This document shows positions 1 through 64,000 of a stretch of 64,000 bases of DNA, piece after piece. How positions within the stretch are numbered: position 1 is the first letter of the stretch; each line of letters opens with the position of its first letter. The notes beneath the pieces are model-generated. The model did not search any database. It was not told where the DNA came from and saw only the letters and a list, made by a program, of their open reading frames with translations. Source of the stretch: Trypanosoma brucei (taxonomy: Eukaryota). Where the stretch lies: positions 1,129,949-1,193,948 of the forward strand of contig AE017150.2 in assembly GCA_000002445.1 (NCBI GenBank), read 5' to 3'. The position numbers were made by a program, and so were the translations under genes.

Positions 1-3000
1 AGCAAGTATATGCGTGTACACGTAATGTTTTTTAAATGTAAAGGTGACGCAAAGAGAAGTGTTAGTGGGTTACAAACGCACCACGTAAGGTACGATACGG
101 CGGAGTTCTGCAAGCTTGTACCATGACAGTATTTCACTATTTTGTTTATTAGCATAGACTTCCCCTCTAAAATATGATTTTTATGGTAAGGGTCGTAAAT
201 TGTGAGATTGTATTTACGGTCTCACTCATTGGTGCAAACCTCCGACACACTTTACTTCCTACCTTTCTTAATGGTCCACAATATTTGTGTGAAAGAAAGA
301 GTTATTCTTCAGCTTGTGGGATGCCTTGTGTTTTCTGCCCATATGTGTAAAGAACATTTAAAAGAAAAATAATAAACTGTTAAAGCTTAAGGTAACTTCA
401 GCCTTACTTGTTTTTCATCTCTTTTTTTCCCTTTGTAACTGTGCTATGGTGTTACGGATATTTGTGCCTAAGTTAGGAAAGCTGTGTGGATTTGTTTTTT
501 TCTATTTCATGTCTTTCGTTGTATACCACACGCCTGCTTATGTTTTCCCATATGTGTACGCCTGTAGATAACAGTGTGGGAGTTTACTCCGTGACTTTTT
601 CTCATAAATGTCGGGAGGCAAATGATTAAAGTATTTTGTTTAATATGTCTGTATATGTTTGTCTGTTTATGTGTGTGTGTGTTTGATATGTTCAGCAATA
701 TGTTTAGATTATCCAATAATAACTTCTCTTCCTTTCTATCTCTTATACAGTTATGTTGTTTACTTGTGACTGTTTTACTTTCAGGAAGGTATATAAATTA
801 AGCTGAAGCAACGTTATGTTTATTTGTGTATTAGGCGCATGAATTCATTTTCTAGCAGATGATATATGCGTGAACGCATGTGTTTAACTTTATAATGTCT
901 TATACTAAAAATGTATTCAAATATTGCCATGTGAATACCTTGTGAGGCTTATTGTATTTTTGTGTCGTGAAATAGTCAAGTAGTTGCTGTGTAACTTTTG
1001 TGTTTTTTCTTAAATAGATAATGTGTGTTTCCTTAGTTTAAAATATTTAATAAATGATTTGACAGCTGCTTGCATGTGAGAGTTTCATTCCTCTTCTTTG
1101 CTTAAAAATGTGCAGAGACTGGAATCCTTCATATAAATGATGTGAAATGCATAACTTATAAATTGCATTTCCACTTTCACATATTGTAATATTATTGAGT
1201 ATCAAAAAGGAAATGATGAATCATGTAATAGGAAGTTATTCACAACATGTTAATAGAGCAATTTAACTTCGCAGCTATCACAGAACAGGCTTTTTATTGT
1301 AATGCTCAATTGTGGAATAAGACATGCTTTATGAATTCTTGAGGATGGAGCGTTGTAATATTTTTAAAAGTAAACATAAGTAAACAAATAAATAAACAGT
1401 TTATCATTTTTGTATTTGCCTTCATAATCACTATAAGCTAAGCTATTAGTCTATTAGAAATAATTAATATGGCTACTAGTAAGGCAAAAGACGAGAAATA
1501 AGAAATTAATTTATAGGAATGATTTGATAGTTTGAAGGGTGTGTAATTATCATGTCTCTTATACTAATGACGGATTATGCTAGAGAGAATGTGATTTGTG
1601 AGGTATTTGTGATTCTCTGAAGTGATACAGCGGTGCATGGGAACTCGTCGTAAGGATAAAAAAAATAAATAATGTGCGGTATGTAATTTTTAAACCTCAC
1701 ATTGATGAGGTTATGAGGCATAAAATAACTCTTGCCATTTTCCCAACGTGGCCAACAGTCCAAGAACTAGTGTAGTACTGCAGTAATGATACAGTGATGT
1801 TAAATTGAAAGCGAAAAATAAATATGAATGGCGTAAAAAGGGGGAAGGAAGTAGTGATGGTGGCGTAATCGATTTGGATTGTTTTTCGTGACAAATTCTC
1901 TACATTCAATGATTCTAGAGGAAACAAGTACGTACCATAGCAGTGGTTACTGTGTTTCCATAAGGAGTAAGTTATATTTACTGGAAAATGTGGTATTAAG
2001 AAATGTTATATGTGAGTAGCAATATACCTCAACACAGAGATGTACGCTCATGTAATCACTACACAAAAACCTTCCGAATGTTTTGAACGCGTTGACCGGA
2101 TTGATGCGTCTCTCCAACCTTGAGTTGAAATGCACAACCCTTGAGTGTTGAGTTGGGATACATATTTTTAGATGTCACTAGAGCTTGATGTGTGGAATGA
2201 AACTCTAGAGCTCATGCATATGGCTAATGCTTATCATCGTCGTAACTTCCATGTTGGTACGATGATGTGCAGTTTGCTGTTAGTGATAGCCTTCAGTGGA
2301 TTGTATGGTAGGTGGTGTTTCTCTATTTGTTTTCTGTCACAGATGGCAATGGAAGCGTCGACTATCTTTTGTATTACTCAGAAGGGAAAATTCTCTTTTT
2401 AAGTAATGGTAATGTTGAATCGTTGATAAAATCAACGGAATTATCCATAAGCTAGTTTTAATTGGAGGAAAGGAGAATAGGAGAACTGCCCACTTTGATG
2501 TGTTGCGGACAAAGAAAAGTGAGTGGTATGCATATTTTAGAACCCAGTATTTTTCTTTCTTATCCGATGTACTTCCCTAATGTTTGGATCTGAGAAATAC
2601 CTAATGATGATTAATACGGTTAGAGTTAGGGCATTCTTTTGTGATGCTGAATATCGCATCTATTGATAACAGCAATCGATACGCCATACTCAAACATAAA
2701 TGAATTCTCACACATTAACGCTGCTTCTGGTATCGCCAACCGTTATGTTCAATAGCTCGTTACGTGGGAGCATGAGTGGATGTAATGATGGATGCCGCTT
2801 CATCAAAGGCAGCTGCGTGATACTTATCTCAGAATATGTCAATGGTGTCGTATTATAGCCAAGTTTAAGTCTAATAATTAATCATAGTGATGTGTGTGGA
2901 AAAAGTGAGATTGTACCATTGCAGTGAGTGAACCGCTTTGCTTGGGACGTATTGCATTGTGCTGTGTGATTAAGCGCCGAGTTTGTTCACATCATACGTA

Positions 3001-4983
3001 TGATATTTAGTTACTGTCAACCCACCGGATTGGTGTGGGAGGAGTGTAAGGCATCGTGCGAGCATGGGACATATGTTTCATCGCAGTGTCACGGAGGTTT
3101 TAAGGTATGGTGGAATATGGGAGGTGGATTAGCTATAGATCTCTTTGTGCCTCCATCCCTTCGTGCTATGCTTTTTCTTTTCCCCTGAAACTGATACAGT
3201 CTGGGGAGGCAGTGTGCTCAAGCTTCGCTAAGTTTTTGGAAGCAGGACTCACGACCCATCCCCCACTGTGTAATGTATGATGACCAGATTTGTTCTGAGG
3301 GAGCATCAAACCAATCGTGTACGATGGAAGTGTAGAATAGGAAGTAAAGGAAAGTGTATTATTATGTGCAGATGCGTATGAGGCACTGCTCACAACACCT
3401 AAAGAAAGCAAAGTCACTCCTGACGGTTTTGATCATTTTATCAGTGTATCACAATCTAATCATTTCTGCTGTAGAAGGTTCGTTGCATAGTTGTGTGTAT
3501 TCTGCTTTCAGAGTTGACATTCTGTCACTTACCACTGTGGCGAGTGATGACGATGATATCGTCGGCTTTCCGGTATGGAAGGAAGTATCACTTTACTCTT
3601 CTGCTCGTATAAGCGTGCTTTGTTCATCCGTGGAGCGGTGTTGTTATTGAAAAGGGGATGCTGAGTAGAGTGGTGACTCAACACTTTTTCTTGTACTGAA
3701 GACATACTAAGAGGTTCTGTCAGCAGGACAGACTTGCGGTGGCCAGGTGGTTTCGCGACCTCAGGGACAACTTCCATATTGCACAAGGGGAACTTCTTCG
3801 TTTTGAGGTGACAGGGCGCATGCTAGTGTTGGGATATCTGTACATTGGAATGGCAAGGTCTTCCAGGGAAGGAAGGGAGGTGTATAAACCAGTGAAGGGC
3901 TGCACAGGTACTGTGTCAGGTATGAAAGTGATAGAGGTCTCTAAGGAAGTGTCAGATGTGATTATACTCGGCAAGAGGTTGCTGCTCAAGGTTTTGATTA
4001 TATACTTTCCGAAACAATCAAATGTTGCGAAAATTACGTTGAAAGAAAGTTTAGGGGGAGCAATGGGATAAGGGAAACCCTCACTGGATTGTTTTGTCGG
4101 GTATACAGCATGATAAGTGGAAGGTTTGGTGGAGAAGCACGCAGGTACACCACACCCAATTGGTGGGAGAGTAGTAATGGCCGGGAGTATTTACCGTGAG
4201 TGACAACTCCAACAATGGATGCTAAGTAGTTAATGTTGAAATGTTTTAAGAGATTAGAGAAAGGAATGACTAAATGGTTGTAGGTACGTAAATTGTGGGA
4301 AGCACTGAGGGAAAATGATGTAATGATGCGACGGACCAAGGGACTCGAATACCCAATATATTACAAGAAACGCTACTATTGAGTTGGGTGCAGAAACAAG
4401 TGAGAGACAAGCTGTTTGGGTAGTTGAAGTATCGACCACTGGGAAGGGTGAAGCGTGGGCAGGAAGGATCATCAAATCTTATCCTCCTTTCAGTTAATAT
4501 GACTGAGGAAGCGAGAAAAGAAAAAGAATGGTTGTGAAAAGAGAAATTAGCGAAAAAGAATTAGTAGAAGCAATTGTGGCGTCAAAAAAGACGTTAAGGG
4601 TAGCGTTAGTACAAATAGAAAAGCAGCCAACTCTAAAAAATTGGTTTCCGACGTAAAGGAAGCGGGGACAGGTGAATAAAACTATTTAATTTGTACCAGT
4701 TTACATGTATGAAAATGACCTCATATGTGTGTGATTTGCTCCTGTTAACTCGGTGAACATCGGAACTGACACGTTGCTCTGTGCTATTGTAGCAATGCAC
4801 TCCAGTGTGATATCACTGGAACTATGAAACCTTATATTTCTTATGGCGTTGTATCAGTGCTTCCACTATGGTATCATTATGTTAACGTGAGCAGTATATT
4901 GTCACGTGGTGGACAACATGTCAACTAGTTTGTTTAAACTGTTGCTCTCTTGACAGTTTGTAGTTCGTATCACTCTGTTGTGT

Positions 4984-5132
4984 GCTTTTTTTTGTCTTGT
5001 TTATTCCCCTGAGATATTACTGGTAAGTCCCCCTTTATCCTTATTTTTGCATCTGCACTGGCTGTTTAAGCGGAACCCTTCCAATTATTAGGCACAAAAC
5101 GGTACATATATATATATTACAAGAAAGCAACA
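4984..5132 (+). promoter_or_regulatory. Polypyrimidine tract with downstream AG dinucleotides; candidate trans-splice acceptor region for the dioxygenase mRNA. The same region occurs at ~15508-15656 and ~26050-26201.
   Basis: A long C/T run (ttttttgtcttgtttattcccct...ccctttatccttatttttgc) is followed by AG sites within ~100 nt of the ATG. This is the kinetoplastid trans-splicing signal architecture. Confidence 0.55.
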
Positions 5133-6110
5133 GTGTGTAATTTAGAAACCATGACACGCGCCTCGCTTCCTGTTATTGATGTTTCGCCCCTATTTGGTGG
5201 CGAATCCGCAGAAAAGGAAAGGGTCTCCAAGCAGATTGATAATGCATGCAGGACATGGGGCTTCTTCTACATTGTGGGACATCCGATTCAGCAGGAGCAG
5301 ATTGACAAAGTACTTAAGTTAGCTGATACTTTTTTCTCTCTTCCTATGGAGGAGAAGCTCAAATTGGACGTTCGCAAGGGTAGACTTTATCGTGGTTACA
5401 CTGCCCCTGGAGTAGAGGAAGCTGATGTAGGGAAGGTTTACACGTACGAGACCTTTACGACGGGATACCATCTTCCTAAGCACCATCCAGACGTCATGGC
5501 AGGCAAACCGCTCCGAGGACCGAATATCCACCCCACTCAAGTGAGGGGATGGATGGAGGGTATGGAAGGTCATTACCGCGATATGTGGGCACTTGCGCTT
5601 GTCCTCCTGCGCGCTATGGCGCAAGCTATCGGTTTGCAGGAAGATTTCTTCGACTCCAAGTTTATGGATCCCCTTTGTGAATTGAATATAAAGCACTACG
5701 TTCCCTTATCTCAAACGAAAGAAGAAACTACTTTGCTCATTGAGCACAGCGATTTCGGTGTTATGACGTTACTCTATCAAGACGCTTCAGGTGGCTTGCA
5801 AGTACGTGATAGTTCCGGAGAGCTGATGGATGTGCCACCTATTGAAGGAAGTTTTGTTGTCAACCTTGGAGACATGATGGAGATGTGGACCAATGGCCAA
5901 TACCGTTCCACAAAGCATCGTGTGGTAGCCACAGACAAGGAACGGTACTCCATGCCTTTCTTTTGCAATCCCAATCCGAATGTCATCGTCAAGTGCCTCG
6001 ACAACTGTCATTCGGAGGAGAATCCACCAAGGTACCCTCCAGTGCGGGCTGTTGATTGGATTTTGAAGCGATTCGCGGAGGCATATGGGAAAGATTACTC
6101 AAAAATGTAG
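5133..6110 (+). CDS. 2-oxoglutarate/Fe(II)-dependent dioxygenase, IPNS/ACC-oxidase-like ('iron/ascorbate oxidoreductase family'), copy 1, 325 aa.
   Basis: A 325-aa ORF is present in three near-identical copies. It has the H-x-D iron-binding motif (IEHSDFGVMTLL), a distal His and a 2OG-binding R-x-S signature (WTNGQYRSTKHRVV). This resembles the ACC oxidase/flavonol synthase family motif NGKYKSVxHRV. The N-terminus LPVIDVSPL is typical of the DIOX_N domain. The true start may be the Met at 5151 (MTRASLPV...). A polypyrimidine tract lies upstream. Confidence 0.9.
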   Translation: MCNLETMTRASLPVIDVSPLFGGESAEKERVSKQIDNACRTWGFFYIVGHPIQQEQIDKVLKLADTFFSLPMEEKLKLDVRKGRLYRGYTAPGVEEADVGKVYTYETFTTGYHLPKHHPDVMAGKPLRGPNIHPTQVRGWMEGMEGHYRDMWALALVLLRAMAQAIGLQEDFFDSKFMDPLCELNIKHYVPLSQTKEETTLLIEHSDFGVMTLLYQDASGGLQVRDSSGELMDVPPIEGSFVVNLGDMMEMWTNGQYRSTKHRVVATDKERYSMPFFCNPNPNVIVKCLDNCHSEENPPRYPPVRAVDWILKRFAEAYGKDYSKM

Positions 6111-8384
6111 GAGTGGTTCCTAGTTTGCATTTCTTTTAGCATTTGCTTTATCAAGAATGGTATCAGGCCCTGCAATTAGTAGTTGTTTTTCAGACGTGGC
6201 TGACTTACATATGCGTAGTATCTGTCGTAATGCAAAAAGTTCTGTGATTTAAAATGTGGGTGAAGACAGTACGGTAACGTATCTAGTCAGAATGAATATA
6301 TTTCACTCACTCTTTATTTTCAATGTAGGGAATTGTTAAAGGGGTAATAATATTTCTTTCACCTTTCCTCTTCCTTTTTTTTAATTGACATCTTTGTAAT
6401 GAATGCTGTAAGTCCATCTTTTCTCATACTTTGATATCTTCATCTATTTCCTTATTACATTGAATAATGCATTAACATCTTCATTGCGATGACAACTGAA
6501 GTATTCTGACAAGCAATAGGTGTATGCTATTGTATGTTAGTTTATGCTGCAACAGAGTTCTCCTTGGAAATGCTTGTCTTTTTTTTTCACTTTGAGGGGG
6601 TTCTACAATTGTCTTTCCCCATTCTATTCTAAGGGTTAATTACGCATTAGAAATGCTACCAGTCACTTCAGAGGTATTCCTTCTTACACAAGTATTATTT
6701 TGATGCGATCTCATGCAAGGATAATGGAGGTAAATGGAGAATGAAACAACTCACATTCTCCACCCACCCAATGGAGAGCATACGTTTTACCATGGAAGTC
6801 GCGCTTGAAGTATCTCCCCAAGTAGAGCAAACTAATGAGGAATTAGCACCTAAGGGCTGCGTTGTTAAATATTTTGAAAGAGTGGGGGTTCGTACGTGAA
6901 GGATAAGGGATTTTGAGGGTGCTTACTCTTATTGTGTTTTTAATTTTTTTTTTGAAAAGGGGGGTGGTGGCCAATTTTATTATGTCACCCGACGAATGGA
7001 ATTGCTTTGTACCACGCTGTTTGTGTTTGTTACATATATTGGTAAGAAATAATGTTTTTTTATGTGAATTTCAATGCGTTTGATGTTTTTTGCCACCGCA
7101 CTTATGTTGAGTTTGTGCAATTTCTTTTCCCTCCATGCTGAACATACCATTCTCTATTATTTTCTTATCTTTCATTGTTTCAGCTTTTCAGGGGAAACAC
7201 ATGCATACCCACGAGATGGAATACACTAAACGACACGTAACACTGTGGGAGAATGTTATAAATGCATGCAGCCCAATACTTGAGAAATGTGTATTTTCTA
7301 CACCTTAACATCAATTTTTTTTTTTGTAAAGGACAAACTCACTGAGTGTTTAGTGACTGCGCTTCTTCAAACTTTTCTCCCTCAAGGCGTATTATGCAGT
7401 TGCAGAGAGTCATTTGTTTTCTGCTCCTTCTCCGCTTGCTAATGATTTGTGTTTATGCGTGTTGCTTCCTTTTTTATATTGTAAGTAATAGAAGACAAAA
7501 AAGGGGATATTACATATTACATATTTTATTTTGTATGTTAGCATGGTTGCATAATTTATTCTGCTGTAGAGGCGTGTGTTATGGATTGTAGTATTTGGAG
7601 AAGTTGTTCGACTTAAAGTTATAAAAGCTTGCCCTGTGTGTGATGGATTTTTAATTTATATAAACTTGTTTAACTTTACATTAGAATATAAATTTATTTA
7701 TTGTCATTTAAATAGTTCCCCCATATGAGAAAACTAAATGAACACGTATATGCACGTATATGTATATTTATATTTGCATATTTGTTGTTTATGTATATTA
7801 TATCTGAGTAATGTTGGTAAGGTAAGAAAACGGCTGTGTAATAAATCATTTTTATTTGGTATGCTTTGAGTGCGCGCGCGTGGGTTCATTAGTTCTATTA
7901 TCAGAAAAGGAAACTGCAATAATTGTTTCATTATTAAAAGTTCTTCATGACTCGTGTTTTTAAGTTTAGCATTTTGCTATTACTCAAATCATGTGAATTA
8001 AGGGAGGACTCATATCAGTATCATATGATGATATTTGAAACAATTTAGAGACGCCTGATATTACTCAATACTCTAACTCTTTTTTTTCCTTTCATATCCA
8101 TTGCATTTATATTGTGATATGATAAGTTGATTTGTGTTAGCATTCAAATGCAGCATTGTTATTATTAATATTAACTTCCTTAAAGGAAATTAATTCGAAA
8201 GGAATGTTATTGTAAAAGGATTCAAATTGCAAGTAGTTATTCAGATAATGTTAATAATTTATACACAATTTTATATTTATTGTAGTTGTAGTAGTGTGCG
8301 TATTTAAACAAAGGTACCACTAATTTTGTAATTACTCAATAGTTATAATGACACAATTCTATTTCTTGATAATTTGAGTCCCTG

Positions 8385-8503
8385 AATTTGTTTTTCCCTT
8401 CATATTTTTCACTTTGCTTTTCTTTTCTTTCATTTCATATATGTTTTTTCTTTTTGTTATATAGACAAGCTTATTATATTATTATTTCAAGTAATTCAAA
8501 AAG
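8385..8503 (+). promoter_or_regulatory. Polypyrimidine tract and AG acceptor region upstream of the transporter ORF. The same region occurs upstream of 19026 and 29572.
   Basis: A ~75 nt run (tttttcccttcatatttttcactttgcttttcttttctttcatttcatatatgtttttctttttgt) is followed by atagACAAG, 35-40 nt before the ATG. It is conserved in all three units. Confidence 0.55.
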
Positions 8504-9895
8504 ATGGCAATGCTTGGTTTCGAGTCGACAGCTGAATTTTTTGTCTATCTCACCTTCATCTTTTTTGGGATGTCGGTGATGAATGTGACGAATGCCATTT
8601 ACTCAGTCCCTGATTTTTTTTCTGATTATTATAAATTTGTTAAAAATGAGGAAAAAGCGAAACCTGTCAATGCATCGTTCTGGAAGCACATGTTCACGTA
8701 TTATAATGTTGTTGTGTTTACGATGCAAGTGGTTTTGGAGGCTTTTATGCTCACACCATTGGGCCGACGGATTCCTATTAGTTGGCGTCTCATCTTTGGA
8801 CTCACAATTCCTATGGGTGAGATCATTGCAATTTTAGTGATTCCTGCTGTTGGAGGAAGTGAAAATTGTGCAATTGCAACTGTTATGATGGTTGCTTTTG
8901 TTGGTGGTATTTCCAAAACACTTTGTGACTCCAGCAATGCTGCACTTGCGGGACCTTTTCCGACTAAATTCTATGGTGCCATCGTGTGGGGCCTTTCCGT
9001 GTCCGGTATGATTACTTCATTTATGGCTATTGTCATTAAAGCATCGATGAAGGATAGTTTTGAAAGTAAGAGAGTTCAGTCCCAAATATACTTTGGATTA
9101 GTCATGCTTCTTCAGGTGGTTGCATGCGTGCTTCTTGTCCTTCTGAGGAAAAACCCATATGCCATTAAATATGCTGCAGAATTTAGGTATGCTGCGAGGA
9201 AGGATGGAAAGACAGATGATGGCGAAGATGAAAACGATGCAAAGGGAACAGGGCCAGCAGACGAAGATGGGTATCCTGATGAAAAAGAGAATAAGAATGT
9301 ATTGAATGCTGATATTGATCCAGATAAGATGAAGGATACGGATCAGGTTGAAGGCACTACCAACGTTCAGCAAATGCTTGATGCGAGTGTTATGGTTGTG
9401 GTGAAACGTATTTGGCCCATGTTACTTTCATGCTTTTTTGTGTTCTTTGCGACACTTCTTGTATTTCCTGGTGTATTCTTTGCTGTTAAAGATGGATTAA
9501 ATGTTAAAAATGGATGGTACTTTACTATTGTCATTGCCATGTTCAACTTTGGTGATTTCCTTACGAGGCTTCTTCTTCAGTTCAAGCAGCTGCACCTGTC
9601 TCCACGCATGGTTATGATTGGTTCATTTGCACGTGCACTTTTGATAATTCCGCTTTCATTATGTGCAGCTGGTACCATTCCTGGTATATGGCTTCCCTAC
9701 ACCGTTTCTCTCCTTTGGGGTCTTACGAACGGTTACTTTGGTGGTTTAACAATGATTTATGGACCACGTACGGGATCCCTCACCACAGCGGGTCAACGCT
9801 CTCTTGCTGCCATTTCTACAAATGTATCACTACTTTCGGGTCTCTTTGTTGGTGCTATGTTTGCATTGGCTGTTAAGGAGGGACTTCCTGAATAA
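8504..9895 (+). CDS. Equilibrative nucleoside transporter (ENT family), TbNT2-cluster-like purine nucleoside transporter, paralog 1, 463 aa.
   Basis: The N-terminus MAMLGFESTAEFFVYLTFIFFGMSVMNVTNAIYS is characteristic of T. brucei NT/AT ENT proteins. The ORF has ~11 predicted hydrophobic segments. Between the sixth and seventh of these is a large acidic cytoplasmic loop (RKDGKTDDGEDENDAKGTGPADEDGYPDEKENK). The gene alternates in tandem with the oxidoreductase gene. Confidence 0.92.
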   Translation: MAMLGFESTAEFFVYLTFIFFGMSVMNVTNAIYSVPDFFSDYYKFVKNEEKAKPVNASFWKHMFTYYNVVVFTMQVVLEAFMLTPLGRRIPISWRLIFGLTIPMGEIIAILVIPAVGGSENCAIATVMMVAFVGGISKTLCDSSNAALAGPFPTKFYGAIVWGLSVSGMITSFMAIVIKASMKDSFESKRVQSQIYFGLVMLLQVVACVLLVLLRKNPYAIKYAAEFRYAARKDGKTDDGEDENDAKGTGPADEDGYPDEKENKNVLNADIDPDKMKDTDQVEGTTNVQQMLDASVMVVVKRIWPMLLSCFFVFFATLLVFPGVFFAVKDGLNVKNGWYFTIVIAMFNFGDFLTRLLLQFKQLHLSPRMVMIGSFARALLIIPLSLCAAGTIPGIWLPYTVSLLWGLTNGYFGGLTMIYGPRTGSLTTAGQRSLAAISTNVSLLSGLFVGAMFALAVKEGLPE

Positions 9896-12800
9896 ATTCT
9901 CAATAATTGTAAAAATTACAATTAATACAATTTTTTTTTTTAAAAAAGGCTCCATGCTGGTATCAGCTAGGAGTGGTTTTAACGATGAAAATAATAAAAA
10001 AAATAAAATAGGAAAAGATAAGACAAAAAGGGGTTAATTCTAGGAAAGTGAATAATATGACACATGGCAGCAAGCAAGCATATACGTGCATATGTTATGT
10101 AGTTTTGAGGTAAAAGTGACGCAAAGAAAAGTGTTAGTCGGTTACAAACGCATCGCGCAAAGTACGATACGGCGGAGTTCTGCAAGCTTGTACCATGACA
10201 GTATTTCACTATTTTGTTAACTAACATGGATTTCACCTCTAAGATATGGTTTTAAGGGTAAGGGTTGTAAATTGTGAAATTGTATTGACGATCTCACTCA
10301 TTAGTGCAAACCTTTGATACACTTTACTGTTTACTTTTGATGCAACACAAAATTTGTGTGAAAGAAAGAGCTATACTTCAGCTTGTAGCGTTTTCAGTGC
10401 GCTTATTTTCATCACATGTGTGCAAACGAGTAAAAAAATGATGTGAACCCGAAAAGTCTTATTACTTTTCCTTTTATTCCCATGACCGTGCTATGGTGTT
10501 ACGGATATGTGTGTAAGTGAGGAGTGTTGTGTGGATTTGCTTCTATTATTGTTTACTTGCCTTTGGTTGTATACCACACACCTGCTTATGTTTTCCCATA
10601 TGTGTACGCCTGTAGATAACAGTGTGGGAGTTTACTCCGTGACGTTTTCTCACAAATGTCTAGAGGCAAATGATTAAAGTAATTTTTTTGTTTAATGTAT
10701 ATCTGTATATGTTTGTCTGTTTATGTGTATGTGTGTTTGTGTGTACGTATTTGACATGTTCAGCAATATGTTTAGATTATCCAATTATATCTTTTCTTTT
10801 CTATTTTCTTATATTGTTTACTTGTCACTGTTTTACTTTCAGGAAGGTATATAAATTAAGCTGAAGCAACGTTATGTTCATTTGTGTATTAGACACATGA
10901 GTTTATTTCCAAGCAGATGATATATGCGTGAACGCGTGTGTTTAACTTTATAATGTCTTATACTAAAGATGTATCCAAATATTGCCATGCTAATACCTTG
11001 TGAGGCTTATTGTACTTTTGTGTTGTGAAATAGTCAAGTAGTTGCTGTGTAACTTTTGTGTTATTTTTTAGATAATGTGTGTTTTCTTAGTCTAATATCT
11101 TTAATAAATGATTTGACAGCTGCTTGCATGTGAGGGTTTCATTCCTCTTCTTTGCTTAAAAATGTGCAGAGACTGGAATCCTTTATATAAATGAAGTGAA
11201 ATGCATAACTTATAAATTGCATTTCCACTTTCACATATTGTAATATTATTGAGTATCAAAAGGGAAATGATGAATCATGTAATAGGAAGTCATTCACAAC
11301 ATGGTAATAGAGCAATTCATCTTCGAAGCTATAACGGAACAAGCTTTTTATTGTAATGCTTATTTGTGGAATAGCTCATGCTTTATGAATGCTTGAGGAT
11401 GGAGCGTTGTAATATTTTTAAAAGTAATATAAGTAAACTAGCAAACAAATTATCGTTTTTGTTTCTTCCTTCATAATCACTATAAGCTAAGCTATTAGTC
11501 TATTAGCAATAATTAATATGACTACTAGTAGGGCAAAAGACGAGAAATAAGAAATTAATTTATAGGAATGATTTGATAGTTTGAAGGGTGTGTAATTATC
11601 ATGTCTCTTATACTAATGACGGATTATGCTAGAGAGAATGTGATTTGTGAGGTATTTGTGATTCTCTGAAGTGATACAGCGGTGCATGGGAACTCGTCGT
11701 AAGGATAAAAAAAATAAATAATGTGCGGTATGTAATTTTTAAACCTCACATTGATGAGGTTGTGAGGCATAAAATAACTCTTGCCATTTTCCCAACGTGG
11801 CCAACAGTCCAAGAACTAGTGTAGTACTGCAGTAATGATACAGTGATGTTAAATTGAAAGCGAAAAATAAATATGAATGGCGTAAAAAGGGGGAAGGAAG
11901 TAGTGATGGTGGCGTAATCGATTGTTACTGTGTTTCATGACAAATTCTCTACATTCAATGATTCTAGAGGAAACAAGTACGTACCATAGCAGTGGTTACT
12001 GTGTTTCCATAAGGAGTAAGTTATATTTACTGGAAAATGTGGTATCAAGAAATGTTATATGTGAGTAGCAATATACCTCAACACAGAGATGTACGCTCAT
12101 GTAATCACTACACACAAAAAAGTTCTGAAAGTTTTGAACGCGTTGAGCGGATTGATACGTCTCTCCAACCTTGAGTTGAAATGCGCAACCCTTGAGTGTT
12201 GAGTTGGGATACATATTTTTAGATGTCACTAGAGCTTGATGTGTGGAATGAAACTCTAGAGCTCATGCATATGGCTAATGCTTACCGTGGGCAAAACTTG
12301 TCGATGTTGGTACGATGATATGCGATTTGTTGGCAGTGATAGCTTTCAGCGGATTGTATGGTAGGTGGTGTTTTTTTTTCTGCCACAGGCGGCAATGGCA
12401 GTGTTGACTAATTTTTGAATTACTCAGAAGGGAAATTTCTCTGTTTAAGTGATGATCATGTTGAATCGTTGATAAAATCAACGGAATTATCCATAATTAG
12501 TTTTAATTGGAGGAAAATGAAATAGGAGAACTGCCCACGTTGATGTGTTGCGGACAAAGAAAAGTGAGTGGTATGCATATTTTAGAACCCAGTATTTTTC
12601 TTTCTCATCTGATGTGCTTCCCTAATGTTTGGATCTGAGGAATACCTAATGATGATTAATGCGGTTAGAGTTAGGGCATTCTTTTGTGATGCTGAATATT
12701 GTATCTATTGATAACAACAATCGATACGCCATACTCAAACATAAATGAATTCTCACACATAAACGCTGCTTCTGGTATCGCCAACCGTTATGTTCAATAG

Positions 12801-15656
12801 CTCGTTACGTGGAGCATGAGTGGATGTGACAGTGAATGTTCCTTCATCAAAGACAGCTGCGTGATGCTTAACTCAGAATATGTCAATGGTATCGTATTAT
12901 AGCCAAGTTTAAGTTTAATAATTAATAATAGTGATGTGTGTGGGAAAAGTGAGATTGTACCATTGCAGTGGGTGAACCGTTTCGTTTGGGACGTATTGCA
13001 TTCTGCTGTGTGATTAAGCGCCGAGTTTTTCTGCAAATATACGTATGATATTTAGTTGCTGTCGACCCGCCGAATCGGTGTGTGGTTAGTGTAAAGCATT
13101 ATGCGAACATAGGTTAGTAATGCACAGTGTTTAGAAGGCGAATGTGCCATTCAAGTAACCTTGATTTATACGTAACGTTTCTTACCTTTTTGTGGTGTTT
13201 CACTGTGATCATTCCGAGCGATGTAGTTTATGCTGTTAATGTCACTCAAAGCAATCTGATATTTTTTATGATTGTCACTGCAGCATCTCTTTCTACAAGT
13301 TTCTTTACTTTTTTTAAAAAAAGGCATCATTATAAAGCTTGAAAAAGATGTCATAGCTCTTTAACCCTTTACACCCTCTCAAAATATGCCATGAAAAATG
13401 TAAAACTTGCCAGTTGTTTTCACGGTTGCGGCTCTGTAAGAAAGTGAATATTTCACACTTTGGAGAGCTAATTTTGCTACGAAGTGGTTAAGGCCACCTA
13501 TTCGCAGTGGCAGCCCTTGAGGTGAAAACCACATATACTAACGTATCGACAGCAGTAATGAGGACATGTGTCAGCATGGGACGTATGTTTCACTACAGTG
13601 TCACAGAGGTTTTAAAGCACAGTGGGCACGGGAGGTGAATTAGTTGTAGATCTCTTTGTGCCTTAACCTTTCGTGCTATTCTTTTTTTTCTCTCTGGAAC
13701 TGATACAGTCTGGGGAGGCAGTGTGCTCAAGCTTTGCTAAGTTTTTGGAAGCAGGACTCACGACCCATCCCCCACTGTGTAATGTATGATGACCAGATTT
13801 GTTCTGAGGGAGCGTCAAACCAATCGTGTACGATGGGCGTGTAGAACAGGAAGTAAAGGAAGGTGTGTTATTATATGCAAATGCAGATGAAATACTGCTC
13901 ACAACACCTAAAGAAAGCAAAGTCACTCCTGACGGTTTTGATCATTTTATCAGTGTATCACAATCTAATCACCTTTGCTGCTGTAGAAGGCTCATTGCAT
14001 AGTTGTGTGTATTTTGCTTTCAGAGCTTGAGACAACCAGTCACTTACCGACCACTGTGGAGAGTGATCACGATGATGTCGTCGGCTTTCCTGTATGGAAG
14101 GAAGTATCATTTTGCTCTTCTGCTCGCGTAATTGTGTTCCTTTGTGTATCCGTGGAGTAGCGTTGTTATTGAAAAGAGGGATGATGAGTAGAATGGCGAC
14201 TCAACACTTTTTCTTGTACTGAAGAAATACCAAGAGTTTTTTTCAGCAGGACAGACCTGCGGTGGCCATGTGGTTTAGATACCTCAGGGACAACTTCCAT
14301 ATTGCACAAGGAGAACTTCTGCGTCTTGAGGTGGCATGGCGCATGCTAGTGTTGGGATATCTGTACATTGGAATAGCAAGGTCTTCCAGGGAAGGAAGAG
14401 GGATACATAAGCCAGTGAAGGGCTGCACAGGTGCTGTGTCAGGTGTGAAGGTGATAGATGGCTCTAAGGAAGTGTCAGATGTGATTATACTCGGCAAGAG
14501 GTTGCTGCTCAAGGTTTTGATTATATACTTCCCGAGACGATCAAATGTCGCGTAACTTACGTTGGAAGAAAGTTTAGGGGGAGCAATGGGATGAGGGAAG
14601 TCCCCACTGGATTGTTTGGTCGGATATACAACATGATAAGTGGAAGGTTTGTTGAAGAAGAACGCAGGTACACCACATCCAATAGGTGAGAAGGCAGTAA
14701 TGGCCGGGTGCATTTGCTGTGAGTGAAAACTTTAACAATGGATGCTAAGTAGTTAATGTTGAAATGTTTTAAAACGTTAGAGAAAGGAATGACTAAATGG
14801 TTGTAGGTACGTAAATCGTGGGACGCACTAAGGGAAAATGATGTAGTGGTGCGATGGAGCAAGGGACTCGAATACCCAATATATTACAAGAAACGCTACT
14901 GTTGAGTTGGGTGCAGAAACAAGTGAGAGACAAGCTGTTTGGGTAGCTGAAGTATCGACCACTGGGAAAGGTGAAGCGTTGGCAGGAAGGATCATCAAAT
15001 CTCATCCTCATTTCATTTAGTATGACTGAGGAAGCGAGGGAAGGAAAGGAATGGTTGTGAAGGGAGCAAGTAGTGAAAGCAAAATAGTAGAAGCAATTGT
15101 GGCGTCAAATAAGATGTGAAGGGTAGCGGTAGTACAAATAGAAAAGCAAAACCAAGTTAAAAAAATTGGTTGCCGACGTCAAGGAAGCGGGGACAGGTGA
15201 ATAAAATTATGTAATTCGTACCAGTTTAAATGTATTAAAATGAACTCTGATGTGTGTGATTTGCTACTGTTAACTCGGTGAACATCGGAACTGATACGTT
15301 GCTCTGTGCTATTGTAGCAGTGCACTCCAGTGTGGTATCACTGGAACTATAAAACCTTATATTTCTTATGGCGTTGTATCAGTGCTTCCACTATGGCATC
15401 ATTGTGTTAACGTGAGCAGTATATTGTCACGTAGTGGACAACATGTCAACTAGTTTGTTTAAACTGTTGCTCTCTTGACAGTTTGTAGTTCGTATCACTC
15501 TGTTGTTTGCTTTTCTTGTCTTGTTTATTCCCCTGAGATATTACTGGTAAGTCCTCCTTTATCCTAATTTTTGTATTTACGCCGGCTGTTGAAGCGGAAC
15601 CCTTCCAATTATTAGGCACAAAACGGTACATATATATATATTACAAGAAAGCAACA

Positions 15657-16634
15657 GTGTGTAATTTAGAAACCATGACACGCGCCTCGCTTCCTGTTAT
15701 TGATGTTTCGCCCCTATTTGGTGGCGAATCCGCAGAAAAGGAAAGGGTCTCCAAGCAGATTGATAATGCATGCAGGACATGGGGCTTCTTCTACATTGTG
15801 GGACATCCGATTCAGCAGGAGCAGATTGACAAAGTACTTAAGTTAGCTGATACTTTTTTCTCTCTTCCTATGGAGGAGAAGCTCAAATTGGACGTTCGCA
15901 AGGGTAGACTTTATCGTGGTTACACTGCCCCTGGAGTAGAGGAAGCTGATGTAGGGAAGGTTTACACGTACGAGACCTTTACGACGGGATACCATCTTCC
16001 TAAGCACCATCCAGACGTCATGGCAGGCAAACCGCTCCGAGGACCGAATATCCACCCCACTCAAGTGAGGGGATGGATGGAGGGTATGGAAGGTCATTAC
16101 CGCGATATGTGGGCACTTGCGCTTGTCCTCCTGCGCGCTATGGCGCAAGCTATCGGTTTGCAGGAAGATTTCTTCGACTCCAAGTTTATGGATCCCCTTT
16201 GTGAATTGAATATAAAGCACTACGTTCCCTTATCTCAAACGAAAGAAGAAACTACTTTGCTCATTGAGCACAGCGATTTCGGTGTTATGACGTTACTCTA
16301 TCAAGACGCTTCAGGTGGCTTGCAAGTACGTGATAGTTCCGGAGAGCTGATGGATGTGCCACCTGTTGAAGGAAGTTTTGTTGTCAACCTTGGAGACATG
16401 ATGGAGATGTGGACCAATGGCCAATACCGTTCCACAAAGCATCGTGTGGTAGCCACAGACAAGGAACGGTACTCCATGCCTTTCTTTTGCAATCCCAATC
16501 CGAATGTCATCGTCAAGTGCCTCGACAACTGTCACTCGGAAGAGAATCCACCAAGGTACCCTCCAGTGCGGGCTGTTGATTGGGTTTTGAAGCGGTTCGC
16601 GGAGGCATATGGGAAAGATTACTCAAAAATGTAG
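15657..16634 (+). CDS. 2OG/Fe(II) dioxygenase, copy 2, 325 aa. It differs from copy 1 at I227V and I312V.
   Basis: Same ORF as 5133-6110 with the same motifs. Confidence 0.9.
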   Translation: MCNLETMTRASLPVIDVSPLFGGESAEKERVSKQIDNACRTWGFFYIVGHPIQQEQIDKVLKLADTFFSLPMEEKLKLDVRKGRLYRGYTAPGVEEADVGKVYTYETFTTGYHLPKHHPDVMAGKPLRGPNIHPTQVRGWMEGMEGHYRDMWALALVLLRAMAQAIGLQEDFFDSKFMDPLCELNIKHYVPLSQTKEETTLLIEHSDFGVMTLLYQDASGGLQVRDSSGELMDVPPVEGSFVVNLGDMMEMWTNGQYRSTKHRVVATDKERYSMPFFCNPNPNVIVKCLDNCHSEENPPRYPPVRAVDWVLKRFAEAYGKDYSKM

Positions 16635-19025
16635 GAGTGGTTCCTAGTTTGCATTTCTTTTAGCATTTGCTTTATCAAGAATGGTATCAGGCCCTGCAAT
16701 TAGTAGTTGTTTTTCAGACGTGGCTGACTTACATATGCGTAGTATCTGTCGTAATGCAAAAAGTTCTGTGATTTAAAATGTGGGTGAAGACAGTACGGTA
16801 ACGTATCTAGTCAGAATGAATATATTTCACTCACTCTTTATTTTCAATGTAGGGAATTGTTAAAGGGGTAATAATATTTCTTTCACCTTTCCTCTTCCTT
16901 TTTTTTAATTGCCATCTTTGTAAGGGGTGCTGTAAGTCCATCTTTTCTCATACTTTGATATCTTCATCTATTTCCTTATTACATTGAATAATGCATTAAC
17001 ATCTTCATTGCGATGCCAACTGAAGTATTCTGACAAGCAATAGGTGTATGCTATTGTATGTTAGTTTATGCTGCAACAGAGTTCTCCTTGGAAATGCTTG
17101 TCTTTTTTTTTCACTTTGAGGGGGTTCTACAATTGTCTTTCCCCATTCTATTCTAAGGGTTAATTACGCATTAGAAATGCTACCAGTCACTTCAGAGGTA
17201 TTCCTTCTTACACAAGTATTATTTTGATGCGATCTCATGCAAGGAGAATGGAGGTAAATGGAGAATGAAACAACTCACATTCTCCACCCACCCAATGGAG
17301 AGCATACGTTTTACCATGGAAGTCGCGCTTGAAGTATCTCCCCAAGTAGAGCAAACTAATGAGGAATTAGCACCTAAGGGCTGCGTTGTTAAATATTTTG
17401 AAAGAGTGGGGGTTCGTACGTGAAGGATAAGGGATTTTGAGGGTGCTTACTCTTATTGTGTTTTTAATTTTTTTTTTGAAAAGGGGGGTGGTGGCCAATT
17501 TTATTATGTCACCCGACGAATGGAATTGCTTTGTACCACGCTGTTTGTGTTTGTTACATATATTGGTAAGGAATAATGTTTTTTATGTGAATTTCAATGC
17601 GTTTGATGTTTTTTGTCACCGCACTTATGTTGAGTCTGTGCAATTTCTTTTCCCTCCATGCTGAACATACCATTCTCTATTATTTTCTTATCTTTCATTG
17701 TTTCAGCTTTTCAGGGGAAACACATGCATACCCACGAGATGGAATACACTAAACGACACGTAACACTGTGGGAGAATGTTATAAATGCATGCAGTCCAAT
17801 ACTTGAGAAATGTGTATTTTCTACACCTTAACATCAATTTTTTTTTTTGTAAAGGACAAACTCACTGAGTGTTTAGTGACTGCGCTTCTTCAAACTTTTC
17901 TCCCTCAAGGCGTATTATGCAGTTGCAGAGAGTCATCTGTTTTCTGCTCCTTCTCCGCTTGCTAATGATTTGTGTTTATGCGTGTTGCTTCCTTTTTTAT
18001 ATTGTAAGTAATAGAAGACAAAAAAGGGGATATTACATATTACATATTTTATTTTGTATGTTAGCATGGTTGCATAATTTATTCTGCTGTAGAGGCGTGT
18101 GTTATGGATTGTAGTATTTGGAAAAGTTGTTCGACTAAAAGTTATAAAAGCTAACCCTGTGTGTGATGGATTTTTAATTTATATAAACTTGTTTAACTTT
18201 ATATTAGAATATAAATTTATTTATTGTCATTTAAATAGTTCACCCATATGAGAAAACTAAATGAACACATATACGCACGTATATGTATATTTATATTTGC
18301 ATATTTGTTGTTTATGTATATTATATTTGAGTAATGTTGGTAAGGTAAGAAAACGGCTGTGTAATAAATCATTTTTATTTGGTATGCTTTGAGTGCGCGC
18401 GCGTGGGTTCTTTATTTCTATTATTAGAAAAGGAAACTGCAATAATTGTTTCATTATTAAAAGTTCTTCATGACTCTTGTTTTTAAGTTTAGCATTTTGC
18501 TATTACTCAAATCATGTGAATTAAGGGAGGACTCATATCAGTATCATATGATGATATTTGAAACAATTTAGAGACGCCTGATATTACTCAATACTCTAAC
18601 TCTTTTTTTTCCTTTCATATCCATTGCATTTATATTGTGATATGATAAGTTGATTTGTGTTAGCATTCAAATGCAGCATTGTTATTATTAATATTAACTT
18701 CCTTAAAGGAAATTAATTCGAAAGGAATGTTATTGTAAAAGGATTCAAATTGCAAGTAGTTATTCAGATAATGTTAATAATTTATACACAATTTTATATT
18801 TATTGTAGTTGTAGTAGTGTGCGTATTTAAACAAAGGTACCACTAATTTTGTAATTACTCAATAGTTATAATGACACAATTCTATTTCTTGATAATTTGA
18901 GTCCCTGAATTTGTTTTTCCCTTCATATTTTTCACTTTGCTTTTCTTTTCTTTCATTTCATATATGTTTTTCTTTTTGTTATATAGACAAGCTTATTATA
19001 TCACTATTTCAAGTAATTCAAAAAG

Positions 19026-20426
19026 ATGGCAATGCTTGGTTTCGAGTCGACAGCTGAATTTTTTGTCTATCTCACCTTCATCTTTTTTGGGATGTCGGTG
19101 ATGAATGTGACGAATGCTATTTACTCTATTCCTGACTATTTTTCAGTGTATTATCAATTTGTTAAAAATGATGAAAAAGCGAAACCTGTCAATGCATCGT
19201 TCTGGGAGCACATGTTCACGTATTATAATGTTGTTGTGTTTACGATGCAAGTGGTTTTGGAGGCTTTTATGCTAACACCATTGGGCCGACGCATTCCTAT
19301 TAGTTGGCGTCTCATCTTTGGACTCACAATTCCTATGGGTGAGATCATTGCAATTTTAGTGATCCCTGAAGTTGGAGGAAGTGAAGCTGGTGCGATGGCA
19401 ACTGTTATGATAGTTGCTTTTGTTGGTGGTATTTCCAAAACACTTTGTGACTCCAGCAATGCTGCACTTGCGGGACCGTTTCCGACTAAATTCTATGGTG
19501 CCATCGTGTGGGGTCTTGCAGTCTCTGGCCTAATCACTTCATTTATGTCTGTTGTCATCAAAGCAGCGATGGAATACAGCTTCAAAAGCAGACGAGTTCA
19601 GTCCCAAATATACTTTGGATTAGTCATGCTTCTTCAGGTGGTTGCATGCGTGCTTCTTGTCCTTCTGAGGAAAAACCCATATGCCATTAAATATGCTGCA
19701 GAATTTAGGTATGCTGCGAGGAAGGATGGAAAGACAGATGATGGCGAAGATGAAAACGATGCAAAGGGAACAGGGCCAGCAGACGAAGATGGGTATCCTG
19801 ATGAAAAAGAGAATAAGAATGTATTGAATGCTGATATTGATCCAGATAAGATGAAGGATACGGATCAGGTTGAAGGCACTACCAACGCTCAGCAAATGCT
19901 TGATGCGAGTGTTATGGTTGTGGTGAAACGTATTTGGCCCATGTTACTTTCATGCTTCTTTGTGTTCTTTGCGACACTTCTCATCTTCCCTGGTGTATTC
20001 TTTGCTGTTAAAGATAAAACAACGGTAAAAAACTTTTGGTATTATACAATTATTGTTGCCATGTTCAACTTGGGTGATTTCTTGTCTCGTCTGGTGCTGC
20101 AGTTCAAGCGGTTGCATGTGTCTCCGCGCATGGTTATGATTGGTTCATTTGCACGTGCGTTGCTGATAATTCCTCTTGCCCTTTGCGTTCCTGGTACCAT
20201 TCCTGGTGTATGGCTTCCCTACACCGTTTCTCTCCTTTGGGGTCTCACAAATGGTTACTTTGGTGGCCTTTCAATGATTTATGGACCACGTACGGGATCC
20301 CTCACCACAGCGGGTCAACGCTCTCTTGCTGCTATTTGCATTAATGTGGCTCTTTTACTCGGTCTCTTTGCTGGTGCTATGTTTGCATTGGCTGTTAAGG
20401 AGGGACTTCCGAAGGAAAAAAAGTAG
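19026..20426 (+). CDS. ENT nucleoside transporter, paralog 2, 466 aa.
   Basis: Same architecture as 8504-9895. It has many scattered substitutions relative to paralog 1, e.g. YSIPDYFSVYYQF and PEVGGSEAGAMATVMIV. Its C-terminus, ...GLPKEKK, is distinct. Confidence 0.92.
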   Translation: MAMLGFESTAEFFVYLTFIFFGMSVMNVTNAIYSIPDYFSVYYQFVKNDEKAKPVNASFWEHMFTYYNVVVFTMQVVLEAFMLTPLGRRIPISWRLIFGLTIPMGEIIAILVIPEVGGSEAGAMATVMIVAFVGGISKTLCDSSNAALAGPFPTKFYGAIVWGLAVSGLITSFMSVVIKAAMEYSFKSRRVQSQIYFGLVMLLQVVACVLLVLLRKNPYAIKYAAEFRYAARKDGKTDDGEDENDAKGTGPADEDGYPDEKENKNVLNADIDPDKMKDTDQVEGTTNAQQMLDASVMVVVKRIWPMLLSCFFVFFATLLIFPGVFFAVKDKTTVKNFWYYTIIVAMFNLGDFLSRLVLQFKRLHVSPRMVMIGSFARALLIIPLALCVPGTIPGVWLPYTVSLLWGLTNGYFGGLSMIYGPRTGSLTTAGQRSLAAICINVALLLGLFAGAMFALAVKEGLPKEKK

Positions 20427-23400
20427 GAGTTTTTAAAACATTAAATAATGTCTAAACTTTTTTTAAATTAATAAAATAAAAAAATAAACTCCATGCTGGT
20501 ATCAGCTAGGAGTGGTTTTAACGATGAAAATAATAAAAAAAATAAAATAGGAAAAGATAAGACAAAAAGGGGTTAATTCTAGGAAAGTGAATAATATGAC
20601 TCATGGCAGCAAGCAAGCATATACGTGCATATGTTATGTAGTTTTGAGGTAAAAGTGACGCAAAGAAAAGTGTTAGTCGGTTACAAACGCATCGCGCAAA
20701 GTACGATACGGCGGAGTTCTGCAAGCTTGTACCATGACAGTATTTCACTATTTTGTTAACTAACATGGATTTCACCTCTAAGATATGGTTTTAAGGGTAA
20801 GGGTTGTAAATTGTGAAATTGTATTGACGATCTCACTCATTAGTGCAAACCTTTGATACACTTTACTGTTTACTTTTGATGCAACACAAAATTTGTGTGA
20901 AAGAAAGAGCTATACTTCAGCTTGTAGCGTTTTCAGTGCGCTTATTTTCATCACATGTGTGCAAACGAGTAAAAAAATGATGTGAACCCGAAAAGTCTTA
21001 TTACTTTTCCTTTTATTCCCATGACCGTGCTATGGTGTTACGGATATGTGTGTAAGTGAGGAGTGTTGTGTGGATTTGCTTCTATTATTGTTTACTTGCC
21101 TTTGGTTGTATACCACACACCTGCTTATGTTTTCCCATATGTGTACGCCTGTAGATAACAGTGTGGGAGTTTACTCCGTGACGTTTTCTCACAAATGTCT
21201 AGAGGCAAATGATTAAAGTAATTTTTTTGTTTAATGTATATCTGTATATGTTTGTCTGTTTATGTGTATGTGTGTTTGTGTGTACGTATTTGACATGTTC
21301 AGCAATATGTTTAGATTATCCAATTATATCTTTTCTTTTCTATTTTCTTATATTGTTTACTTGTCACTGTTTTACTTTCAGGAAGGTATATAAATTAAGC
21401 TGAAGCAACGTTATGTTCATTTGTGTATTAGACACATGAGTTTATTTCCAAGCAGATGATATATGCGTGAACGCGTGTGTTTAACTTTATAATGTCTTAT
21501 ACTAAAGATGTATCCAAATATTGCCATGCTAATACCTTGTGAGGCTTATTGTACTTTTGTGTTGTGAAATAGTCAAGTAGTTGCTGTGTAACTTTTGTGT
21601 TATTTTTTAGATAATGTGTGTTTTCTTAGTCTAATATCTTTAATAAATGATTTGACAGCTGCTTGCATGTGAGGGTTTCATTCCTCTTCTTTGCTTAAAA
21701 ATGTGCAGAGACTGGAATCCTTTATATAAATGAAGTGAAATGCATAACTTATAAATTGCATTTCCACTTTCACATATTGTAATATTATTGAGTATCAAAA
21801 GGGAAATGATGAATCATGTAATAGGAAGTCATTCACAACATGGTAATAGAGCAATTCATCTTCGAAGCTATAACGGAACAAGCTTTTTATTGTAATGCTT
21901 ATTTGTGGAATAGCTCATGCTTTATGAATGCTTGAGGATGGAGCGTTGTAATATTTTTAAAAGTAATATAAGTAAACTAGCAAACAAATTATCGTTTTTG
22001 TTTCTTCCTTCATAATCACTATAAGCTAAGCTATTAGTCTATTAGCAATAATTAATATGACTACTAGTAGGGCAAAAGACGAGAAATAAGAAATTAATTT
22101 ATAGGAATGATTTGATAGTTTGAAGGGTGTGTAATTATCATGTCTCTTATACTAATGACGGATTATGCTAGAGAGAATGTGATTTGTGAGGTATTTGTGA
22201 TTCTCTGAAGTGATACAGCGGTGCATGGGAACTCGTCGTAAGGATAAAAAAAATAAATAATGTGCGGTATGTAATTTTTAAACCTCACATTGATGAGGTT
22301 GTGAGGCATAAAATAACTCTTGCCATTTTCCCAACGTGGCCAACAGTCCAAGAACTAGTGTAGTACTGCAGTAATGATACAGTGATGTTAAATTGAAAGC
22401 GAAAAATAAATATGAATGGCGTAAAAAGGGGGAAGGAAGTAGTGATGGTGGCGTAATCGATTGTTACTGTGTTTCATGACAAATTCTCTACATTCAATGA
22501 TTCTAGAGGAAACAAGTACGTACCATAGCAGTGGTTACTGTGTTTCCATAAGGAGTAAGTTATATTTACTGGAAAATGTGGTATTAAGAAATGTTATATG
22601 TGAGTAGCAATATACCTCAACACAGAGATGTACGCTCATGTAATCACTACACACAAAAAAGTTCTGAAAGTTTTGAACGCGTTGAGCGGATTGATGCGTC
22701 TCTCCAACCTTGAGTTGAAATGCGCAACCCTTGAGTGTTGAGTTGGGATACATATTTTTAGATGTCACTAGAGCTTGATGTGTGGAATGAAACTCTAGAG
22801 CTCATGCATATGGCTAATGCTTACCGTGGGCAAAACTTGTCGATGTTGGTACGATGATATGCGATTTGTTGGCAGTGATAGCTTTCAGCGGATTGTATGG
22901 TAGGTGGTGTTTTTTTTTCTGCCACAGGCGGCAATGGCAGTGTTGACTAATTTTTGAATTACTCAGAAGGGAAATTTCTCTGTTTAAGTGATGATCATGT
23001 TGAATCGTTGATAAAATCAACGGAATTATCCATAAGTTAGTTTTAATTGGAGGAAAATGAAATAGGAGAACTGCCCACGTTGATGTGTTGCGGACAAAGA
23101 AAAGTGAGTGGTATGCATATTTTAGAACCCAGTATTTTTCTTTCTCATCTGATGTGCTTCCCTAATGTTTGGATCTGAGGAATACCTAATGATGATTAAT
23201 GCGGTTAGAGTTAGGGCATTCTTTTGTGATGCTGAATATTGTATCTATTGATAACAACAATCGATACGCCATACTCAAACATAAATGAATTCTCACACAT
23301 AAACGCTGCTTCTGGTATCGCCAACCGTTATGTTCAATAGCTCGTTACGTGGAGCATGAGTGGATGTGACAGTGAATGTTCCTTCATCAAAGACAGCTGC

Positions 23401-26201
23401 GTGATGCTTAACTCAGAATATGTCAATGGTATCGTATTATAGCCAAGTTTAAGTTTAATAATTAATAATAGTGATGTGTGTGGGAAAAGTGAGATTGTAC
23501 CATTGCAGTGGGTGAACCGTTTCGTTTGGGACGTATTGCATTCTGCTGTGTGATTAAGCGCCGAGTTTTTCTGCAAATATACGTATGATATTTAGTTGCT
23601 GTCGACCCGCCGAATCGGTGTGTGGTTAGTGTAAAGCATTATGCGAACATAGGTTAGTAATGCACAGTGTTTAGAAGGCGAATGTGCCATTCAAGTAACC
23701 TTGATTTATACGTAACGTTTCTTACTTTTTTGTGGTGTTTCACTGTGATCATTCCGAGCGATGTAGTTTATGCTGTTAATGTCACTCAAAGCAATCTGAT
23801 ATTTTTTATGATTGTCACTGCAGCATCTCTTTCTACAAGTTTCTTTACTTTTTTTAAAAAAAAAGGCATCATTATAGAGCTTGAAAAAGATGTCATAGCT
23901 CTTTAACCCTTTACACCCTCTCAAAATATGCCATGAAAAATGTAAAACTTGCCAGTTGTTTTCACGGTTGCGGCTCTGTAAGAAAGTGAATATTTCACAC
24001 TTTGGAGAGCTAATTTTGCTACGAAGTGGTTAAGGCCACCTATTCGCAGTGGCAGCCCTTGAGGTGAAAACCACATATACTAACGTATCGACAGCAGTAA
24101 TGAGGACATGTGTCAGCATGGGACGTATGTTTCACTACAGTGTCACAGAGGTTTTAAAGCACAGTGGGCACGGGAGGTGAATTAGTTGTAGATCTCTTTG
24201 TGCCTTAACCTTTCGTGCTATTCTTTTTTTTCTCTCTGGAACTGATACAGTCTGGGGAGGCAGTGTGCTCAAGCTTCGCTAAGTTTTTGGAAGCAGGACT
24301 CACGACCCATCCCCCACTGTGTAATGTATGATGACCAGATTTGTTCTGAGGGAGCGTCAAACCAATCGTGTACGATGGGCGTGTAGAACAGGAAGTAAAG
24401 GAAGGTGTGTTATTATATGCAAATGCAGATGAAATACTGCTCACAACACCTAAAGAAAGCAAAGTCACTCCTGACGGTTTTGATCATTTTATCAGTGTAT
24501 CACAATCTAATCACCTTTGCTGCTGTAGAAGGCTCATTGCATAGTTGTGTGTATTTTGCTTTCAGAGCTTGAGACAACCAGTCACTTACCGACCACTGTG
24601 GAGAGTGATCACGATGATGTCGTCGGCTTTCCTGTATGGAAGGAAGTATCATTTTGCTCTTCTGCTCGCGTAATTGTGTTCCTTTGTGTATCCGTGGAGT
24701 AGCGTTGTTATTGAAAAGAGGGATGATGAGTAGAATGGCGACTCAACACTTTTTCTTGTACTGAAGAAATACCAAGAGTTTTTTTCAGCAGGACAGACCT
24801 GCGGTGGCCATGTGGTTTAGATACCTCAGGGACAACTTCCATATTGCACAAGGAGAACTTCTGCGTCTTGAGGTGACATGGCGCATGCTAGTGTTGGGAT
24901 ATCTGTACATTGGAATAGCAAGGTCTTCCAAGGAAGGAAGAGGGATACATAAGCCAGTGAAGGGCTGCACAGGTGCTGTGTCAGGTGTGAAGGTGATAGA
25001 TGGCTCTAAGGAAGTGTCAGATGTGATTATACTCGGCAAGAGGTTGCTGCTCAAGGTTTTGATTATATACTTCCCGAGACGATCAAATGTCGCGTAACTT
25101 ACGTTGGAAGAAAGTTTAGGGGGAGCAATGGGATGAGGGAAGTCCCCACTGGATTGTTTGGTCGGATATACAACATGATAAGTGGAAGGTTTGTTGAAGA
25201 AGAACGCAGGTACACCACATCCAATAGGTGAGAAGGCAGTAATGGCCGGGTGCATTTGCTGTGAGTGAAAACTTTAACAATGGATGCTAAGTAGTTAATG
25301 TTGAAATGTTTTAAAACGTTAGAGAAAGGAATGACTAAATGGTTGTAGGTACGTAAATCGTGGGACGCACTAAGGGAAAATGATGTAGTGGTGCGATGGA
25401 GCAAGGGACTCGAATACCCAATATATTACAAGAAACGCTACTGTTGAGTTGGGTGCAGAAACAAGTGAGAGACAAGCTGTTTGGGTAGCTGAAGTATCGA
25501 CCACTGGGAAAGGTGAAGCGTTGGCAGGAAGGATCATCAAATCTCATCCTCATTTCATTTAGTATGACTGAGGAAGCGAGGGAAGGAAAGGAATGGTTGT
25601 GAAGGGAGCAAGTAGTGAAAGCAAAATAGTAGAAGCAATTGTGGCGTCAAATAAGATGTGAAGGGTAGCGTTAGTACAAATAGAAAAGCAAAACCAAGTT
25701 AAAAAAATTGGTTGCCGACGTCAAGGAAGCGGGGACAGGTGAATAAAATTATGTAATTCGTACCAGTTTAAATGTATTAAAATGAACTCTGATGTGTGTG
25801 ATTTGCTACTGTTAACTTGCTGAACATCGGAACTGATACGTTGCTCTGTGCTATTGTAGCAGTGCACTCCAGTGTGGTATCACTGGAACTATAAAACCTT
25901 ATATTTCTTAGGGTTCTGTATCAGTGCTTCCACTATGGCATCATTGTGTTAACGTGAGCAGTATATTGTCGCGTAGTGAACAACATGTCAACTAGTTCGT
26001 TTAAACTGTTGCTCTCTTGACAGTTTGTAGTTCGTATCACTCTGTTGTGTGCTTTTTTTTGTCTTGTTTATTCCCCTGAGATATTACTGGTAAGTCCTCC
26101 TTTATCCTAATTTTTGTATTTACGCCGGCTGTTGAAGCGGAACCCTTCCAATTATTAGGCACAAAACGGTACATATATATATATATTACAAGAAAGCAAC
26201 A

Positions 26202-27179
26202 GTGTGTAATTTAGAAACCATGACACGCGCCTCGCTTCCCGTTATTGATGTTTCGCCGCTATTTGGTGGCGAATCCGCAGAAAAGGAAAGGGTCTCCAAG
26301 CAGATTGATAATGCATGCAGGACATGGGGCTTCTTCTACATTGTGGGACATCCGATTCAGCAGGAGCAGATTGACAAAGTACTTAAGTTAGCTGATACTT
26401 TTTTCTCTCTTCCTATGGAGGAGAAGCTCAAATTGGACGTTCGCAAGGGTAGACTTTATCGTGGTTACACTGCCCCTGGAGTAGAGGAAGCTGATGTAGG
26501 GAAGGTTTACACGTACGAGACCTTTACGACGGGATACCATCTTCCTAAGCACCATCCAGACGTCATGGCAGGCAAACCGCTCCGAGGACCGAATATCCAC
26601 CCCACTCAAGTGAGGGGATGGATGGAGGGTATGGAAGGTCATTACCGCGATATGTGGGCACTTGCGCTTGTCCTCCTGCGCGCTATGGCGCAAGCTATCG
26701 GTTTGCAGGAAGATTTCTTCGACTCCAAGTTTATGGATCCCCTTTGTGAATTGAATATAAAGCACTACGTTCCCTTATCTCAAACGAAAGAAGAAACTAC
26801 TTTGCTCATTGAGCACAGCGATTTCGGTGTTATGACGTTACTCTATCAAGACGCTTCAGGTGGCTTGCAAGTACGTGATAGTTCCGGAGAGCTGATGGAT
26901 GTGCCACCTGTTGAAGGAAGTTTTGTTGTCAACCTTGGAGACATGATGGAGATGTGGACCAATGGCCAATACCGTTCCACAAAGCATCGTGTGGTAGCCA
27001 CAGGCAAGGAACGGTACTCCATGCCTTTCTTTTGCAATCCCAATCCGAATGTCATCGTCAAGTGCCTCGACAACTGTCACTCGGAAGAGAATCCACCAAG
27101 GTACCCTCCAGTGCGGGCTGTTGATTGGATTTTGAAGCGGTTCGCGGAGGCATATGGGAAAGATTACTCAAAAATGTAG
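26202..27179 (+). CDS. 2OG/Fe(II) dioxygenase, copy 3, 325 aa. It carries V227 and I312, plus a unique D271G (gac to ggc at 27003-27005).
   Basis: Same ORF as 5133-6110. The substitution pattern is a mosaic of copies 1 and 2. Confidence 0.9.
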   Translation: MCNLETMTRASLPVIDVSPLFGGESAEKERVSKQIDNACRTWGFFYIVGHPIQQEQIDKVLKLADTFFSLPMEEKLKLDVRKGRLYRGYTAPGVEEADVGKVYTYETFTTGYHLPKHHPDVMAGKPLRGPNIHPTQVRGWMEGMEGHYRDMWALALVLLRAMAQAIGLQEDFFDSKFMDPLCELNIKHYVPLSQTKEETTLLIEHSDFGVMTLLYQDASGGLQVRDSSGELMDVPPVEGSFVVNLGDMMEMWTNGQYRSTKHRVVATGKERYSMPFFCNPNPNVIVKCLDNCHSEENPPRYPPVRAVDWILKRFAEAYGKDYSKM

Positions 27180-29571
27180 GAGTGGTTCCTAGTTTGCATT
27201 TCTTTTAGCATTTGCTTTATCAAGAATGGTATCAGGCCCTGCAATTAGTAGTTGTTTTTCAGATATGAATGATTTACATATGCGTAGTATCTGTCGTAAT
27301 GCAAAAAGTTCTGTGATTTAAAATGTGGGTGAAGACAGTACGGTAACGTATCTAGTCAGAATGAATATATTTCACTTACTCTTTATTTTCAATGTAGGGA
27401 ATTGTTAAAGGGGTAATAATATTTCTTTCACCTTTCCTCTTCCTTTTTTTTAATTGACATCTTTGTAATGAATGCTGTAAGTCCATCTTTTCTCATACTT
27501 TGATATCTTCATCTATTTCCTTATTACATTGAATAATGCATTAACATCTTCATTGCGATGACAACTGAAGTATTCTGACAAGCAATAGGTGTATGCTATT
27601 GTATGTTAGTTTATGCTGCAACAGAGTTCTCCTTGGAAATGCTTGTCTTTTTTTTTCACTTTGAGGGGGTTCTACAATTGTCTTTCCCCATTCTATTCTA
27701 AGGGTTAATTACGCATTAGAAATGCTACCAGTCACTTCAGAGGTATTCCTTCTTACACAAGTATTATTTTGATGCGATCTCATGCAAGGAGAATGGAGGT
27801 AAATGGAGAATGAAACAACTCACATTCTCCACCCACCCAATGGAGAGCATACGTTTTACCATGGAAGTCGCGCTTGAAGTATCTCCCCAAGTAGAGCAAA
27901 CTAATGAGGAATTAGCACCTAAGGGCTGCGTTGTTAAATATTTTGAAAGAGTGGGGGTTCGTACGTGAAGGATAAGGGATTTTGAGGGTGCTTACTCTTA
28001 TTGTGTTTTTAATTTTTTTTTTGAAAAGGGGGGTGGTGGCCAATTTTATTATGTCACCCGACGAATGGAATTGCTTTGTACCACGCTGTTTGTGTTTGTT
28101 ACATATATTGGTAAGGAATAATGTTTTTTATGTGAATTTCAATGCGTTTGATGTTTTTTGCCACCGCACTTATGTTGAGTCTGTGCAATTTCTTTTCCCT
28201 CCATGCTGAACATACCATTCTCTATTATTTTCTTATCTTTCATTGTTTCAGCTTTTCAGGGGAAACACATGCATACCCACGAGATGGAATACACTAAACG
28301 ACACGTAACACTGTGGGAGAATGTTATAAATGCATGCAGTCCAATACTTGAGAAATGTGTATTTTCTACACCTTAACATCAATTTTTTTTTTTGTAAAGG
28401 ACAAACTCACTGAGTGTTTAGTGACTGCGCTTCTTCAAACTTTTCTCCCTCAAGGCGTATTATGCAGTTGCAGAGAGTCATCTGTTTTCTGCTCCTTCTC
28501 CGCTTGCTAATGATTTGTGTTTATGCGTGTTGCTTCCTTTTTTATATTGTAAGTAATAGAAGACAAAAAAGGGGATATTACATATTACATATTTTATTTT
28601 GTATGTTAGCATGGTTGCATAATTTATTCTGCTGTAGAGGCGTGTGTTATGGATTGTAGTATTTGGAGAAGTTGTTCGACTTAAAGTTATAAAAGCTAAC
28701 CCTGTGTGTGATGGATTGTTAATTTATATAAACTTGTTTAACTTTACATTAGAATATAAATTTATTTATTGTCATTTAAATAGTTCACCAATATGAGAAA
28801 ACTAAATGAACACGTATATGCACGTATATGTATATTTATATTTGCATATTTGTTGTTTATGTATATTATATCTGAGTAATGTTGGTAAGGTAAGAAAACG
28901 GCTGTGTAATAAATCATTTTTATTTGGTATGCTTTGAGTGCGCGCGCGTGGGTTCATTAGTTCTATTATTAGAAAAGGAAACTGCAATAATTGTTTCATT
29001 TTTAAAAGTTCTTCATGACTCTTGTTTTTAAGTTTAGCATTTTGCTATTACTCAAATCATGTGAATTAAGGGAGGACTCATATCAGTATCATATGATGAT
29101 ATTTGAAACAATTTAGAGACGCCTGATATTACTCAATACTCTAACTCTTTTTTTTTCCTTTCATATCCATTGCATTTATATTGTGATATGATAAGTTGAT
29201 TTGTGTTAGCATTCAAATGCAGCATTGTTATTATTAATATTAACTTCCTTAAAGGAAATTAATTCGAAAGGAATGTTATTGTAAAAGGATTCAAATTGCA
29301 AGTAGTTATTCAGATAATGTTAATAATTTATACACAATTTTATATTTATTGTAGTTGTAGTAGTGTGCGTATTTAAACAAAGGTACCACTAATTTTGTAA
29401 TTACTAAAAAGTTATAATGACACAATTCTATTTCTTGATAATTTGAGTCCCTGAATTTGTTTTTCCCTTCATATTTTTCACTTTGCTTTTCTTTTCTTTC
29501 ATTTCATATATGTTTTTCTTTTTGTTATATAGACAAGCTTATTATATCACTATTTCAAGTAATTCAAAAAG

Positions 29572-30960
29572 ATGGCAATGCTTGGTTTCGAGTCGACAGC
29601 TGAATTTTTTGTCTATCTCACCTTCATCTTTTTTGGGATGTCGGTGATGAATGTGACGAATGCCATTTACTCCAATTATAATTTTTTTTCAGAGTATTAT
29701 AAGTTTGTTAAAAAGCAGGAAAAAGCCGAACCTGAGAATGAATCGTTCTGGAAGCACATGTTCACGTATTATAATGTTGTTGTGTTTACGATGCAAGTGG
29801 TTTTGGAGGCTTTTATGCTAACACCATTGGGCCGACGCATTCCTATTAGTTGGCGTCTCATCTTTGGACTCACTATTCCCATGGTAGAAATCATCGTTAT
29901 TTTAGTGATCCCTGCTGTTGGAGGAAGTGAAAATGGTGCAATTGCAACTATGATGATGGTTGCTTTTGTTGGTGGTATTTCCAAAACACTTTGTGACTCC
30001 AGCAATGCTGCACTTGCGGGACCTTTTCCGACTAAATTCTATGGTGCCATCGTGTGGGGACTTGCCATATCCGGACTGATGACCTCATTTTTGGCTATTG
30101 TTATACAAGCATCGATGGACAGCAGTTTTACAAGTAAAAATACCCAATCCCAAATATACTTTGGATTAGTCATGCTTCTTCAGGTGGTTGCATGCGTGCT
30201 TCTTGTCCTTCTGAGGAAAAACCCATATGCCATTAAATATGCTGCAGAATTTAGGTATGCTGCGAGGAAGGATGGAGTAACTGGTGATCGCGCAGATGGT
30301 GAATTTGATGCAAAGGGAACAGGGCCAGCAGACGAGAATAGATATCCTGATGAAAAAGAGAATAAGAATGTATTGAATGCTGATATTGATCCAGATGATA
30401 TGAGGGATACAGATCAGGTTGAAGGCACTACCAACGCTCAGCAAATGCTTGATGCGAGTGTTATGGTTGTGGTGAAACGCATTTGGCCTATGTTGGTCGC
30501 TTGCTTCTTTGTGTTCTTTGCGACACTTCTGGTGTTCCCTGGTGTATTTATAGCGGCGAAGACAGGCGATACTAGTGGTTGGTACTTTACTGTTGTCGTT
30601 GCCATGTTCAACTTGGGTGATTTCTTGTCTCGTCTGGTGCTGCAGTTCAAGCAATTGCATGTGTCTCCGCGCATGGTTATGATTGGTTCATTTGCACGTG
30701 CGTTGCTGATAATTCCACTTTCGCTATGTGCTGCAGGAACCGTTACCGGTGTATGGCTTCCTTATATTGTTTCTCTCCTTTGGGGTCTTACGAATGGTTA
30801 CTTTGGTGGCCTTTCAATGATCTATGGACCACGTACGGGATCCCTCACCACAGCGGGTCAACGCTCTCTTGCTGCTATTTGCATTAATGTGGCTCTTCTT
30901 ATGGGACTTTTTGTTGGTGCTATGTTTGCATTGGCTGTTAAGGAGGGACTTCCTAAATAA
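29572..30960 (+). CDS. ENT nucleoside transporter, paralog 3, 462 aa. This is the most divergent copy, with a different large loop: RKDGVTGDRADGEFDAKGTGPADENRYPDE.
   Basis: It shares the N-terminus and the TM framework. Its extracellular loop 1 (YSNYNFFSEYYKFVKKQEKAEPENESF) is distinct, as is the TM7-8 region (AAKTGDTSGWYFT). Its 3' flank diverges from that of the other units. Confidence 0.9.
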   Translation: MAMLGFESTAEFFVYLTFIFFGMSVMNVTNAIYSNYNFFSEYYKFVKKQEKAEPENESFWKHMFTYYNVVVFTMQVVLEAFMLTPLGRRIPISWRLIFGLTIPMVEIIVILVIPAVGGSENGAIATMMMVAFVGGISKTLCDSSNAALAGPFPTKFYGAIVWGLAISGLMTSFLAIVIQASMDSSFTSKNTQSQIYFGLVMLLQVVACVLLVLLRKNPYAIKYAAEFRYAARKDGVTGDRADGEFDAKGTGPADENRYPDEKENKNVLNADIDPDDMRDTDQVEGTTNAQQMLDASVMVVVKRIWPMLVACFFVFFATLLVFPGVFIAAKTGDTSGWYFTVVVAMFNLGDFLSRLVLQFKQLHVSPRMVMIGSFARALLIIPLSLCAAGTVTGVWLPYIVSLLWGLTNGYFGGLSMIYGPRTGSLTTAGQRSLAAICINVALLMGLFVGAMFALAVKEGLPK

Positions 30961-31030
30961 ATGCTCAAAAATTGTAAATAAACCATTTAATGTCGATCTT
31001 TTAATAAAATGAAAAATGAACCCCATGCTG

Positions 31031-31880
31031 GTATCAGCTAGGAGTGGTTTGAATAATGCAACAAATAAGGGTTTGAAGAGAAGATATATAAGTTAAAAAA
31101 TAAGGAGAAATGCCAGATAATGAATTAGATGACATGTAAAAGGAAGCAAGCGTATGCGTGTACAATTTAAGCTGTTTGGAGGGGGGACTGTAGTAAACGT
31201 GTATATACGTGTATGATTATCTTTTGTCTTTCGCACAGTGTTTCCAGACATAAATTCTCCGTCTTCTGGGGAATTCTGTGAAGGAAGAAAAATGACGGTT
31301 TGTTGGAGTTGTGTAGTTATTATTATTAAACTTTCATCATGTTTTCATTGACTCCCTACAAATAACATAATTTGCTTCAACAATTTGTTTAGCTTTTGTA
31401 ATTTTAAAAGAAGGAAATGATGATGCATTTCCATTCATTGATTTAAATTTAATTTTTGTTCCATCTTGAACTAATTTCCTCTTTTTAAAAAACAAAAATC
31501 AGCAAAGAGATGAGAATAAAATATACAAAAGGTAGAAAGCTGAATGAACTACAAAAAAAATATTAAATAAAACACATATACATATTTATAATATGTGTTC
31601 TTTCTGCACAAAAAAAATTGTATTAGTTACAATAATAAAAATAGTGAAGCCAGCAGGAAGTGATAATTACAATTTTCAACTCATCCCCTCTTGCCTATCT
31701 CACTATTCCCTTTCTTTTTCAGAGAAAATAACTAAAAAAGTAAGTAAACAAGAGAGAGGATAGTAATAAATAAAATGAAATCAACAATACAATATTTTAA
31801 GGGAAAATTTGATTTTACTTTTTCTTTACTTTTCACTGTTTCTGTTTCTTGATTACTTTTACTTCCTTTCATTTCTTTCT
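31031..31880 (+). other. A unique ~850 bp AT-rich segment downstream of transporter paralog 3. It replaces the ~435 bp found at the equivalent position in units A and B (10040-10475); the unit C equivalent is ~20580-21015.
   Basis: After the conserved motif at 31023-31050 the sequence has no counterpart in the other units. Homology resumes at ~31880 (ttattcccatgaccgtgctatggtgttacgg, matching 10475 and 21014). The segment is probably the paralog-specific 3'UTR. Confidence 0.7.
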
Positions 31881-34800
31881 TTTTATTCCCATGACCGTGC
31901 TATGGTGTTACGGATATGTGTGTAAGTGAGGAGTGTTGTGTGGATTTGCTTCTATTATTGTTTACTTGCCTTTGGTTGTATACCACACACCTGCTTATGT
32001 TTTCCCATATGTGTACGCCTGTAGATAACAGTGTGGGAGTTTACTCCGTGACGTTTTCTCATAAATGTCTAGAGGCAAATGATTAAAGTAATTTTTTTGT
32101 TTAATGTATATCTGTATATGTTTGTCTGTTTATGTGTATGTGTGTTTGTGTGTACGTATTTGACATGTTCAGCAATATGTTTAGATTATCCAATTATATC
32201 TTTTCTTTTCTATTTTCTTATATTGTTTACTTGTCACTGTTTTACTTTCAGGAAGGTATATAAATTAAGCTGAAGCAACGTTATGTTCATTTGTGTATTA
32301 GACACATGAGTTTATTTCCAAGCAGATGATATATGCGTGAACGCGTGTGTTTAACTTTATAATGTCTTATACTAAAGATGTATCCAAATATTGCCATGCT
32401 AATACCTTGTGAGGCTTATTGTACTTTTGTGTTGTGAAATAGTCAAGTAGTTGCTGTGTAACTTTTGTGTTATTTTTTAGATAATGTGTGTTTTCTTAGT
32501 CTAATATCTTTAATAAATGATTTGACAGCTGCTTGCATGTGAGGGTTTCATTCCTCTTCTTTGCTTAAAAATGTGCAGAGACTGGAATCCTTTATATAAA
32601 TGAAGTGAAATGCATAACTTATAAATTGCATTTCCACTTTCACATATTGTAATATTATTGAGTATCAAAAGGGAAATGATGAATCATGTAATAGGAAGTC
32701 ATTCACAACATGGTAATAGAGCAATTCATCTTCGAAGCTATCACGGAACAAGCTTTTTATTGTAATGCTTATTTGTGGAATAGCTCATGCTTTATGAATG
32801 CTTGAGGATGGAGCGTTGTAACATTTTTAAAAGTAATATAAGTAAACTAGCAACCAAATTATCGTTTTTGTTTCTTCCTTCATAATCACTATAAGCTAAG
32901 CTATTAGTCTATTAGCAATAATTAATATGACTACTAGTAGGGCAAAAGATGAGAAATAAGAAATTAATTTATAGGAATGATTTGATAGTTTGAAGGGTGT
33001 GTAATTATCATGTCTCTTATACTAATGACGGATTATGCTAGAGAGAATGTGATTTGTGAGGTATTTGTGATTCTCTGAAGTGATACAGCGGTGCATGGGA
33101 ACTCGTCGTAAGGATAAAAAAAATAAATAATGTGCGGTATGTAATTTTTAAACCTCACATTGATGAGGTTGTGAGGCATAAAATAACTCTTGCCATTTTC
33201 CCAACGTGGCCAACAGTCCAAGAACTAGTGTAGTACTGCAGTAATGATACAGTGATGTTAAATTGAAAGCGAAAAATAAATATGAATGGCGTAAAAAGGG
33301 GGAAGGAAGTAGTGATGGTGGCGTAATCGATTGTTACTGTGTTTCATGACAAATTCTCTACATTCAATGATTCTAGAGGAAACAAGTACGTACCATAGCA
33401 GTGGTTACTGTGTTTCCATAAGGAGTAAGTTATATTTACTGGAAAATGTGGTATTAAGAAATGTTATATGTGAGTAGCAATATACCTCAACACAGAGATG
33501 TACGCTCATGTAATCACTACACACAAAAAAGTTCTGAAAGTTTTGAACGCGTTGAGCGGATTGATACGTCTCTCCAACCTTGAGTTGAAATGCGCAACCC
33601 TTGAGTGTTGAGTTGGGATACATATTTTTAGATGTCACTAGAGCTTGATGTGTGGAATGAAACTCTAGAGCTCATGCATATGGCTAATGCTTACCGTGGG
33701 CAAAACTTGTCGATGTTGGTACGATGATATGCGATTTGTTGGCAGTGATAGCTTTCAGCGGATTGTATGGTAGGTGGTGTTTTTTTTTCTGCCACAGGCG
33801 GCAATGGCAGTGTTGACTAATTTTTGAATTACTCAGAAGGGAAATTTCTCTGTTTAAGTGATGATCATGTTGAATCGTTGATAAAATCAACGGAATTATC
33901 CATAAGTTAGTTTTAATTGGAGGAAAATGAAATAGGAGAACTGCCCACGTTGATGTGTTGCGGACAAAGAAAAGTGAGTGGTATGCATATTTTAGAACCC
34001 AGTATTTTTCTTTCTCATCTGATGTGCTTCCCTAATGTTTGGATCTGAGGAATACCTAATGATGATTAATGCGGTTAGAGTTAGGGCATTCTTTTGTGAT
34101 GCTGAATATTGTATCTATTGATAACAACAATCGATACGCCATACTCAAACATAAATGAATTCTCACACATAAACGCTGCTTCTGGTATCGCCAACCGTTA
34201 TGTTCAATAGCTCGTTACGTGGAGCATGAGTGGATGTGACAGTGAATGTTCCTTCATCAAAGACAGCTGCGTGATGCTTAACTCAGAATATGTCAATGGT
34301 ATCGTATTATAGCCAAGTTTAAGTTTAATAATAATAGTGATGTGTGTGGGAAAAGTGAGATTGTACCATTGCAGTGGGTGAACCGTTTCGTTTGGGACGT
34401 ATTGCATTCTGCTGTGTGATTAAGCGCCGAGTTTTTCTGCAAATATACGTATGATATTTAGTTGCTGTCGACCCGCCGAATCGGTGTGTGGTTAGTGTAA
34501 AGCATTATGCGAACATAGGTTAGTAATGCACAGTGTTTAGAAGGCGAATGTGCCATTCAAGTAACCTTGATTTATACGTAACGTTTCTTACCTTTTTGTG
34601 GTGTTTCACTGTGATCATTCCGAGCGATGTAGTTTATGCTGTTAATGTCACTCAAAGCAATCTGATATTTTTTATGATTGTCACTGCAGCATCTCTTTCT
34701 ATAAGTTTCTTTACTTTTTTTTAAAAAAGGCATCATTATAAAGCTTGAAAAAGATGTCATAGCTCTTTAACCCTTTACACCCTCTCAAAATATGCCATGA

Positions 34801-36499
34801 AAAATGTAAAACTTGCCAGTTGTTTTCACGGTTGCGGCTCTGTAAGAAAGTGAATATTTCACACTTTGGAGAGCTAATTTTGCTACGAAGTGGTTAAGGC
34901 CACCTATTCGCAGTGGCAGCCCTTGAGGTGAAAACCACATATACTAACGTATCGACAGCAGTAATGAGGACATGTGTCAGCATGGGACGTATGTTTCACT
35001 ACAGTGTCACAGAGGTTTTAAAGCACAGTGGGCACGGGAGGTGAATTAGTTGTAGATCTCTTTGTGCCTTAACCTTTCGTGCTATTCTTTTTTTTCTCTC
35101 TGGAACTGATACAGTCTGGGGAGGCAGTGTGCTCAAGCTTTGCTAAGTTTTTGGAAGCAGGACTCACGACCCATCCCCCACTGTGTAATGTATGATGACC
35201 AGATTTGTTCTGAGGGAGCGTCAAACCAATCGTGTACGATGGGCGTGTAGAACAGGAAGTAAAGGAAGGTGTGTTATTATATGCAAATGCAGATGAAATA
35301 CTGCTCACAACACCTAAAGAAAGCAAAGTCACTCCTGACGGTTTTGATCATTTTATCAGTGTATCACAATCTAATCACCTTTGCTGCTGTAGAAGGCTCA
35401 TTGCATAGTTGTGTGTATTTTGCTTTCAGAGCTTGAGACAACCAGTCACTTACCGACCACTGTGGAGAGTGATCACGATGATGTCGTCGGCTTTCCTGTA
35501 TGGAAGGAAGTATCATTTTGCTCTTCTGCTCGCGTAATTGTGTTCCTTTGTGTATCCGTGGAGTAGCGTTGTTATTGAAAAGAGGGATGATGAGTAGAAT
35601 GGCGACTCAACACTTTTTCTTGTACTGAAGAAATACCAAGAGTTTTTTTCAGCAGGACAGACCTGCGGTGGCCATGTGGTTTAGATACCTCAGGGACAAC
35701 TTCCATATTGCACAAGGAGAACTTCTGCGTCTTGAGGTGGCATGGCGCATGCTAGTGTTGGGATATCTGTACATTGGAATAGCAAGGTCTTCCAGGGAAG
35801 GAAGAGGGATACATAAGCCAGTGAAGGGCTGCACAGGTGCTGTGTCAGGTGTGAAGGTGATAGATGGCTCTAAGGAAGTGTCAGATGTGATTATACTCGG
35901 CAAGAGGTTGCTGCTCAAGGTTTTGATTATATACTTCCCGAGACGATCAAATGTCGCGTAACTTACGTTGGAAGAAAGTTTAGGGGGAGCAATGGGATGA
36001 GGGAAGTCCCCACTGGATTGTTTGGTCGGATATACAACATGATAAGTGGAAGGTTTGTTGAAGAAGAACGCAGGTACACCACATCCAATAGGTGAGAAGG
36101 CAGTAATGGCCGTCTGAATGGTGTAGGTGTTGATTCCACAAATGATTACCTCTCTGATAAATTTGAGATATAGGAAAGTATAAGGTGAATTATATCTAGC
36201 TGCGTTGAGGAATGCCAATATGAGTATTGTTTTGTAGTTACTTCAATTTTTCAAGTGATCGCGAAAAAAAATTTTGTTCTTGCTGTTGATGTTATTTTTG
36301 GGGCAACTACCATCTACTGGAGAACCCTTATATTTAATGTTTTACCTACAAATAACAAACTAAGATGTAACAATCATCAACAAGGAAGTTGAGGTCACAA
36401 AGACACAGCACTATGGAGAAGGGCGAAGATGGGGATGCAAGGTTAATGGGCTACGTGAGGAGTTTTTAGAGCACCCGTGGCAGCAGCTGTGCGTGTGTT

Positions 36500-37957
36500 G
36501 TGATGTTGTCGACGTGCCGCAAGTCGAAGGCAGTAACGGAGCCATTTTCTAACAAAGTCATAAACCTCTGTACAGAGGCCAAGTACACAGCCCATCTGGC
36601 AAATCACATCGTAGTGGAGGCAGAAAAGCGGGAGCGCGAAATATCCACCATACAAATTTATGCAGAGGCATGGGATCTTGTTGCCGCAGCTAAAAACCAA
36701 ACAGAGAAAGGGGCCACGACATACGCCCTTGCCACATACATTTCCAACGTAGCGGCGACAGCAAGGTGGGTCCGCAATTGGAAACACAAAGCAGCAGGGG
36801 CAACTGCGAAGTTGCTGTACAGGAGATCAGCGCTAACGTAGACGTTACAAGCGATGCGAGTAAAGGGACAGTCAGGAGCGGGACAAGTAACTAAACAACA
36901 AGGCGTCATCTCATCATGTTCACACAAGGAAACGCCGACTTTAAGCGACGAAGGGGATTGCGGGCGACAAGGCAGTGATGCTAACCATCCAGAATCAATT
37001 GCCGTAAATTTAAGGACAGCTACACACATCAAACTGGTACATGGCAGAAAACTAAGACCTCTGGCGTTAGAGCACTCAGTTGACGTACAAGGAATGGCGG
37101 TGGTGAAAACGGAAGTGCAAGCCGATGGCTGCAAGGCCGTATCAGTCAGTGGATATTATGCCAAATTCGTAGCATCAACGAAAGAAAATGACAGTAGCAG
37201 CACCGTAGCACCGATAAATATATTTGATGGCAACAATTCGAGTACAAGTTGCGTCGAACTAAAAGACGCCACGAAGAAATCAGAGAAGGATAACGACCTG
37301 CTGATAAACAAAATATGCAACTACATGAAAAAACCTGATCCTCAGATCATAAACATATCCACTATAACGCCTGCCATGTTAGCAAACACAACTGCAGTCC
37401 GAGTGGCGTTCAGAAGCTTCATTCATGCAGCAACCGGTAAAGCACCTAGCGACGGCGAAATCGAGTTTCAACTAAGAAACCTTTACGGATGGGACAAGCA
37501 ACACTTCACAAGAGACTTCATAACAATTCTGAAGACAAAGAACGTGACGTACCACACTGACTCAGGATTCGTAACTGAGACATTTCTTGATGCAGCTAAA
37601 AACGAAAACGCACACAAGGTGCTCATCTATCTAAAAAGTCAAAGAGCGACAACACAGGCAAAGCAACCAAAGACAGACGAGAGCGAAATCAAAGGCCCGG
37701 TCTGCGGAGGTGAGGGCCAAGAGGAGTGCAAGTCAGGTGCAAGGAAAGACCCGGAGAAACCGAACGAAACTTAAATGCGGAAATGGCCTAAAGCACTTCA
37801 GTGGATGATGGCACAACAAGGAGAAAATTCCAAAGGAATACAGCAGGAAGGTTGTAAAGACGACTGCGCATCGGAAGAGGAAACTTGTGACGGCGCAGCT
37901 GGCATTTCTGCTTTGATGAGTATTTCTCTGTTCATGGCATTTTTTCTTCTAGCATAA
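36500..37957 (+). pseudogene. VSG-like or VSG-related pseudogene, N-terminally truncated and frame-interrupted. It has a hydrophobic GPI-signal-like C-terminus.
   Basis: Three collinear + strand ORFs (36500-36841, 36854-37774, 37775-37957) are separated by stops. The first has VSG N-domain-like helical A/K-rich sequence (CTEAKYTAHLANH...AAAKNQTEKGATTYALATYISNVAATA). The second has a Cys-rich, charged stretch (GPVCGGEGQEECKSGARKDPEKPNET). The third ends in CDGAAGISALMSISLFMAFFLLA, which resembles a GPI-addition signal. There is no signal peptide and no 16-mer in the 3' flank. Confidence 0.5.
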
Positions 37958-40343
37958 AAATTTATTGGAATATCTTAATGTAGTAGAATTTGCATTTTTA
38001 TGGAAATATATTATTATACGAAACCGTATCTTTGTTGAAATAACTTGTATATATTTTACATCCATTTTGAAAATATTTTATACAATTCTTAAATGTGCGT
38101 TTGTATTTCAAAGCTTTTTGCAAACATGAGGAGACTTAAAGAGATCTTTTTTGTTGTGTAAATTTGATCTTTGAATGTAAAGTGGTATATTGGTGGAGTG
38201 TTGAAAATGGGTGCGAGAAAGATTTTTTCAATTATGGTTTATTCAATTAATTTGATGTTTACCTTTGAAAATGTTTAAATGTTTTCAAATATTTTTGACT
38301 TGTGGGTATAACGTGGTAGAGCGATAGGGGTGTGAAAAATGAGTGTGATTATGAAAACTTGCTATTTTGGTTTATTTTTTTTGTAATAGATATTAAGAGT
38401 AGTTTAAGGTTATGATGCTAATAGCAGTGTAGTAATAGTGAGCGTGTCATGTAAGTGTACATACTAACATTATGGTAAAAGTGGTGGTGCAGAACGACCG
38501 GAAGCAAAACAGAGACACTTAACACGACGCCAAGGATGCAATGGAGGTGAGAAAGTGACTGGGAGAGGGATAAAACGAGGAATGTTATTCAAATGATGAC
38601 TTAGACAGGAGGGGAAAAATGGAGTTGGAGTATGCGCAGTTTTTTCATTGTACATTTATCCTGCACGTGCTCCACTAGCTGCTCTGCTACTTTCTATACT
38701 CTGCATATCTTTGGAAGATGTTTAAATAGCCATGAATCAGTCCCCGCTTCCTCCATTGAAACTGTTCCTTTTTTGTCTCTACTAGGGAAAATTTTTCGAA
38801 ATGGCGTTTTCTCCCCTCCATATTATGGAATGTCTGTAATACCAACGGCTGGGAAGATGGGGATGGGATATTCAGCTTTTCTGGCGATCTTCTCCCTTTT
38901 ATTTCTTGATTGTATTTCCTTTTGTAAGAGGATAGAGTGGGTTCATTGTGGCCACTTATTTTAAAGATACCCATTAGGAATTGGGCCAGCTGCCACTGTT
39001 ATATATTTTTTTTATTCAGGCTCTCTATACCTTTTTTTTCCTTAGTGGAAGTAATATCGGGCACACCAGTGGATGGGTTGGTGACTCCTCACATTTGACC
39101 TTCAGCAAGTTTTACACTGCTTCCTTCTTCGGCTTACCGTGTCTCTCTTGAAGATGCCTTGTCCGGTACTGCTTCTGTGTGCACCTCATTGGGCAGTACG
39201 GGCGTTGGGTCGTTTCCTGCATTGTAGGAGTTATTATTACCAATTCATCTTTCTTCTTCCTTTTAACAGTTGTGGCACCTTATGGTAGGTTCGTGTGTGC
39301 CACACCAGTGAGTGTTGTGTCTTGTATGCACTATCACACCTTGCACACACAAAATTTATTCCTTCTTCTAGTACTGTGTGCCTCCATATTTTTGGCCTTT
39401 TCTCGGTCTTTTCCAATCAATTGTTTCCCCTGCCTCTTGAAATGCCTTTTTTCTCACTAAATGATCTTACAAGGATCCTTTCCTGGCTCTTGAATGTTTT
39501 ATTTGCTACCTTGAACTCAAAGACTCATTGTGTCTTGTTTTTTTCACGCATATGACAAAGAAGTCAACTCTAATGGTACTTCTTTCCACACATGGAGCAT
39601 TTTTCTTTAAGTGGCCTTTCTTTCTCTTTGAAGTCTCCTGTAGTATTGTCTGACTTTGGAATGCATTTGTGTCTGGTCAGTTAAGTTTTACTCTTTAGAA
39701 TTATTTTACGCCTTTGATACTCAAGTTTGTCCTTTTTACAATCCGTTTCCTCTATGCTATGCTCTGCCGGTTGATTCTCATTTTTCGTCTTCTGTTTGCT
39801 GCTATTCAGGATGTTTTGTTAGCATATGCCTTTTTAATCATTCATAAAACACATATTTCATATGGAACCATCGACACCCTAGCTTTTCTTTTTCCTCATC
39901 TGCCTCTTCTTTTATGCTCCTTTTCTGTTGATTCCCAACCTGCGATATCATTTACTTGTATGTGTGACCATGTGCTCCACTAGTAAACCACTTCTCCCAA
40001 AATTCATTTCACAAACATGGCAGTCTTAGTTACCTTTATATGCCTTAACTGCCAATTTTGCAATCTTTGTCATTTCCAGTGCTCTTTCGTTTTCTGAACC
40101 GTGTTTATCAGGCAAACTGCTCTAGTTTGACGACGTGCGCGCACCACGTTGCACAACGGGGATATTATGGGCTCATTTTGTCTTACCGTTACCTGTGATG
40201 ACTGTGTTTCCGTATTATCGTTCTGTGTACTTCTCGCTTTCCCATTCACAGCTGGCTCCAGTTCCACATAGTCACCACGACGCTATCTACACTCAGACTG
40301 CTCCATTGTTTTTGTCAGTACACAACGTAGCCATCCGAATTGT

Positions 40344-43300
40344 TTAGAGACCCTTTTCAAATTGCGCTAGTAATGATTTTTCCATCCTGTCCATTTTGGA
40401 TATTTTCTGCGTAGGTCTAATATGGTTGAGTAGAGCACTGCGATTTGTTTGTGATGTTTGGACCTCTTCGAATTCATTGTCCCCTTCTCGATGGATTTGC
40501 CTTTCTATACATGTGACTATGTCCGTGATCCATGCTGGATATGCCCTTAGCATTTTATCGTCTTTCTCTGCTTCTTTGTCAACTGTTTCATTTATTGGGA
40601 CCCTGCAGTGAGAATACAAACTGGAAGTTGACCGCTACTCTTAGCTTCACAATATGCAGAATTAGTTTCCACATTCGTTTCAGTATTGCCTTTGTTACTG
40701 CCGCAAGTCCGGGTTTAAGCGTCATTAAGAGCGACAATAAGTCTGTGAATATAGATACTTTTGTTTTTGTGATTTTCATTTACCTCGATTATCTTTACGA
40801 GCCGTTTGAGACCTGCCTCTATTGCTACACTTTCCATCCTATAGTTGCAGGCCAACGATCCAGCACCCATATGTACTCTCTTAATTTTTCCATGTAGGTG
40901 TGACATTATCGTTCCTGCACCTAAGCAGACATCTAATACCGCCGACCCATCTGCCCGCATACAACAGTCATAGTTTTTAAAACACTGTACCAGTTTCACT
41001 GTTTTTACTTTCTTAACTTTGTCTTTTGCGTTAGCTTTTAGACTCCTGATGGTTTGATGTTAAAATATACTGTCTTCGCAATTTGCAATAGGGTCTCATC
41101 TTGTGGTTTTCCTGGTTTATCTGTTTCGCCGCATATATGACTTACCCTGACCATTTTTATGTGAACTGGATGTTCTTGTTGGAACATATTATCTTCCGCG
41201 TCAGCATACTTTGCGCTCCCGACTTTCAATCTCAGGTAGTACCCCGTTACTCTACGGTACGCCACTTCGTTGCTCAGTGGCTTTAAACAAGCCTCTAAAA
41301 GAGAATATGTTCGGTTTTCTGATTTCGGTATGCTTGCCACAATGTTAGCAGCATTAGCATTCTGTTTTTACAGCTTTTCTCTATCCGATGGCGATGCATT
41401 AAACCGCGATGACAATATACTATAGCTAAACTTCGCCTGAACAAGAGCCAAACAGAATGCTCTTATTATTTCTCTACAGGGGCGATGTCAACTGCCCTAA
41501 GCTTCATTAGTCACATGTTTTCTGCTGTTTGTAGGAAGTGTGGATGTTTGCTTACTTCGTCCTTTATGTGGCTGTATTGTCAATCCCAGTAACTTTAGCG
41601 TTCTATTTTCCTTTAAAGCTTCCCCCTACTTTTAGTCTTATCCGGTTTGTGTCCCTTGATACAAATAGCGTATACTCCCCTTTATCACTGACATCTCCAT
41701 GAAGTGCAACGCTGGCAACTTCTCTGTACAATTAAGTCCTATCTGTACTGTTTTCCTGATCTCTCGAATATTTTGGATGAGCACATTATTGTGAGGTAAT
41801 CAGCAAACAATCCATACGCCAATCCTGGAATCATTTTAATTATTGAACTTAGCGAGCATGGGCTACTGCTACATTAAACAGTAGTAGGCCTAGCACTAAC
41901 TGTTGGGGACGCCGCATTTCAGCTGTATTTTTTCTGACTTCGTGTTGTCGATTCTTACTCGTGCAGTCCTTACTTTATAAAAGCCGCGCTATCCAGGCAA
42001 ACAGGTGCAACTTCATTCCGAATTCGTGTAGTGCCTTGTTTGTATATCGGTGATCTACAGAGTCAAATAATCTAGCATGATCAATAAATACTGCTGCTTC
42101 TTTTTTCTCCTGTTACTCTCTCTGTTACAGCTTGTTGTAGTGTCACTGGTTTGAATGACGCCATTTTTGTCACAAGTTTATTATGCTTTAGCAGCGGAAT
42201 AATTATAAAAGGTTTCCATTTTTTCGGAAGTTAACTGTTTTTCACACTGCAGTTAAATAGTCTCAACAGCTCTTTGACCAATCGTTCCAAGCTGTCTGAA
42301 TTCTTCGCAATGAATTTCGTAGTATTCCGAAGCAGTTACAGAGGAGAGCTCTTTTACTGCAGTTTCCAGTTCGGCTTCTGTAGTTGGTGTGAAAGTCCTT
42401 TTCCTGGTGATCGGAATTTGCATGTTCGGTCCTCCTAGTGCCTTTGTTGACCGCTCCATGTACATTGTTGCAAGCTTGTGTGCCTGCTGGCGCTTAGTCA
42501 ATGGATGTCCATTCACTACCACTACTGCTAATGTAAGCAGACGTGTGGCGTAAATAGACGTTACGATATTCCAGCTGGGGGGATTTGTGACTTCCAATTT
42601 GGAGACATTTTCTTTCTATCCTTAAAGGGTCGTGTCCGCAAGTACTTTTCTTCTTCTTCATCTACCCGGTGCATCTCTCATGCTTTCGTCCAGACACTTC
42701 ATTATCTGCTTACCTATTTTTGTCAATTCCTTCGTCTATAAAGGCGGTTCTATACCCTTACCTTTCTGTATGGTTTTCGTGGCTGCTTGTTTTATGCCTC
42801 TCTTGATGGCTTCATTTAGCGCATCCGCACCCTTTAGTTATTTCTTCATTCTTGTTGAAAAGAACGTAACAATAACTTTTCGGATTTTTTTAAAACCCAC
42901 TTTATTCCACGCGTGTAAAGCCCTGGCCAGGCTTTGAGGGTGCAATCACCTCTGCACCATCACTCACAAAAGCGCCAAAAGTGATTCAAAAATGGTCGCT
43001 ATCAGGACTCAGTGTAATTCTCCAATTTAATACTTCACAGTCTGTGCATTGCGATGTCTGTTTAAGACAATACAGCCGTTCCCGCCTGACGACGGGTTTC
43101 TTTTCTGGTGTTTGCTATCTTAGTATCGTTTTCGATACACCAATAAACAATGCATGCCCCTTTGCTGTCATTATTCTGCAGTGGGTTCCATAACTCATGA
43201 TGTGAGTTGAAATCTGCCCCTACTACAAGAGGACCGTTTTCTACCGCTGATTGTTCCAACGCTGTTTTGGAAACCATCGATTTTCTAGGAAAATAAGCTG

Positions 43301-43379
43301 AAACAACCGTCAAATTCACATCAGCCGAAAATTGTAGCGTTGCTGTGACTCTTTCTGGGACTCGCTTGCCAAGTGACAC
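40344..43379 (-). mobile_element. Degenerate ingi/L1Tc-clade non-LTR retrotransposon remnant (DIRE-like). It may extend down to ~38500 and up to ~43900.
   Basis: The - strand ORF at 43062-43379 encodes an APE-type endonuclease fragment (VVGADFNSHHELWNP, VSAYFPRKS). Collinear lower-coordinate ORF fragments (42253-42597, 41038-41340, 40715-40999, 40344-40619) have reverse-transcriptase-like sequence (GYYLRLKVGSAKYADAED is a degenerate GxPQGS...YADD region). They are interrupted by multiple stops and frameshifts. The order of endonuclease then RT on the - strand is consistent. Confidence 0.7.
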
Positions 43380-43977
43380 AGTTCTACTCCCACTCTATCT
43401 TTCACTAAAATTAAAACGCAACCCCTATGTGCTGTTTTTTCTAAACCTACATGCTGGTATCCACTATTTTAAGCACAGTAGATTCCACCGGGGCCACGCT
43501 CCTATCCTGCAATAGGCAGAAGACCACATAATCCTCTTGAAGCCGCCTCTCCAAGGCAAGTCGTTTTACTTGAGGTTACACCCCAGTGTTCCACTTGACT
43601 CCTTGAATCATGGGAAGAGGATTCTTCTCAACGTCCAGTTAATAAGCAGCATGTTTCGCTTCACATGTAGCAAAGCACGCTTGCACGTGCAGAGGAGCAG
43701 TCTAATATATTTTTTCACCCCAGAGTGCCGATTCTGCTGTTTGCTCCTTCTCTGATCGCCGAAAGCCTCTTTACCGCCACATTCCCGTCGGACTGGGTTT
43801 AATGAGGGCACTTGGCTTCTTTCTGGATAGAGTACTAGACCCTGGCGCAACGATGAGGTGACCGGCTTCACCAGGGAAATTTTCATAGTTTTTATAAAAT
43901 TGAACAAAAATCCTTTAAATTCTAAAATTCTACAAAGCCGATAAAAGCGAAAGAAATTGGAGCCAGTTGTTTGTTTA

Positions 43978-46405
43978 CTAGAAAACTACCATTTCTGCAC
44001 ATTTCTTTTTCGGATTCGGTCTCACCCTCTTTACCCTTTCTGAAGGCACAATTTTGTTTTTCATCTGTTTTTTCATTCTCACAAGTCCCTTTGGTTTGGT
44101 GTCTTGCACACCCACTTGCGGTTGATGACCCTCCGGTTTCTTGGGTTGCTTGCACAACCGATTTTTTGGATCTTTTTCGCATTTGTTAGTTGTAGAGTTA
44201 TATTTGCAGCCCGCGTCTGGTTTACATTCATCTGGGGTTGTTATTGTTGTGCAGTCTGTTTCTTGCTGCGGCTTGGAGTTAGCTGTGTTTGTTGTGCTAG
44301 CTGGGGCATGTGCGTGGGCCGCTTTGGGCCTTCGGTTTGCGTGAGTTTCTATCTTAGACACTAGTATTTTTAGCCGTTCGAATTCATCCGTTGCTAGCTT
44401 GTTAGCTGCTTTTTGCCGCTCTCTCTGCTTCAGCCACTGCGCTATCGTTTTTATTTTTACCAACTAGGGTATTTTGTTAAATTCCACGACGTCCCCGGTC
44501 GCTGCGTTTTGGTACTTTATGCACGCACCGGTATTTGATGCGTCACATGTGGCCGTCGCTTCGCCTAGCATGGCGGTCGTCGAAGTGGATGTCAGCTTGT
44601 TTTCGATGTTCTCCACCGCCGCCGTGAGTTTGTGATTTGTGATAGTATTGGTGGTTCTTTGCAGCCGCATTTTTCGTAGTATGTTGTAAGTGGCTACCTG
44701 TGGTTCATTTCTGGCCGACCAGGTGGGATGGGTGTACTCTGCAATACATAGTTTGTTGGTTTGTGTGTTTGGTACTACACAGAAGCAGAACAGAGTACCG
44801 AGTGTTGTTTTCACTGCTGCTGTTGCTCCGCTGTTACACGCAGCGTCGTATTTTTTTGCCGTGCTTGTGAATTCCTTTGCGCTGTCAACGGGTTCGTTGT
44901 CTGTTAGTGCTTCTCTCAGCTCTTTTATCATGGCTTCTTCTGTTTTGATCTCTTCTTTGTTTGCCGCCGCTGAGTAGACGTCGAATGCTGCATCTTCCAT
45001 TTGGCTGACGTCGACACTAGTTTCTCGTAGTTGACTCGCGTCGGCTGCGTCTAGTACGTGATATTTCTTTATTTTTTCTGCGGCCCCTTTGGTGTTGGCA
45101 GCCATAGCTGCAGCCGTCCACGTCGATCATTTTTCTTTCCAGTCTGTGTTGAGGCTTGCCGGTTGGTCGATGCTGCCGCTGTTGCAATAGCTGCATTATT
45201 TTTTGCTGCTACTACGGTTTTTGTTGTCTCTGATGGCAATTCACTGCTTCGAACTCACTCGTGCTTCGATCTTCAACGCTGCTGATTCCGCTACTATTGG
45301 GTCACCTGCTGAGTCTAGAGCTTCATCTGAAGCAAGTTCAGAGGCGAGGTCTGCAAGCTCTTTGTACTACGGTATTACGTTCAAATCTGTTTTTGTCGTT
45401 GTTTCAGCGTGCTATACCAGAAGCATACACTACTGTCTTGTGCCCCTTTACAACCTGTTGCAAGGAATTCTCCAATGTACGCGCCTGTCGCCGTGATTGT
45501 AACTGACGACGCTATTGTGGTTAGTGCTTGCTCTACGGCCGCTGCTGTCAGCTTTGTTGGTTGCTGGGCGCTACACATTTTGATTAGGTCTTGTATCTTC
45601 GTTGGAACTTTCCCCGCACTTGTCGGATATGCCACAGTCGCCGCCGTTTCGGACCAGCATGTGTCTTGCACAGCACTTCCCGTTGTCCTGTTGGCACATA
45701 CACAAAGAGCTACGGCCACTAGATTTTTCCCTGTGTTATTGGCTACGTTGGTGTTTTTGCAGCCGGTTGCCCTGTTGGCATTTGTGTTCCCTCCAGTGAA
45801 GATCACCTCGGCTTCTACAAGGTTCACCCATAACTTCCCGTCTTTTTTTCCTATAAAGGCCGTGGACATTCCGTTCTTTATTTTATCCGGAGTTACCTTC
45901 CTTTCTTTTCTGTTTTGAACCCCTAGTTTTTCGTGCAAGGTTGTGGCCCTCCTTGCTATTTTTCCTACTGTTCGCCTGCGTGCTTGCAGTTCGTCGGCTT
46001 TGAAGTCATCCGCTTTGAGCGTTTTAAGTTTTTGAGCTACGTTGTCTTCGCTGCCTACTCTCTGGACTGCTGGTGCCCAGCGTTCCCACATTTTTTTAAA
46101 GCGGCATTTTATGCGTGCTTAGGTAGTAGCGTTAACTGCCATTTGTCTGTCTGTCCTTCTTGAAGGAATGTTGCGCTCCACGATGGCTCCGCGAGGGTCA
46201 AGTTTATCTCAGTTATGCTGTTGTAAATCCCGTCGTCGTCCAAGTCAGCTGCTTCGTTAGTGAATGTCGTTGAGGTCCACCGTAGCACATTGCACATGGC
46301 ACCGAACTCCCGCCGGTTGGCGCCTGTACCAATGACAGGTTCTGCTCCTTGATTGTCCGTTATTATGGCGGCTGCCATTGCAAAGACGGCATGAGTTATC
46401 GGCAT
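43978..46405 (-). pseudogene. VSG pseudogene. Four collinear fragments carry N-terminal and C-terminal domain pieces separated by frameshifts.
   Basis: The ORFs 46109-46405, 45381-46091, 44464-45105 and 43978-44463 are A/T/K-rich helical VSG N-domain sequence with conserved Cys. They include INLTLAEPSWSATFLQEG, a surface-glycoprotein 'MSLAP/NMTL' motif. A C-terminal-domain Cys cluster follows (CKPDAGCKYNSTTNKCEKDPKNRLC). The hydrophobic GPI tail is lost. Confidence 0.75.
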
Positions 46406-47849
46406 TCCCTGCTACTGGGGTTACTGGAGTCGGCGTTGCCTTTTGTTGAACCTGAAGTAGGACAGACGGAAATAGAGATCAGTAACGGTTGGGGTTTGTG
46501 ATGTTGCGGCTTTTATAGCGGCTATGGCTTCGCTTTCGTTTCCGCTGAAGGTGTGTACCCTTTTGAAACAAAAATAATAAAATTATTATTTTTGGTATTT
46601 TTTAAATTTTTAAGTGGTTTTAACTATTGAAAAGTCACTGTGTTGTACACCTCTAGTTTTTTATTTTCGCACCTGTGGTTGTTGTGTTTTGCATCGAGTT
46701 TTGTTGAGTTGTTAGCAAACTAATCAATGACCATGATTAGTTTGCTCATCATACGTAAAGTCTGATACTAACTTCTGAGAGGGTAACAGCCAAATATCAG
46801 TAAATTTGCCGATTCACCGGTTAGGTTTGTTCTGTTGTTGTCGTTTTGCTCCGATTGTTTGCGTGGAAGTGCTTGTTTTACTAGGTGCTAAAGTTTCTGC
46901 GTTCTGCAATCTCCATGGTTGCTATCTTTCCGGTGCTTCGTCCGAGTACGGAGAAAATGCTTCAATTTTTAAAGCACGGCTCATTTGCTTTGATTTCCAC
47001 ACTTTATGTATTAGCGTCGCCATTTAGCTGCTTCCAGGTCTTGTTTTTTAAAAAATTTTCGTAAAATAAAAATCTGCAAAATGGAACTAAATATTCACTA
47101 GAATTGTGTATCCTATGGTGATTTTGGGTACGTGATGTATTTGCTGCCACAGTCTAATAAGCCAACTTATTTATTTTTTTTACTAATTTTACAATTTAAT
47201 GTGTATTTTTCACACCTTTGCGTAGATAAACTCTAAAAAACGACAACGTTTACACCTATTGCTTTTGTGTATTTGCCTGATTTAATGGTACACTGAGAGT
47301 CGCTGTTTCTACACTATCTTGTGACTCATAGGTGTTTTATTGATGATTGTTTTTCGCTATTTTTAGATATTCTTCCGCTTGTTACTAATACTTGTAAATT
47401 TGATGCTAATTTTATGACTGTTTTCGAGGTTGTATGGACAAATCAGTTTCTATTTTACATGCTTCGCCTTTTAACTTTTTTGATTCTTCTGAGAGACACA
47501 CTTTTCGACCAATTTCACCCACTTATCAGCTGAGTTTTCCGTTTTGGGTTCTTGTATGTCTACGGCAATTCCTTCCATTGATATAATGCATCCAACGAAG
47601 ATTTTGTGGCAGCATAATAGAAATTATGTACATTGCCATCTTCTCCATTTGTTTCTTCCTTGTGTTATTTCAAACGAATACATTTTGACTCTAAACGGAA
47701 CTCTGTTCCAACTGATCTCCGCCTCCATCATATCCTGTATGATCATTCCCATCTTAACGCTTGTGTATAAACTTCACATATTTCATCTGACACTCTAATA
47801 CTCACTAACTCACTCTTTTTTCCCTTTTCTACTATTAAGTGCTTTTATT

Positions 47850-47940
47850 TCGGCAGTCTAGTTAGGCATCAAATAAGTCTTATTATATTAGTATACACAC
47901 ACTCGCAACACTCTTCTATCATTATCATAAACTACTCCAC
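47850..47940 (-). repeat. 70-bp-type repeat (single or partial copy), 1.4 kb upstream of the VSG pseudogene at 43978-46405.
   Basis: The reverse complement reads ...gataatgatagaagagtgttgcgagtgtgtgtatactaatataataagacttatttgatgcc. It has the TRR-triplet, GTGTTG(C/T)GAGTGTGTG and TATACTAATATAATAAG modules of VSG-flanking 70-bp repeats. Confidence 0.65.
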
Positions 47941-48278
47941 ATTTCTTTTAATTTCATATAATAAACAAAATAAACAAAATTTTAATACCACCCATTTGTA
48001 ATACCCTATCACAATATTACTTTATACTCATATCATATCATTTACATTTTACTTAGATTCGAAAAATACATATTATATATATTTTTTTCGTTTCTTAAAA
48101 ATTTATACATTTTTACAAAAAGGTGTTAAAATATGTAAAATTCTCTCAAAAATTAAAATTTTAAAAATTTTCATAAAAATAAGCAAAATTTCTTATAATC
48201 CTTAAAATGCTACCATACTCACAAAAGCTGCAGAAAAAAGAGAAAATTTCTTATTTTTACTAGAAACCTGTAGTCCTT

Positions 48279-49760
48279 TCAATAATAATTCTCCCATTTG
48301 CATTCAGGGGCCTTGTTGCATTCGGGTTCTAGTTTCCCTTTGCATTTCTCTGTTGTTGCCTTTCCTGTTCCTGCTTTTCCTGTTGTTCCCTCTACAGCCT
48401 TCGGTTTGCATTCACTCTTGACTTTATCATAATTGCACTCTGCGGCTGTGCAACCGCTTTCATTGCCGTTGAACGTTTCGCATAGTCTCGGATCCGTCGT
48501 CGGTGTGCTCGGCTGCGCTGCTGCTATGCCCGGTTGGGATGGTGCTGTTAGCGTACCTGCTGGTGCGATGACAACTTGTTTGAATATTGCTTCCACTTGC
48601 CTTCGCATTGACGTTATTTGACGCTGTGTCGTATGTCGGTGAGGCTTGGCTTTTTCTGCTGCGTTAAGCTTGTCCGCCGCTTGCTGTAGCTTTTGTTCCC
48701 ACCCTATTTCTATCGCTGCCGCATCGCCTGTTAATGCTGTTGCTTTGGTCAGGTCTATGCATGCGGCGGCGGCGTGGTCTTTGCAGGTGTGGTTGTCTGT
48801 TTTCGTTCCTAGGATGACAGCCCTTCCACCAACGCTGCCTCCGTTCTTGTAGAGGCTTTTTAGTGCTGCTAGTTTGCTCGTTATCGCGTCTGCTGTTAGC
48901 TTTACTTGGTTTGATTTCTTGCAGATGGGTTCGTAAGTTCTGTATGCTGTTTTCACGTCGCCTGAGTTCCAGCCTGAGAGGTCTGGCGTTGAAGAGTCGC
49001 CGCATATATCTTTGCTTTGAGTTGTCCCTTTGGCACATATACAGACTAGCGCACCGCACAGCGCTTCCCCAGCTTTGGGTAGTGCGCACGTTGTTTGCCG
49101 GTTGCTTTCTACTTTTACGTTGCACTTCTGGTTGCTTTGCGCCGGAACGGGGTCGAGGTTATACGCTGCTTTGTTAAGTAGGGTGATTATGGCTGCTTTA
49201 ACACCGTTTACATGTGCTTTGTGTTTGTTCTCCCAGCTTGTTTTAAGTTCCTCTGCTGCCTCCAGCAGGCTTGCAACCTGTAACGAGGCTGCCCGCGCGT
49301 AGGGCGAAGTTAACTTGGCTTCTTCGAGTTTCAGCTTGTTTGGTCGTATTTTGTCCTCTTTTGCTTTCACTTTTGCTTTCACTTTTGCAGTTTCCCACTT
49401 TTTCCAGTGGCTTTTGCATGGGTCTGTCGCCGCTTTTTCTTTGCAGGGGACTGTTTCATCAGTTGGTTTGGAAGCGTCATCCGAGAATTGTTTGCTCCAG
49501 TTAGGATCTTCTAGTGTCATGTTTAGGGCCTCTATTATGGTGAGGTCATTTGTATCTATTTCCTCGTAGCTTAGAGCACTCATATCTGCTTCTGTTAGTT
49601 TAATGAGATCAAACAGAGCTGTTAACTCTGCTGCGTTTTTGCTTTCGTCTGGGCCGACTGCCTCGCAACGCATAGCGCTGCAAACGAGGGCTATAAAAAT
49701 AAGCATTGAGGGAACTAGTCTTCGAGTCATCGCTGTTAGTATCGGGCTGGTAATTCGCAT
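48279..49760 (-). CDS. Variant surface glycoprotein (VSG), 493-aa ORF. It has a signal peptide and full N- and C-terminal domains but no hydrophobic GPI signal.
   Basis: The N-terminal signal is [20 protein letters not shown]. The N-domain is typical and includes [17 protein letters not shown]. The C-domain Cys motifs end ...[21 protein letters not shown] and are followed by a stop. A 16-mer-like element (gtgttaaaatatgtaa at 48124-48139, 13 of 16 positions) lies 140 bp 3' of the stop. The missing GPI signal makes this a probable pseudogene donor rather than an expressible VSG. Confidence 0.8.
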
Positions 49761-50479
49761 TTATAGTCTACTGTCCTCTGGCCTGGTTACTGTCTTTTCT
49801 TATTTAGAGGCAGATGCTGTCCCTACAAGAAACGCAAGTGCATATTGTAACGGCTTCATTCTTATCGACAATTTAAAACAATAAATATATGGCATGATGC
49901 TTGTCTTGGGTTTACATATTCTAATTGATGTTCATTTACAGTATACTAAAAAGGTTTCCTTATAATCTATATCATTCACTCGCCATTCCATCCATTGTAT
50001 TTGTCAAGTAAAAAAAACACTAGCATTTACTCTATAAAACTTCGGCCAAGGCCCTTACCGCTTAACATCAACATCCGCTGTAAAATTAAAAACCTCAGTT
50101 GACACCTTCTCCGCTGCTGCATCTATTTATGTATGAAATACATGGTATAATTGATTTATGCTGTTCATAATAATGCGCTATTTGTCCCTTTGCTGTGCTG
50201 CGGTGTTGCGTATTCTATAATTTCATTAATTTTTCTTTCCCGCCTCTCTACTACTTCCTATGCTTCAGATTACGCAGCGAATTCATTTTGAACGCACATT
50301 TCCCTATGTACCCCGCTCATTGTCCCCTACTAAAATCTTCTGGTATACAATGATGCCCATAGTCATATTTGTGTTTGAAACTTCGAATATTCCATATCCC
50401 TGTCTCTCCCGCTCACTCTCTGACTCACAGTCAAACTTACTCAGTTACATCCGTAGGACGTTTTCAATTGCTTTAAGTG

Positions 50480-50600
50480 CATCTATTTTGCCTAAGCTTC
50501 TGTTCTGCATCACCATGCTTATAATATTATTATATATCTTTATTACAACTTTTCTATCATTATCATTATTATCATCATTATTATTAAAGTTATAATTTCT
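50480..50600 (-). repeat. Weak 70-bp-like triplet-repeat element upstream of the VSG at 48279-49760.
   Basis: It has a (TCA/TTA)n run, tcattatcattattatcatcattattatta, and a CT-rich flank. It matches the 70-bp consensus only partially. Confidence 0.4.
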
Positions 50601-50786
50601 ATCAATATTATAAATTTAACTTATATCCAGAAAATAAACAAAATATACAAATATGCTAAATCAGAGTGGTACTCATTTTCCATACCATATTACTCCTCAG
50701 CTTTCCATCCATATGTCACTATGATGGATATTTTTCAAAATTGTTAGTTCTATAACATTTTTAGTTCTCGCAAAGGTTTTAAAAAC

Positions 50787-50802
50787 GTGTTAAAATATAT
50801 CA
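50787..50802 (-). promoter_or_regulatory. VSG 3'UTR conserved 16-mer (TGATATATTTTAACAC on the - strand), an exact match.
   Basis: The + strand reads gtgttaaaatatatca. It lies 132 nt 3' of the stop of the VSG pseudogene at 50934. The 16-mer is the known mRNA-stability element of VSG transcripts. Confidence 0.8.
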
Positions 50803-50933
50803 AAATATATCAATTTTAGAAAAGTTTTCTCGAAGTAGAAAATTTTATAAATTTCATAATTTTCTGAAAATCGAGAAAAATTCCTTAAAGTAATAAATTA
50901 AAAAAAGCAAGCCCACAAAAACAGTAGCCATAC

Positions 50934-52508
50934 TCATAGCGAATTTGAATATAGGAGAAAACTGGAATCAAGGCCCATTTCTTTATCCTTATCTTCGTCA
51001 TTATCTTTTCCCTTTCTGAAACCACAAACGGGGGTTTGGCCTGCTGTGTTTTCTGCTTCGCATTTGGTTTTGTCAGTGCCATGTTTTGTACACCTATCTG
51101 AGGCAGTAGTCCCTTCTGCTCCTTTTCCTGTTGCTTCTTTTTCTGCTGCTTGCTTGCCTTCCTCGCTCAATGTGCACCTTTTATTTGGTGATTTCGGTTC
51201 TCCGTTCCATGCGCATTTTGGGTTGGCTGAACAATCTGTTTCTTTGCCTATCTTATTGCATTTTTCTTCCGCTTCCTGGTGTTGAAGATTCGGGGGTGTC
51301 TCTTGGCTGGGGGTCTGTGTTTGTCTGTCGGCTCTGGTGGTCGCTAGTACTTTGGCTTCCGCTGCTGCTTGCCAGGCTTCTGCTTTTTTCACTTTAAGCG
51401 CTTCCGCTAGCTGCTGCCAGTCTCTGACTGCCGTGTCGTGTCTTTTCATATCTTCCGCCGCTTCTTTGACTAGTTTGGCCCATTTTATTGTGTTGAACGT
51501 ATCTTGTCCGTTGCTTATATATCCCTCGTATTTTACGCATATCCAGCTGTTGCTTTGTCCCGTGCAGCCAGGCGTGCCGGAGCTTATGGCTCCGAGGTAG
51601 CCGTCACTGCCCTTCACTGCTATGTGTTGTTTTAGGGCTAATAGAGCTGTTCTTAGGGAGGCGGCCGTAGTTTGCGTCGCCTTGATGCCGCCGCATTGTT
51701 GCCTGAGTTGTGTAAGATGTGCCCCTATCGTGCTGGCTGACACGCCGGACCAGTCCCGCGTGGTTTCTAGGCCGAAGACGCAGGCTTCCTTCAGCTCTCT
51801 GCTGGCTCCCGTGCAAATGCACAGAAGGGCACCTTAAAGCGTCTCCGAGCCTTTTGCTGGGCCGCCTGCTGCACAGCCTGCTGCTCGGATCATGTCGCCG
51901 CTTGCCCCGCCGTCGTCGCTGTACTTTGTTCGGGTTGTTTTGTCGCCTGCTAGAGCTGTTTGAAGCTTGTCCTGTATCTCCTGCTTTGTAACGCTTTGTG
52001 CTTGCTGTTTTGCTTCTTTTATTCGGTCTGCGATCTGGTCGATTATGTTAAGGATGGCGTGAATTCTTGCCTGAGCGATTGCTGCCGCGTCGTCTTGTAA
52101 TGAGTTGAGTCCAGCGTCGGCTATTTGTTGCTGTGCTTTGTTGTCTTTTTGTAGGTCGTATGCGGCAGATGCCCACGCCTCCCATCTATCGCTCCAGTCT
52201 GCGGGTGTGCCTGAGTCGGCGGCTTTTTGTTCGGCTAATGTCTTCTCGGTCCCATCGCCTTTCAGGAATTTGGCTCGCCACTCTGCCGGCGCCAACGACA
52301 TGTTCATGAGTTGCAAGTCGGCTTCATCCTGTCTGGTGTCTGGCTCTGGAGTTAGCAACACGGGATCGCCGCTGGCCGCAGAAATTAGCGAACACAATGC
52401 TGCGTGCGCTGCTCTGTTTGTTCCTGCGGCTACGTTGGCTCCTAGAGTGTGCGAAATCGCTGAAATAACCACCGTCACAGTTACTGTAACTATCGAAGCT
52501 GACATCAT
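50934..52508 (-). pseudogene. VSG pseudogene. The N-domain ORF (51834-52508) and the C-portion ORF (50934-51743) are separated by a frameshift and stop, and the GPI signal is truncated.
   Basis: The 224-aa piece has the surface-glycoprotein motif LMNMSLAPAEWRAKFLKGDG and helical A/Q-rich sequence. The 269-aa piece has the C-domain ...CEAENTAGQTPVCGFRKGKDNDEDKDKEMGLDSSFLLYSNSL followed by a stop. A canonical tail would be ...DSSFLLNKKFALSVVSAAF. Confidence 0.8.
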
Positions 52509-54234
52509 CTTTGCCTAAATAGAGCTGTGACTTTTACTTATTCAGAAAAGCGTTAGAGTAGTCGATATTTTTTCTGGCTTTTTCTGCCGGTTTTTCTGTT
52601 TTTTGTAAGTTACAGGATCTCTACCAACTTTTCCACAGCCGCTACAGCCATTGTAGATTTTGCCGTGACGGCCGGCCGCCATTCCCAGGCTTTCATCTAC
52701 TTGGTCTCCGACTTCCGTAGTAAAAAACGCCTGGATTACAGGTTTTACAACTTCTTATCTTCGGCCAAATCGGTCTCATTAAACGCATTACCACAAATCC
52801 CTCCAATGAAAACCCCATTTTCCACAATCTGCCGCATAAGTTTGAACTATGCCAAACCTAGCTTAATATATTCTTTTCAATTCTGCATACCAAATGAGAT
52901 TTCTCACATTCAACTAAGCTTTTTATTTCCATGCAATTGGCTTCCAAAAAAAAAATGAATGAATGGGGCCTCTTCGACTTCTCCACTATGCGGAATAGTA
53001 AAAAATCTCTCCTCATAATCCAATCCAATCATGCCTCTCTTCAAAACAAATCTCTGTCCAACAGCTTCTTCTTCAATTGCGGTACAAATAAGTAAGGGAT
53101 TGTAATTACTCTGCTCAGACCACCACCCATCGCTCTTTTTAAGTATTTCATTAAACGCTTTCTAAAACTTTCTGAATTTCCACACTAGCTATTATACCAC
53201 AACTGTTCAAGTAGGGTTTTTTAGTTATCCACCATTTTAGCAAATGAGTTAGGTTGAGTTTTTCCTTTCCTGAGTAAAGAGGATTTAAAAACCAATAACA
53301 TCTTTCCACATGCTCCTTGTAATCTGAGTTCATGAGCAAATCCAACTGAAGTGCGTAACATTTTGATGTTGTTATGAATAAAATATACCACAGCATTCTC
53401 ATACTTCTTACCTGTTCAGTAAAAATAACATCAGATCAATTCACAGTTATTACAATATCCTCATCATTTGCATTCTTCCTCTCAAAAAATATCCATAACC
53501 TATATAGGCCTTTTAACATGGATATACAAACATCCCATTGCAATTGTAATAATTTCAACATGACTTAGTTTTGGCACTAAATATTAGTCTACACCATTCT
53601 TGTGTTGCATGAGTTTAAACTACAACCATAAACACTCTGGGTTTTTTCGAAAGCTTTCAATTGAAGAGGTAGCAGAAGAACTAGTGGCGTCAACAGTGCA
53701 AAAACTTCCTTCATCATCCTTTTGAAGTTGCATAAAGATGGTTGGAGAAGATGTAACTATTTCGGGGGCGTAGTTTCAACATTGGTTTTGTCTTAATGCA
53801 GATATCAGTAGTTGATGGTTTATGTGTTTTTATAAAACTTTATCTCTTATCTGAACTTAAGAAGGGACACTTTAGCACTTAAATTCTACACACCGTTCGT
53901 CACTTTTTGTACGACTTTTGAATCCGAGGCTTCACCATAGAATCATATTTGTGGCTGTTTTAAAGGTTTATATAGTCTGATTCGCTTATATGATGGGAAA
54001 CGATAGTTTTTCAGTCGTCAAATTAGTTTCGTAAGAAGAGCTCCTGTTCGCATGCATCACATAACGGCATTTTTTCATATCCACAGTTAATAACCCCCAA
54101 ATTTCAATTTATTCCTTATAACTTCTACGACCATTGTGTCTTCATTAAATGCTATAAAATCGATATATGCTTCAAAGTGTCTGAATTTTATTGGTGACTT
54201 TACGACTTTTTCAAAGGTTTATAATCGACAACTT

Positions 54235-54933
54235 CTATAACCAGATCCGTGATAGTGTGGATGCATAACCTATGGTATGCCATGTAATTTCATCACTAAA
54301 TTCTTTAGGATATCCAATTTCCCTTCCCATATTTAATTTCTCTCTTGGAAGCACCTCCAGATATTGCAAATACAATGGAACTCTCATAAATATATCATCA
54401 TCTGCTTTCATTATATAGGAATTAAATGATTTGAATATCTCCACCGCAAATTTGAACCACAGATATGTTTTTCTACTCATAGTGAGTTCCGCCTCCCAAC
54501 CCCAACGACACGCATCGCCAACTCTATTTGTTGTTGGATTCACATCACAAACAGGTAAAATAATAACATCCTGAATTACATAACCCTCTTCTCCAATAAC
54601 CTCTCTGATGTCGAAATTGCTATTTGTATGAGGTGAAAGAGCATATAATATAAGCAACTTTACAGTAAAATTATTTGCCTTTTTTGGCACTTCAGGATAA
54701 CTCCAACATGTTTCTCTCTACAAATTCCTTCTTCTGAATCTTTCATTATTATATATTGAGGGAGTGCCAGCTACAACCAGATAATCTTCCGTTTTCCGAA
54801 TCCTCCTAACATCCTGCGGAACAAATTTCACATACTCATCTTCAACAATTCCAAGTGAAATGGATTCGTCGTCACCAAACAAGCTGTAGAGTGACACATT
54901 CAAACTTATTCCAATAACGATAAAAGAAAACAA
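54235..54933 (-). pseudogene. UDP-Gal/UDP-GlcNAc-dependent glycosyltransferase (T. brucei GT67-like) pseudogene fragments. A possible further C-terminal fragment lies at 53151-53402.
   Basis: The 151-aa ORF contains ...NSYIMKADDDIFMRVPLYLQYL, a DxD-type motif. Its context resembles the trypanosome beta-1,3-GlcNAc/Gal-transferase family that is abundant as subtelomeric pseudogenes. A 71-aa upstream fragment is in another frame. The whole is far shorter than the ~380-450 aa family length. Confidence 0.55.
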
Positions 54934-55799
54934 CCTACTTTTTCATAGATACACCTTATACACTTTTTAAGATACTATTTTCATACTAATTAAATATTTT
55001 AATACCTTATAAAATCATAGAAAACATTAAGGAAAGAATTCAGTTGTCACACTACGGTTTTTAGTTAGTGTTGCTGTGCTTACATATGTAAACAGTTCCT
55101 CGATATTTTTATGATGCTGTTTTTGAAGGGTGTCTGTCCAGTGTCTGCAACTTATATTCGGGCGTATACCTGTAGTTTCTGCTAAAGAAGTTCTCTTCAG
55201 TGACATATGCTGCCGTACACTATGTGATTACCATTTTACTCACATTATTCAATTTGCATTGTGTAAATTTATGTTCTGCTAGCAGGCTCTTGGTGCGCCA
55301 ACACATTTAGAAATTCTAGTAACTTAACTATTTTCCTGTGATAAGTAGTCCACCCATCTGAATCATTATGATACTATCATCACCATACTTTTATGAATTA
55401 CTGCTACTCTTGTTTCTATCACTATCTATGCAATAGAATCTAGTATTATTTGAGTAAAATATGGAGCACGATTTCTGTTGATGCACTATATTCGTCTGAC
55501 ACGCGCTCCTGCGCCTCCCATTACTTTATTCTCTGCTTTATCTCCTTGTTTTTTCTCTGCTGCTTCTACCTCAGCAATTGATGTAATAATTTGATATGGC
55601 CATACACTTCACTGTGTCTCTACATGATAATCCTCTCCATCCTTCGTATATGATAATTCCCATCATCATGTTTATATTTGAAACTATGCACGTTCCATTT
55701 CCTTTTTTCTCTGTAGGTTTGTCATTCTGAAGCTCTTTTCACAACATTCATTCTTCTCTCCAGTTGCCATGACCCCTTTGCCATTGTATTAGCTAATTC

Positions 55800-55920
55800 T
55801 TTTTTGACAGAGCATTTACTCTTCACTATCACCCTTACCATAATATTAGTATAAACTCACCCACAACATTCTCCTCTCCCATTATTATCATTATTATCAT
55901 TAATATCAGACACCTAAATA
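55800..55920 (-). repeat. 70-bp-type repeat. It lies ~900 bp upstream of the GT pseudogene and 200 bp 3' of the VSG at 56110.
   Basis: The reverse complement reads gatattaatgataataatgataataatgggagaggagaatgttgtgggtgagtttatactaatattatgg. Confidence 0.65.
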
Positions 55921-56109
55921 ATATGCATTAAACATATAAATTAAACACAAAAAATTAAATTTTATCACTTTATCACTATGTTAATTTACAACCATAGACC
56001 ACTATCATATCAAAATTTTTAAATTTCAAAAAAGTTTTGCAATTTTAAACAATTCGCACATTTCATAATAAAGTGTTGAAGTATAAAAAACATTAGTAGG
56101 TTTTAAAAC

Positions 56110-57573
56110 TTACCTCAAAAAAAAGGTTTGACACAGTTTTTGTCCCATATGCAAAAATGCAAGCAAAAGAGGGGCCTTGTTAATGACAAATGAATTGCCT
56201 CCTGTGGTGTTTGTGTTTGTTTTTCCATCATTTTCCACTTTCACTCCCTCTTCTTCATTTTTAGGTTTGCAAGTTCCTTTGTCTTCAGTTCCTTCCCATT
56301 CGCAGTTACTATTGCAATTCTTTTTCTCCTTACCTTTACATGCCGATGCTGTTTCAATTTGTGCCTTGCATTCAGATGTACTAGCACTGCTCCTCTCGTT
56401 TTGTTTTATCGCAGCTGAGGCCTCTATGAATGCTTCGATCTGCTGCAAATCATTCAGTGTTGTGATACTGTCTAGTTTGGTGTCTGAAGGTCTGCCAGAG
56501 TTGGACTTTGTTAGGGGTGTCGCTTTCACTCCTTTCCATATCGTTTCCTCATACGTGGTTGGGTCCTTGCCATAGCTGCTTTCAACTATGTTTTTAATAT
56601 TGTTCCGTTCTGCTTGCGGTATCTCCGTCGCTGTGTCGTCTCCTTTGGCAATTTTGTAGACTCGTAGGATGAAGTTATTGTTGTCTAGTTTGTTATACGG
56701 TTCGCAGCTGTCAGTTGTTGTAGCGTATGTTGTTAGCGCATCTGAAAGTTCGGTGTCGAGTTGGGCTGCTTGATGCGCGATTTTGTCCGAATGGAACACC
56801 CATTCCTTTGTTGTCGCGCTTGGTTTCACCTTTCCTGTCTGCTGCTTTGCGGCTGGGTCTGTTTTGTACAACGTGCCTGACGAAATCCCGGCTGTATTGC
56901 CGCTGCTGCTACTGCTGCATTGTCCGTTGGTTGTTTCGCATACCATTGCTTGAGTTGCGCCTTGGGTTGCTGCCGTGGTGTCAGGCTTGACCACTTTAAG
57001 ACTATGCTGCCAGTTGCTGAGCGCCTTATCTGCGCCTGCTGGTGCTTCGGCGTTTATGTAAGAGTGAATTGTGCATTTGCCTGTGTTTATGCCGGTTTTT
57101 GCTCCGTCCACAGCAATTCTCTTCCGTTGCGCTGAGTTTGTGCCCGTTGTGAAGGCGTTTGTGTCTGTTTTTTTCTTTAGAGTAGCTAGTTTCGTTAGTG
57201 CCGCAGAGGTCCCCGCCATATGAGCCAGTGCCGCCGCCTTAGAAGCGAGACCGATCAGCGTTTGTAATGCTCGGTCATCATCACCTCGCTTGCAGCTTAG
57301 GTGTAGGTCGGATAGTGCTTGAAGAAAGGCAGCTTTTTTGCGGTCAGTGGTTAGTAATGCGGCTATTTTTAGCTTCTTTGATTTTTTGACGTTAACATCG
57401 GGCAGTGAAGCCGCTGTCTTGAGTTTCTTGACGAGCTCTCCGATGTAGACGTTGTTGTGGTCTTGGATGGAGCAGTTGGGGTTTGTTTCAGCTGCCGTCA
57501 TGGTTAAGAGTGGCAAGGATATAAGAAAAGCTTTGTCCATTGTTGAAAACCTGTATTCTTCGTAAGACTTCAC
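56110..57573 (-). CDS. VSG, 487-aa ORF. The probable start is Met-12 (MDKAFLISLPLLTMTAAE is the signal peptide). The GPI signal is disrupted.
   Basis: It has a typical N-domain and C-domain (CKAQIETASACKGKEKKNCNSNCEWEGTEDKGTCKPK). The C-terminus reads ...GGNSFVINKAPLLLAFLHMGQKLCQTFFLR where the canonical tail is ...SFVINKAPLLLAFLLF. A degenerate 16-mer (gtgttgaagtataaaa, 56073-56088) lies 3' of the stop. Confidence 0.8.
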   Translation of the reverse strand: MKSYEEYRFSTMDKAFLISLPLLTMTAAETNPNCSIQDHNNVYIGELVKKLKTAASLPDVNVKKSKKLKIAALLTTDRKKAAFLQALSDLHLSCKRGDDDRALQTLIGLASKAAALAHMAGTSAALTKLATLKKKTDTNAFTTGTNSAQRKRIAVDGAKTGINTGKCTIHSYINAEAPAGADKALSNWQHSLKVVKPDTTAATQGATQAMVCETTNGQCSSSSSGNTAGISSGTLYKTDPAAKQQTGKVKPSATTKEWVFHSDKIAHQAAQLDTELSDALTTYATTTDSCEPYNKLDNNNFILRVYKIAKGDDTATEIPQAERNNIKNIVESSYGKDPTTYEETIWKGVKATPLTKSNSGRPSDTKLDSITTLNDLQQIEAFIEASAAIKQNERSSASTSECKAQIETASACKGKEKKNCNSNCEWEGTEDKGTCKPKNEEEGVKVENDGKTNTNTTGGNSFVINKAPLLLAFLHMGQKLCQTFFLR

Positions 57574-58829
57574 ACTGATTTGTTTTTTAGTCCCAAGCCG
57601 CTGCCGTTGGAGTGGCTAGTAGTTGCCGAATGTCCTGCGTTATTTAGATATTGTTGGGATTCCTGTTCAAGTTTGTTGTCGAGGTTACGTGGAAAAAAGG
57701 GAATTGATAGGAATATACGATGTTTTTCACCAGTTGTTACAGAATAAACGTTTCAAAACACTGCTCATTGCCAGTCTTCTTGGATTAGGTAGAAAAGCAT
57801 TCATTTTAGCCAAAGAAACTCCATTTTTCAAACCTAAGCTATAGAAGTCTATATCTAAAACATTTATATTCATGGTTGTCGTATGCTTCTATTTCGGTTT
57901 AATACCAGCTTGCTGGTGAGTTTTCAATGTCGATATAACTCTGATACGTCTGCTGTACGCATCATCGTGAGTATTTTGCACATCTCTCCTGGCTTTATTA
58001 CTACTCTCTTTCGTCTCATATTCGTTAATTGCGGTCTTATCTGCGCCCTCTTTCTTTAAAATTTCCTGACACACTCCATCACAGCCGAATCAGAGTGTAT
58101 TATTATTTGACTTAGCCGTTCCTTGAAGGAAATTAATGTCTGGTCAGCACACCAATATGGAAATTGGGGAGTATTACTACAAACTCTTTGGACATCCAAG
58201 AAAACCCCTCTAATTGTTCATGTATGCTCCATTTTAAGAAATTTACATGGTTCTATTTCTTCTATTCCTGTCTAAAGTAATCCATTGGTAGTACTTGTTT
58301 TGAAATACTATAAATAATATTATATTGTTTTCCATATATGTTGGACATTATTAGTATATCTGATTAGAAATAGACTTCGACATAATTTCATGTTTATCCA
58401 ATCTCTCAGTTTTTCTCTATGTTTTCACCGCAGAAGACGAGAAGACACCATTATGTTGGAATAAGAAAATGCCACAATTCCGTCTGTTTAAGGTACCTAT
58501 TTATGTGTAAATTTTGAAGTAAAATCCTCAAACGTATCATTTTATTCTGTACTATTACGCACCAGTTGTTTTACCCTGTACTTTGTTTCTCTCTTTTTCA
58601 TCCTTTGTAGCTGCTTCTACGTATTCGTTATTATCTCCATTTTCACTTTTCTCTAGATTTGGCCAGTTAGTCATTGTCCTATACATTATATCCTAGTGTA
58701 TGATGACGTCTATCGTCATTTTTGTGTTTCAATATAAGCATATTCCTTCTTTATTTTTCTCCTTTTGCGTTTCATTTAAAAATATTTCTCCTGATCTCTG
58801 TCTCTCTAACTCATTTTCCTACCCACCCA

Positions 58830-58980
58830 CTCACTCTCATTAAACCATTTCCATTATTTAAGTGCTTCTATTACATCAGTCTCTTCAGGTTTAACCACCA
58901 CTTCTATCACGATATTAGTGTACGCATATTCACAACACACTACTATAAATATTATTAATGTTATTGCTATTATATCCCTA
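58830..58980 (-). repeat. 70-bp-type repeat, 1.3 kb upstream of the VSG at 56110-57573.
   Basis: The reverse complement reads ataatagcaataacattaataatatttatagtagtgtgttgtgaatatgcgtacactaatatcgtgatagaagtggtgg. It has the GTGTTGTGA and ACTAATAT modules and triplet runs. Confidence 0.6.
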
Positions 58981-59172
58981 ACGAATATTCATAGAATAAA
59001 CAAAATAAATAAAAGTAGAATAGCACTCATTTTTCAATACCTTTTTACCCTACCACTTTACATCCATAGACCATAGTGATGCACTTTTTTTAATTTAACA
59101 GTTTTATAATTATTATAACAAAGTGTTAAAACATTTCAGATTTTCTTTAAATAGCACATTTCAGAAATGTCT

Positions 59173-60735
59173 CTAAAAATCATTAAAATAGCAAACTAAT
59201 AAAGGAAGCAGAAATCGTATATATTTTCTTATTGACGAGACAACTAGAGTCCTTGCATGCCTTGTTCTCCCATTTGCAGTTGCAAGTGCAATCTTTCTTT
59301 TGCTTATCTTTTCATTCTGAAGCAGTTTGAGTTCCGTCAATTTCATCTCCTTGAGTTGCTTCTTTGCTACATTTGTTTCATTTACTTTGCAGTATTCTCT
59401 ATTTTCGTCATTTTTGCCTTTCCATTCACAGAGCGGTTGGTTTTCTCTGCATTGCACTGCTTTCGTTATTCCTTTGCATTCTTTTTGTTTCTCTTCGGTG
59501 TTTTTTGTCTGAGCTTGGGAAGAGGTTGTAGCTTCTGTCTTCACCGCTGAGGTCAAATCCTGTAATGCTAGTGTTTCGTTGGATATCAGCCATGCTGCTT
59601 CAACTTCGCTTTTAATGGCTTCCAATGTCGAGTGGGCTCTTTTGCTACCATCCTCGCGTTGTTCAAGGGCATCCGCTACGTGCAGCATGTTCGCGATGTA
59701 TGTTAGTTCGCCAAATTTGTCGCTGTCCGTTTTGATCTTGGTATTGTACTTAACACAGAAGCCGTTCCCAACAGTTGCTGTGCACCCTGTTGTTACGTAA
59801 GCTCCAAGGTAACCTACGCCTCCGATCATTTTTATAGAGCTGTGGATTCTGTTTACTGCACTTCGGATCGCTCCTGCTGTTACCCTTTTGTTTTTGCCGC
59901 TTGCGCAAAGTGCCCTGATTGCTGTGAATGCCGTTTGAAGATTCCGCGCCGCTGTGTCCCACCCTTCGCTTATCGTGAGGTCTTTTCTGCACGCTTTTGT
60001 TGCTGTGGCTTGGCTCTCATCAAAGCATAGGCATTGCATCGCGTATGCTAGAGATTGCTTGCCTTCTACTGTGCCATCCGTGTCGCACTGAGTGACGACG
60101 CCGTTTCCCGCCGCCACCGGGCCGCTGGTCGCGAACGTCCCCTGACCGTTTTCTACGCCGTAGGCGGCTTCGTTCACCTTTTTCTTCAGTTCGGTATTTG
60201 ACATCGTTTTTAGAGCGTTTTTAGTGGTTGCTATAGCCTTTTGGTGCTTCTGGGCCCTGGCTAGGATTTTCTCTATACGGACTTGTGCCACCTTCGCGGC
60301 TTGCTCGGTTAGTTTTGGGAAATGCGAGGATGCTATGGATTTCCCTGGTTCATTGGCGGGATTTGTGTCTATTGCGGCTGCCTGCCATTCGCGCCAGTTG
60401 TCCTTCCACTTTTCGTGTGGGTTTAATCCTGCTGCTTTTGCTTCGTCCCACGAACGCGGCTGGAAGGCACCTTTTGTGAACATGCCAGACCACGTCTTGG
60501 GTGCTAAAGACATGTTGATCGCCTGCAATTTTTTAATCTCTGTTGCTCCGTCTTCTAAGCTGACATCGTCCGGAAGTTTGCCTTCTGCTAGCTGAAAGAG
60601 GTCACAGACTGCTTCAAACGTCTGGGCGTTGTCTGCTGCCGCCACATTCCCGGTGGCTGGCCGCCCGAGTACTAAACCCATCAAAAGTATAATTGTCGCT
60701 TGGGCTTTTGTCTTGAGTGCAGTGCATGTATTCAT
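59173..60735 (-). CDS. VSG, 520-aa ORF with an atypical or frameshifted C-terminal tail.
   Basis: It has a signal peptide (AQATIILLMGLVLGRPATG), an N-domain with INMSLAPKTWSGMF, and a C-domain (CKGITKAVQCRENQPLCEWKGKNDENREYCKVNE). The tail (..KRKIALATANGRTRHARTLVVSSIRKYIRFLLPLLVCYFNDF) is not a canonical GPI signal. A 16-mer-like element (gtgttaaaacatttca, 59123-59138, 13 of 16 positions) lies 3' of the stop. Confidence 0.8.
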   Translation of the reverse strand: MNTCTALKTKAQATIILLMGLVLGRPATGNVAAADNAQTFEAVCDLFQLAEGKLPDDVSLEDGATEIKKLQAINMSLAPKTWSGMFTKGAFQPRSWDEAKAAGLNPHEKWKDNWREWQAAAIDTNPANEPGKSIASSHFPKLTEQAAKVAQVRIEKILARAQKHQKAIATTKNALKTMSNTELKKKVNEAAYGVENGQGTFATSGPVAAGNGVVTQCDTDGTVEGKQSLAYAMQCLCFDESQATATKACRKDLTISEGWDTAARNLQTAFTAIRALCASGKNKRVTAGAIRSAVNRIHSSIKMIGGVGYLGAYVTTGCTATVGNGFCVKYNTKIKTDSDKFGELTYIANMLHVADALEQREDGSKRAHSTLEAIKSEVEAAWLISNETLALQDLTSAVKTEATTSSQAQTKNTEEKQKECKGITKAVQCRENQPLCEWKGKNDENREYCKVNETNVAKKQLKEMKLTELKLLQNEKISKRKIALATANGRTRHARTLVVSSIRKYIRFLLPLLVCYFNDF

Positions 60736-61697
60736 GGTTATCTTCGTGGTTTCCAGTTGACCTAAGAGGCGTGTGGCACCAAGAAAAAGAGTCGGGTGAG
60801 TTATATGCTCAATTTCGTGACAACCAAAATAAAAAATTGTCGTTTATTGCAGGAAGTTCTTGTGCTTTGGTATCTAGTGGTGGATACCTGTCGGTGTCCA
60901 CGGTATGACACTTTGTGTGTTTATGAATAAAAGTGGTTAGTTACGTTTATGACAGTCGTCTTTTTTCTAGCTTTGTGCCTGTCTTTTTTCCAAAAAAAAC
61001 AAAAAAACATAGAAACACCGCTTTGTTGATGTTTTGTTATGTCACCACGGAGAGCAGACAGATATCATTAAACATGAGCTTTGTTGCGCATATACAAACA
61101 TATTCAACTCATGTAAATGTCGATTTCACGATAGAACGATACGGTTACCTTGACAAAATTTCAATGGAAACCTTGTTTTTGTACAAGTTTCCAATAAAGT
61201 TAAAAACTTTTTAATTCATATTCTCCTATATGTATTTCTTCTATTTTGACGTTTAAAACTCCAGATCATTTCTTCTTTAACCCCCACGTACTGCTATCCG
61301 GTAAATTCAAACAGTATTTTTCGATATTACTCTTATTTGGTTGTAATTCACTTTACAGACTGGAAATATTACCAGGTGGAATTGCTGCTTTTCACGGGTG
61401 CAGCTGCTTCCTTTTATTTGTCATGCATCCTGAATGCTTTTAGGTCGGTTGCAATTAACCCTCAGTAATTTTGTCCGACCTGTAATCTTTTCTTCGCCTT
61501 TAAATCCTTTGTTCGCTTCAGTAAAGTTTTTTCGTCTCTGGTCCTTATATTAATTGTTCATTCTTTGAACGCTGTTGATTTCTCACCCGCATAGAAGTAT
61601 GGAATATGTAGATTACTATTAGAAACTTCTTCCACCTTATATAAAGCTCTGATAAAGGTTTATATTTGTGCTACTATAAGCATTTTTCTAGAGTTTT

Positions 61698-61719
61698 TTC
61701 TCTCTCTCTCTCTCTCTCT
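61698..61719. repeat. (TC)11 dinucleotide microsatellite.
   Basis: A direct tctctctctctctctctctctc run. Confidence 0.9.
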
Positions 61720-62329
61720 GCTTTTCCTGTTCACAGTAATTCATTAGTAGTCCTTATTTTAAATTTCTTACAAATAATAACATATTGGCGCACAATAGTG
61801 CTAGAAATTATAACTAATTCTGATAAAGAAAAGAGTTTGACATTATTTCGTACTTACTCAATCCTTTCTAATATTTATGCTTTTTCTTCTTATTGCTTAC
61901 AGCTTGATATTAGAAGCCGAAAACAGATTTAAAAATACAGTCTCAACCATCATCTGCACAGAACCTTATATCCAGACCTTAGTGAAATGCTGAGTATCAT
62001 CAGCAACTTCTCCCGATTCGTCATTATATTATGCAAGGTTATGATGCGTACCCAGTTGTTTAATTCCATATTTTCTTTCTTTTTTTGACCATTTATTGTG
62101 CTTTTTAAAAATTCCATAGCAATTTCATATGCATTTTACACTGCATATGTCTCTCCCTTATTGTTTCTTCAGCATATACTCCTGTATGATGATGCCAATC
62201 TTATGTTTCTTGAAACTGTGCGTGTTCAATTTCCTTTTTTTTCTGTTCATATCTCATACACTCCTTCAAGCACAATAATTTAATTACATTGCACCATTGA
62301 CGTATATTTCAGAGCCTTAGTTCTCGTAG

Positions 62330-62530
<201 letters not shown>

Positions 62531-62690
62531 ATTATCTATAAAATAAACAAAGTAAAACAAAATTAGAATATTACTTACTTGTCATACTCTCTGATCATAC
62601 TGCTTTACATCATTTGGCAAACTAAAAAAATCCAGTTTGTAAAACATTTCGAATTTTCAAAGTTTGCACATTTCGCATATGTTTCACAAA

Positions 62691-62706
62691 ATGTTAAAAT
62701 ATATCA
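62691..62706 (-). promoter_or_regulatory. VSG 3'UTR 16-mer, matching 15 of 16 positions (TGATATATTTTAACAT on the - strand).
   Basis: The + strand reads atgttaaaatatatca, ~100 nt 3' of the stop of the VSG fragment at 62803. Confidence 0.7.
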
Positions 62707-62802
62707 AAATAGAAAATTTTCAAATGTTTACAAACTTTATAAAGTTGAAAAAGTCCTTATAGTGCTAGAATTATACCGAACTCACGAAAGAAGCAGCCAA
62801 AC

Positions 62803-64000
62803 TCAGAGCAAATCTATTATTGACAAAAAACTGGAATCTTTGAATTCTTTTCCTTCCCATTTACAATCCGGAGATTTGCACTCCTCTTTCTTTTTCTTAT
62901 GTTTGCATTTATCTGTTGTTTTCTCTCTTGTGCCTCCTGATTTGTTTTCTGCTTGTTTGGTTGCTTCTACATCCAATTTGCACTTCCTTTTGCCACCTTC
63001 TTCGTCAACCAATTTGCATGGGGGTTTGCATTTATCCCCTACTCCTTTCTTTTCAAAAGTTTCACCTGTTTCAGTTATTTTTTAGGGCGGCGTGTTTAAA
63101 TTTTTTTGCTTCTCTGTAGTAAGCTCTTGTTCTAGTTACGCAAGTCGGCTGGCTCTTTGGATGTATTGCAGCAAAAAGCTTGCTCTCAGATCGTCGCCGC
63201 CACTTACTTCCTTCAGGGTCTTTTCCTCCGTTTTGTCCGCCAACACTTTCGCTAGTGGTATTGTCTTCAGCTTGTTTAATATGGCCTCTGCTTGACCTGT
63301 AGCTTTTCCTGATACTTCTTCGAGCAGTTTCGCTGTTCCGTAGTCTTCTTTGCTGCCTTTTTCGTTCAGCTTGGCGCTTTTTCGGATGGCTTTGATTGCA
63401 GCAACAGCTTTCGTACTATCTAAGGCATATTTGATTACGTCGTCTTTGTTTTCGCCGCAATTGCTGTCATCTGCTTCTATCAGCCCCTTCAGTTTGTTAA
63501 ACACCTTCGCTGGCCTTTTGGTGGCGTCGGCCGCTTGCCAATTTTGCCCTATCTGGTTTAATTTGGGGATCTGGATGTCTGTGTTTCCTGGTGTCGAATG
63601 CGGTGTTACTTCTATGAAGCCGGCCATGATTGGGATGGCGCCTGGCGTGGCCTGCTGCCAAACGTGGCCTGTTGAACTTAAGGCGTTGGTTGCTAGCAGG
63701 TGGCACTTTGTTGAGGCGCTTCCGCCCGTCTGCTTCGCAGCCGCTGCCGTCAGCTCGTCGAACCCTGTGTTCTTCAGCGCCCCGCTTTCTTGATAGTCCG
63801 CCGTGTCGATGTTGTCGGTGACGGCTGCCGGGCACCCAAGGCGCGTCTGCTTATTGCTCCCTGTGGGAGCGCCTCCGCTTGCCGCTAGGCAGGTCCCTGT
63901 GCTTCCGCCTGTTGAAGCTGATATTAAGAAATCTACGAACTCGTTGATTGCTCCTACACTCTTGGCGGCATTTGTGGTTGCTAGAAGAGCTGGTTTGATC
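62803..64000 (-). pseudogene. VSG gene or pseudogene, partial. It continues beyond the window end and has a frameshift between the C-domain fragment (62803-63012) and the N-domain ORF (63136 to beyond 63627).
   Basis: The 69-aa ORF ends ...KCKHKKKKEECKSPDCKWEGKEFKDSSFLSIIDLL, a VSG C-domain with a truncated GPI signal. The upstream 163-aa ORF (and further beyond it) is A/K-rich helical N-domain sequence, continuous to the edge of the window. Confidence 0.7.

Follow-up and report, generated by a model that had tools for sequence, protein, structure and literature searches.

The window analyzed here is a 64,000-nucleotide stretch of Trypanosoma brucei DNA. Its positions 1-36112 hold three complete ~10.5-kb units, each pairing a 2OG/Fe(II) dioxygenase gene with an ENT transporter gene, as well as the tail end of a fourth. 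Three ORFs for the dioxygenase alternate with three for PF01733 nucleoside transporters, all on the + strand, confirming the strict alternation through at least three units that an earlier sequence-only reading had described. The unit periods are 10,524 and 10,545 bp. The features are as follows.

1..5150, + strand: tail of the preceding unit (spacer from transporter to dioxygenase), with direct-repeat families D1-D9 at 89-95% identity to the later spacers; the array extends left of the window
5151..6110, + strand: dioxygenase copy 1, 319 aa, DIOX_N and 2OG-FeII_Oxy domains, ending in -SKM; equals XP_951751, Tb927.2.6230 by gene order
8504..9895, + strand: ENT nucleoside transporter, 463 aa; equals XP_951752, 'adenosine transporter 2', by order TbNT5, Tb927.2.6240
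15675..16634, + strand: dioxygenase copy 2; equals XP_951753
19026..20426, + strand: ENT nucleoside transporter, 466 aa; equals XP_951754, by order TbNT6
26220..27179, + strand: dioxygenase copy 3; equals XP_951755
29572..30960, + strand: ENT nucleoside transporter, 462 aa, the last gene of the array; equals XP_951756, by order TbNT7
5151..15674, + strand: repeat unit 1, 10,524 bp (dioxygenase, 2.4-kb spacer, ENT, 5.8-kb spacer), from the unit alignment
15675..26219, + strand: repeat unit 2, 10,545 bp, from the unit alignment
26220..36112, + strand: repeat unit 3, shortened by the right array boundary at 36112, from the unit alignment
8650..10400, + strand: divergence island covering most of the ENT coding sequence and ~0.5 kb of 3' flank, from the unit alignment and a mosaic of dS

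The array ends on the right at 36112: positions 14035-14706 and 35441-36112 are 100% identical and similarity stops beyond, so the end previously placed at 36113 was accurate to 1 bp. The dioxygenase ORFs have alternative starts (5133/5151-6110, 15657/15675-16634 and 26202/26220-27179). The length of 325 aa first given for the protein belongs to an ORF that opens at a GTG; the annotated protein has 319 aa, starts at the ATG at 5151 and matches XP_951751, XP_951753 and XP_951755 exactly. Apart from a 92-aa ORF overlapping the transporter gene's end, the long spacer holds no further + strand ORF of at least 80 aa. Each unit also has an antisense 156-aa ORF, which was dismissed as a candidate third gene for want of a Pfam match. 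A tRNA scan found none, an Rfam scan of the window gave no match, and Tandem Repeats Finder reported no tandem repeats in 1-44 kb.

All six proteins are identical to T. brucei TREU927 chromosome 2 entries, and positions 1-36112 make up the distal half of the array NT2-(ox-NT)x5 on that chromosome. The TbNT2 cluster had thus been recognized correctly: this is the TbNT2-NT7 cluster, located where the chromosome core meets the subtelomeric VSG field. The locus was already known, since the array, its alternation and its joint bloodstream-form up-regulation were published in 2009-2010. The T. b. gambiense array has the identical gene order with fewer units, three NT and two ox genes being counted there versus six and five in T. 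b. brucei (Jackson 2010, PMC2854126). To these publications the present analysis adds a profile of how the unit diverges between copies, an examination of the dioxygenase's paralogy and synteny, its bacterial context and a link to purine stress in Leishmania.

What does the likeness of the units say about the two genes? A ~10.5-kb repeat at ~99% identity (98-100% across the unit with its spacers) is not attributable to chance. Outside the island, the repeat is 97-100% identical between copies, and the spacers are as identical as the dioxygenase genes or more so; the exception is the transporter coding sequence with its 3' flank, where identity in the island falls to 53-92%. The three dioxygenases differ at only three residues, as had been counted (231 I/V/V, 262 D/D/G and 304 I/V/I in the 319-aa numbering), while the three transporters are 87-90% identical. 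That the dioxygenases are kept almost identical is true of the three copies in the window, but not of the two upstream array dioxygenases (Tb927.2.6180 type), which are 81-82% identical to them. Between these two old array subtypes dS is 0.62 and dN/dS 0.25, and the array dioxygenases are under purifying selection. Positive selection on the transporters was rejected at the gene level (omega 0.23-0.30).

The sequence-only reading had argued from the co-duplication of near-identical enzymes that the two genes cooperate. This argument is weak because the spacers are equally identical and near-identity is not gene-specific; with the whole unit homogenized, sequence identity carries nothing specific about the dioxygenase. 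We propose that the two-gene unit would have been amplified by unequal recombination and its uniformity maintained by gene conversion, the transporter coding sequence alone escaping homogenization and so keeping older, selected differences. Homogenization of the entire unit also favors a different explanation, namely that the dioxygenase is a passive hitch-hiker: a paralog landed by an ENT gene near the subtelomere, was duplicated along with it, and acts on a non-purine substrate such as a guanidino or amino-acid compound or a small aromatic, as in other IPNS-type enzymes. Purifying selection on the array copies argues against this.

PF01733 was detected in all three transporters (E 1e-30 to 7e-32), whose exactly matching entries are annotated 'adenosine transporter 2'; they can be assigned to ENT/SLC29 and, within it, to the T. 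brucei NT2-NT7 group. For this group, Sanchez et al. 2002 reportedly described P1-type transport of purine nucleosides, with or without hypoxanthine.

The partner gene encodes a protein with DIOX_N (PF14226, E 1.4e-33) and 2OG-FeII_Oxy (PF03171, E 5.4e-27) domains, both over their gathering scores. Its HxD...H iron triad, H199/D201/H256, and the RxS pair R265/S267, which binds the 2OG C5-carboxylate, are invariant in an alignment of 27 kinetoplastid and bacterial sequences, and the AF2 model (pLDDT 89.3, pTM 0.90) has an IPNS-type fold. Domain pair, ligands and fold thus agree with the original call of a 2OG/Fe(II) oxygenase and place it in the isopenicillin-N-synthase (DOXC-like) subfamily, in the same fold group as thymine-7-hydroxylase (T7H). 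Foldseek of the model gave TM 0.78-0.86 to 9ovh, 6jyv, 3oox, SpoC, T7H and IPNS. The top PDB sequence match (E 7.8e-59) is a reconstructed ancestor of the ethylene-forming enzyme (EFE), and the closest solved structures include this ancestor, tropolone and ring-expansion enzymes, and IPNS. The EFE family acts on arginine, so that non-purine substrates are conceivable, as hitch-hiking would have it. The proposal of an AlkB-like enzyme found no support: only DIOX_N and 2OG-FeII_Oxy were reported at E <= 0.001, and no AlkB or FTO chain appeared among the best 60 of 74 PDB matches or the top 50 fold matches. The 2OG-FeII_Oxy_2 domain typical of AlkB-like nucleic-acid demethylases was accordingly not reported at that threshold.

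T7H converts thymine to 5hmU, 5fU and 5caU and is partnered by iso-orotate decarboxylase. Orthologs of the dioxygenase carry the database name 'putative thymine-7-hydroxylase'. Is the enzyme a genuine T7H, producing 5-carboxyuracil from thymine in a fungal-type thymidine salvage? The name speaks for this, and the Neurospora crassa enzyme is clearly homologous (E 2e-40, identity around 29-30%, TM 0.82-0.84). By motif spacing, the invariant F271 (RxS + 4) is the probable counterpart of the base-stacking F292 of fungal T7H. The residue after HxD, which would fall at the T7H Tyr217 site, changes from the family's Y to F in the array copies; T7Hs allow Y, F or W there (PMC4787775). Yet T7H ranks only seventh among distinct PDB sequences and is structurally no nearer than IPNS, SpoC, 6jyv or 3oox, uncharacterized Pseudomonas proteins are far nearer (50-60% identity), and both gene neighborhood and regulation point to purines instead of pyrimidines. 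Arg190 of NcT7H, which binds both the 2OG C1-carboxylate and the substrate, is essential, its mutation nearly abolishing activity (PMC4787775). Its equivalent, inferred from motif spacing and the 9ovh HMMER alignment, is Arg in all other family members ('FRMIHYP'), Thr in the chromosome 9 copy and Asn in the array copies, which have a Lys two residues on ('ELNIKHYV'). We regard a genuine T7H as extremely unlikely; the name is a similarity label that holds for the fold only. From the earlier description 'thymine-7-hydroxylase-like', the shared fold group stands, whereas T7H proved to be neither an ortholog of the enzyme nor its closest characterized relative.

Loss of this Arg and of several near-invariant motifs, a long branch in the tree and a copy number that differs between subspecies would fit array dioxygenases that are catalytically dead or decaying, carried along and expressed with no enzymatic function. 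Every copy, however, has an intact ORF, the ligands of Fe and of the 2OG C5-carboxylate are invariant, dN/dS is low over an appreciable dS, expression is regulated, and the Lys gained on the same strand as the lost Arg suggests remodeling, not decay. Dead copies are thus very unlikely; with its intact ligands, purifying selection, confident model and regulated mRNA, the dioxygenase looks functional. The proteins of chromosomes 5/7, T. vivax, T. cruzi and Leishmania retain the family motifs HHRGYG, KETFDMG, SVFRMIHYP and CGxHTDYG, but the copies on chromosomes 2 and 9 have changed versions of them, which marks the array genes as a derived paralog and not the canonical ortholog; the array enzymes may accordingly act on another substrate than the canonical family does. 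The array copies appear to be a fast-evolving, T. brucei-specific paralog with a remodeled active-site strand. As had been supposed, the role of the enzyme is uncharacterized: Jensen 2009 says so (PMC2771046), and our literature search found no later functional study. A search for the biochemistry of T. brucei thymine-hydroxylase-like proteins returned JBP papers only, and NCBIfam has no family for the bacterial or the T. brucei dioxygenase.

In a neighbor-joining tree the kinetoplastid proteins form one clade beside the Pseudomonadaceae sequences. The array dioxygenase is a paralog within the kinetoplastid enzyme family that includes Tb927.7.7500 (TLP7 / 'thymine-7-hydroxylase-like'). In T. 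cruzi, in L. donovani and at three T. vivax loci, the 10 kb on either side of the dioxygenase contain no ENT gene, and the single 12-kb T. congolense contig has none either; in T. vivax one ENT gene lies on the other strand at a distance of 47 kb. The Leishmania gene is single-copy (two tandem copies in L. mexicana), unlinked to ENT and lacks a PTS1. The T. cruzi and L. donovani orthologs are located between TTL and RIO1 genes, the T. vivax and T. congolense copies adjoin ISG65/75-type genes, and the T. b. gambiense chromosome 7 copy is close to a receptor adenylate cyclase gene and a contig end. In this analysis T. b. gambiense copies stood in for the TREU927 chromosome 9 and 6180-type genes. 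Two copies were rejected as the ancestral syntenic locus (TTL-ox-RIO1), that on chromosome 9 as isolate-specific and that on chromosome 7 for its position near the contig end beside the cyclase gene. Among the kinetoplastid loci examined, only T. brucei has the dioxygenase linked to an ENT gene. The sequence-only reading, which had named T. congolense, T. vivax and T. cruzi for comparison, had counted loss of the linkage in all related species against its idea, and the pattern found comes close to that.

This pattern supports hitch-hiking, as do the mobility of the family, its multiple copies in salivarian trypanosomes and its positions beside unrelated surface-protein genes. Because trypanosome genes are transcribed polycistronically, being neighbors does not imply an operon-like relationship. 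Against hitch-hiking, with some 15 ENT genes in a T. brucei total of about 9,000, a chance landing beside one would have a probability on the order of 0.3% by a rough estimate.

Expression offers a second view of the pair. Bloodstream forms carry 3-13-fold more dioxygenase mRNA, in line with the NT genes (PMC2771046), and protein-level support for the dioxygenase exists in the cited literature. Jensen 2009 noted a 'cluster of similarly regulated mRNAs' (PMC2771046), and under hitch-hiking the common up-regulation could be regional. Few L. donovani mRNAs rise as strongly on purine starvation as that of 'Oxidoreductase LinJ.29.0260' (10.3-fold by RNA-seq, 4.3-fold by qPCR); its protein was detected in purine-starved cells only, a reporter rose 5.8-fold, and LdNT1-3, 3'NT/NU and XPRT were co-induced (Martin 2014, PMC3937319). 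From gene numbering and chromosome position, not sequence, LinJ.29.0260 is probably the Leishmania ortholog. A study of lateral gene transfer in Leishmania also had this gene among those it covered.

The three copies in the window end in -SKM, which fits the PTS1 consensus [SAC][KRH][LM]; other C-termini are -AKM in T. vivax, -TKM on chromosomes 5/7 and -PKM in the T. b. gambiense array, and the Leishmania and Phytomonas proteins have no PTS1. A 'thymine-7-hydroxylase' with glycosome proteome evidence and a PTS1 has been listed in an entry that names no paralog (PMC7237986). The array copies may thus be glycosomal, and we count this, like the T7H-type F271, among the points favoring a purine link.

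Bacterial genomes provide a third view. The closest non-kinetoplastid homologues are in Pseudomonadaceae, with 47-51% identity to the array protein over residues 1-313 and 55-62% to canonical kinetoplastid orthologs. The census covers 80 genomes of this one family, and its counts are not phylogenetically independent. Immediately upstream of the bacterial ortholog lies a gene for a Bmp-family (PF02608) ABC substrate-binding protein (77/77, median gap 144 bp), and immediately downstream an adenosine-deaminase-family gene (62/78). Within 8 kb, an 8-oxoguanine deaminase equivalog occurs in 53 of the 80 genomes and ABC permeases in 57-59. An Rfam scan of five Pseudomonas loci gave no match, hence no purine or 8-oxoguanine riboswitch upstream of the cluster there. 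We take the P. aeruginosa counterpart to be PA0147, a 'probable oxidoreductase' flanked by PA0146 and the adenine deaminase PA0148; the putative assignments of PA0142, PA0147 and PA0148 draw on an NCBIfam equivalog match. A literature search for 'PA0147' found nothing.

Pseudomonas gene order, Leishmania purine stress and the T. brucei array are three independent lines to purine nucleoside acquisition, and they weigh against hitch-hiking, which we consider quite possible while leaning away from it. The idea that the enzyme modifies a salvaged purine gains from the Bmp-importer linkage and the starvation response; the co-duplication argument first made for it fails, and the ENT linkage is T. 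brucei-only. We propose as most likely that enzymes of this family take a free purine base or nucleoside soon after its import and either hydroxylate it or demethylate it oxidatively in an Fe(II)/2OG-dependent reaction. For trypanosomatids the effect would be a wider or better-tuned pool of salvageable purines, probably inside the glycosome, and co-amplification with ENT would scale the dosage of enzyme and importer jointly in bloodstream forms, coupling the enzyme to the adjacent transporters. Taken whole, this account of an amplified, homogenized unit and a functional, purine-directed dioxygenase whose dosage is coupled to ENT has, in our judgment, an even chance of being right.

A bolder version, which we think rather unlikely, would unite the kinetoplastid TLP and Pseudomonas Bmp-linked proteins as an orphan purine-processing oxygenase family tied to import three times, by operon, starvation regulon and co-amplified array. 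It would make non-salvageable purines salvageable, for example N-methylated or oxidized bases or nucleosides from host nucleic-acid turnover, and the Arg-to-Asn / Ile-to-Lys strand swap and the PTS1 of the array paralog would reflect its retooling for a glycosomal substrate specific to bloodstream forms. If true, it adds a previously unrecognized step to trypanosomatid purine salvage.

Why does the function matter? Trypanosomatids lack purine synthesis, salvage is essential, and ENT carriers are a major entry route for purine-analogue drugs. A bloodstream enzyme co-amplified and co-expressed with such a carrier could be an unrecognized salvage or detoxification step, and the dioxygenase might be a drug target or an activator or inactivator of prodrugs. 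Solving its function would also annotate an orphan gene present in many Pseudomonadaceae species. While the arrangement itself is textbook-annotated, the role in purine acquisition is put forward as a testable hypothesis.

Four known systems bear comparison. The published TbNT2-NT7 / iron-ascorbate oxidoreductase array (Tb927.2.6150-6320; PMC2771046, PMC2854126) is the same locus, without sequence difference, and its alternation, bloodstream-form co-regulation and VSG-field adjacency all agree with the window. Fungal T7H (N. crassa, PDB 5C3P-5C3S) shares the IPNS-type double-stranded beta-helix, the N-terminal DIOX_N and the C-terminal helix; its Fe triad and RxS motif are matched in the array protein, its stacking Phe probably so, and it is the PDB sequence and fold match that uses a free nucleobase. 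It differs in being a ~29-30% homologue and not the nearest relative, in having the Arg190 whose equivalent the array copies lack, and in acting on thymine where the array context is purine. In the L. donovani purine-stress regulon, induction together with purine transporters parallels the ox/NT co-expression of T. brucei bloodstream forms, but the coupling there is regulatory and in the T. brucei array positional. The Pseudomonadaceae Bmp-linked oxygenase, uncharacterized like the array enzyme, has the domain pair and ligands in common with it and is likewise coupled to a nucleoside-type importer gene. It keeps the family-invariant motifs where the array copies diverge, and its gene belongs to an operon-like group that also encodes an ABC importer and purine deaminases, whereas the T. 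brucei partner is a eukaryotic ENT; the coupling would thus have arisen independently.

Six long ORFs, all on the plus strand, lie in the window's first 31 kb. Three of 325 aa each carry DIOX_N and 2OG-FeII_Oxy domains and alternate strictly with three of 462-466 aa carrying the PF01733 nucleoside-transporter domain, at unit periods of 10,524 and 10,545 bp. By exact-sequence look-up the six proteins are XP_951751 to XP_951756 of T. brucei brucei TREU927, annotated as 'iron/ascorbate oxidoreductase family protein' and 'adenosine transporter 2'. In the annotation the dioxygenase is 319 aa with its ATG at 5151, and the 325-aa version begins at an upstream GTG. The six ORFs, the exact protein matches and the repeat end thus bear out and precisely place the alternation through at least three units seen in the sequence-only reading. 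To the right of the array, past an orphan ORF, the strand switches convergently to VSG genes and fragments on the minus strand. By position, the features around the six genes are:

1-5150, spacer tail of the preceding array unit
14243-14713, 24785-25255 and 35649-36218, minus strand, antisense 156-aa ORF, one per unit
36112, right end of the repeat
36854-37774, plus strand, 306-aa ORF just past the array boundary
~38000-43900, convergent strand-switch region between the plus-strand array and the minus-strand VSG field
43978-63627, minus strand, VSG genes and fragments with VSG_B, Trypan_glycop and Trypan_glycop_C domains

The antisense ORFs have no Pfam match and are probably spurious, surviving only through the near-identity of the spacers; the last is 189 aa and extends past the repeat boundary. 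No Pfam domain was found in the 306-aa ORF, whose exact sequence is absent from the protein collection and which is overlapped by a 158-aa antisense ORF. GC skew flips sign across the strand-switch region; scans there for tRNA genes, Rfam families and tandem repeats found none. The VSG run is a subtelomeric field abutting the array; three of its ORFs (493, 487 and 520 aa) look intact amid split ones.

The arrangement of oxidoreductase and transporter sequences is already annotated and published. Jensen et al. (2009, PMC2771046) called the oxidoreductases functionally uncharacterised and found both gene sets commoner in bloodstream than in procyclic forms, the oxidoreductases by 3.3-13.2-fold; higher bloodstream-form abundance was confirmed for Tb927.2.6180 (Veitch et al. 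2010). Jackson et al. (2010, PMC2854126) listed recombination breakpoints in the arrays and counted six transporters and five oxidoreductases in T. b. brucei versus three and two in T. b. gambiense. The T. b. gambiense locus that we fetched reads ABC transporter, transporter, dioxygenase, transporter, dioxygenase, transporter. Its dioxygenases (loci L096/L097, chromosome 2, FN554965.1, 846-878 kb) are mutually identical, all resemble the upstream array copy Tb927.2.6180 (6180 type), and end in -PKM, not -SKM. The dioxygenase subtype beside the last transporter therefore differs between T. b. gambiense and TREU927, which indicates recombination inside the array.

Is the enzyme conserved while the transporter diversifies, as had been proposed? 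In the unit alignment the three units are 98-100% identical throughout, 2.4-kb and 5.8-kb spacers included, except for most of the transporter coding sequence and ~0.5 kb downstream, where identity is 53-92%. The window dioxygenases differ at 4-7 nucleotides (dS 0.01-0.025). Transporter pairs have a dS of 0.25-0.32 and a dN/dS of 0.23-0.30, in a mosaic where blocks of dS 0 adjoin blocks of dS 0.7-1.0. The transporters have indeed diverged, but the proposed contrast is misleading, since the spacers are as nearly identical as the enzyme. The simplest reading is that the array is homogenised by gene conversion, with older transporter alleles kept under purifying selection and the enzyme not specially conserved. 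Divergence within the unit peaks directly 3' of the transporters (9900-10400, 20430-20950 and 30960-31400), where copy 3 has indels and is 53% identical to copies 1 and 2; this flank is presumably the start of the 3'UTR and could explain copy-specific regulation. The two upstream array copies, of the 6180 type, share only 81-82% identity with the window dioxygenases. Between a window copy and a T. b. gambiense 6180-type gene dS is 0.62 and dN/dS 0.25, which points to an enzyme under selection with two old subtypes.

Does co-duplication imply joint function? Three T. cruzi assemblies and two of L. donovani each place a single ortholog between a tubulin-tyrosine-ligase-like gene and RIO1, with Sec23/24 next, and tblastn found no ENT gene within 10 kb of it. 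L. mexicana has two consecutively numbered entries, CBZ24008 and CBZ24009, presumably in tandem; the same L. donovani region holds one copy. Several dioxygenase copies occur in both T. vivax and T. congolense, adjoining ISG65/75-type genes, so that the dioxygenase is again embedded among surface-protein genes, with no ENT beside it at the loci examined; one T. vivax contig of 192 kb does carry a dioxygenase and, ~47 kb away on the opposite strand, an ENT. A 341-aa signal-peptide protein also adjoins the dioxygenase in T. vivax (among loci L006-L009). On chromosome 7 of T. b. gambiense the copy is ~10 kb from the end of its contig, with a receptor adenylate cyclase gene nearby, and the chromosome 9 copy is isolate-specific (Jackson et al. 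2010, PMC2854126). In a neighbour-joining tree the chromosome 2 and 9 copies form a long branch beside the chromosome 5/7 and T. vivax clade. From this tree and the lack of pairing at the other kinetoplastid loci examined, we infer that the pairing arose in the T. brucei lineage. Strict co-duplication, from which it had been argued that the two genes work together, is unsound evidence when taken alone, and passive hitch-hiking of the dioxygenase with the transporter is a serious rival. The absence of the pairing at these loci comes close to the loss of linkage in all related species that had been named beforehand as refuting the link.

A functional link is suggested by other evidence. The best non-kinetoplastid matches are all ~321-aa Pseudomonadaceae proteins, which share 47-52% identity with the array protein and 55-62% with the canonical kinetoplastid orthologs outside the array. 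In Pseudomonas the gene order is a double-ATPase ABC protein, two BPD_transp_2 permeases, an amidohydrolase, a Bmp-family (PF02608) substrate-binding protein, the dioxygenase and an A_deaminase protein. Against NCBIfam the amidohydrolase scores 703 bits as an 8-oxoguanine deaminase equivalog, where the cutoff is 532, and the A_deaminase protein scores 556 bits as adenosine deaminase, where it is 419; no NCBIfam family matched the dioxygenase. Binding proteins of the Bmp/PnrA/NupN type with such operon architecture serve purine nucleoside import. Across 80 species-level genomes, counting loci with enough sequence, the Bmp gene lies directly upstream of the dioxygenase on the same strand at 77 of 77 (median gap 144 bp), and the deaminase directly downstream at 62 of 78. 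The gene 5' of Bmp differs among genomes, so the Bmp-dioxygenase pair has outlasted local rearrangement. Recurrent members of the cluster (loci L010-L095) include the 8-oxoguanine deaminase equivalog and an SDR oxidoreductase; one locus with the Pseudomonas arrangement, L055, is labelled Gordonia and may be an assembly contaminant.

In Leishmania, 24 h of purine starvation raises 'Oxidoreductase, LinJ.29.0260' 10.3-fold by SL RNA-seq and 4.3-fold by qRT-PCR; the protein is detected in starved cells only, a luciferase reporter at the locus rises 5.8-fold, and control operates at mRNA and translational levels, as for the purine permeases (Martin et al. 2014, PMC3937319). This gene is also one of those covered in a published lateral-gene-transfer study of Leishmania. 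We infer that it belongs to the dioxygenase family because LmxM.08_29.0251 is named 'thymine-7-hydroxylase', and from the contig position of the L. donovani ortholog (on a 1.26-Mb contig, ~86 kb from its end) and L. infantum protein names. Because two unrelated lines, bacterial gene order and Leishmania purine-stress regulation, agree, coupling of the array enzyme to purine acquisition is the best-supported hypothesis, to which we give roughly even chances; hydroxylation or oxidative demethylation is proposed as its chemistry.

Each array protein has -SKM, a PTS1-type signal, at its C-terminus, and salivarian relatives have -AKM, -TKM or -PKM; Leishmania dioxygenase proteins have no PTS1-type C-terminus. 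The glycosome houses several enzymes of purine salvage. One of the proteins listed as having both a PTS1 and support from glycosome proteomes is a 'thymine-7-hydroxylase' (PMC7237986).

The AF2 model of the array dioxygenase is confident (pLDDT 89.3, pTM 0.90) and matches IPNS-subfamily structures about equally (TM 0.78-0.86): 9ovh, a reconstructed ethylene-forming-enzyme ancestor, P. aeruginosa 6jyv, Caulobacter 3oox, SpoC, N. crassa thymine-7-hydroxylase (T7H) and IPNS. In the family alignment the iron triad H199/D201/H256 is invariant, as are R265 and S267. In T7H the substrate and the C1-carboxylate of 2OG both bind to Arg190, and Arg190 mutants are near-dead (PMC4787775); the residue at the equivalent position, placed by motif spacing and the 9ovh alignment, is Arg throughout the family apart from the chromosome 2 copies, which have Asn, and the chromosome 9 copy, which has Thr. 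The chromosome 2 and 9 copies have also gained a Lys on that strand, two residues further on (in the array copies 'CELNIKHYV' replaces 'SVFRMIHYP'), and show changes in further near-invariant motifs. Taken with the dN/dS of 0.25, these motif changes make the array enzyme look, at the level of sequence, like a derived paralog with active-site remodelling rather than decay. The name 'thymine-7-hydroxylase' is a similarity label; T7H is ~29-30% identical to the array enzyme and ranks seventh by sequence, and its base-stacking Phe292 corresponds, by motif spacing, to the invariant F271 of the dioxygenase family.

Follow-up and report, generated by a model that had tools for sequence, protein, structure and literature searches.

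Mosaic coding sequences in a homogenised tandem array of nucleoside transporter genes on Trypanosoma brucei chromosome 2

The window analyzed here, a stretch of 64,000 nucleotides, comes from chromosome 2 of T. brucei brucei TREU927 (a 1.19 Mb contig), as indicated by exact matches to XP_951752, XP_951754 and XP_951756. It contains the distal half of a tandem array of genes for equilibrative nucleoside transporters (ENT) of the P1 type. Three of these genes, hereafter copies P1, P2 and P3, are genes 4–6 of the six-gene "adenosine transporter 2" array, and all have intact open reading frames (ORF); they and the other features given below lie on the forward strand. P1 (8504..9895; 463 aa, an exact match to XP_951752) is array gene 4 and, judged from gene order, should be Tb927.2.6240; P2 (19026..20426; 466 aa, XP_951754) is gene 5, and P3 (29572..30960; 462 aa, XP_951756) is the sixth and last. 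P1, P2 and P3 presumably correspond to TbNT5, TbNT7 and TbNT6, respectively; the names TbNT2-7 reportedly come from Sanchez et al. 2002 (J Biol Chem).

The repeat unit of the array is ~10.5 kb long and carries a transporter gene together with a 2OG-Fe(II) oxidoreductase gene. The oxidoreductase ORFs (2OG-Fe(II)/iron-ascorbate, with PF14226 and PF03171 domains) lie at 5133..6110 in unit 1, and at 15657-16634 and 26202-27179; their DNA identity is 99.3–99.6%. The intergenic spacers between oxidoreductase and transporter (6111..8503 in unit 1; equivalents at 16635-19025 and 27180-29571) are similarly homogenised, with pairwise divergence of ~1.0%. Downstream of P3, the sequence at 30961..31875 cannot be aligned to the 3' flank of either P1 or P2, and P3 is set physically apart from the other two copies by this downstream sequence of its own. 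It is followed by a partial fourth repeat unit (31876..36112), which shows 99.5–99.7% identity to 10467-14706 and 21006-25248, and the array terminates mid-unit at 36112. An indel of ~450 bp distinguishes unit 1 (at 3065) from units 2–4 (13110-13561), and a search of this indel for mobile elements found nothing recognisable. No tRNA genes were found within the window. A VSG array begins ~8 kb past the end of the transporter array.

The three proteins scored 107.7 (P1), 111.4 (P2) and 107.7 (P3) bits against PF01733 (cut-off 29.8). An AF2 model of P1 (pLDDT 84, pTM 0.85) comprises 11 long helices, with the loop at residues 216-295 disordered, and shows the ENT hallmark: 11 transmembrane (TM) helices, a large TM6-TM7 loop and the ENT fold. 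Its best structural matches in PDB were hENT1 (8tzi/6ob7/6ob6; TM-score of 0.86–0.88 on target, rmsd ~3 Å) and then PfENT1. Searching PDB with the single sequence gave no match; a profile search reached hENT1. The TM8 motif FN.GDF..R, aligned to FNIFDWLGR in hENT1, has G350, D351 and F352 invariant and R355 nearly so across 28 kinetoplastid ENTs. We take its Asp/Arg pair to be the substrate-site pair D341/R345 of hENT1. Near this motif, P1 differs from P2 and P3 at residues 349, 354 and 357. P1–P3 are predicted to transport nucleosides or nucleobases; kinetic values have been listed for TbNT5, TbNT6 and TbNT7 (PMC9960827, Table 10).

Divergence is distributed very unevenly along the units: ~1% in the flanks and 0.4–0.7% in the oxidoreductase genes, versus 9–12% in the transporter coding sequences (CDS). 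Within the CDS, dS is 0.25–0.32 overall and ranges from 0 to about 1.5 among 30-codon bins. The first 92 nt of the CDS, encoding the N-terminus and TM1, are identical in all three copies (8504..8595, 19026-19117 and 29572-29663); homogenisation of the 5' flank extends into the CDS and ends at extracellular loop 1.

The P1–P3 proteins are 87–90% identical. A first-pass annotation of the sequence had described them as a mosaic, P3 matching P1 in some segments and P2 in others, and the motifs on which that description was based were all seen in the alignment. P1 and P3 have in common PAVGGSEN.AIAT, ATLLVFPG, SLCAAGT and QFKQLH; P2 and P3 have in common NLGDFLSRLVLQFK, HVSP and FGGLSMIYGP...AAICINVALL; and loop 1, the large-loop variant and TGDTSGWYFT are unique to P3. 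The alignment contains 212 variable nucleotide sites, 197 of them informative, and these do not fall at random: a runs test gave 81 runs, versus 128.9 +/- 6.5 expected (p<5e-5). The site blocks recur at purely synonymous sites (n=66; 23 runs versus 44.1 +/- 3.7 expected, p<5e-5), which argues that the pattern reflects genealogy and not selection. A 3SEQ-like walk test was significant with P2 as the recombinant (p<=1e-4) and with P3 as the recombinant (1.5e-4 to 9e-4). PHI was significant for eight sequences (observed 0.225, permuted mean 0.377, p<=5e-4) and for six (p<=5e-4); for the subset P1, P2, P3 and Tbg1, in which informative sites are few and incompatibility is high throughout, it was not (p=0.43).

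A GENECONV-like test detected significant tracts for P1=P2 and P2=P3 only (p=1e-4 to 4e-4). The P1=P2 tract occupies alignment columns 569-935 (367 nt; 9072..9435 in P1, 19594..19957 in P2) and spans the start of TM6, the large intracellular loop and part of TM7; across it P1 has one mismatch to P2 and 35 to P3 (global permutation p=1e-4). Two tracts link P2 and P3. Tract A, from TM8 to TM9 (columns 1033-1151, 119 nt; 20055..20173 in P2, 30598..30716 in P3), has 2 mismatches between P2 and P3 and 21 to P1, its two halves giving p=1e-4 and 0.003. Tract B, from TM10 to TM11 (columns 1228-1332, 105 nt; 20250..20354 and 30793..30897), has 1 mismatch between P2 and P3 and 14 to P1 (p=4e-4). The proposed matches between P1 and P3 are present as motifs, but not as significant conversion tracts in this test, the best candidate being 24 nt over 4 variable sites (p=0.43). 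Where P1 equals P3, P2 has NT2-type sequence, its nearest relative there being the NT2-type Tbg1.

Three sequences alone cannot name the recombinant copy, and we brought in DNA from T. b. gambiense and T. b. equiperdum; TREU927 copies 1–3 were compared as proteins, so that the donors of some segments are known at the protein level only. P3 was considered as "the" recombinant and rejected: once outside sequences are included, the mosaic is clearest in P2, and the structure of P3 is old. Along P2, P1-like, NT2-like and P3-like segments alternate, the nearest neighbour switching with up to 100% identity. P3 is 96–100% identical to its orthologues Tbg3 and Teq2 in each 90-nt window, showing that its mosaic is conserved in T. 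b. gambiense and T. b. equiperdum, and the patches mostly predate the subspecies split. For the C-terminal third of P1, none of the sequences compared is closely related (69–90% identity).

Exchange has also occurred more recently. Between the NT6-type orthologues Tbg3 and Teq2 there are 29 differences, of which 28 fall within 66 nt, all matching the NT2-type copy, with a single difference in the remaining ~1,320 nt. The segment corresponds to the loop-1 cassette of P3 (P3 nt 109-174; 29680..29745), delimited by this orthologue comparison, and its replacement by NT2-type sequence in T. b. equiperdum is a clean, recent conversion tract. A strain-specific cassette swap was also seen in the NT2 large loop. 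Annotated copy number is six in TREU927 and three in DAL972; we retrieved three genes from DAL972 and two from the T. b. equiperdum assembly, counts that repeat collapse may have lowered. In T. b. gambiense the middle gene, flagged as low quality, is chimeric and frameshifted, and resembles a fusion of parts of the NT3, NT4 and NT6 types. Clustered sites, synonymous blocks, pairwise tracts, switching nearest relatives and the recent orthologue tract together support segmental gene conversion well, and the mosaic by conversion between copies is real.

The distribution of amino-acid variation agreed in part with the earlier description, which had placed it in loop 1, TM4, the TM5-6 loop and the TM7-8 loop. 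Positions are variable at 48% in extracellular loops, 32% in TM5 and 43% in TM8. TM4, however, is average (5 of its 30 positions), and the enrichment of TM5, TM8 and the TM9-10 loop had gone unlisted. Variation thus centres on TM5, TM8 and the loops predicted to be extracellular, and TM4 does not stand out; the variable regions may bear on substrate selectivity. Omega (dN/dS, Nei-Gojobori) is 0.23–0.30 for the whole CDS, 0.38–0.41 in extracellular loops, 0.16–0.44 in intracellular loops and 0.17–0.22 in TM helices. Values above 1 were sought in 30-codon bins and topological classes, and none was found; the diversifying change proposed at first sight is therefore not borne out. Omega below 1 fits purifying selection on old, distinct cassettes, without proving it.

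We consider it highly probable that homologous recombination between misaligned units produced both the homogenised spacers and oxidoreductase genes and a short-patch exchange between transporters. Repeat units would misalign and recombine by homology, and the non-coding spacers and interleaved oxidoreductase genes would become almost fully homogenised, while patches ranging from tens of bases to a few hundred would be moved between transporter CDSs, each transporter gene becoming a patchwork of segments of very different ages. The central coding regions stay divergent, probably because complete homogenisation would remove functionally distinct transporters, and also because mismatches in diverged DNA probably restrict heteroduplex extension. 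Unequal crossing-over would in addition alter copy number and yield chimeric genes in other strains. The molecular pathway could be RAD51-type repair limited by mismatch repair, and we infer that selection preserves the divergent cores.

A further-reaching reading, which we regard as doubtful, is that the cores are more than remnants of partial homogenisation, being selection-held cassettes (extracellular loop 1; TM5 plus the TM5-6 loop; the TM7-8 loop plus TM8; the TM9-10 loop) reshuffled by conversion between copies and strains into combinatorial transporter variants. If true, such variants could differ in substrate range, affinity or surface epitopes, and the array would be a nutrient-transporter counterpart to VSG mosaic formation, situated beside a subtelomeric VSG array.

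Among the explanations that compete with recombination between misaligned units by crossing-over and conversion, chimeras formed by reciprocal unequal crossing-over alone, with no non-reciprocal conversion, survive best, though we consider them improbable. The difference in copy number between assemblies and the fusion-like T. b. gambiense middle gene are what this process would leave behind. A crossover creates one junction, however, whereas the array contains short internal patches flanked on both sides by another affinity, and in T. b. equiperdum only the 66-nt patch was replaced in an otherwise nearly unchanged gene, a pattern characteristic of conversion or, what amounts to the same, of a closely spaced double exchange.

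It is very unlikely that the mosaic is an assembly artefact, with reads from the near-identical 10.5 kb repeats mis-joined in the reference genome. Flanks that are 99–100% identical do make these repeats hard to assemble, and the low-quality flag and frameshift of the T. b. gambiense middle gene point the same way. Yet the tracts (27–367 nt) have both their ends inside a gene and are short enough to fit within a Sanger read, all three ORFs are intact, the P3 patchwork recurs in two independent subspecies assemblies, and the divergent cores are precisely the easily assembled parts. Equally remote is a history with no recombination, the blocks being due to lineage- or region-specific selection or convergent amino-acid change in loops and helices: the concentration of variation in extracellular loops, TM5 and TM8 would suit it, but it is effectively refuted by the recurrence of the same blocks at codons without amino-acid change, and the swings of dS along the gene and the alternation of the nearest relative of P2 among P1, the NT2 type and P3 also stand against it.

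Recombination in this very array has been described before. Jackson et al. 2010 (PLoS Negl Trop Dis; PMC2854126, Table 2, row 12bi) analyzed Tb927.2.6150-6320 (TbNT2-7, "adenosine transporter") and reported PHI p<0.001 and, over 1407 sites, 10 breakpoints by LRT and at least 14 by GARD, with six copies in T. b. brucei, three in T. b. gambiense and three brucei-specific isoforms. The locus is the same and there is no difference in kind; the mosaic is real, ordinary and already known since 2010. What our analysis adds to that report are the tract coordinates for copies 4–6, the synonymous-site control, the contrast between flanks and CDS, the placement of variable residues on the membrane topology and the discrete tract in T. 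b. equiperdum.

The pattern also matches what was described for tandem gene arrays of T. brucei, where gene conversion accompanies concerted evolution (Jackson 2007, BMC Evol Biol, PMC1855330). In those arrays coding variation often exceeds UTR variation, invariant non-coding regions can occur beside diverging CDSs, the phylogenetic signals of coding and UTR sequence conflict, and copies isolated by divergent non-coding sequence diverge further. The copy with its own flank here is P3. The main text of that study does not mention the transporter array.

P1-family transporters are the favoured uptake route for new nucleoside drugs against trypanosomiasis, because with so many copies resistance is unlikely to arise by loss (PMC10208901). 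Through the exchange of patches and changes in copy number, the P1-type isoforms present vary across strains and subspecies, which matters when transport kinetics or drug uptake measured with clones of the reference strain are extended to field isolates.

The VSG mosaics of T. brucei likewise involve short-tract, homology-driven transfer of patches between paralogs in the same organism. VSG mosaics form during infection, under immune selection and often from pseudogene sources. Unlike them, the transporter copies are intact housekeeping genes, their patches mostly predate the subspecies and omega is below 1. The array is a clear and already documented case in which the flanks evolve in concert and old, divergent coding cores are kept.

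We found that, in window positions 1-36112, a ~10.5 kb unit occurs three and a half times in tandem (units 1-4, the last partial). Each full unit has a 2OG-Fe(II) oxygenase gene (PF14226 and PF03171), followed by a gene for a transporter of 462-466 aa (PF01733). The transporters P1 (8504-9895), P2 (19026-20426) and P3 (29572-30960), all on the forward strand, exactly match the T. brucei brucei TREU927 proteins XP_951752, XP_951754 and XP_951756, respectively; in accession order they are genes 4, 5 and 6 of six "adenosine transporter 2" genes. The array is the chromosome 2 P1-type transporter array, TbNT2-7, and we take P1 to be TbNT5, P2 to be TbNT7 and P3 to be TbNT6. In an AlphaFold2 model of P1 (pLDDT 84, pTM 0.85), there are eleven long helices and the TM6-TM7 loop is disordered; the model superposes on human ENT1 with a TM-score of 0.86-0.88 on the target.

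The first-pass annotation had described these genes as mosaics shaped by gene conversion, and all the motifs that it listed were found as described in our alignment. The codon alignment has 212 variable nucleotide sites: the odd one out is P3 at 87, P1 at 58 and P2 at 52, and all three differ at 15. These site patterns are strongly clustered: they form 81 runs, where permutation gives 128.9 +/- 6.5 (p<5e-5), and the longest are 24 sites for P1=P2 and 12 for P2=P3 (p<5e-5 each). A GENECONV-like scan detected a P1=P2 tract of 367 nt (columns 569-935; 9072-9435 and 19594-19957) with one mismatch within the pair and 35 to P3 (p 1e-4), and two P2=P3 tracts, one of 119 nt (columns 1033-1151; 20055-20173 and 30598-30716; 2 mismatches, p 1e-4) and one of 105 nt (columns 1228-1332; 20250-20354 and 30793-30897; 1 mismatch, p 4e-4). 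The proposed P1=P3 matches hold residue by residue, but the scan gave no significant P1=P3 tract (best 24 nt over four variable sites, p=0.43). A 3SEQ-like walk test gave p<=1e-4 with P2 taken as the recombinant, and 1.5e-4 to 9e-4 with P3 in that role.

The clearest mosaic is P2, rather than P3. P2 resembles P1 at columns 1-360 and 586-945 and P3 at 1036-1170 and 1261-1395, and is NT2-type (matching the first T. b. gambiense gene, with up to 100% identity) at 361-540 and 1216-1305; where P1 and P3 agree against P2, the P2 residues are common to other array members. In 90-nt windows along the whole gene, identity between P3 and its gambiense and T. b. equiperdum orthologues is 96-100%; the patchwork of P3 is thus older than the subspecies split. 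There are also signs of recent events. Between gambiense and equiperdum, the NT6-type orthologues differ at 29 sites. Of these, 28 fall within 66 nt of extracellular loop 1 (P3 nt 109-174), every one of them agreeing with the NT2-type copy; the single further difference lies in the other ~1,320 nt. This patch is a textbook conversion tract. TREU927 and gambiense have different forms of the NT2 large-loop cassette; the gambiense form also occurs in P1 and P2 and in gene 2 of the TREU927 array.

Six array copies are annotated in TREU927 and three in DAL972 (Jackson et al., PMC2854126). The loci that we retrieved carry three transporter genes in gambiense DAL972 and two in the equiperdum assembly (CM010673); repeat collapse may explain low counts in draft assemblies, and the two-gene locus could reflect either such collapse or a real contraction by unequal crossing-over. 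The first equiperdum gene resembles NT2, except for patches of NT3/NT4 type in TM3-TM5. The gambiense middle gene (FN554965, 10001-11406 of the retrieved locus) is a chimera, with an NT3-type N-terminus, an NT4-type large loop and an NT6-type C-terminal part. A frameshift near codon 290 makes it a pseudogene, unless sequencing or assembly was at fault.

With only three sequences each site pattern amounts to a change on one branch, so that the blocks in P1-P3 could alternatively come from one lineage speeded up region by region; however, the same blocks persist at sites in codons with an identical amino acid in all three copies (23 runs vs 44.1 +/- 3.7, p<5e-5), and synonymous divergence itself swings from 0 to about 1.5 across 30-codon bins. 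The blocks therefore stem from differing genealogies and not from selection on amino acids. In a PHI test, eight coding sequences (P1-P3, three from DAL972 and two from equiperdum) gave 0.225 observed vs 0.377 permuted (p<=5e-4). Together with the clustered patterns, the synonymous-site blocks and the significant P1=P2 and P2=P3 tracts, this gives good support to segmental gene conversion.

The flanks are far more uniform than the transporter genes. Pairwise divergence is ~1.0% in the 2.39 kb oxidoreductase-to-transporter spacer, 0.4-0.7% in the oxidoreductase coding sequence and 9.1-11.8% in the transporter coding sequence (dS 0.25-0.32). With synonymous sites diverged ~25-fold more than the neutral flanks, homogenisation reached the spacers far more recently than the coding cores. 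The homogeneous 5' flank extends 92 nt into the transporter gene, through TM1, and ends at loop 1; in units 1 and 2 homogeneity returns ~90-100 nt past the stop codon, from where the P1 and P2 3' flanks are 100% identical. Selection against erasing distinct transporters may keep the cores apart, and mismatches may suppress heteroduplex extension into them. The P3 3' flank (30961-31875) is unrelated, with no alignment to those of P1 and P2. Since 3' UTRs control mRNA abundance in trypanosomes, regulation of P3 may differ from that of P1 and P2. A published array study gives a stage difference of 8.4-fold for Tb927.2.6320 vs ~20-fold for its neighbours (PMC2771046). The window starts within the 3' flank of gene 3, the transporter gene before P1; positions 1-317 are only 84.5% identical to the equivalent P1 and P2 flanks, so that at least three types of 3' flank occur along the array.

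Other features of the units were also observed. The 5' half of unit 1 (421-4650) is ~8% diverged from units 2-4 (10471-14706, 21010-25248, 31876-36112), which are 99.5-100% identical among themselves there. Unit 1 also lacks ~450-500 bp present in units 2-4 (at 3065 vs 13110-13561), a segment with no recognisable mobile element. The mechanical oxidoreductase ORFs (5133, 15657, 26202) have a GTG start and 325 aa, and the annotated products in other subspecies have 319 aa; translation probably begins six codons further on, at the ATG (MTRAS...) at 5151, 15675 and 26220. The array stops mid-unit at 36112, ~950 bp before the expected start of the next oxidoreductase gene. Beyond it, a 306-aa ORF (36854-37774) had no match in a Pfam search, and the sign of the GC skew flips near 38-42 kb. 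Seven ORFs at 44464-60735 (213-520 aa, several of them fragments) all match VSG domains (PF13206 VSG_B, PF00913, PF10659) and lie on the minus strand; the transporter array thus directly adjoins an opposite-strand VSG array, probably the start of the subtelomere.

To map amino-acid variation, we took the helices from the P1 model and the orientation from the established topology of ENT proteins, in which the N-terminus and the TM6-7 loop are inside and the TM1-2 loop is outside; loop 1 has a conserved N-x-S sequon, which fits this orientation. Variable positions number 26/54 in extracellular loops, 13/113 in intracellular segments and 43/296 in TM helices (Fisher p about 1e-7). Among the regions previously singled out as variable, loop 1 (43%), the TM5-6 loop (50%) and the TM7-8 loop (78%) are so, but TM4 is average (17%). 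TM5 (32%), TM8 (43%) and the TM9-10 loop (57%) are further hot spots, and TM1 and TM2 have no variable position among P1-P3. The TM8 substrate-site motif FN.GDF..R is conserved; at the neighbouring positions 349, 354 and 357, P1 has other residues than P2/P3, which is suggestive of a possible bearing on selectivity.

Nei-Gojobori dN/dS was 0.23-0.30 for the whole gene, 0.38-0.41 in extracellular loops, 0.16-0.44 in intracellular segments and 0.17-0.22 in TM helices, and exceeded 1 in no bin. The variable loops have the highest dS (0.38-0.76), and thus are old segments, not fast-evolving ones. Of the first-pass interpretation, gene conversion stands, but P1=P3 tracts are not significant, and diversifying change is unsupported at this resolution.

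The mosaic is real and already published. The same array was tested by Jackson et al. 2010 (PMC2854126; Table 2, row "12bi Adenosine transporter, Tb927.2.6150"; row 12bii is the interleaved oxidoreductase) with 6 brucei and 3 gambiense copies, three isoforms being brucei-specific. They reported a PHI of 0.289 vs a mean of 0.415 (p<0.001), and 10 (LRT) or at least 14 (GARD) breakpoints over 1407 sites. New in our analysis are the coordinates of the tracts, the control at synonymous sites, the map of variation on the topology and the discrete tract in equiperdum. In T. brucei arrays in general, mosaics and concerted evolution have been described, coding regions are often more variable than the invariant UTRs, and copies with distinct non-coding surroundings diverge more (Jackson 2007, PMC1855330).

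What the first reader, a model, noticed from the sequence alone, without database searches (positions are those of the whole stretch)
9952..9979. Conserved 28-nt motif in the 3' flank of all three transporter genes despite divergent surroundings
The motif CCATGCTGGTATCAGCTAGGAGTGGTTT occurs ~55-65 nt after each transporter stop codon, at 9952-9979, 20491-20518 and 31023-31050. In paralog 3 the sequence between the stop and the motif is different, and the sequence after the motif is different as well. The motif is nonetheless retained intact. It contains a small GCTG-GTAT-CAGC hairpin. These features make it a candidate 3'UTR cis-element, for example for purine-responsive or stage-specific control. 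Such control is known for other T. brucei NT genes.
Basis: seen in the sequence. Interest (0 to 1): 0.5.

Follow-up and report, generated by a model that had tools for sequence, protein, structure and literature searches.

The report
Conserved hairpin in trypanosome transporter 3'UTRs
A 31-base sequence that can fold into a small hairpin sits just after the stop codon of every adenosine-transporter gene examined in a Trypanosoma brucei tandem array and stays nearly unchanged while its surroundings have diverged, which makes it a reasonable but untested candidate mRNA control element.

Summary
The 28-mer occurs exactly three times, 56-64 nt after the stop codons of Tb927.2.6240, .6280 and .6320. 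These are NT-array genes at the right end of T. b. brucei TREU927 chromosome 2. It lies inside the annotated 3'UTRs.

Versions with 2-3 mismatches follow other array paralogues in T. b. gambiense and T. b. equiperdum. More distant NT paralogues and T. vivax NT genes lack it, and so does the rest of 171 kb searched.

Across four paralogue lineages it is the best-conserved stretch in the otherwise divergent first ~570 nt of the UTR (0.91 pair identity against a mean of 0.47). However, it is no better conserved than synonymous sites of the concertedly evolving coding region (p = 0.14).

The real unit is 31 nt, starting 3 nt earlier. It folds as a two-tier hairpin. One closing pair covaries, two changes break pairs, and covariation is not significant.

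It is not the NT8 purine-response element and matches no Rfam family. The best reading (about 0.5) is a binding site for an RNA-binding protein that co-regulates the array's mRNAs. The main rival (about 0.35) is a functionless island kept by concerted evolution. Interest is modest.

The parts
9949..9979 (+). 31-nt conserved element in the 3'UTR of Tb927.2.6240 (GCTCCATGCTGGTATCAGCTAGGAGTGGTTT). The predicted two-tier hairpin is 9949-9974 and the GGTTT tail is 9975-9979.
   Evidence: Exact motif. Fold of the 56-nt context: -14.4 kcal/mol, z = -3.4. Covariance model score 54.3 bits.
20488..20518 (+). 31-nt conserved element in the 3'UTR of Tb927.2.6280 (ACTCC...). The closing pair is A-U.
   Evidence: z = -3.8; 56.2 bits.
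31020..31050 (+). 31-nt conserved element in the 3'UTR of Tb927.2.6320 (ACCCC...). A U-to-C change breaks one outer-stem pair.
   Evidence: z = -1.2; 53.7 bits.
8504..9895 (+). ENT-family nucleoside transporter CDS, copy 1 (Tb927.2.6240, 463 aa).
   Evidence: Pfam PF01733, E = 1e-30. 100% identical to the TREU927 'adenosine transporter 2'.
19026..20426 (+). ENT-family nucleoside transporter CDS, copy 2 (Tb927.2.6280, 466 aa, with a C-terminal KEKK extension).
29572..30960 (+). ENT-family nucleoside transporter CDS, copy 3 (Tb927.2.6320, 462 aa).
9896..9948 (+). AT-rich (89% A+T) spacer between stop codon and element. It is divergent among all paralogues.
   Evidence: (19/81 invariant columns).
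9980..10466 (+). 3'UTR segment of the copy-1/copy-2 type. It is repeated at 20519-21005, and at 84.5% identity at window 1-317 for the upstream gene. In copy 3 it is replaced by 31051-31875.
   Evidence: Self-BLAST, BLAST against loci.
31051..31875 (+). 3'UTR segment of the copy-3 type. Its distal 540 nt is 80-86% identical to the flanks of the gambiense and equiperdum paralogues, so it is the commoner type.
30961..32102 (+). Annotated 3'UTR of Tb927.2.6320. It ends about 95 nt upstream of a polypyrimidine tract plus AG at about 32198-32253.
   Evidence: Supplementary Data 1 of PMC11405848 and the sequence itself.

Best explanation
The element is a short cis-acting RNA signal in the stop-proximal 3'UTR of the P1-type nucleoside transporter mRNAs. 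These are the genes of the NT2-NT7 array on T. brucei chromosome 2.

In the mRNA it is predicted to fold as a 26-nt two-tier hairpin followed by a GGU(U/G)U tail. The lower stem is (G/A)CUCC paired with GGAG(U/C). Next comes a 2x2 internal loop, then an upper stem GCUG:CAGC capped by a GUAU tetraloop.

I infer that a sequence- and shape-specific RNA-binding protein docks on it and gives all array paralogues a common input on mRNA stability or translation. The rest of each proximal 3'UTR is free to diverge.

Positive bloodstream-form activity maps to UTR fragments that lack the element, so its effect is more likely repressive or conditional. Examples would be lower expression in insect stages or a response to nutrient state.

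Shown here: presence, position inside the annotated UTR, restriction to the array, and conservation relative to its flanks. Inferred: RNA folding in vivo, protein binding, and the direction of the effect.
For: - There is one copy per array gene, 53-84 nt after the stop, in TREU927 (3 genes), T. b. gambiense (2) and T. b. equiperdum (1).
- There are no other copies in 171 kb. The six known copies score 51-56 bits and the next best hit scores 12.5 bits.
- Across four independent paralogue lineages it is the single best-conserved 28-nt window of the first ~570 nt of 3'UTR: 0.911 against a mean of 0.47 (sd 0.146), with the runner-up at 0.70.
- 24-27 of 31 columns are invariant, against 19/81 and 21/79 in the adjacent flanks.
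- Non-repetitive flank sequence has also diverged, so the contrast is not only a matter of AT-rich slippage.
- It lies inside the annotated 3'UTRs.
- The consensus fold has 9 pairs. The closing pair is A-U, G-U or G-C in different paralogues. The G-U form is compatible only with the sense-strand RNA.
- Fold z-scores are -3.4 to -3.8 in three of five contexts.
- The array mRNAs are co-regulated, at 8-21 fold higher levels in bloodstream than in procyclic forms (PMC2771046).
- Discrete 3'UTR elements controlling transporter mRNAs are an established theme in trypanosomatids (PMC4066783, PMC8053114, PMC13569496).
Against: - The element is no better conserved than fourfold-degenerate sites of the adjacent CDS: 27/31 against 140/183 invariant, Fisher p = 0.14. 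It is less conserved than the 5' flank, at 481/503. Concerted evolution could therefore account for its identity.
- Covariation is not significant, with 181 of 500 shuffles doing as well, and two substitutions break outer-stem pairs.
- Only five distinct sequences exist, all from one species complex.
- The element is absent from T. vivax NT genes and from the 66% and 55% identical T. brucei-group paralogues.
- UTR fragments without the element already act positively in the reporter screen.
- I found no experiment that addresses the element.
Confidence: 0.5

Rival explanations
1. Functionless island. The array evolves in concert by gene conversion, and the 31-mer is a normal-complexity patch that has been carried along with the coding region, or simply mutates more slowly. 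The AT-rich, slippage-prone sequence on either side has decayed. On this view nothing binds it.
For: The element's conservation equals that of synonymous sites (p = 0.14) and is below that of the 5' flank. The flanking spacer is 80-90% A+T with many indels. Homology tracts between units begin or end at the element, as expected for a patch caught in conversion tracts. Covariation is not significant.
Against: A conversion tract running from the CDS to the element would also homogenise the 53-81 nt spacer, which has only 19/81 invariant columns and shows many substitutions as well as indels. Conservation does not fall off steadily with distance from the stop codon but rises again at the element. 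Non-repetitive sequence 100-250 nt downstream has diverged to about 0.5-0.7. The same 31 nt are retained in four lineages that carry lineage-specific substitutions, so this is not one recent copying event.
Confidence: 0.35
2. DNA-level role. On this view the short identical block acts as the homology anchor where recombination or gene-conversion tracts in the array are resolved. It would then be perpetuated because it is used, not because of any function in the mRNA.
For: The near-identical tract shared by copies 1 and 2 starts at the element's left edge, and the alignable tract shared by copies 1 and 3 stops at its right edge, at 9979/31050.
Against: Tract end-points can only be placed within identical sequence, so any conserved island will look like a junction. 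This makes the observation uninformative. A 28-31 bp block is short for efficient homologous recombination (my own knowledge of length dependence in T. brucei, not tested here). Nothing about the sequence suggests a recombination signal.
Confidence: 0.08
3. The element is a copy of the purine-response element (PuRE) of NT8/LdNT3. On this view PuREBP1/2 binds it and represses the mRNA when purines are abundant.
For: It sits in the 3'UTR of purine transporter genes and forms a stem-loop. Its lower stem pairs a pyrimidine run (CUCC) with a purine run (GGAG), which loosely recalls the published description.
Against: The PuRE is described as a 33-35-nt hairpin with a purine:pyrimidine stem and a large loop holding two conserved blocks, located 204-365 nt into the NT8 UTR. 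This element has a 4-nt loop and a mixed upper stem, and lies 53-84 nt from the stop. The authors report that no PuREBP1/2-bound transcript other than NT8 contains a PuRE, and that PuREBP1 knock-down raised only NT8 and AATP6 mRNAs. The array genes are not in the late-log regulated list.
Confidence: 0.03
4. The ATG inside the motif starts a small downstream ORF of 22-27 codons that is translated.
For: ATG CTG GTA TCA GCT AGG AGT GGT ... is open for 22-27 codons in four of the five versions (read from the sequences).
Against: The start is GTG in the second gambiense paralogue. The peptide tails are unrelated between paralogues. Conservation stops after 8-9 codons. ORFs in 3'UTRs are not normally translated.
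Confidence: 0.01

Closest known systems
PuRE, the purine-response stem-loop of T. brucei NT8 and Leishmania LdNT3 (PMC4066783, PMC8053114, bioRxiv 10.1101/2020.01.26.920504)
   Same: Both are short discrete stem-loops in the 3'UTR of a tandemly repeated purine transporter gene. Both are present in every paralogue of their array and are conserved while the surrounding UTR diverges.
   Different: The architecture differs: a 4-nt loop and two-tier stem here, against a large loop with two conserved blocks on a purine:pyrimidine stem. The position differs: 53-84 nt from the stop, against more than 200 nt. The gene family branch differs: P1 nucleoside carriers against a nucleobase carrier. The PuRE is conserved from Leishmania to T. 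brucei, whereas this element was found only in the T. brucei group. No functional data exist for this element.
Polypyrimidine-tract and UE1 elements of Leishmania LdNT1/LdNT2 nucleoside transporter 3'UTRs (bioRxiv 10.1101/2020.10.15.336420)
   Same: These are cis-elements in the 3'UTRs of the Leishmania relatives of these nucleoside transporters, which are about 43% identical at protein level.
   Different: They are 48-76 nt polypyrimidine tracts plus an upstream element, not a GC-balanced hairpin.
Procyclin EP1 16-mer and 26-mer 3'UTR elements, and the GU-repeat motif of ZIP3 3'UTRs (listed in PMC4066783; PMC13569496)
   Same: They are examples of short, defined 3'UTR elements that set stage- or nutrient-dependent mRNA fate in T. 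brucei.
   Different: The sequences are unrelated. The GU-repeat acts as several copies per UTR, whereas this element is a single copy.

Membership tests
PuRE (NT8/LdNT3 purine-response element) | A 33-35 nt hairpin with a purine strand paired to a pyrimidine strand, and a large loop carrying two conserved sequence blocks. | tested here: not met
   The predicted fold has a 4-nt GUAU loop, a mixed GCUG:CAGC upper stem, a 2x2 internal loop and a 5-bp lower stem. I compared it with the verbal descriptions. The PuRE sequence is printed only in figures, so no direct alignment was possible.
PuRE (NT8/LdNT3 purine-response element) | Found in the 3'UTR of NT8/LdNT3 orthologues, and reported absent from other transcripts. 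| tested here: not met
   The host genes are the chromosome 2 array genes Tb927.2.6240/6280/6320, not NT8 on chromosome 11. The authors state that no other PuREBP1/2-bound transcript contains a PuRE.
PuRE (NT8/LdNT3 purine-response element) | Bound by PuREBP1/2 and confers purine-dependent repression. | not testable with these tools
   This needs RIP or a reporter assay. Indirect evidence: PuREBP1 depletion raised only NT8 and AATP6 mRNAs.
Functional 3'UTR cis-regulatory stem-loop (generic kind) | Lies within the mature mRNA 3'UTR. | tested here: met
   It lies 53-64 nt after the stop. The annotated UTRs are 1142-3047 nt long. The annotated end for copy 3 has the expected downstream polypyrimidine tract plus AG. 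This rests on annotation; I did not inspect poly(A) reads.
Functional 3'UTR cis-regulatory stem-loop (generic kind) | Conserved beyond the neutral expectation. | tested here: inconclusive
   It is far above its flanks: 0.91 against 0.47, and 27/31 against 19/81 and 21/79 invariant columns. It is not above fourfold-degenerate CDS sites in this concertedly evolving array (p = 0.14).
Functional 3'UTR cis-regulatory stem-loop (generic kind) | Base-pairing supported by compensatory changes. | tested here: inconclusive
   One pair has A-U, G-U and G-C forms, two pairs are each broken in one lineage, and six pairs are invariant. 181 of 500 shuffles reach the observed score.
Functional 3'UTR cis-regulatory stem-loop (generic kind) | Necessary and/or sufficient for regulation in a reporter. 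| not testable with these tools
   No experiment was found. Five of the six array-gene fragments in the positive-selection sheet of the reporter-screen supplement (PMC11405848) exclude the element.
Any Rfam family | Match to a curated covariance model. | tested here: not met
   The only hit in 9700-10700 at E <= 10 is a Bacillus sRNA model at 17.5 bits against a gathering score of 100.

The most novel reading that the evidence does not exclude
The hairpin is the docking site of a dedicated and so far unidentified regulator, or is itself a ligand-sensitive RNA. It would be distinct from the PuRE/PuREBP system and would tune the whole P1 adenosine-transporter array to purine or adenosine supply or to life-cycle stage. 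That would give trypanosomes a second, independent RNA regulon for purine uptake.
Probability: 0.1. Interest if true: 0.65.

Novelty: new member of a known kind. Interest (0 to 1): 0.3.

Why it matters
Trypanosomes control genes almost entirely after transcription, yet only a handful of discrete cis-elements are defined. The P1 carriers encoded by this array import adenosine, and also nucleoside-analogue drug candidates such as tubercidin and cordycepin derivatives.

A shared element in their mRNAs would offer a handle on how uptake capacity is set between life-cycle stages. It would also serve as a compact bait for finding the responsible RNA-binding protein. If it proves inert, it is a useful example of how concerted evolution in tandem arrays can mimic a conserved motif.

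Tried and rejected
- **Rfam:** a scan of 9700-10700 gave nothing meaningful.
- **Metagenome collection:** an exact-pattern scan for TGCTGGTATCAGCYAGGAGYGG gave 0 hits.
- **Literature:** full-text string searches for the motif and its reverse complement returned only unrelated antibody, C. elegans and miRNA papers.
- **TREU927 paralogues:** I tried to fetch Tb927.2.6150/6200/6220 and an off-array paralogue (P0007) through P0001, P0002, P0003, P0006 and P0007. None is on record in the position index, so those 3' flanks were not seen.
- **T. congolense:** its P1-type transporter (P0008) has no contig on record, so the most informative outgroup could not be tested.
- **T. vivax:** I fetched the oxygenase locus in case the NT-oxygenase arrangement was syntenic. 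There are no NT genes within 10 kb. Two T. vivax NT loci lack the element.
- **PuRE sequence:** it appears only in figures, so only its described architecture could be compared.
- **Long-range pairing:** between the element and the rest of the mRNA there is no complementary stretch of 8 nt or more, against about 1 expected by chance.
- **Small ORF:** an ORF starting at the motif's ATG was rejected because the start is GTG in one paralogue.
- **Cryptic trans-splice acceptor after the upstream T-run:** rejected because the T-run is short and not conserved between copies.

Full report
**Where the window comes from**

The three 462-466 aa ORFs at 8504-9895, 19026-20426 and 29572-30960 are equilibrative nucleoside transporters (Pfam PF01733). 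They alternate with 2OG-Fe(II) oxygenase ORFs and are followed by VSG genes on the minus strand. Copy 1 is 100% identical to 'adenosine transporter 2' of T. b. brucei TREU927, on a 1,193,948-bp chromosome.

Supplementary Data 1 of PMC11405848 lists the annotated 3'UTRs of Tb927.2.6240.6280 and .6320 as starting at 1139844, 1150375 and 1160909. Those spacings, 10531 and 10534 nt, equal the spacings of the three stop codons in the window. The window is therefore the last 64 kb of chromosome 2, and window coordinate = chromosome coordinate - 1129948. The three genes are the last three of the array, which PMC2771046 describes as NT2-NT7 lying next to the subtelomeric VSG cluster.

**The observation**

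- The 28-mer occurs exactly three times, on the + strand, at the stated coordinates. There are no further matches at up to 3 mismatches, and none in shuffles.
- It starts 56, 64 and 62 nt after the three stop codons.
- The window holds a tandem unit of about 10.5 kb: 3049-20518 matches 13561-31050 at 96.3%. Copies 1 and 2 are therefore not independent witnesses.
- After the motif, copies 1 and 2 differ at 1 of 487 nt.
- The informative comparisons are the spacer and copy 3. The spacer is 80-90% A+T and is only 38/70, 39/59 and 41/72 identical between copies.
- The 3' side of copy 3 is 65/105 identical over the first 100 nt and then loses alignment. Homology resumes at 31876 = 10467.

**Extension to other paralogues**

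TREU927 contigs could not be fetched, but T. b. gambiense and T. b. equiperdum could.

- L001 (gambiense chromosome 2) has CGATGCTGGTATCAGCTAGGAGTGGTGT 83 nt after one array gene, and CCGTGCTGGTATCAGCCAGGAGCGGTTT 71 nt after the next.
- L002 (equiperdum, first gene of the array) has the first of these variants.
- The element is absent from a 66% identical paralogue of T. equiperdum (L003), a 55% identical transporter paralogue of gambiense annotated only as 'adenosine transporter, putative' (L005), and two T. vivax NT loci (L004, L007). This holds at up to 8 mismatches.
- A covariance model built from the six copies finds only those six (51-56 bits) in 171 kb. The next best hit scores 12.5 bits.
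- In the sequence available, then, there is one element per array gene and none elsewhere.

**How conserved is it, and compared with what**

I aligned four independent paralogue lineages (copy 1, copy 3, and gambiense A and B) from -500 nt to +1600 nt around the gene.

| Region | Conservation |
|---|---|
| 5' flank | 93-100% per 30-column window; 481/503 columns invariant |
| CDS | mosaic, 63-100% |
| First ~570 nt of 3'UTR | mean pair identity 0.47 (sd 0.146 for 28-nt windows) |
| Window 9950-9977 (the element) | 0.911, the best in that zone; runner-up 0.70 |
| Element, invariant columns | 27/31 (24/31 with gambiense B) |
| Spacer, invariant columns | 19/81 |
| Next 60 nt, invariant columns | 21/79 |
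| Fourfold-degenerate CDS sites | 140/183 invariant |

The non-repetitive sequence 100-250 nt downstream has also diverged. The island is therefore not simply the only non-repetitive patch in the zone.

The caveat is important. The element (27/31 invariant) is not significantly more conserved than fourfold-degenerate sites (140/183, Fisher p = 0.14), and it is less conserved than the 5' flank. The array evolves in concert, so identity as such is cheap here. What needs explaining is why identity returns at the element after a spacer that has decayed.

**Structure**

Its parts are:

- a lower stem, (G/A)CUCC paired with GGAG(U/C);
- a 2x2 internal loop;
- an upper stem, GCUG paired with CAGC;
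- a GUAU tetraloop;
- a GGU(U/G)U tail.

In 56-nt contexts the fold z-scores are -3.4, -3.8 and -3.8 for copy 1, copy 2 and gambiense B. They are only -1.2 and -1.7 for copy 3 and gambiense A.

RNAalifold recovers the same 9 pairs. The closing pair is G-U in copy 1, A-U in copy 2, copy 3 and gambiense A, and G-C in gambiense B. The G-U form works only on the sense RNA. Copy 3 has a U-to-C change and gambiense A a C-to-G change, and each breaks one lower-stem pair. The upper hairpin, AGGAG and GG are invariant.

Formal covariation is not significant, with 181 of 500 shuffles doing as well. The signal is therefore mainly sequence conservation. The structure is plausible but unproven.

**Position in the transcript**

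The annotated 3'UTRs map to window 9896-12933, 20427-23473 and 30961-32102. The element is therefore well inside them. The annotated end of copy 3 lies about 95 nt upstream of a polypyrimidine tract followed by AG, which is the usual trypanosome arrangement. The same tract occurs in copies 1 and 2 near 10790-10840, so a UTR isoform of about 800 nt is possible there. Either way the element is included.

**Functional context from the literature**

- The array mRNAs are 8-21 fold more abundant in cultured bloodstream forms than in procyclic forms (PMC2771046).
- In the genome-scale 3'UTR reporter screen, all six array genes gave positively acting fragments. Five of the six fragments start 468-587 nt after the stop and so lack the element. 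High bloodstream-form expression therefore does not need it.
- The array genes are not among the mRNAs changing at least 2-fold in late-log, purine-depleted procyclics.
- Tb927.2.6320 mRNA was enriched 32-fold in a ZFP3 mRNP, though from low counts.
- The known purine-response element of NT8 is described as a 35-nt hairpin with a purine:pyrimidine stem and a large loop holding two conserved blocks. It lies more than 200 nt into the UTR and is reported to be unique to NT8/LdNT3. This element does not fit that description.
- The Leishmania LdNT1/LdNT2 elements are polypyrimidine tracts.
- Rfam has nothing, and the motif string does not appear in any trypanosome paper in the library.

**Interpretation**

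My best reading, at about 0.5, is a protein-binding hairpin that gives the array mRNAs a common post-transcriptional input. Its effect is more likely repressive or conditional than activating.

The main rival, at about 0.35, is a functionless island maintained by concerted evolution and lower local mutability. The evidence against that rival is the decayed spacer between the CDS and the element, and the divergence of other non-repetitive UTR sequence. The evidence for it is the lack of excess conservation over synonymous sites and the lack of significant covariation.

Three other readings are unlikely:

- A role as a recombination anchor is weakly suggested by tract boundaries at both edges of the element. 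Any conserved island would look like that.
- Membership of the PuRE family does not fit, as set out above.
- A small ORF starting at the internal ATG is ruled out by the GTG in gambiense B.

**Verdict**

The feature is real and correctly located. It remains an untested candidate of a familiar kind, and its conservation has an ordinary alternative explanation. Interest is modest.

Noticed in passing
window 5151-6110, 15675-16634, 26220-27179: The 2OG-Fe(II) oxygenase genes that alternate with the transporters are about 50% identical over 97% of their length to hundreds of Pseudomonas oxygenases (E about 1e-98). That is as close as they are to their Leishmania and Phytomonas orthologues (51-55%). 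It looks like an old bacterium-to-kinetoplastid gene transfer.
   Followed up: no
window 9980-10466 and 20519-21005 versus 31051-31875; also window 1-317: Two alternative versions of the proximal 3'UTR exist in the array. The version in Tb927.2.6240 and .6280 (and .6220, at 84.5%) was not found in the gambiense or equiperdum flanks examined. The version in Tb927.2.6320 is 80-86% identical to those flanks. Tb927.2.6320 also shows a smaller bloodstream/procyclic mRNA ratio, 8.4-fold against about 20-fold.
   Followed up: partly
window 8600-8689, 9197-9253, 9464-9523 (and the matching positions in the other copies): The transporter coding regions are mosaics. Short patches of 63-77% identity are embedded in sequence that is 93-100% identical across paralogues. 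This suggests patchy gene conversion or diversifying selection on particular protein segments.
   Followed up: no
window 10715-10750 and 32125-32160: A GU-rich repeat (TGTTTATGTGTATGTGTGTTTGTGTGTACG) lies in the shared distal part of the intergenic region, just upstream of a polypyrimidine tract plus AG. GU-repeat motifs were recently implicated in ZNK1-dependent decay of ZIP3 mRNA (PMC13569496).
   Followed up: no
window 20412-20426: Copy 2 (Tb927.2.6280) ends ...EGLPKEKK, three to four residues longer than the other paralogues (...EGLPE or ...EGLPK).
   Followed up: no
L001 10001-11376: The second array gene of T. b. gambiense spans 1376 nt, which is not a multiple of three, and does not translate to its database protein. 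A straight translation has six stops. It is either a pseudogene or an assembly frameshift. The element downstream of it is nevertheless retained, with the best-paired stem of all copies.
   Followed up: no
window 62405-62521: An (ATT)39 microsatellite lies near the end of the chromosome assembly.
   Followed up: no
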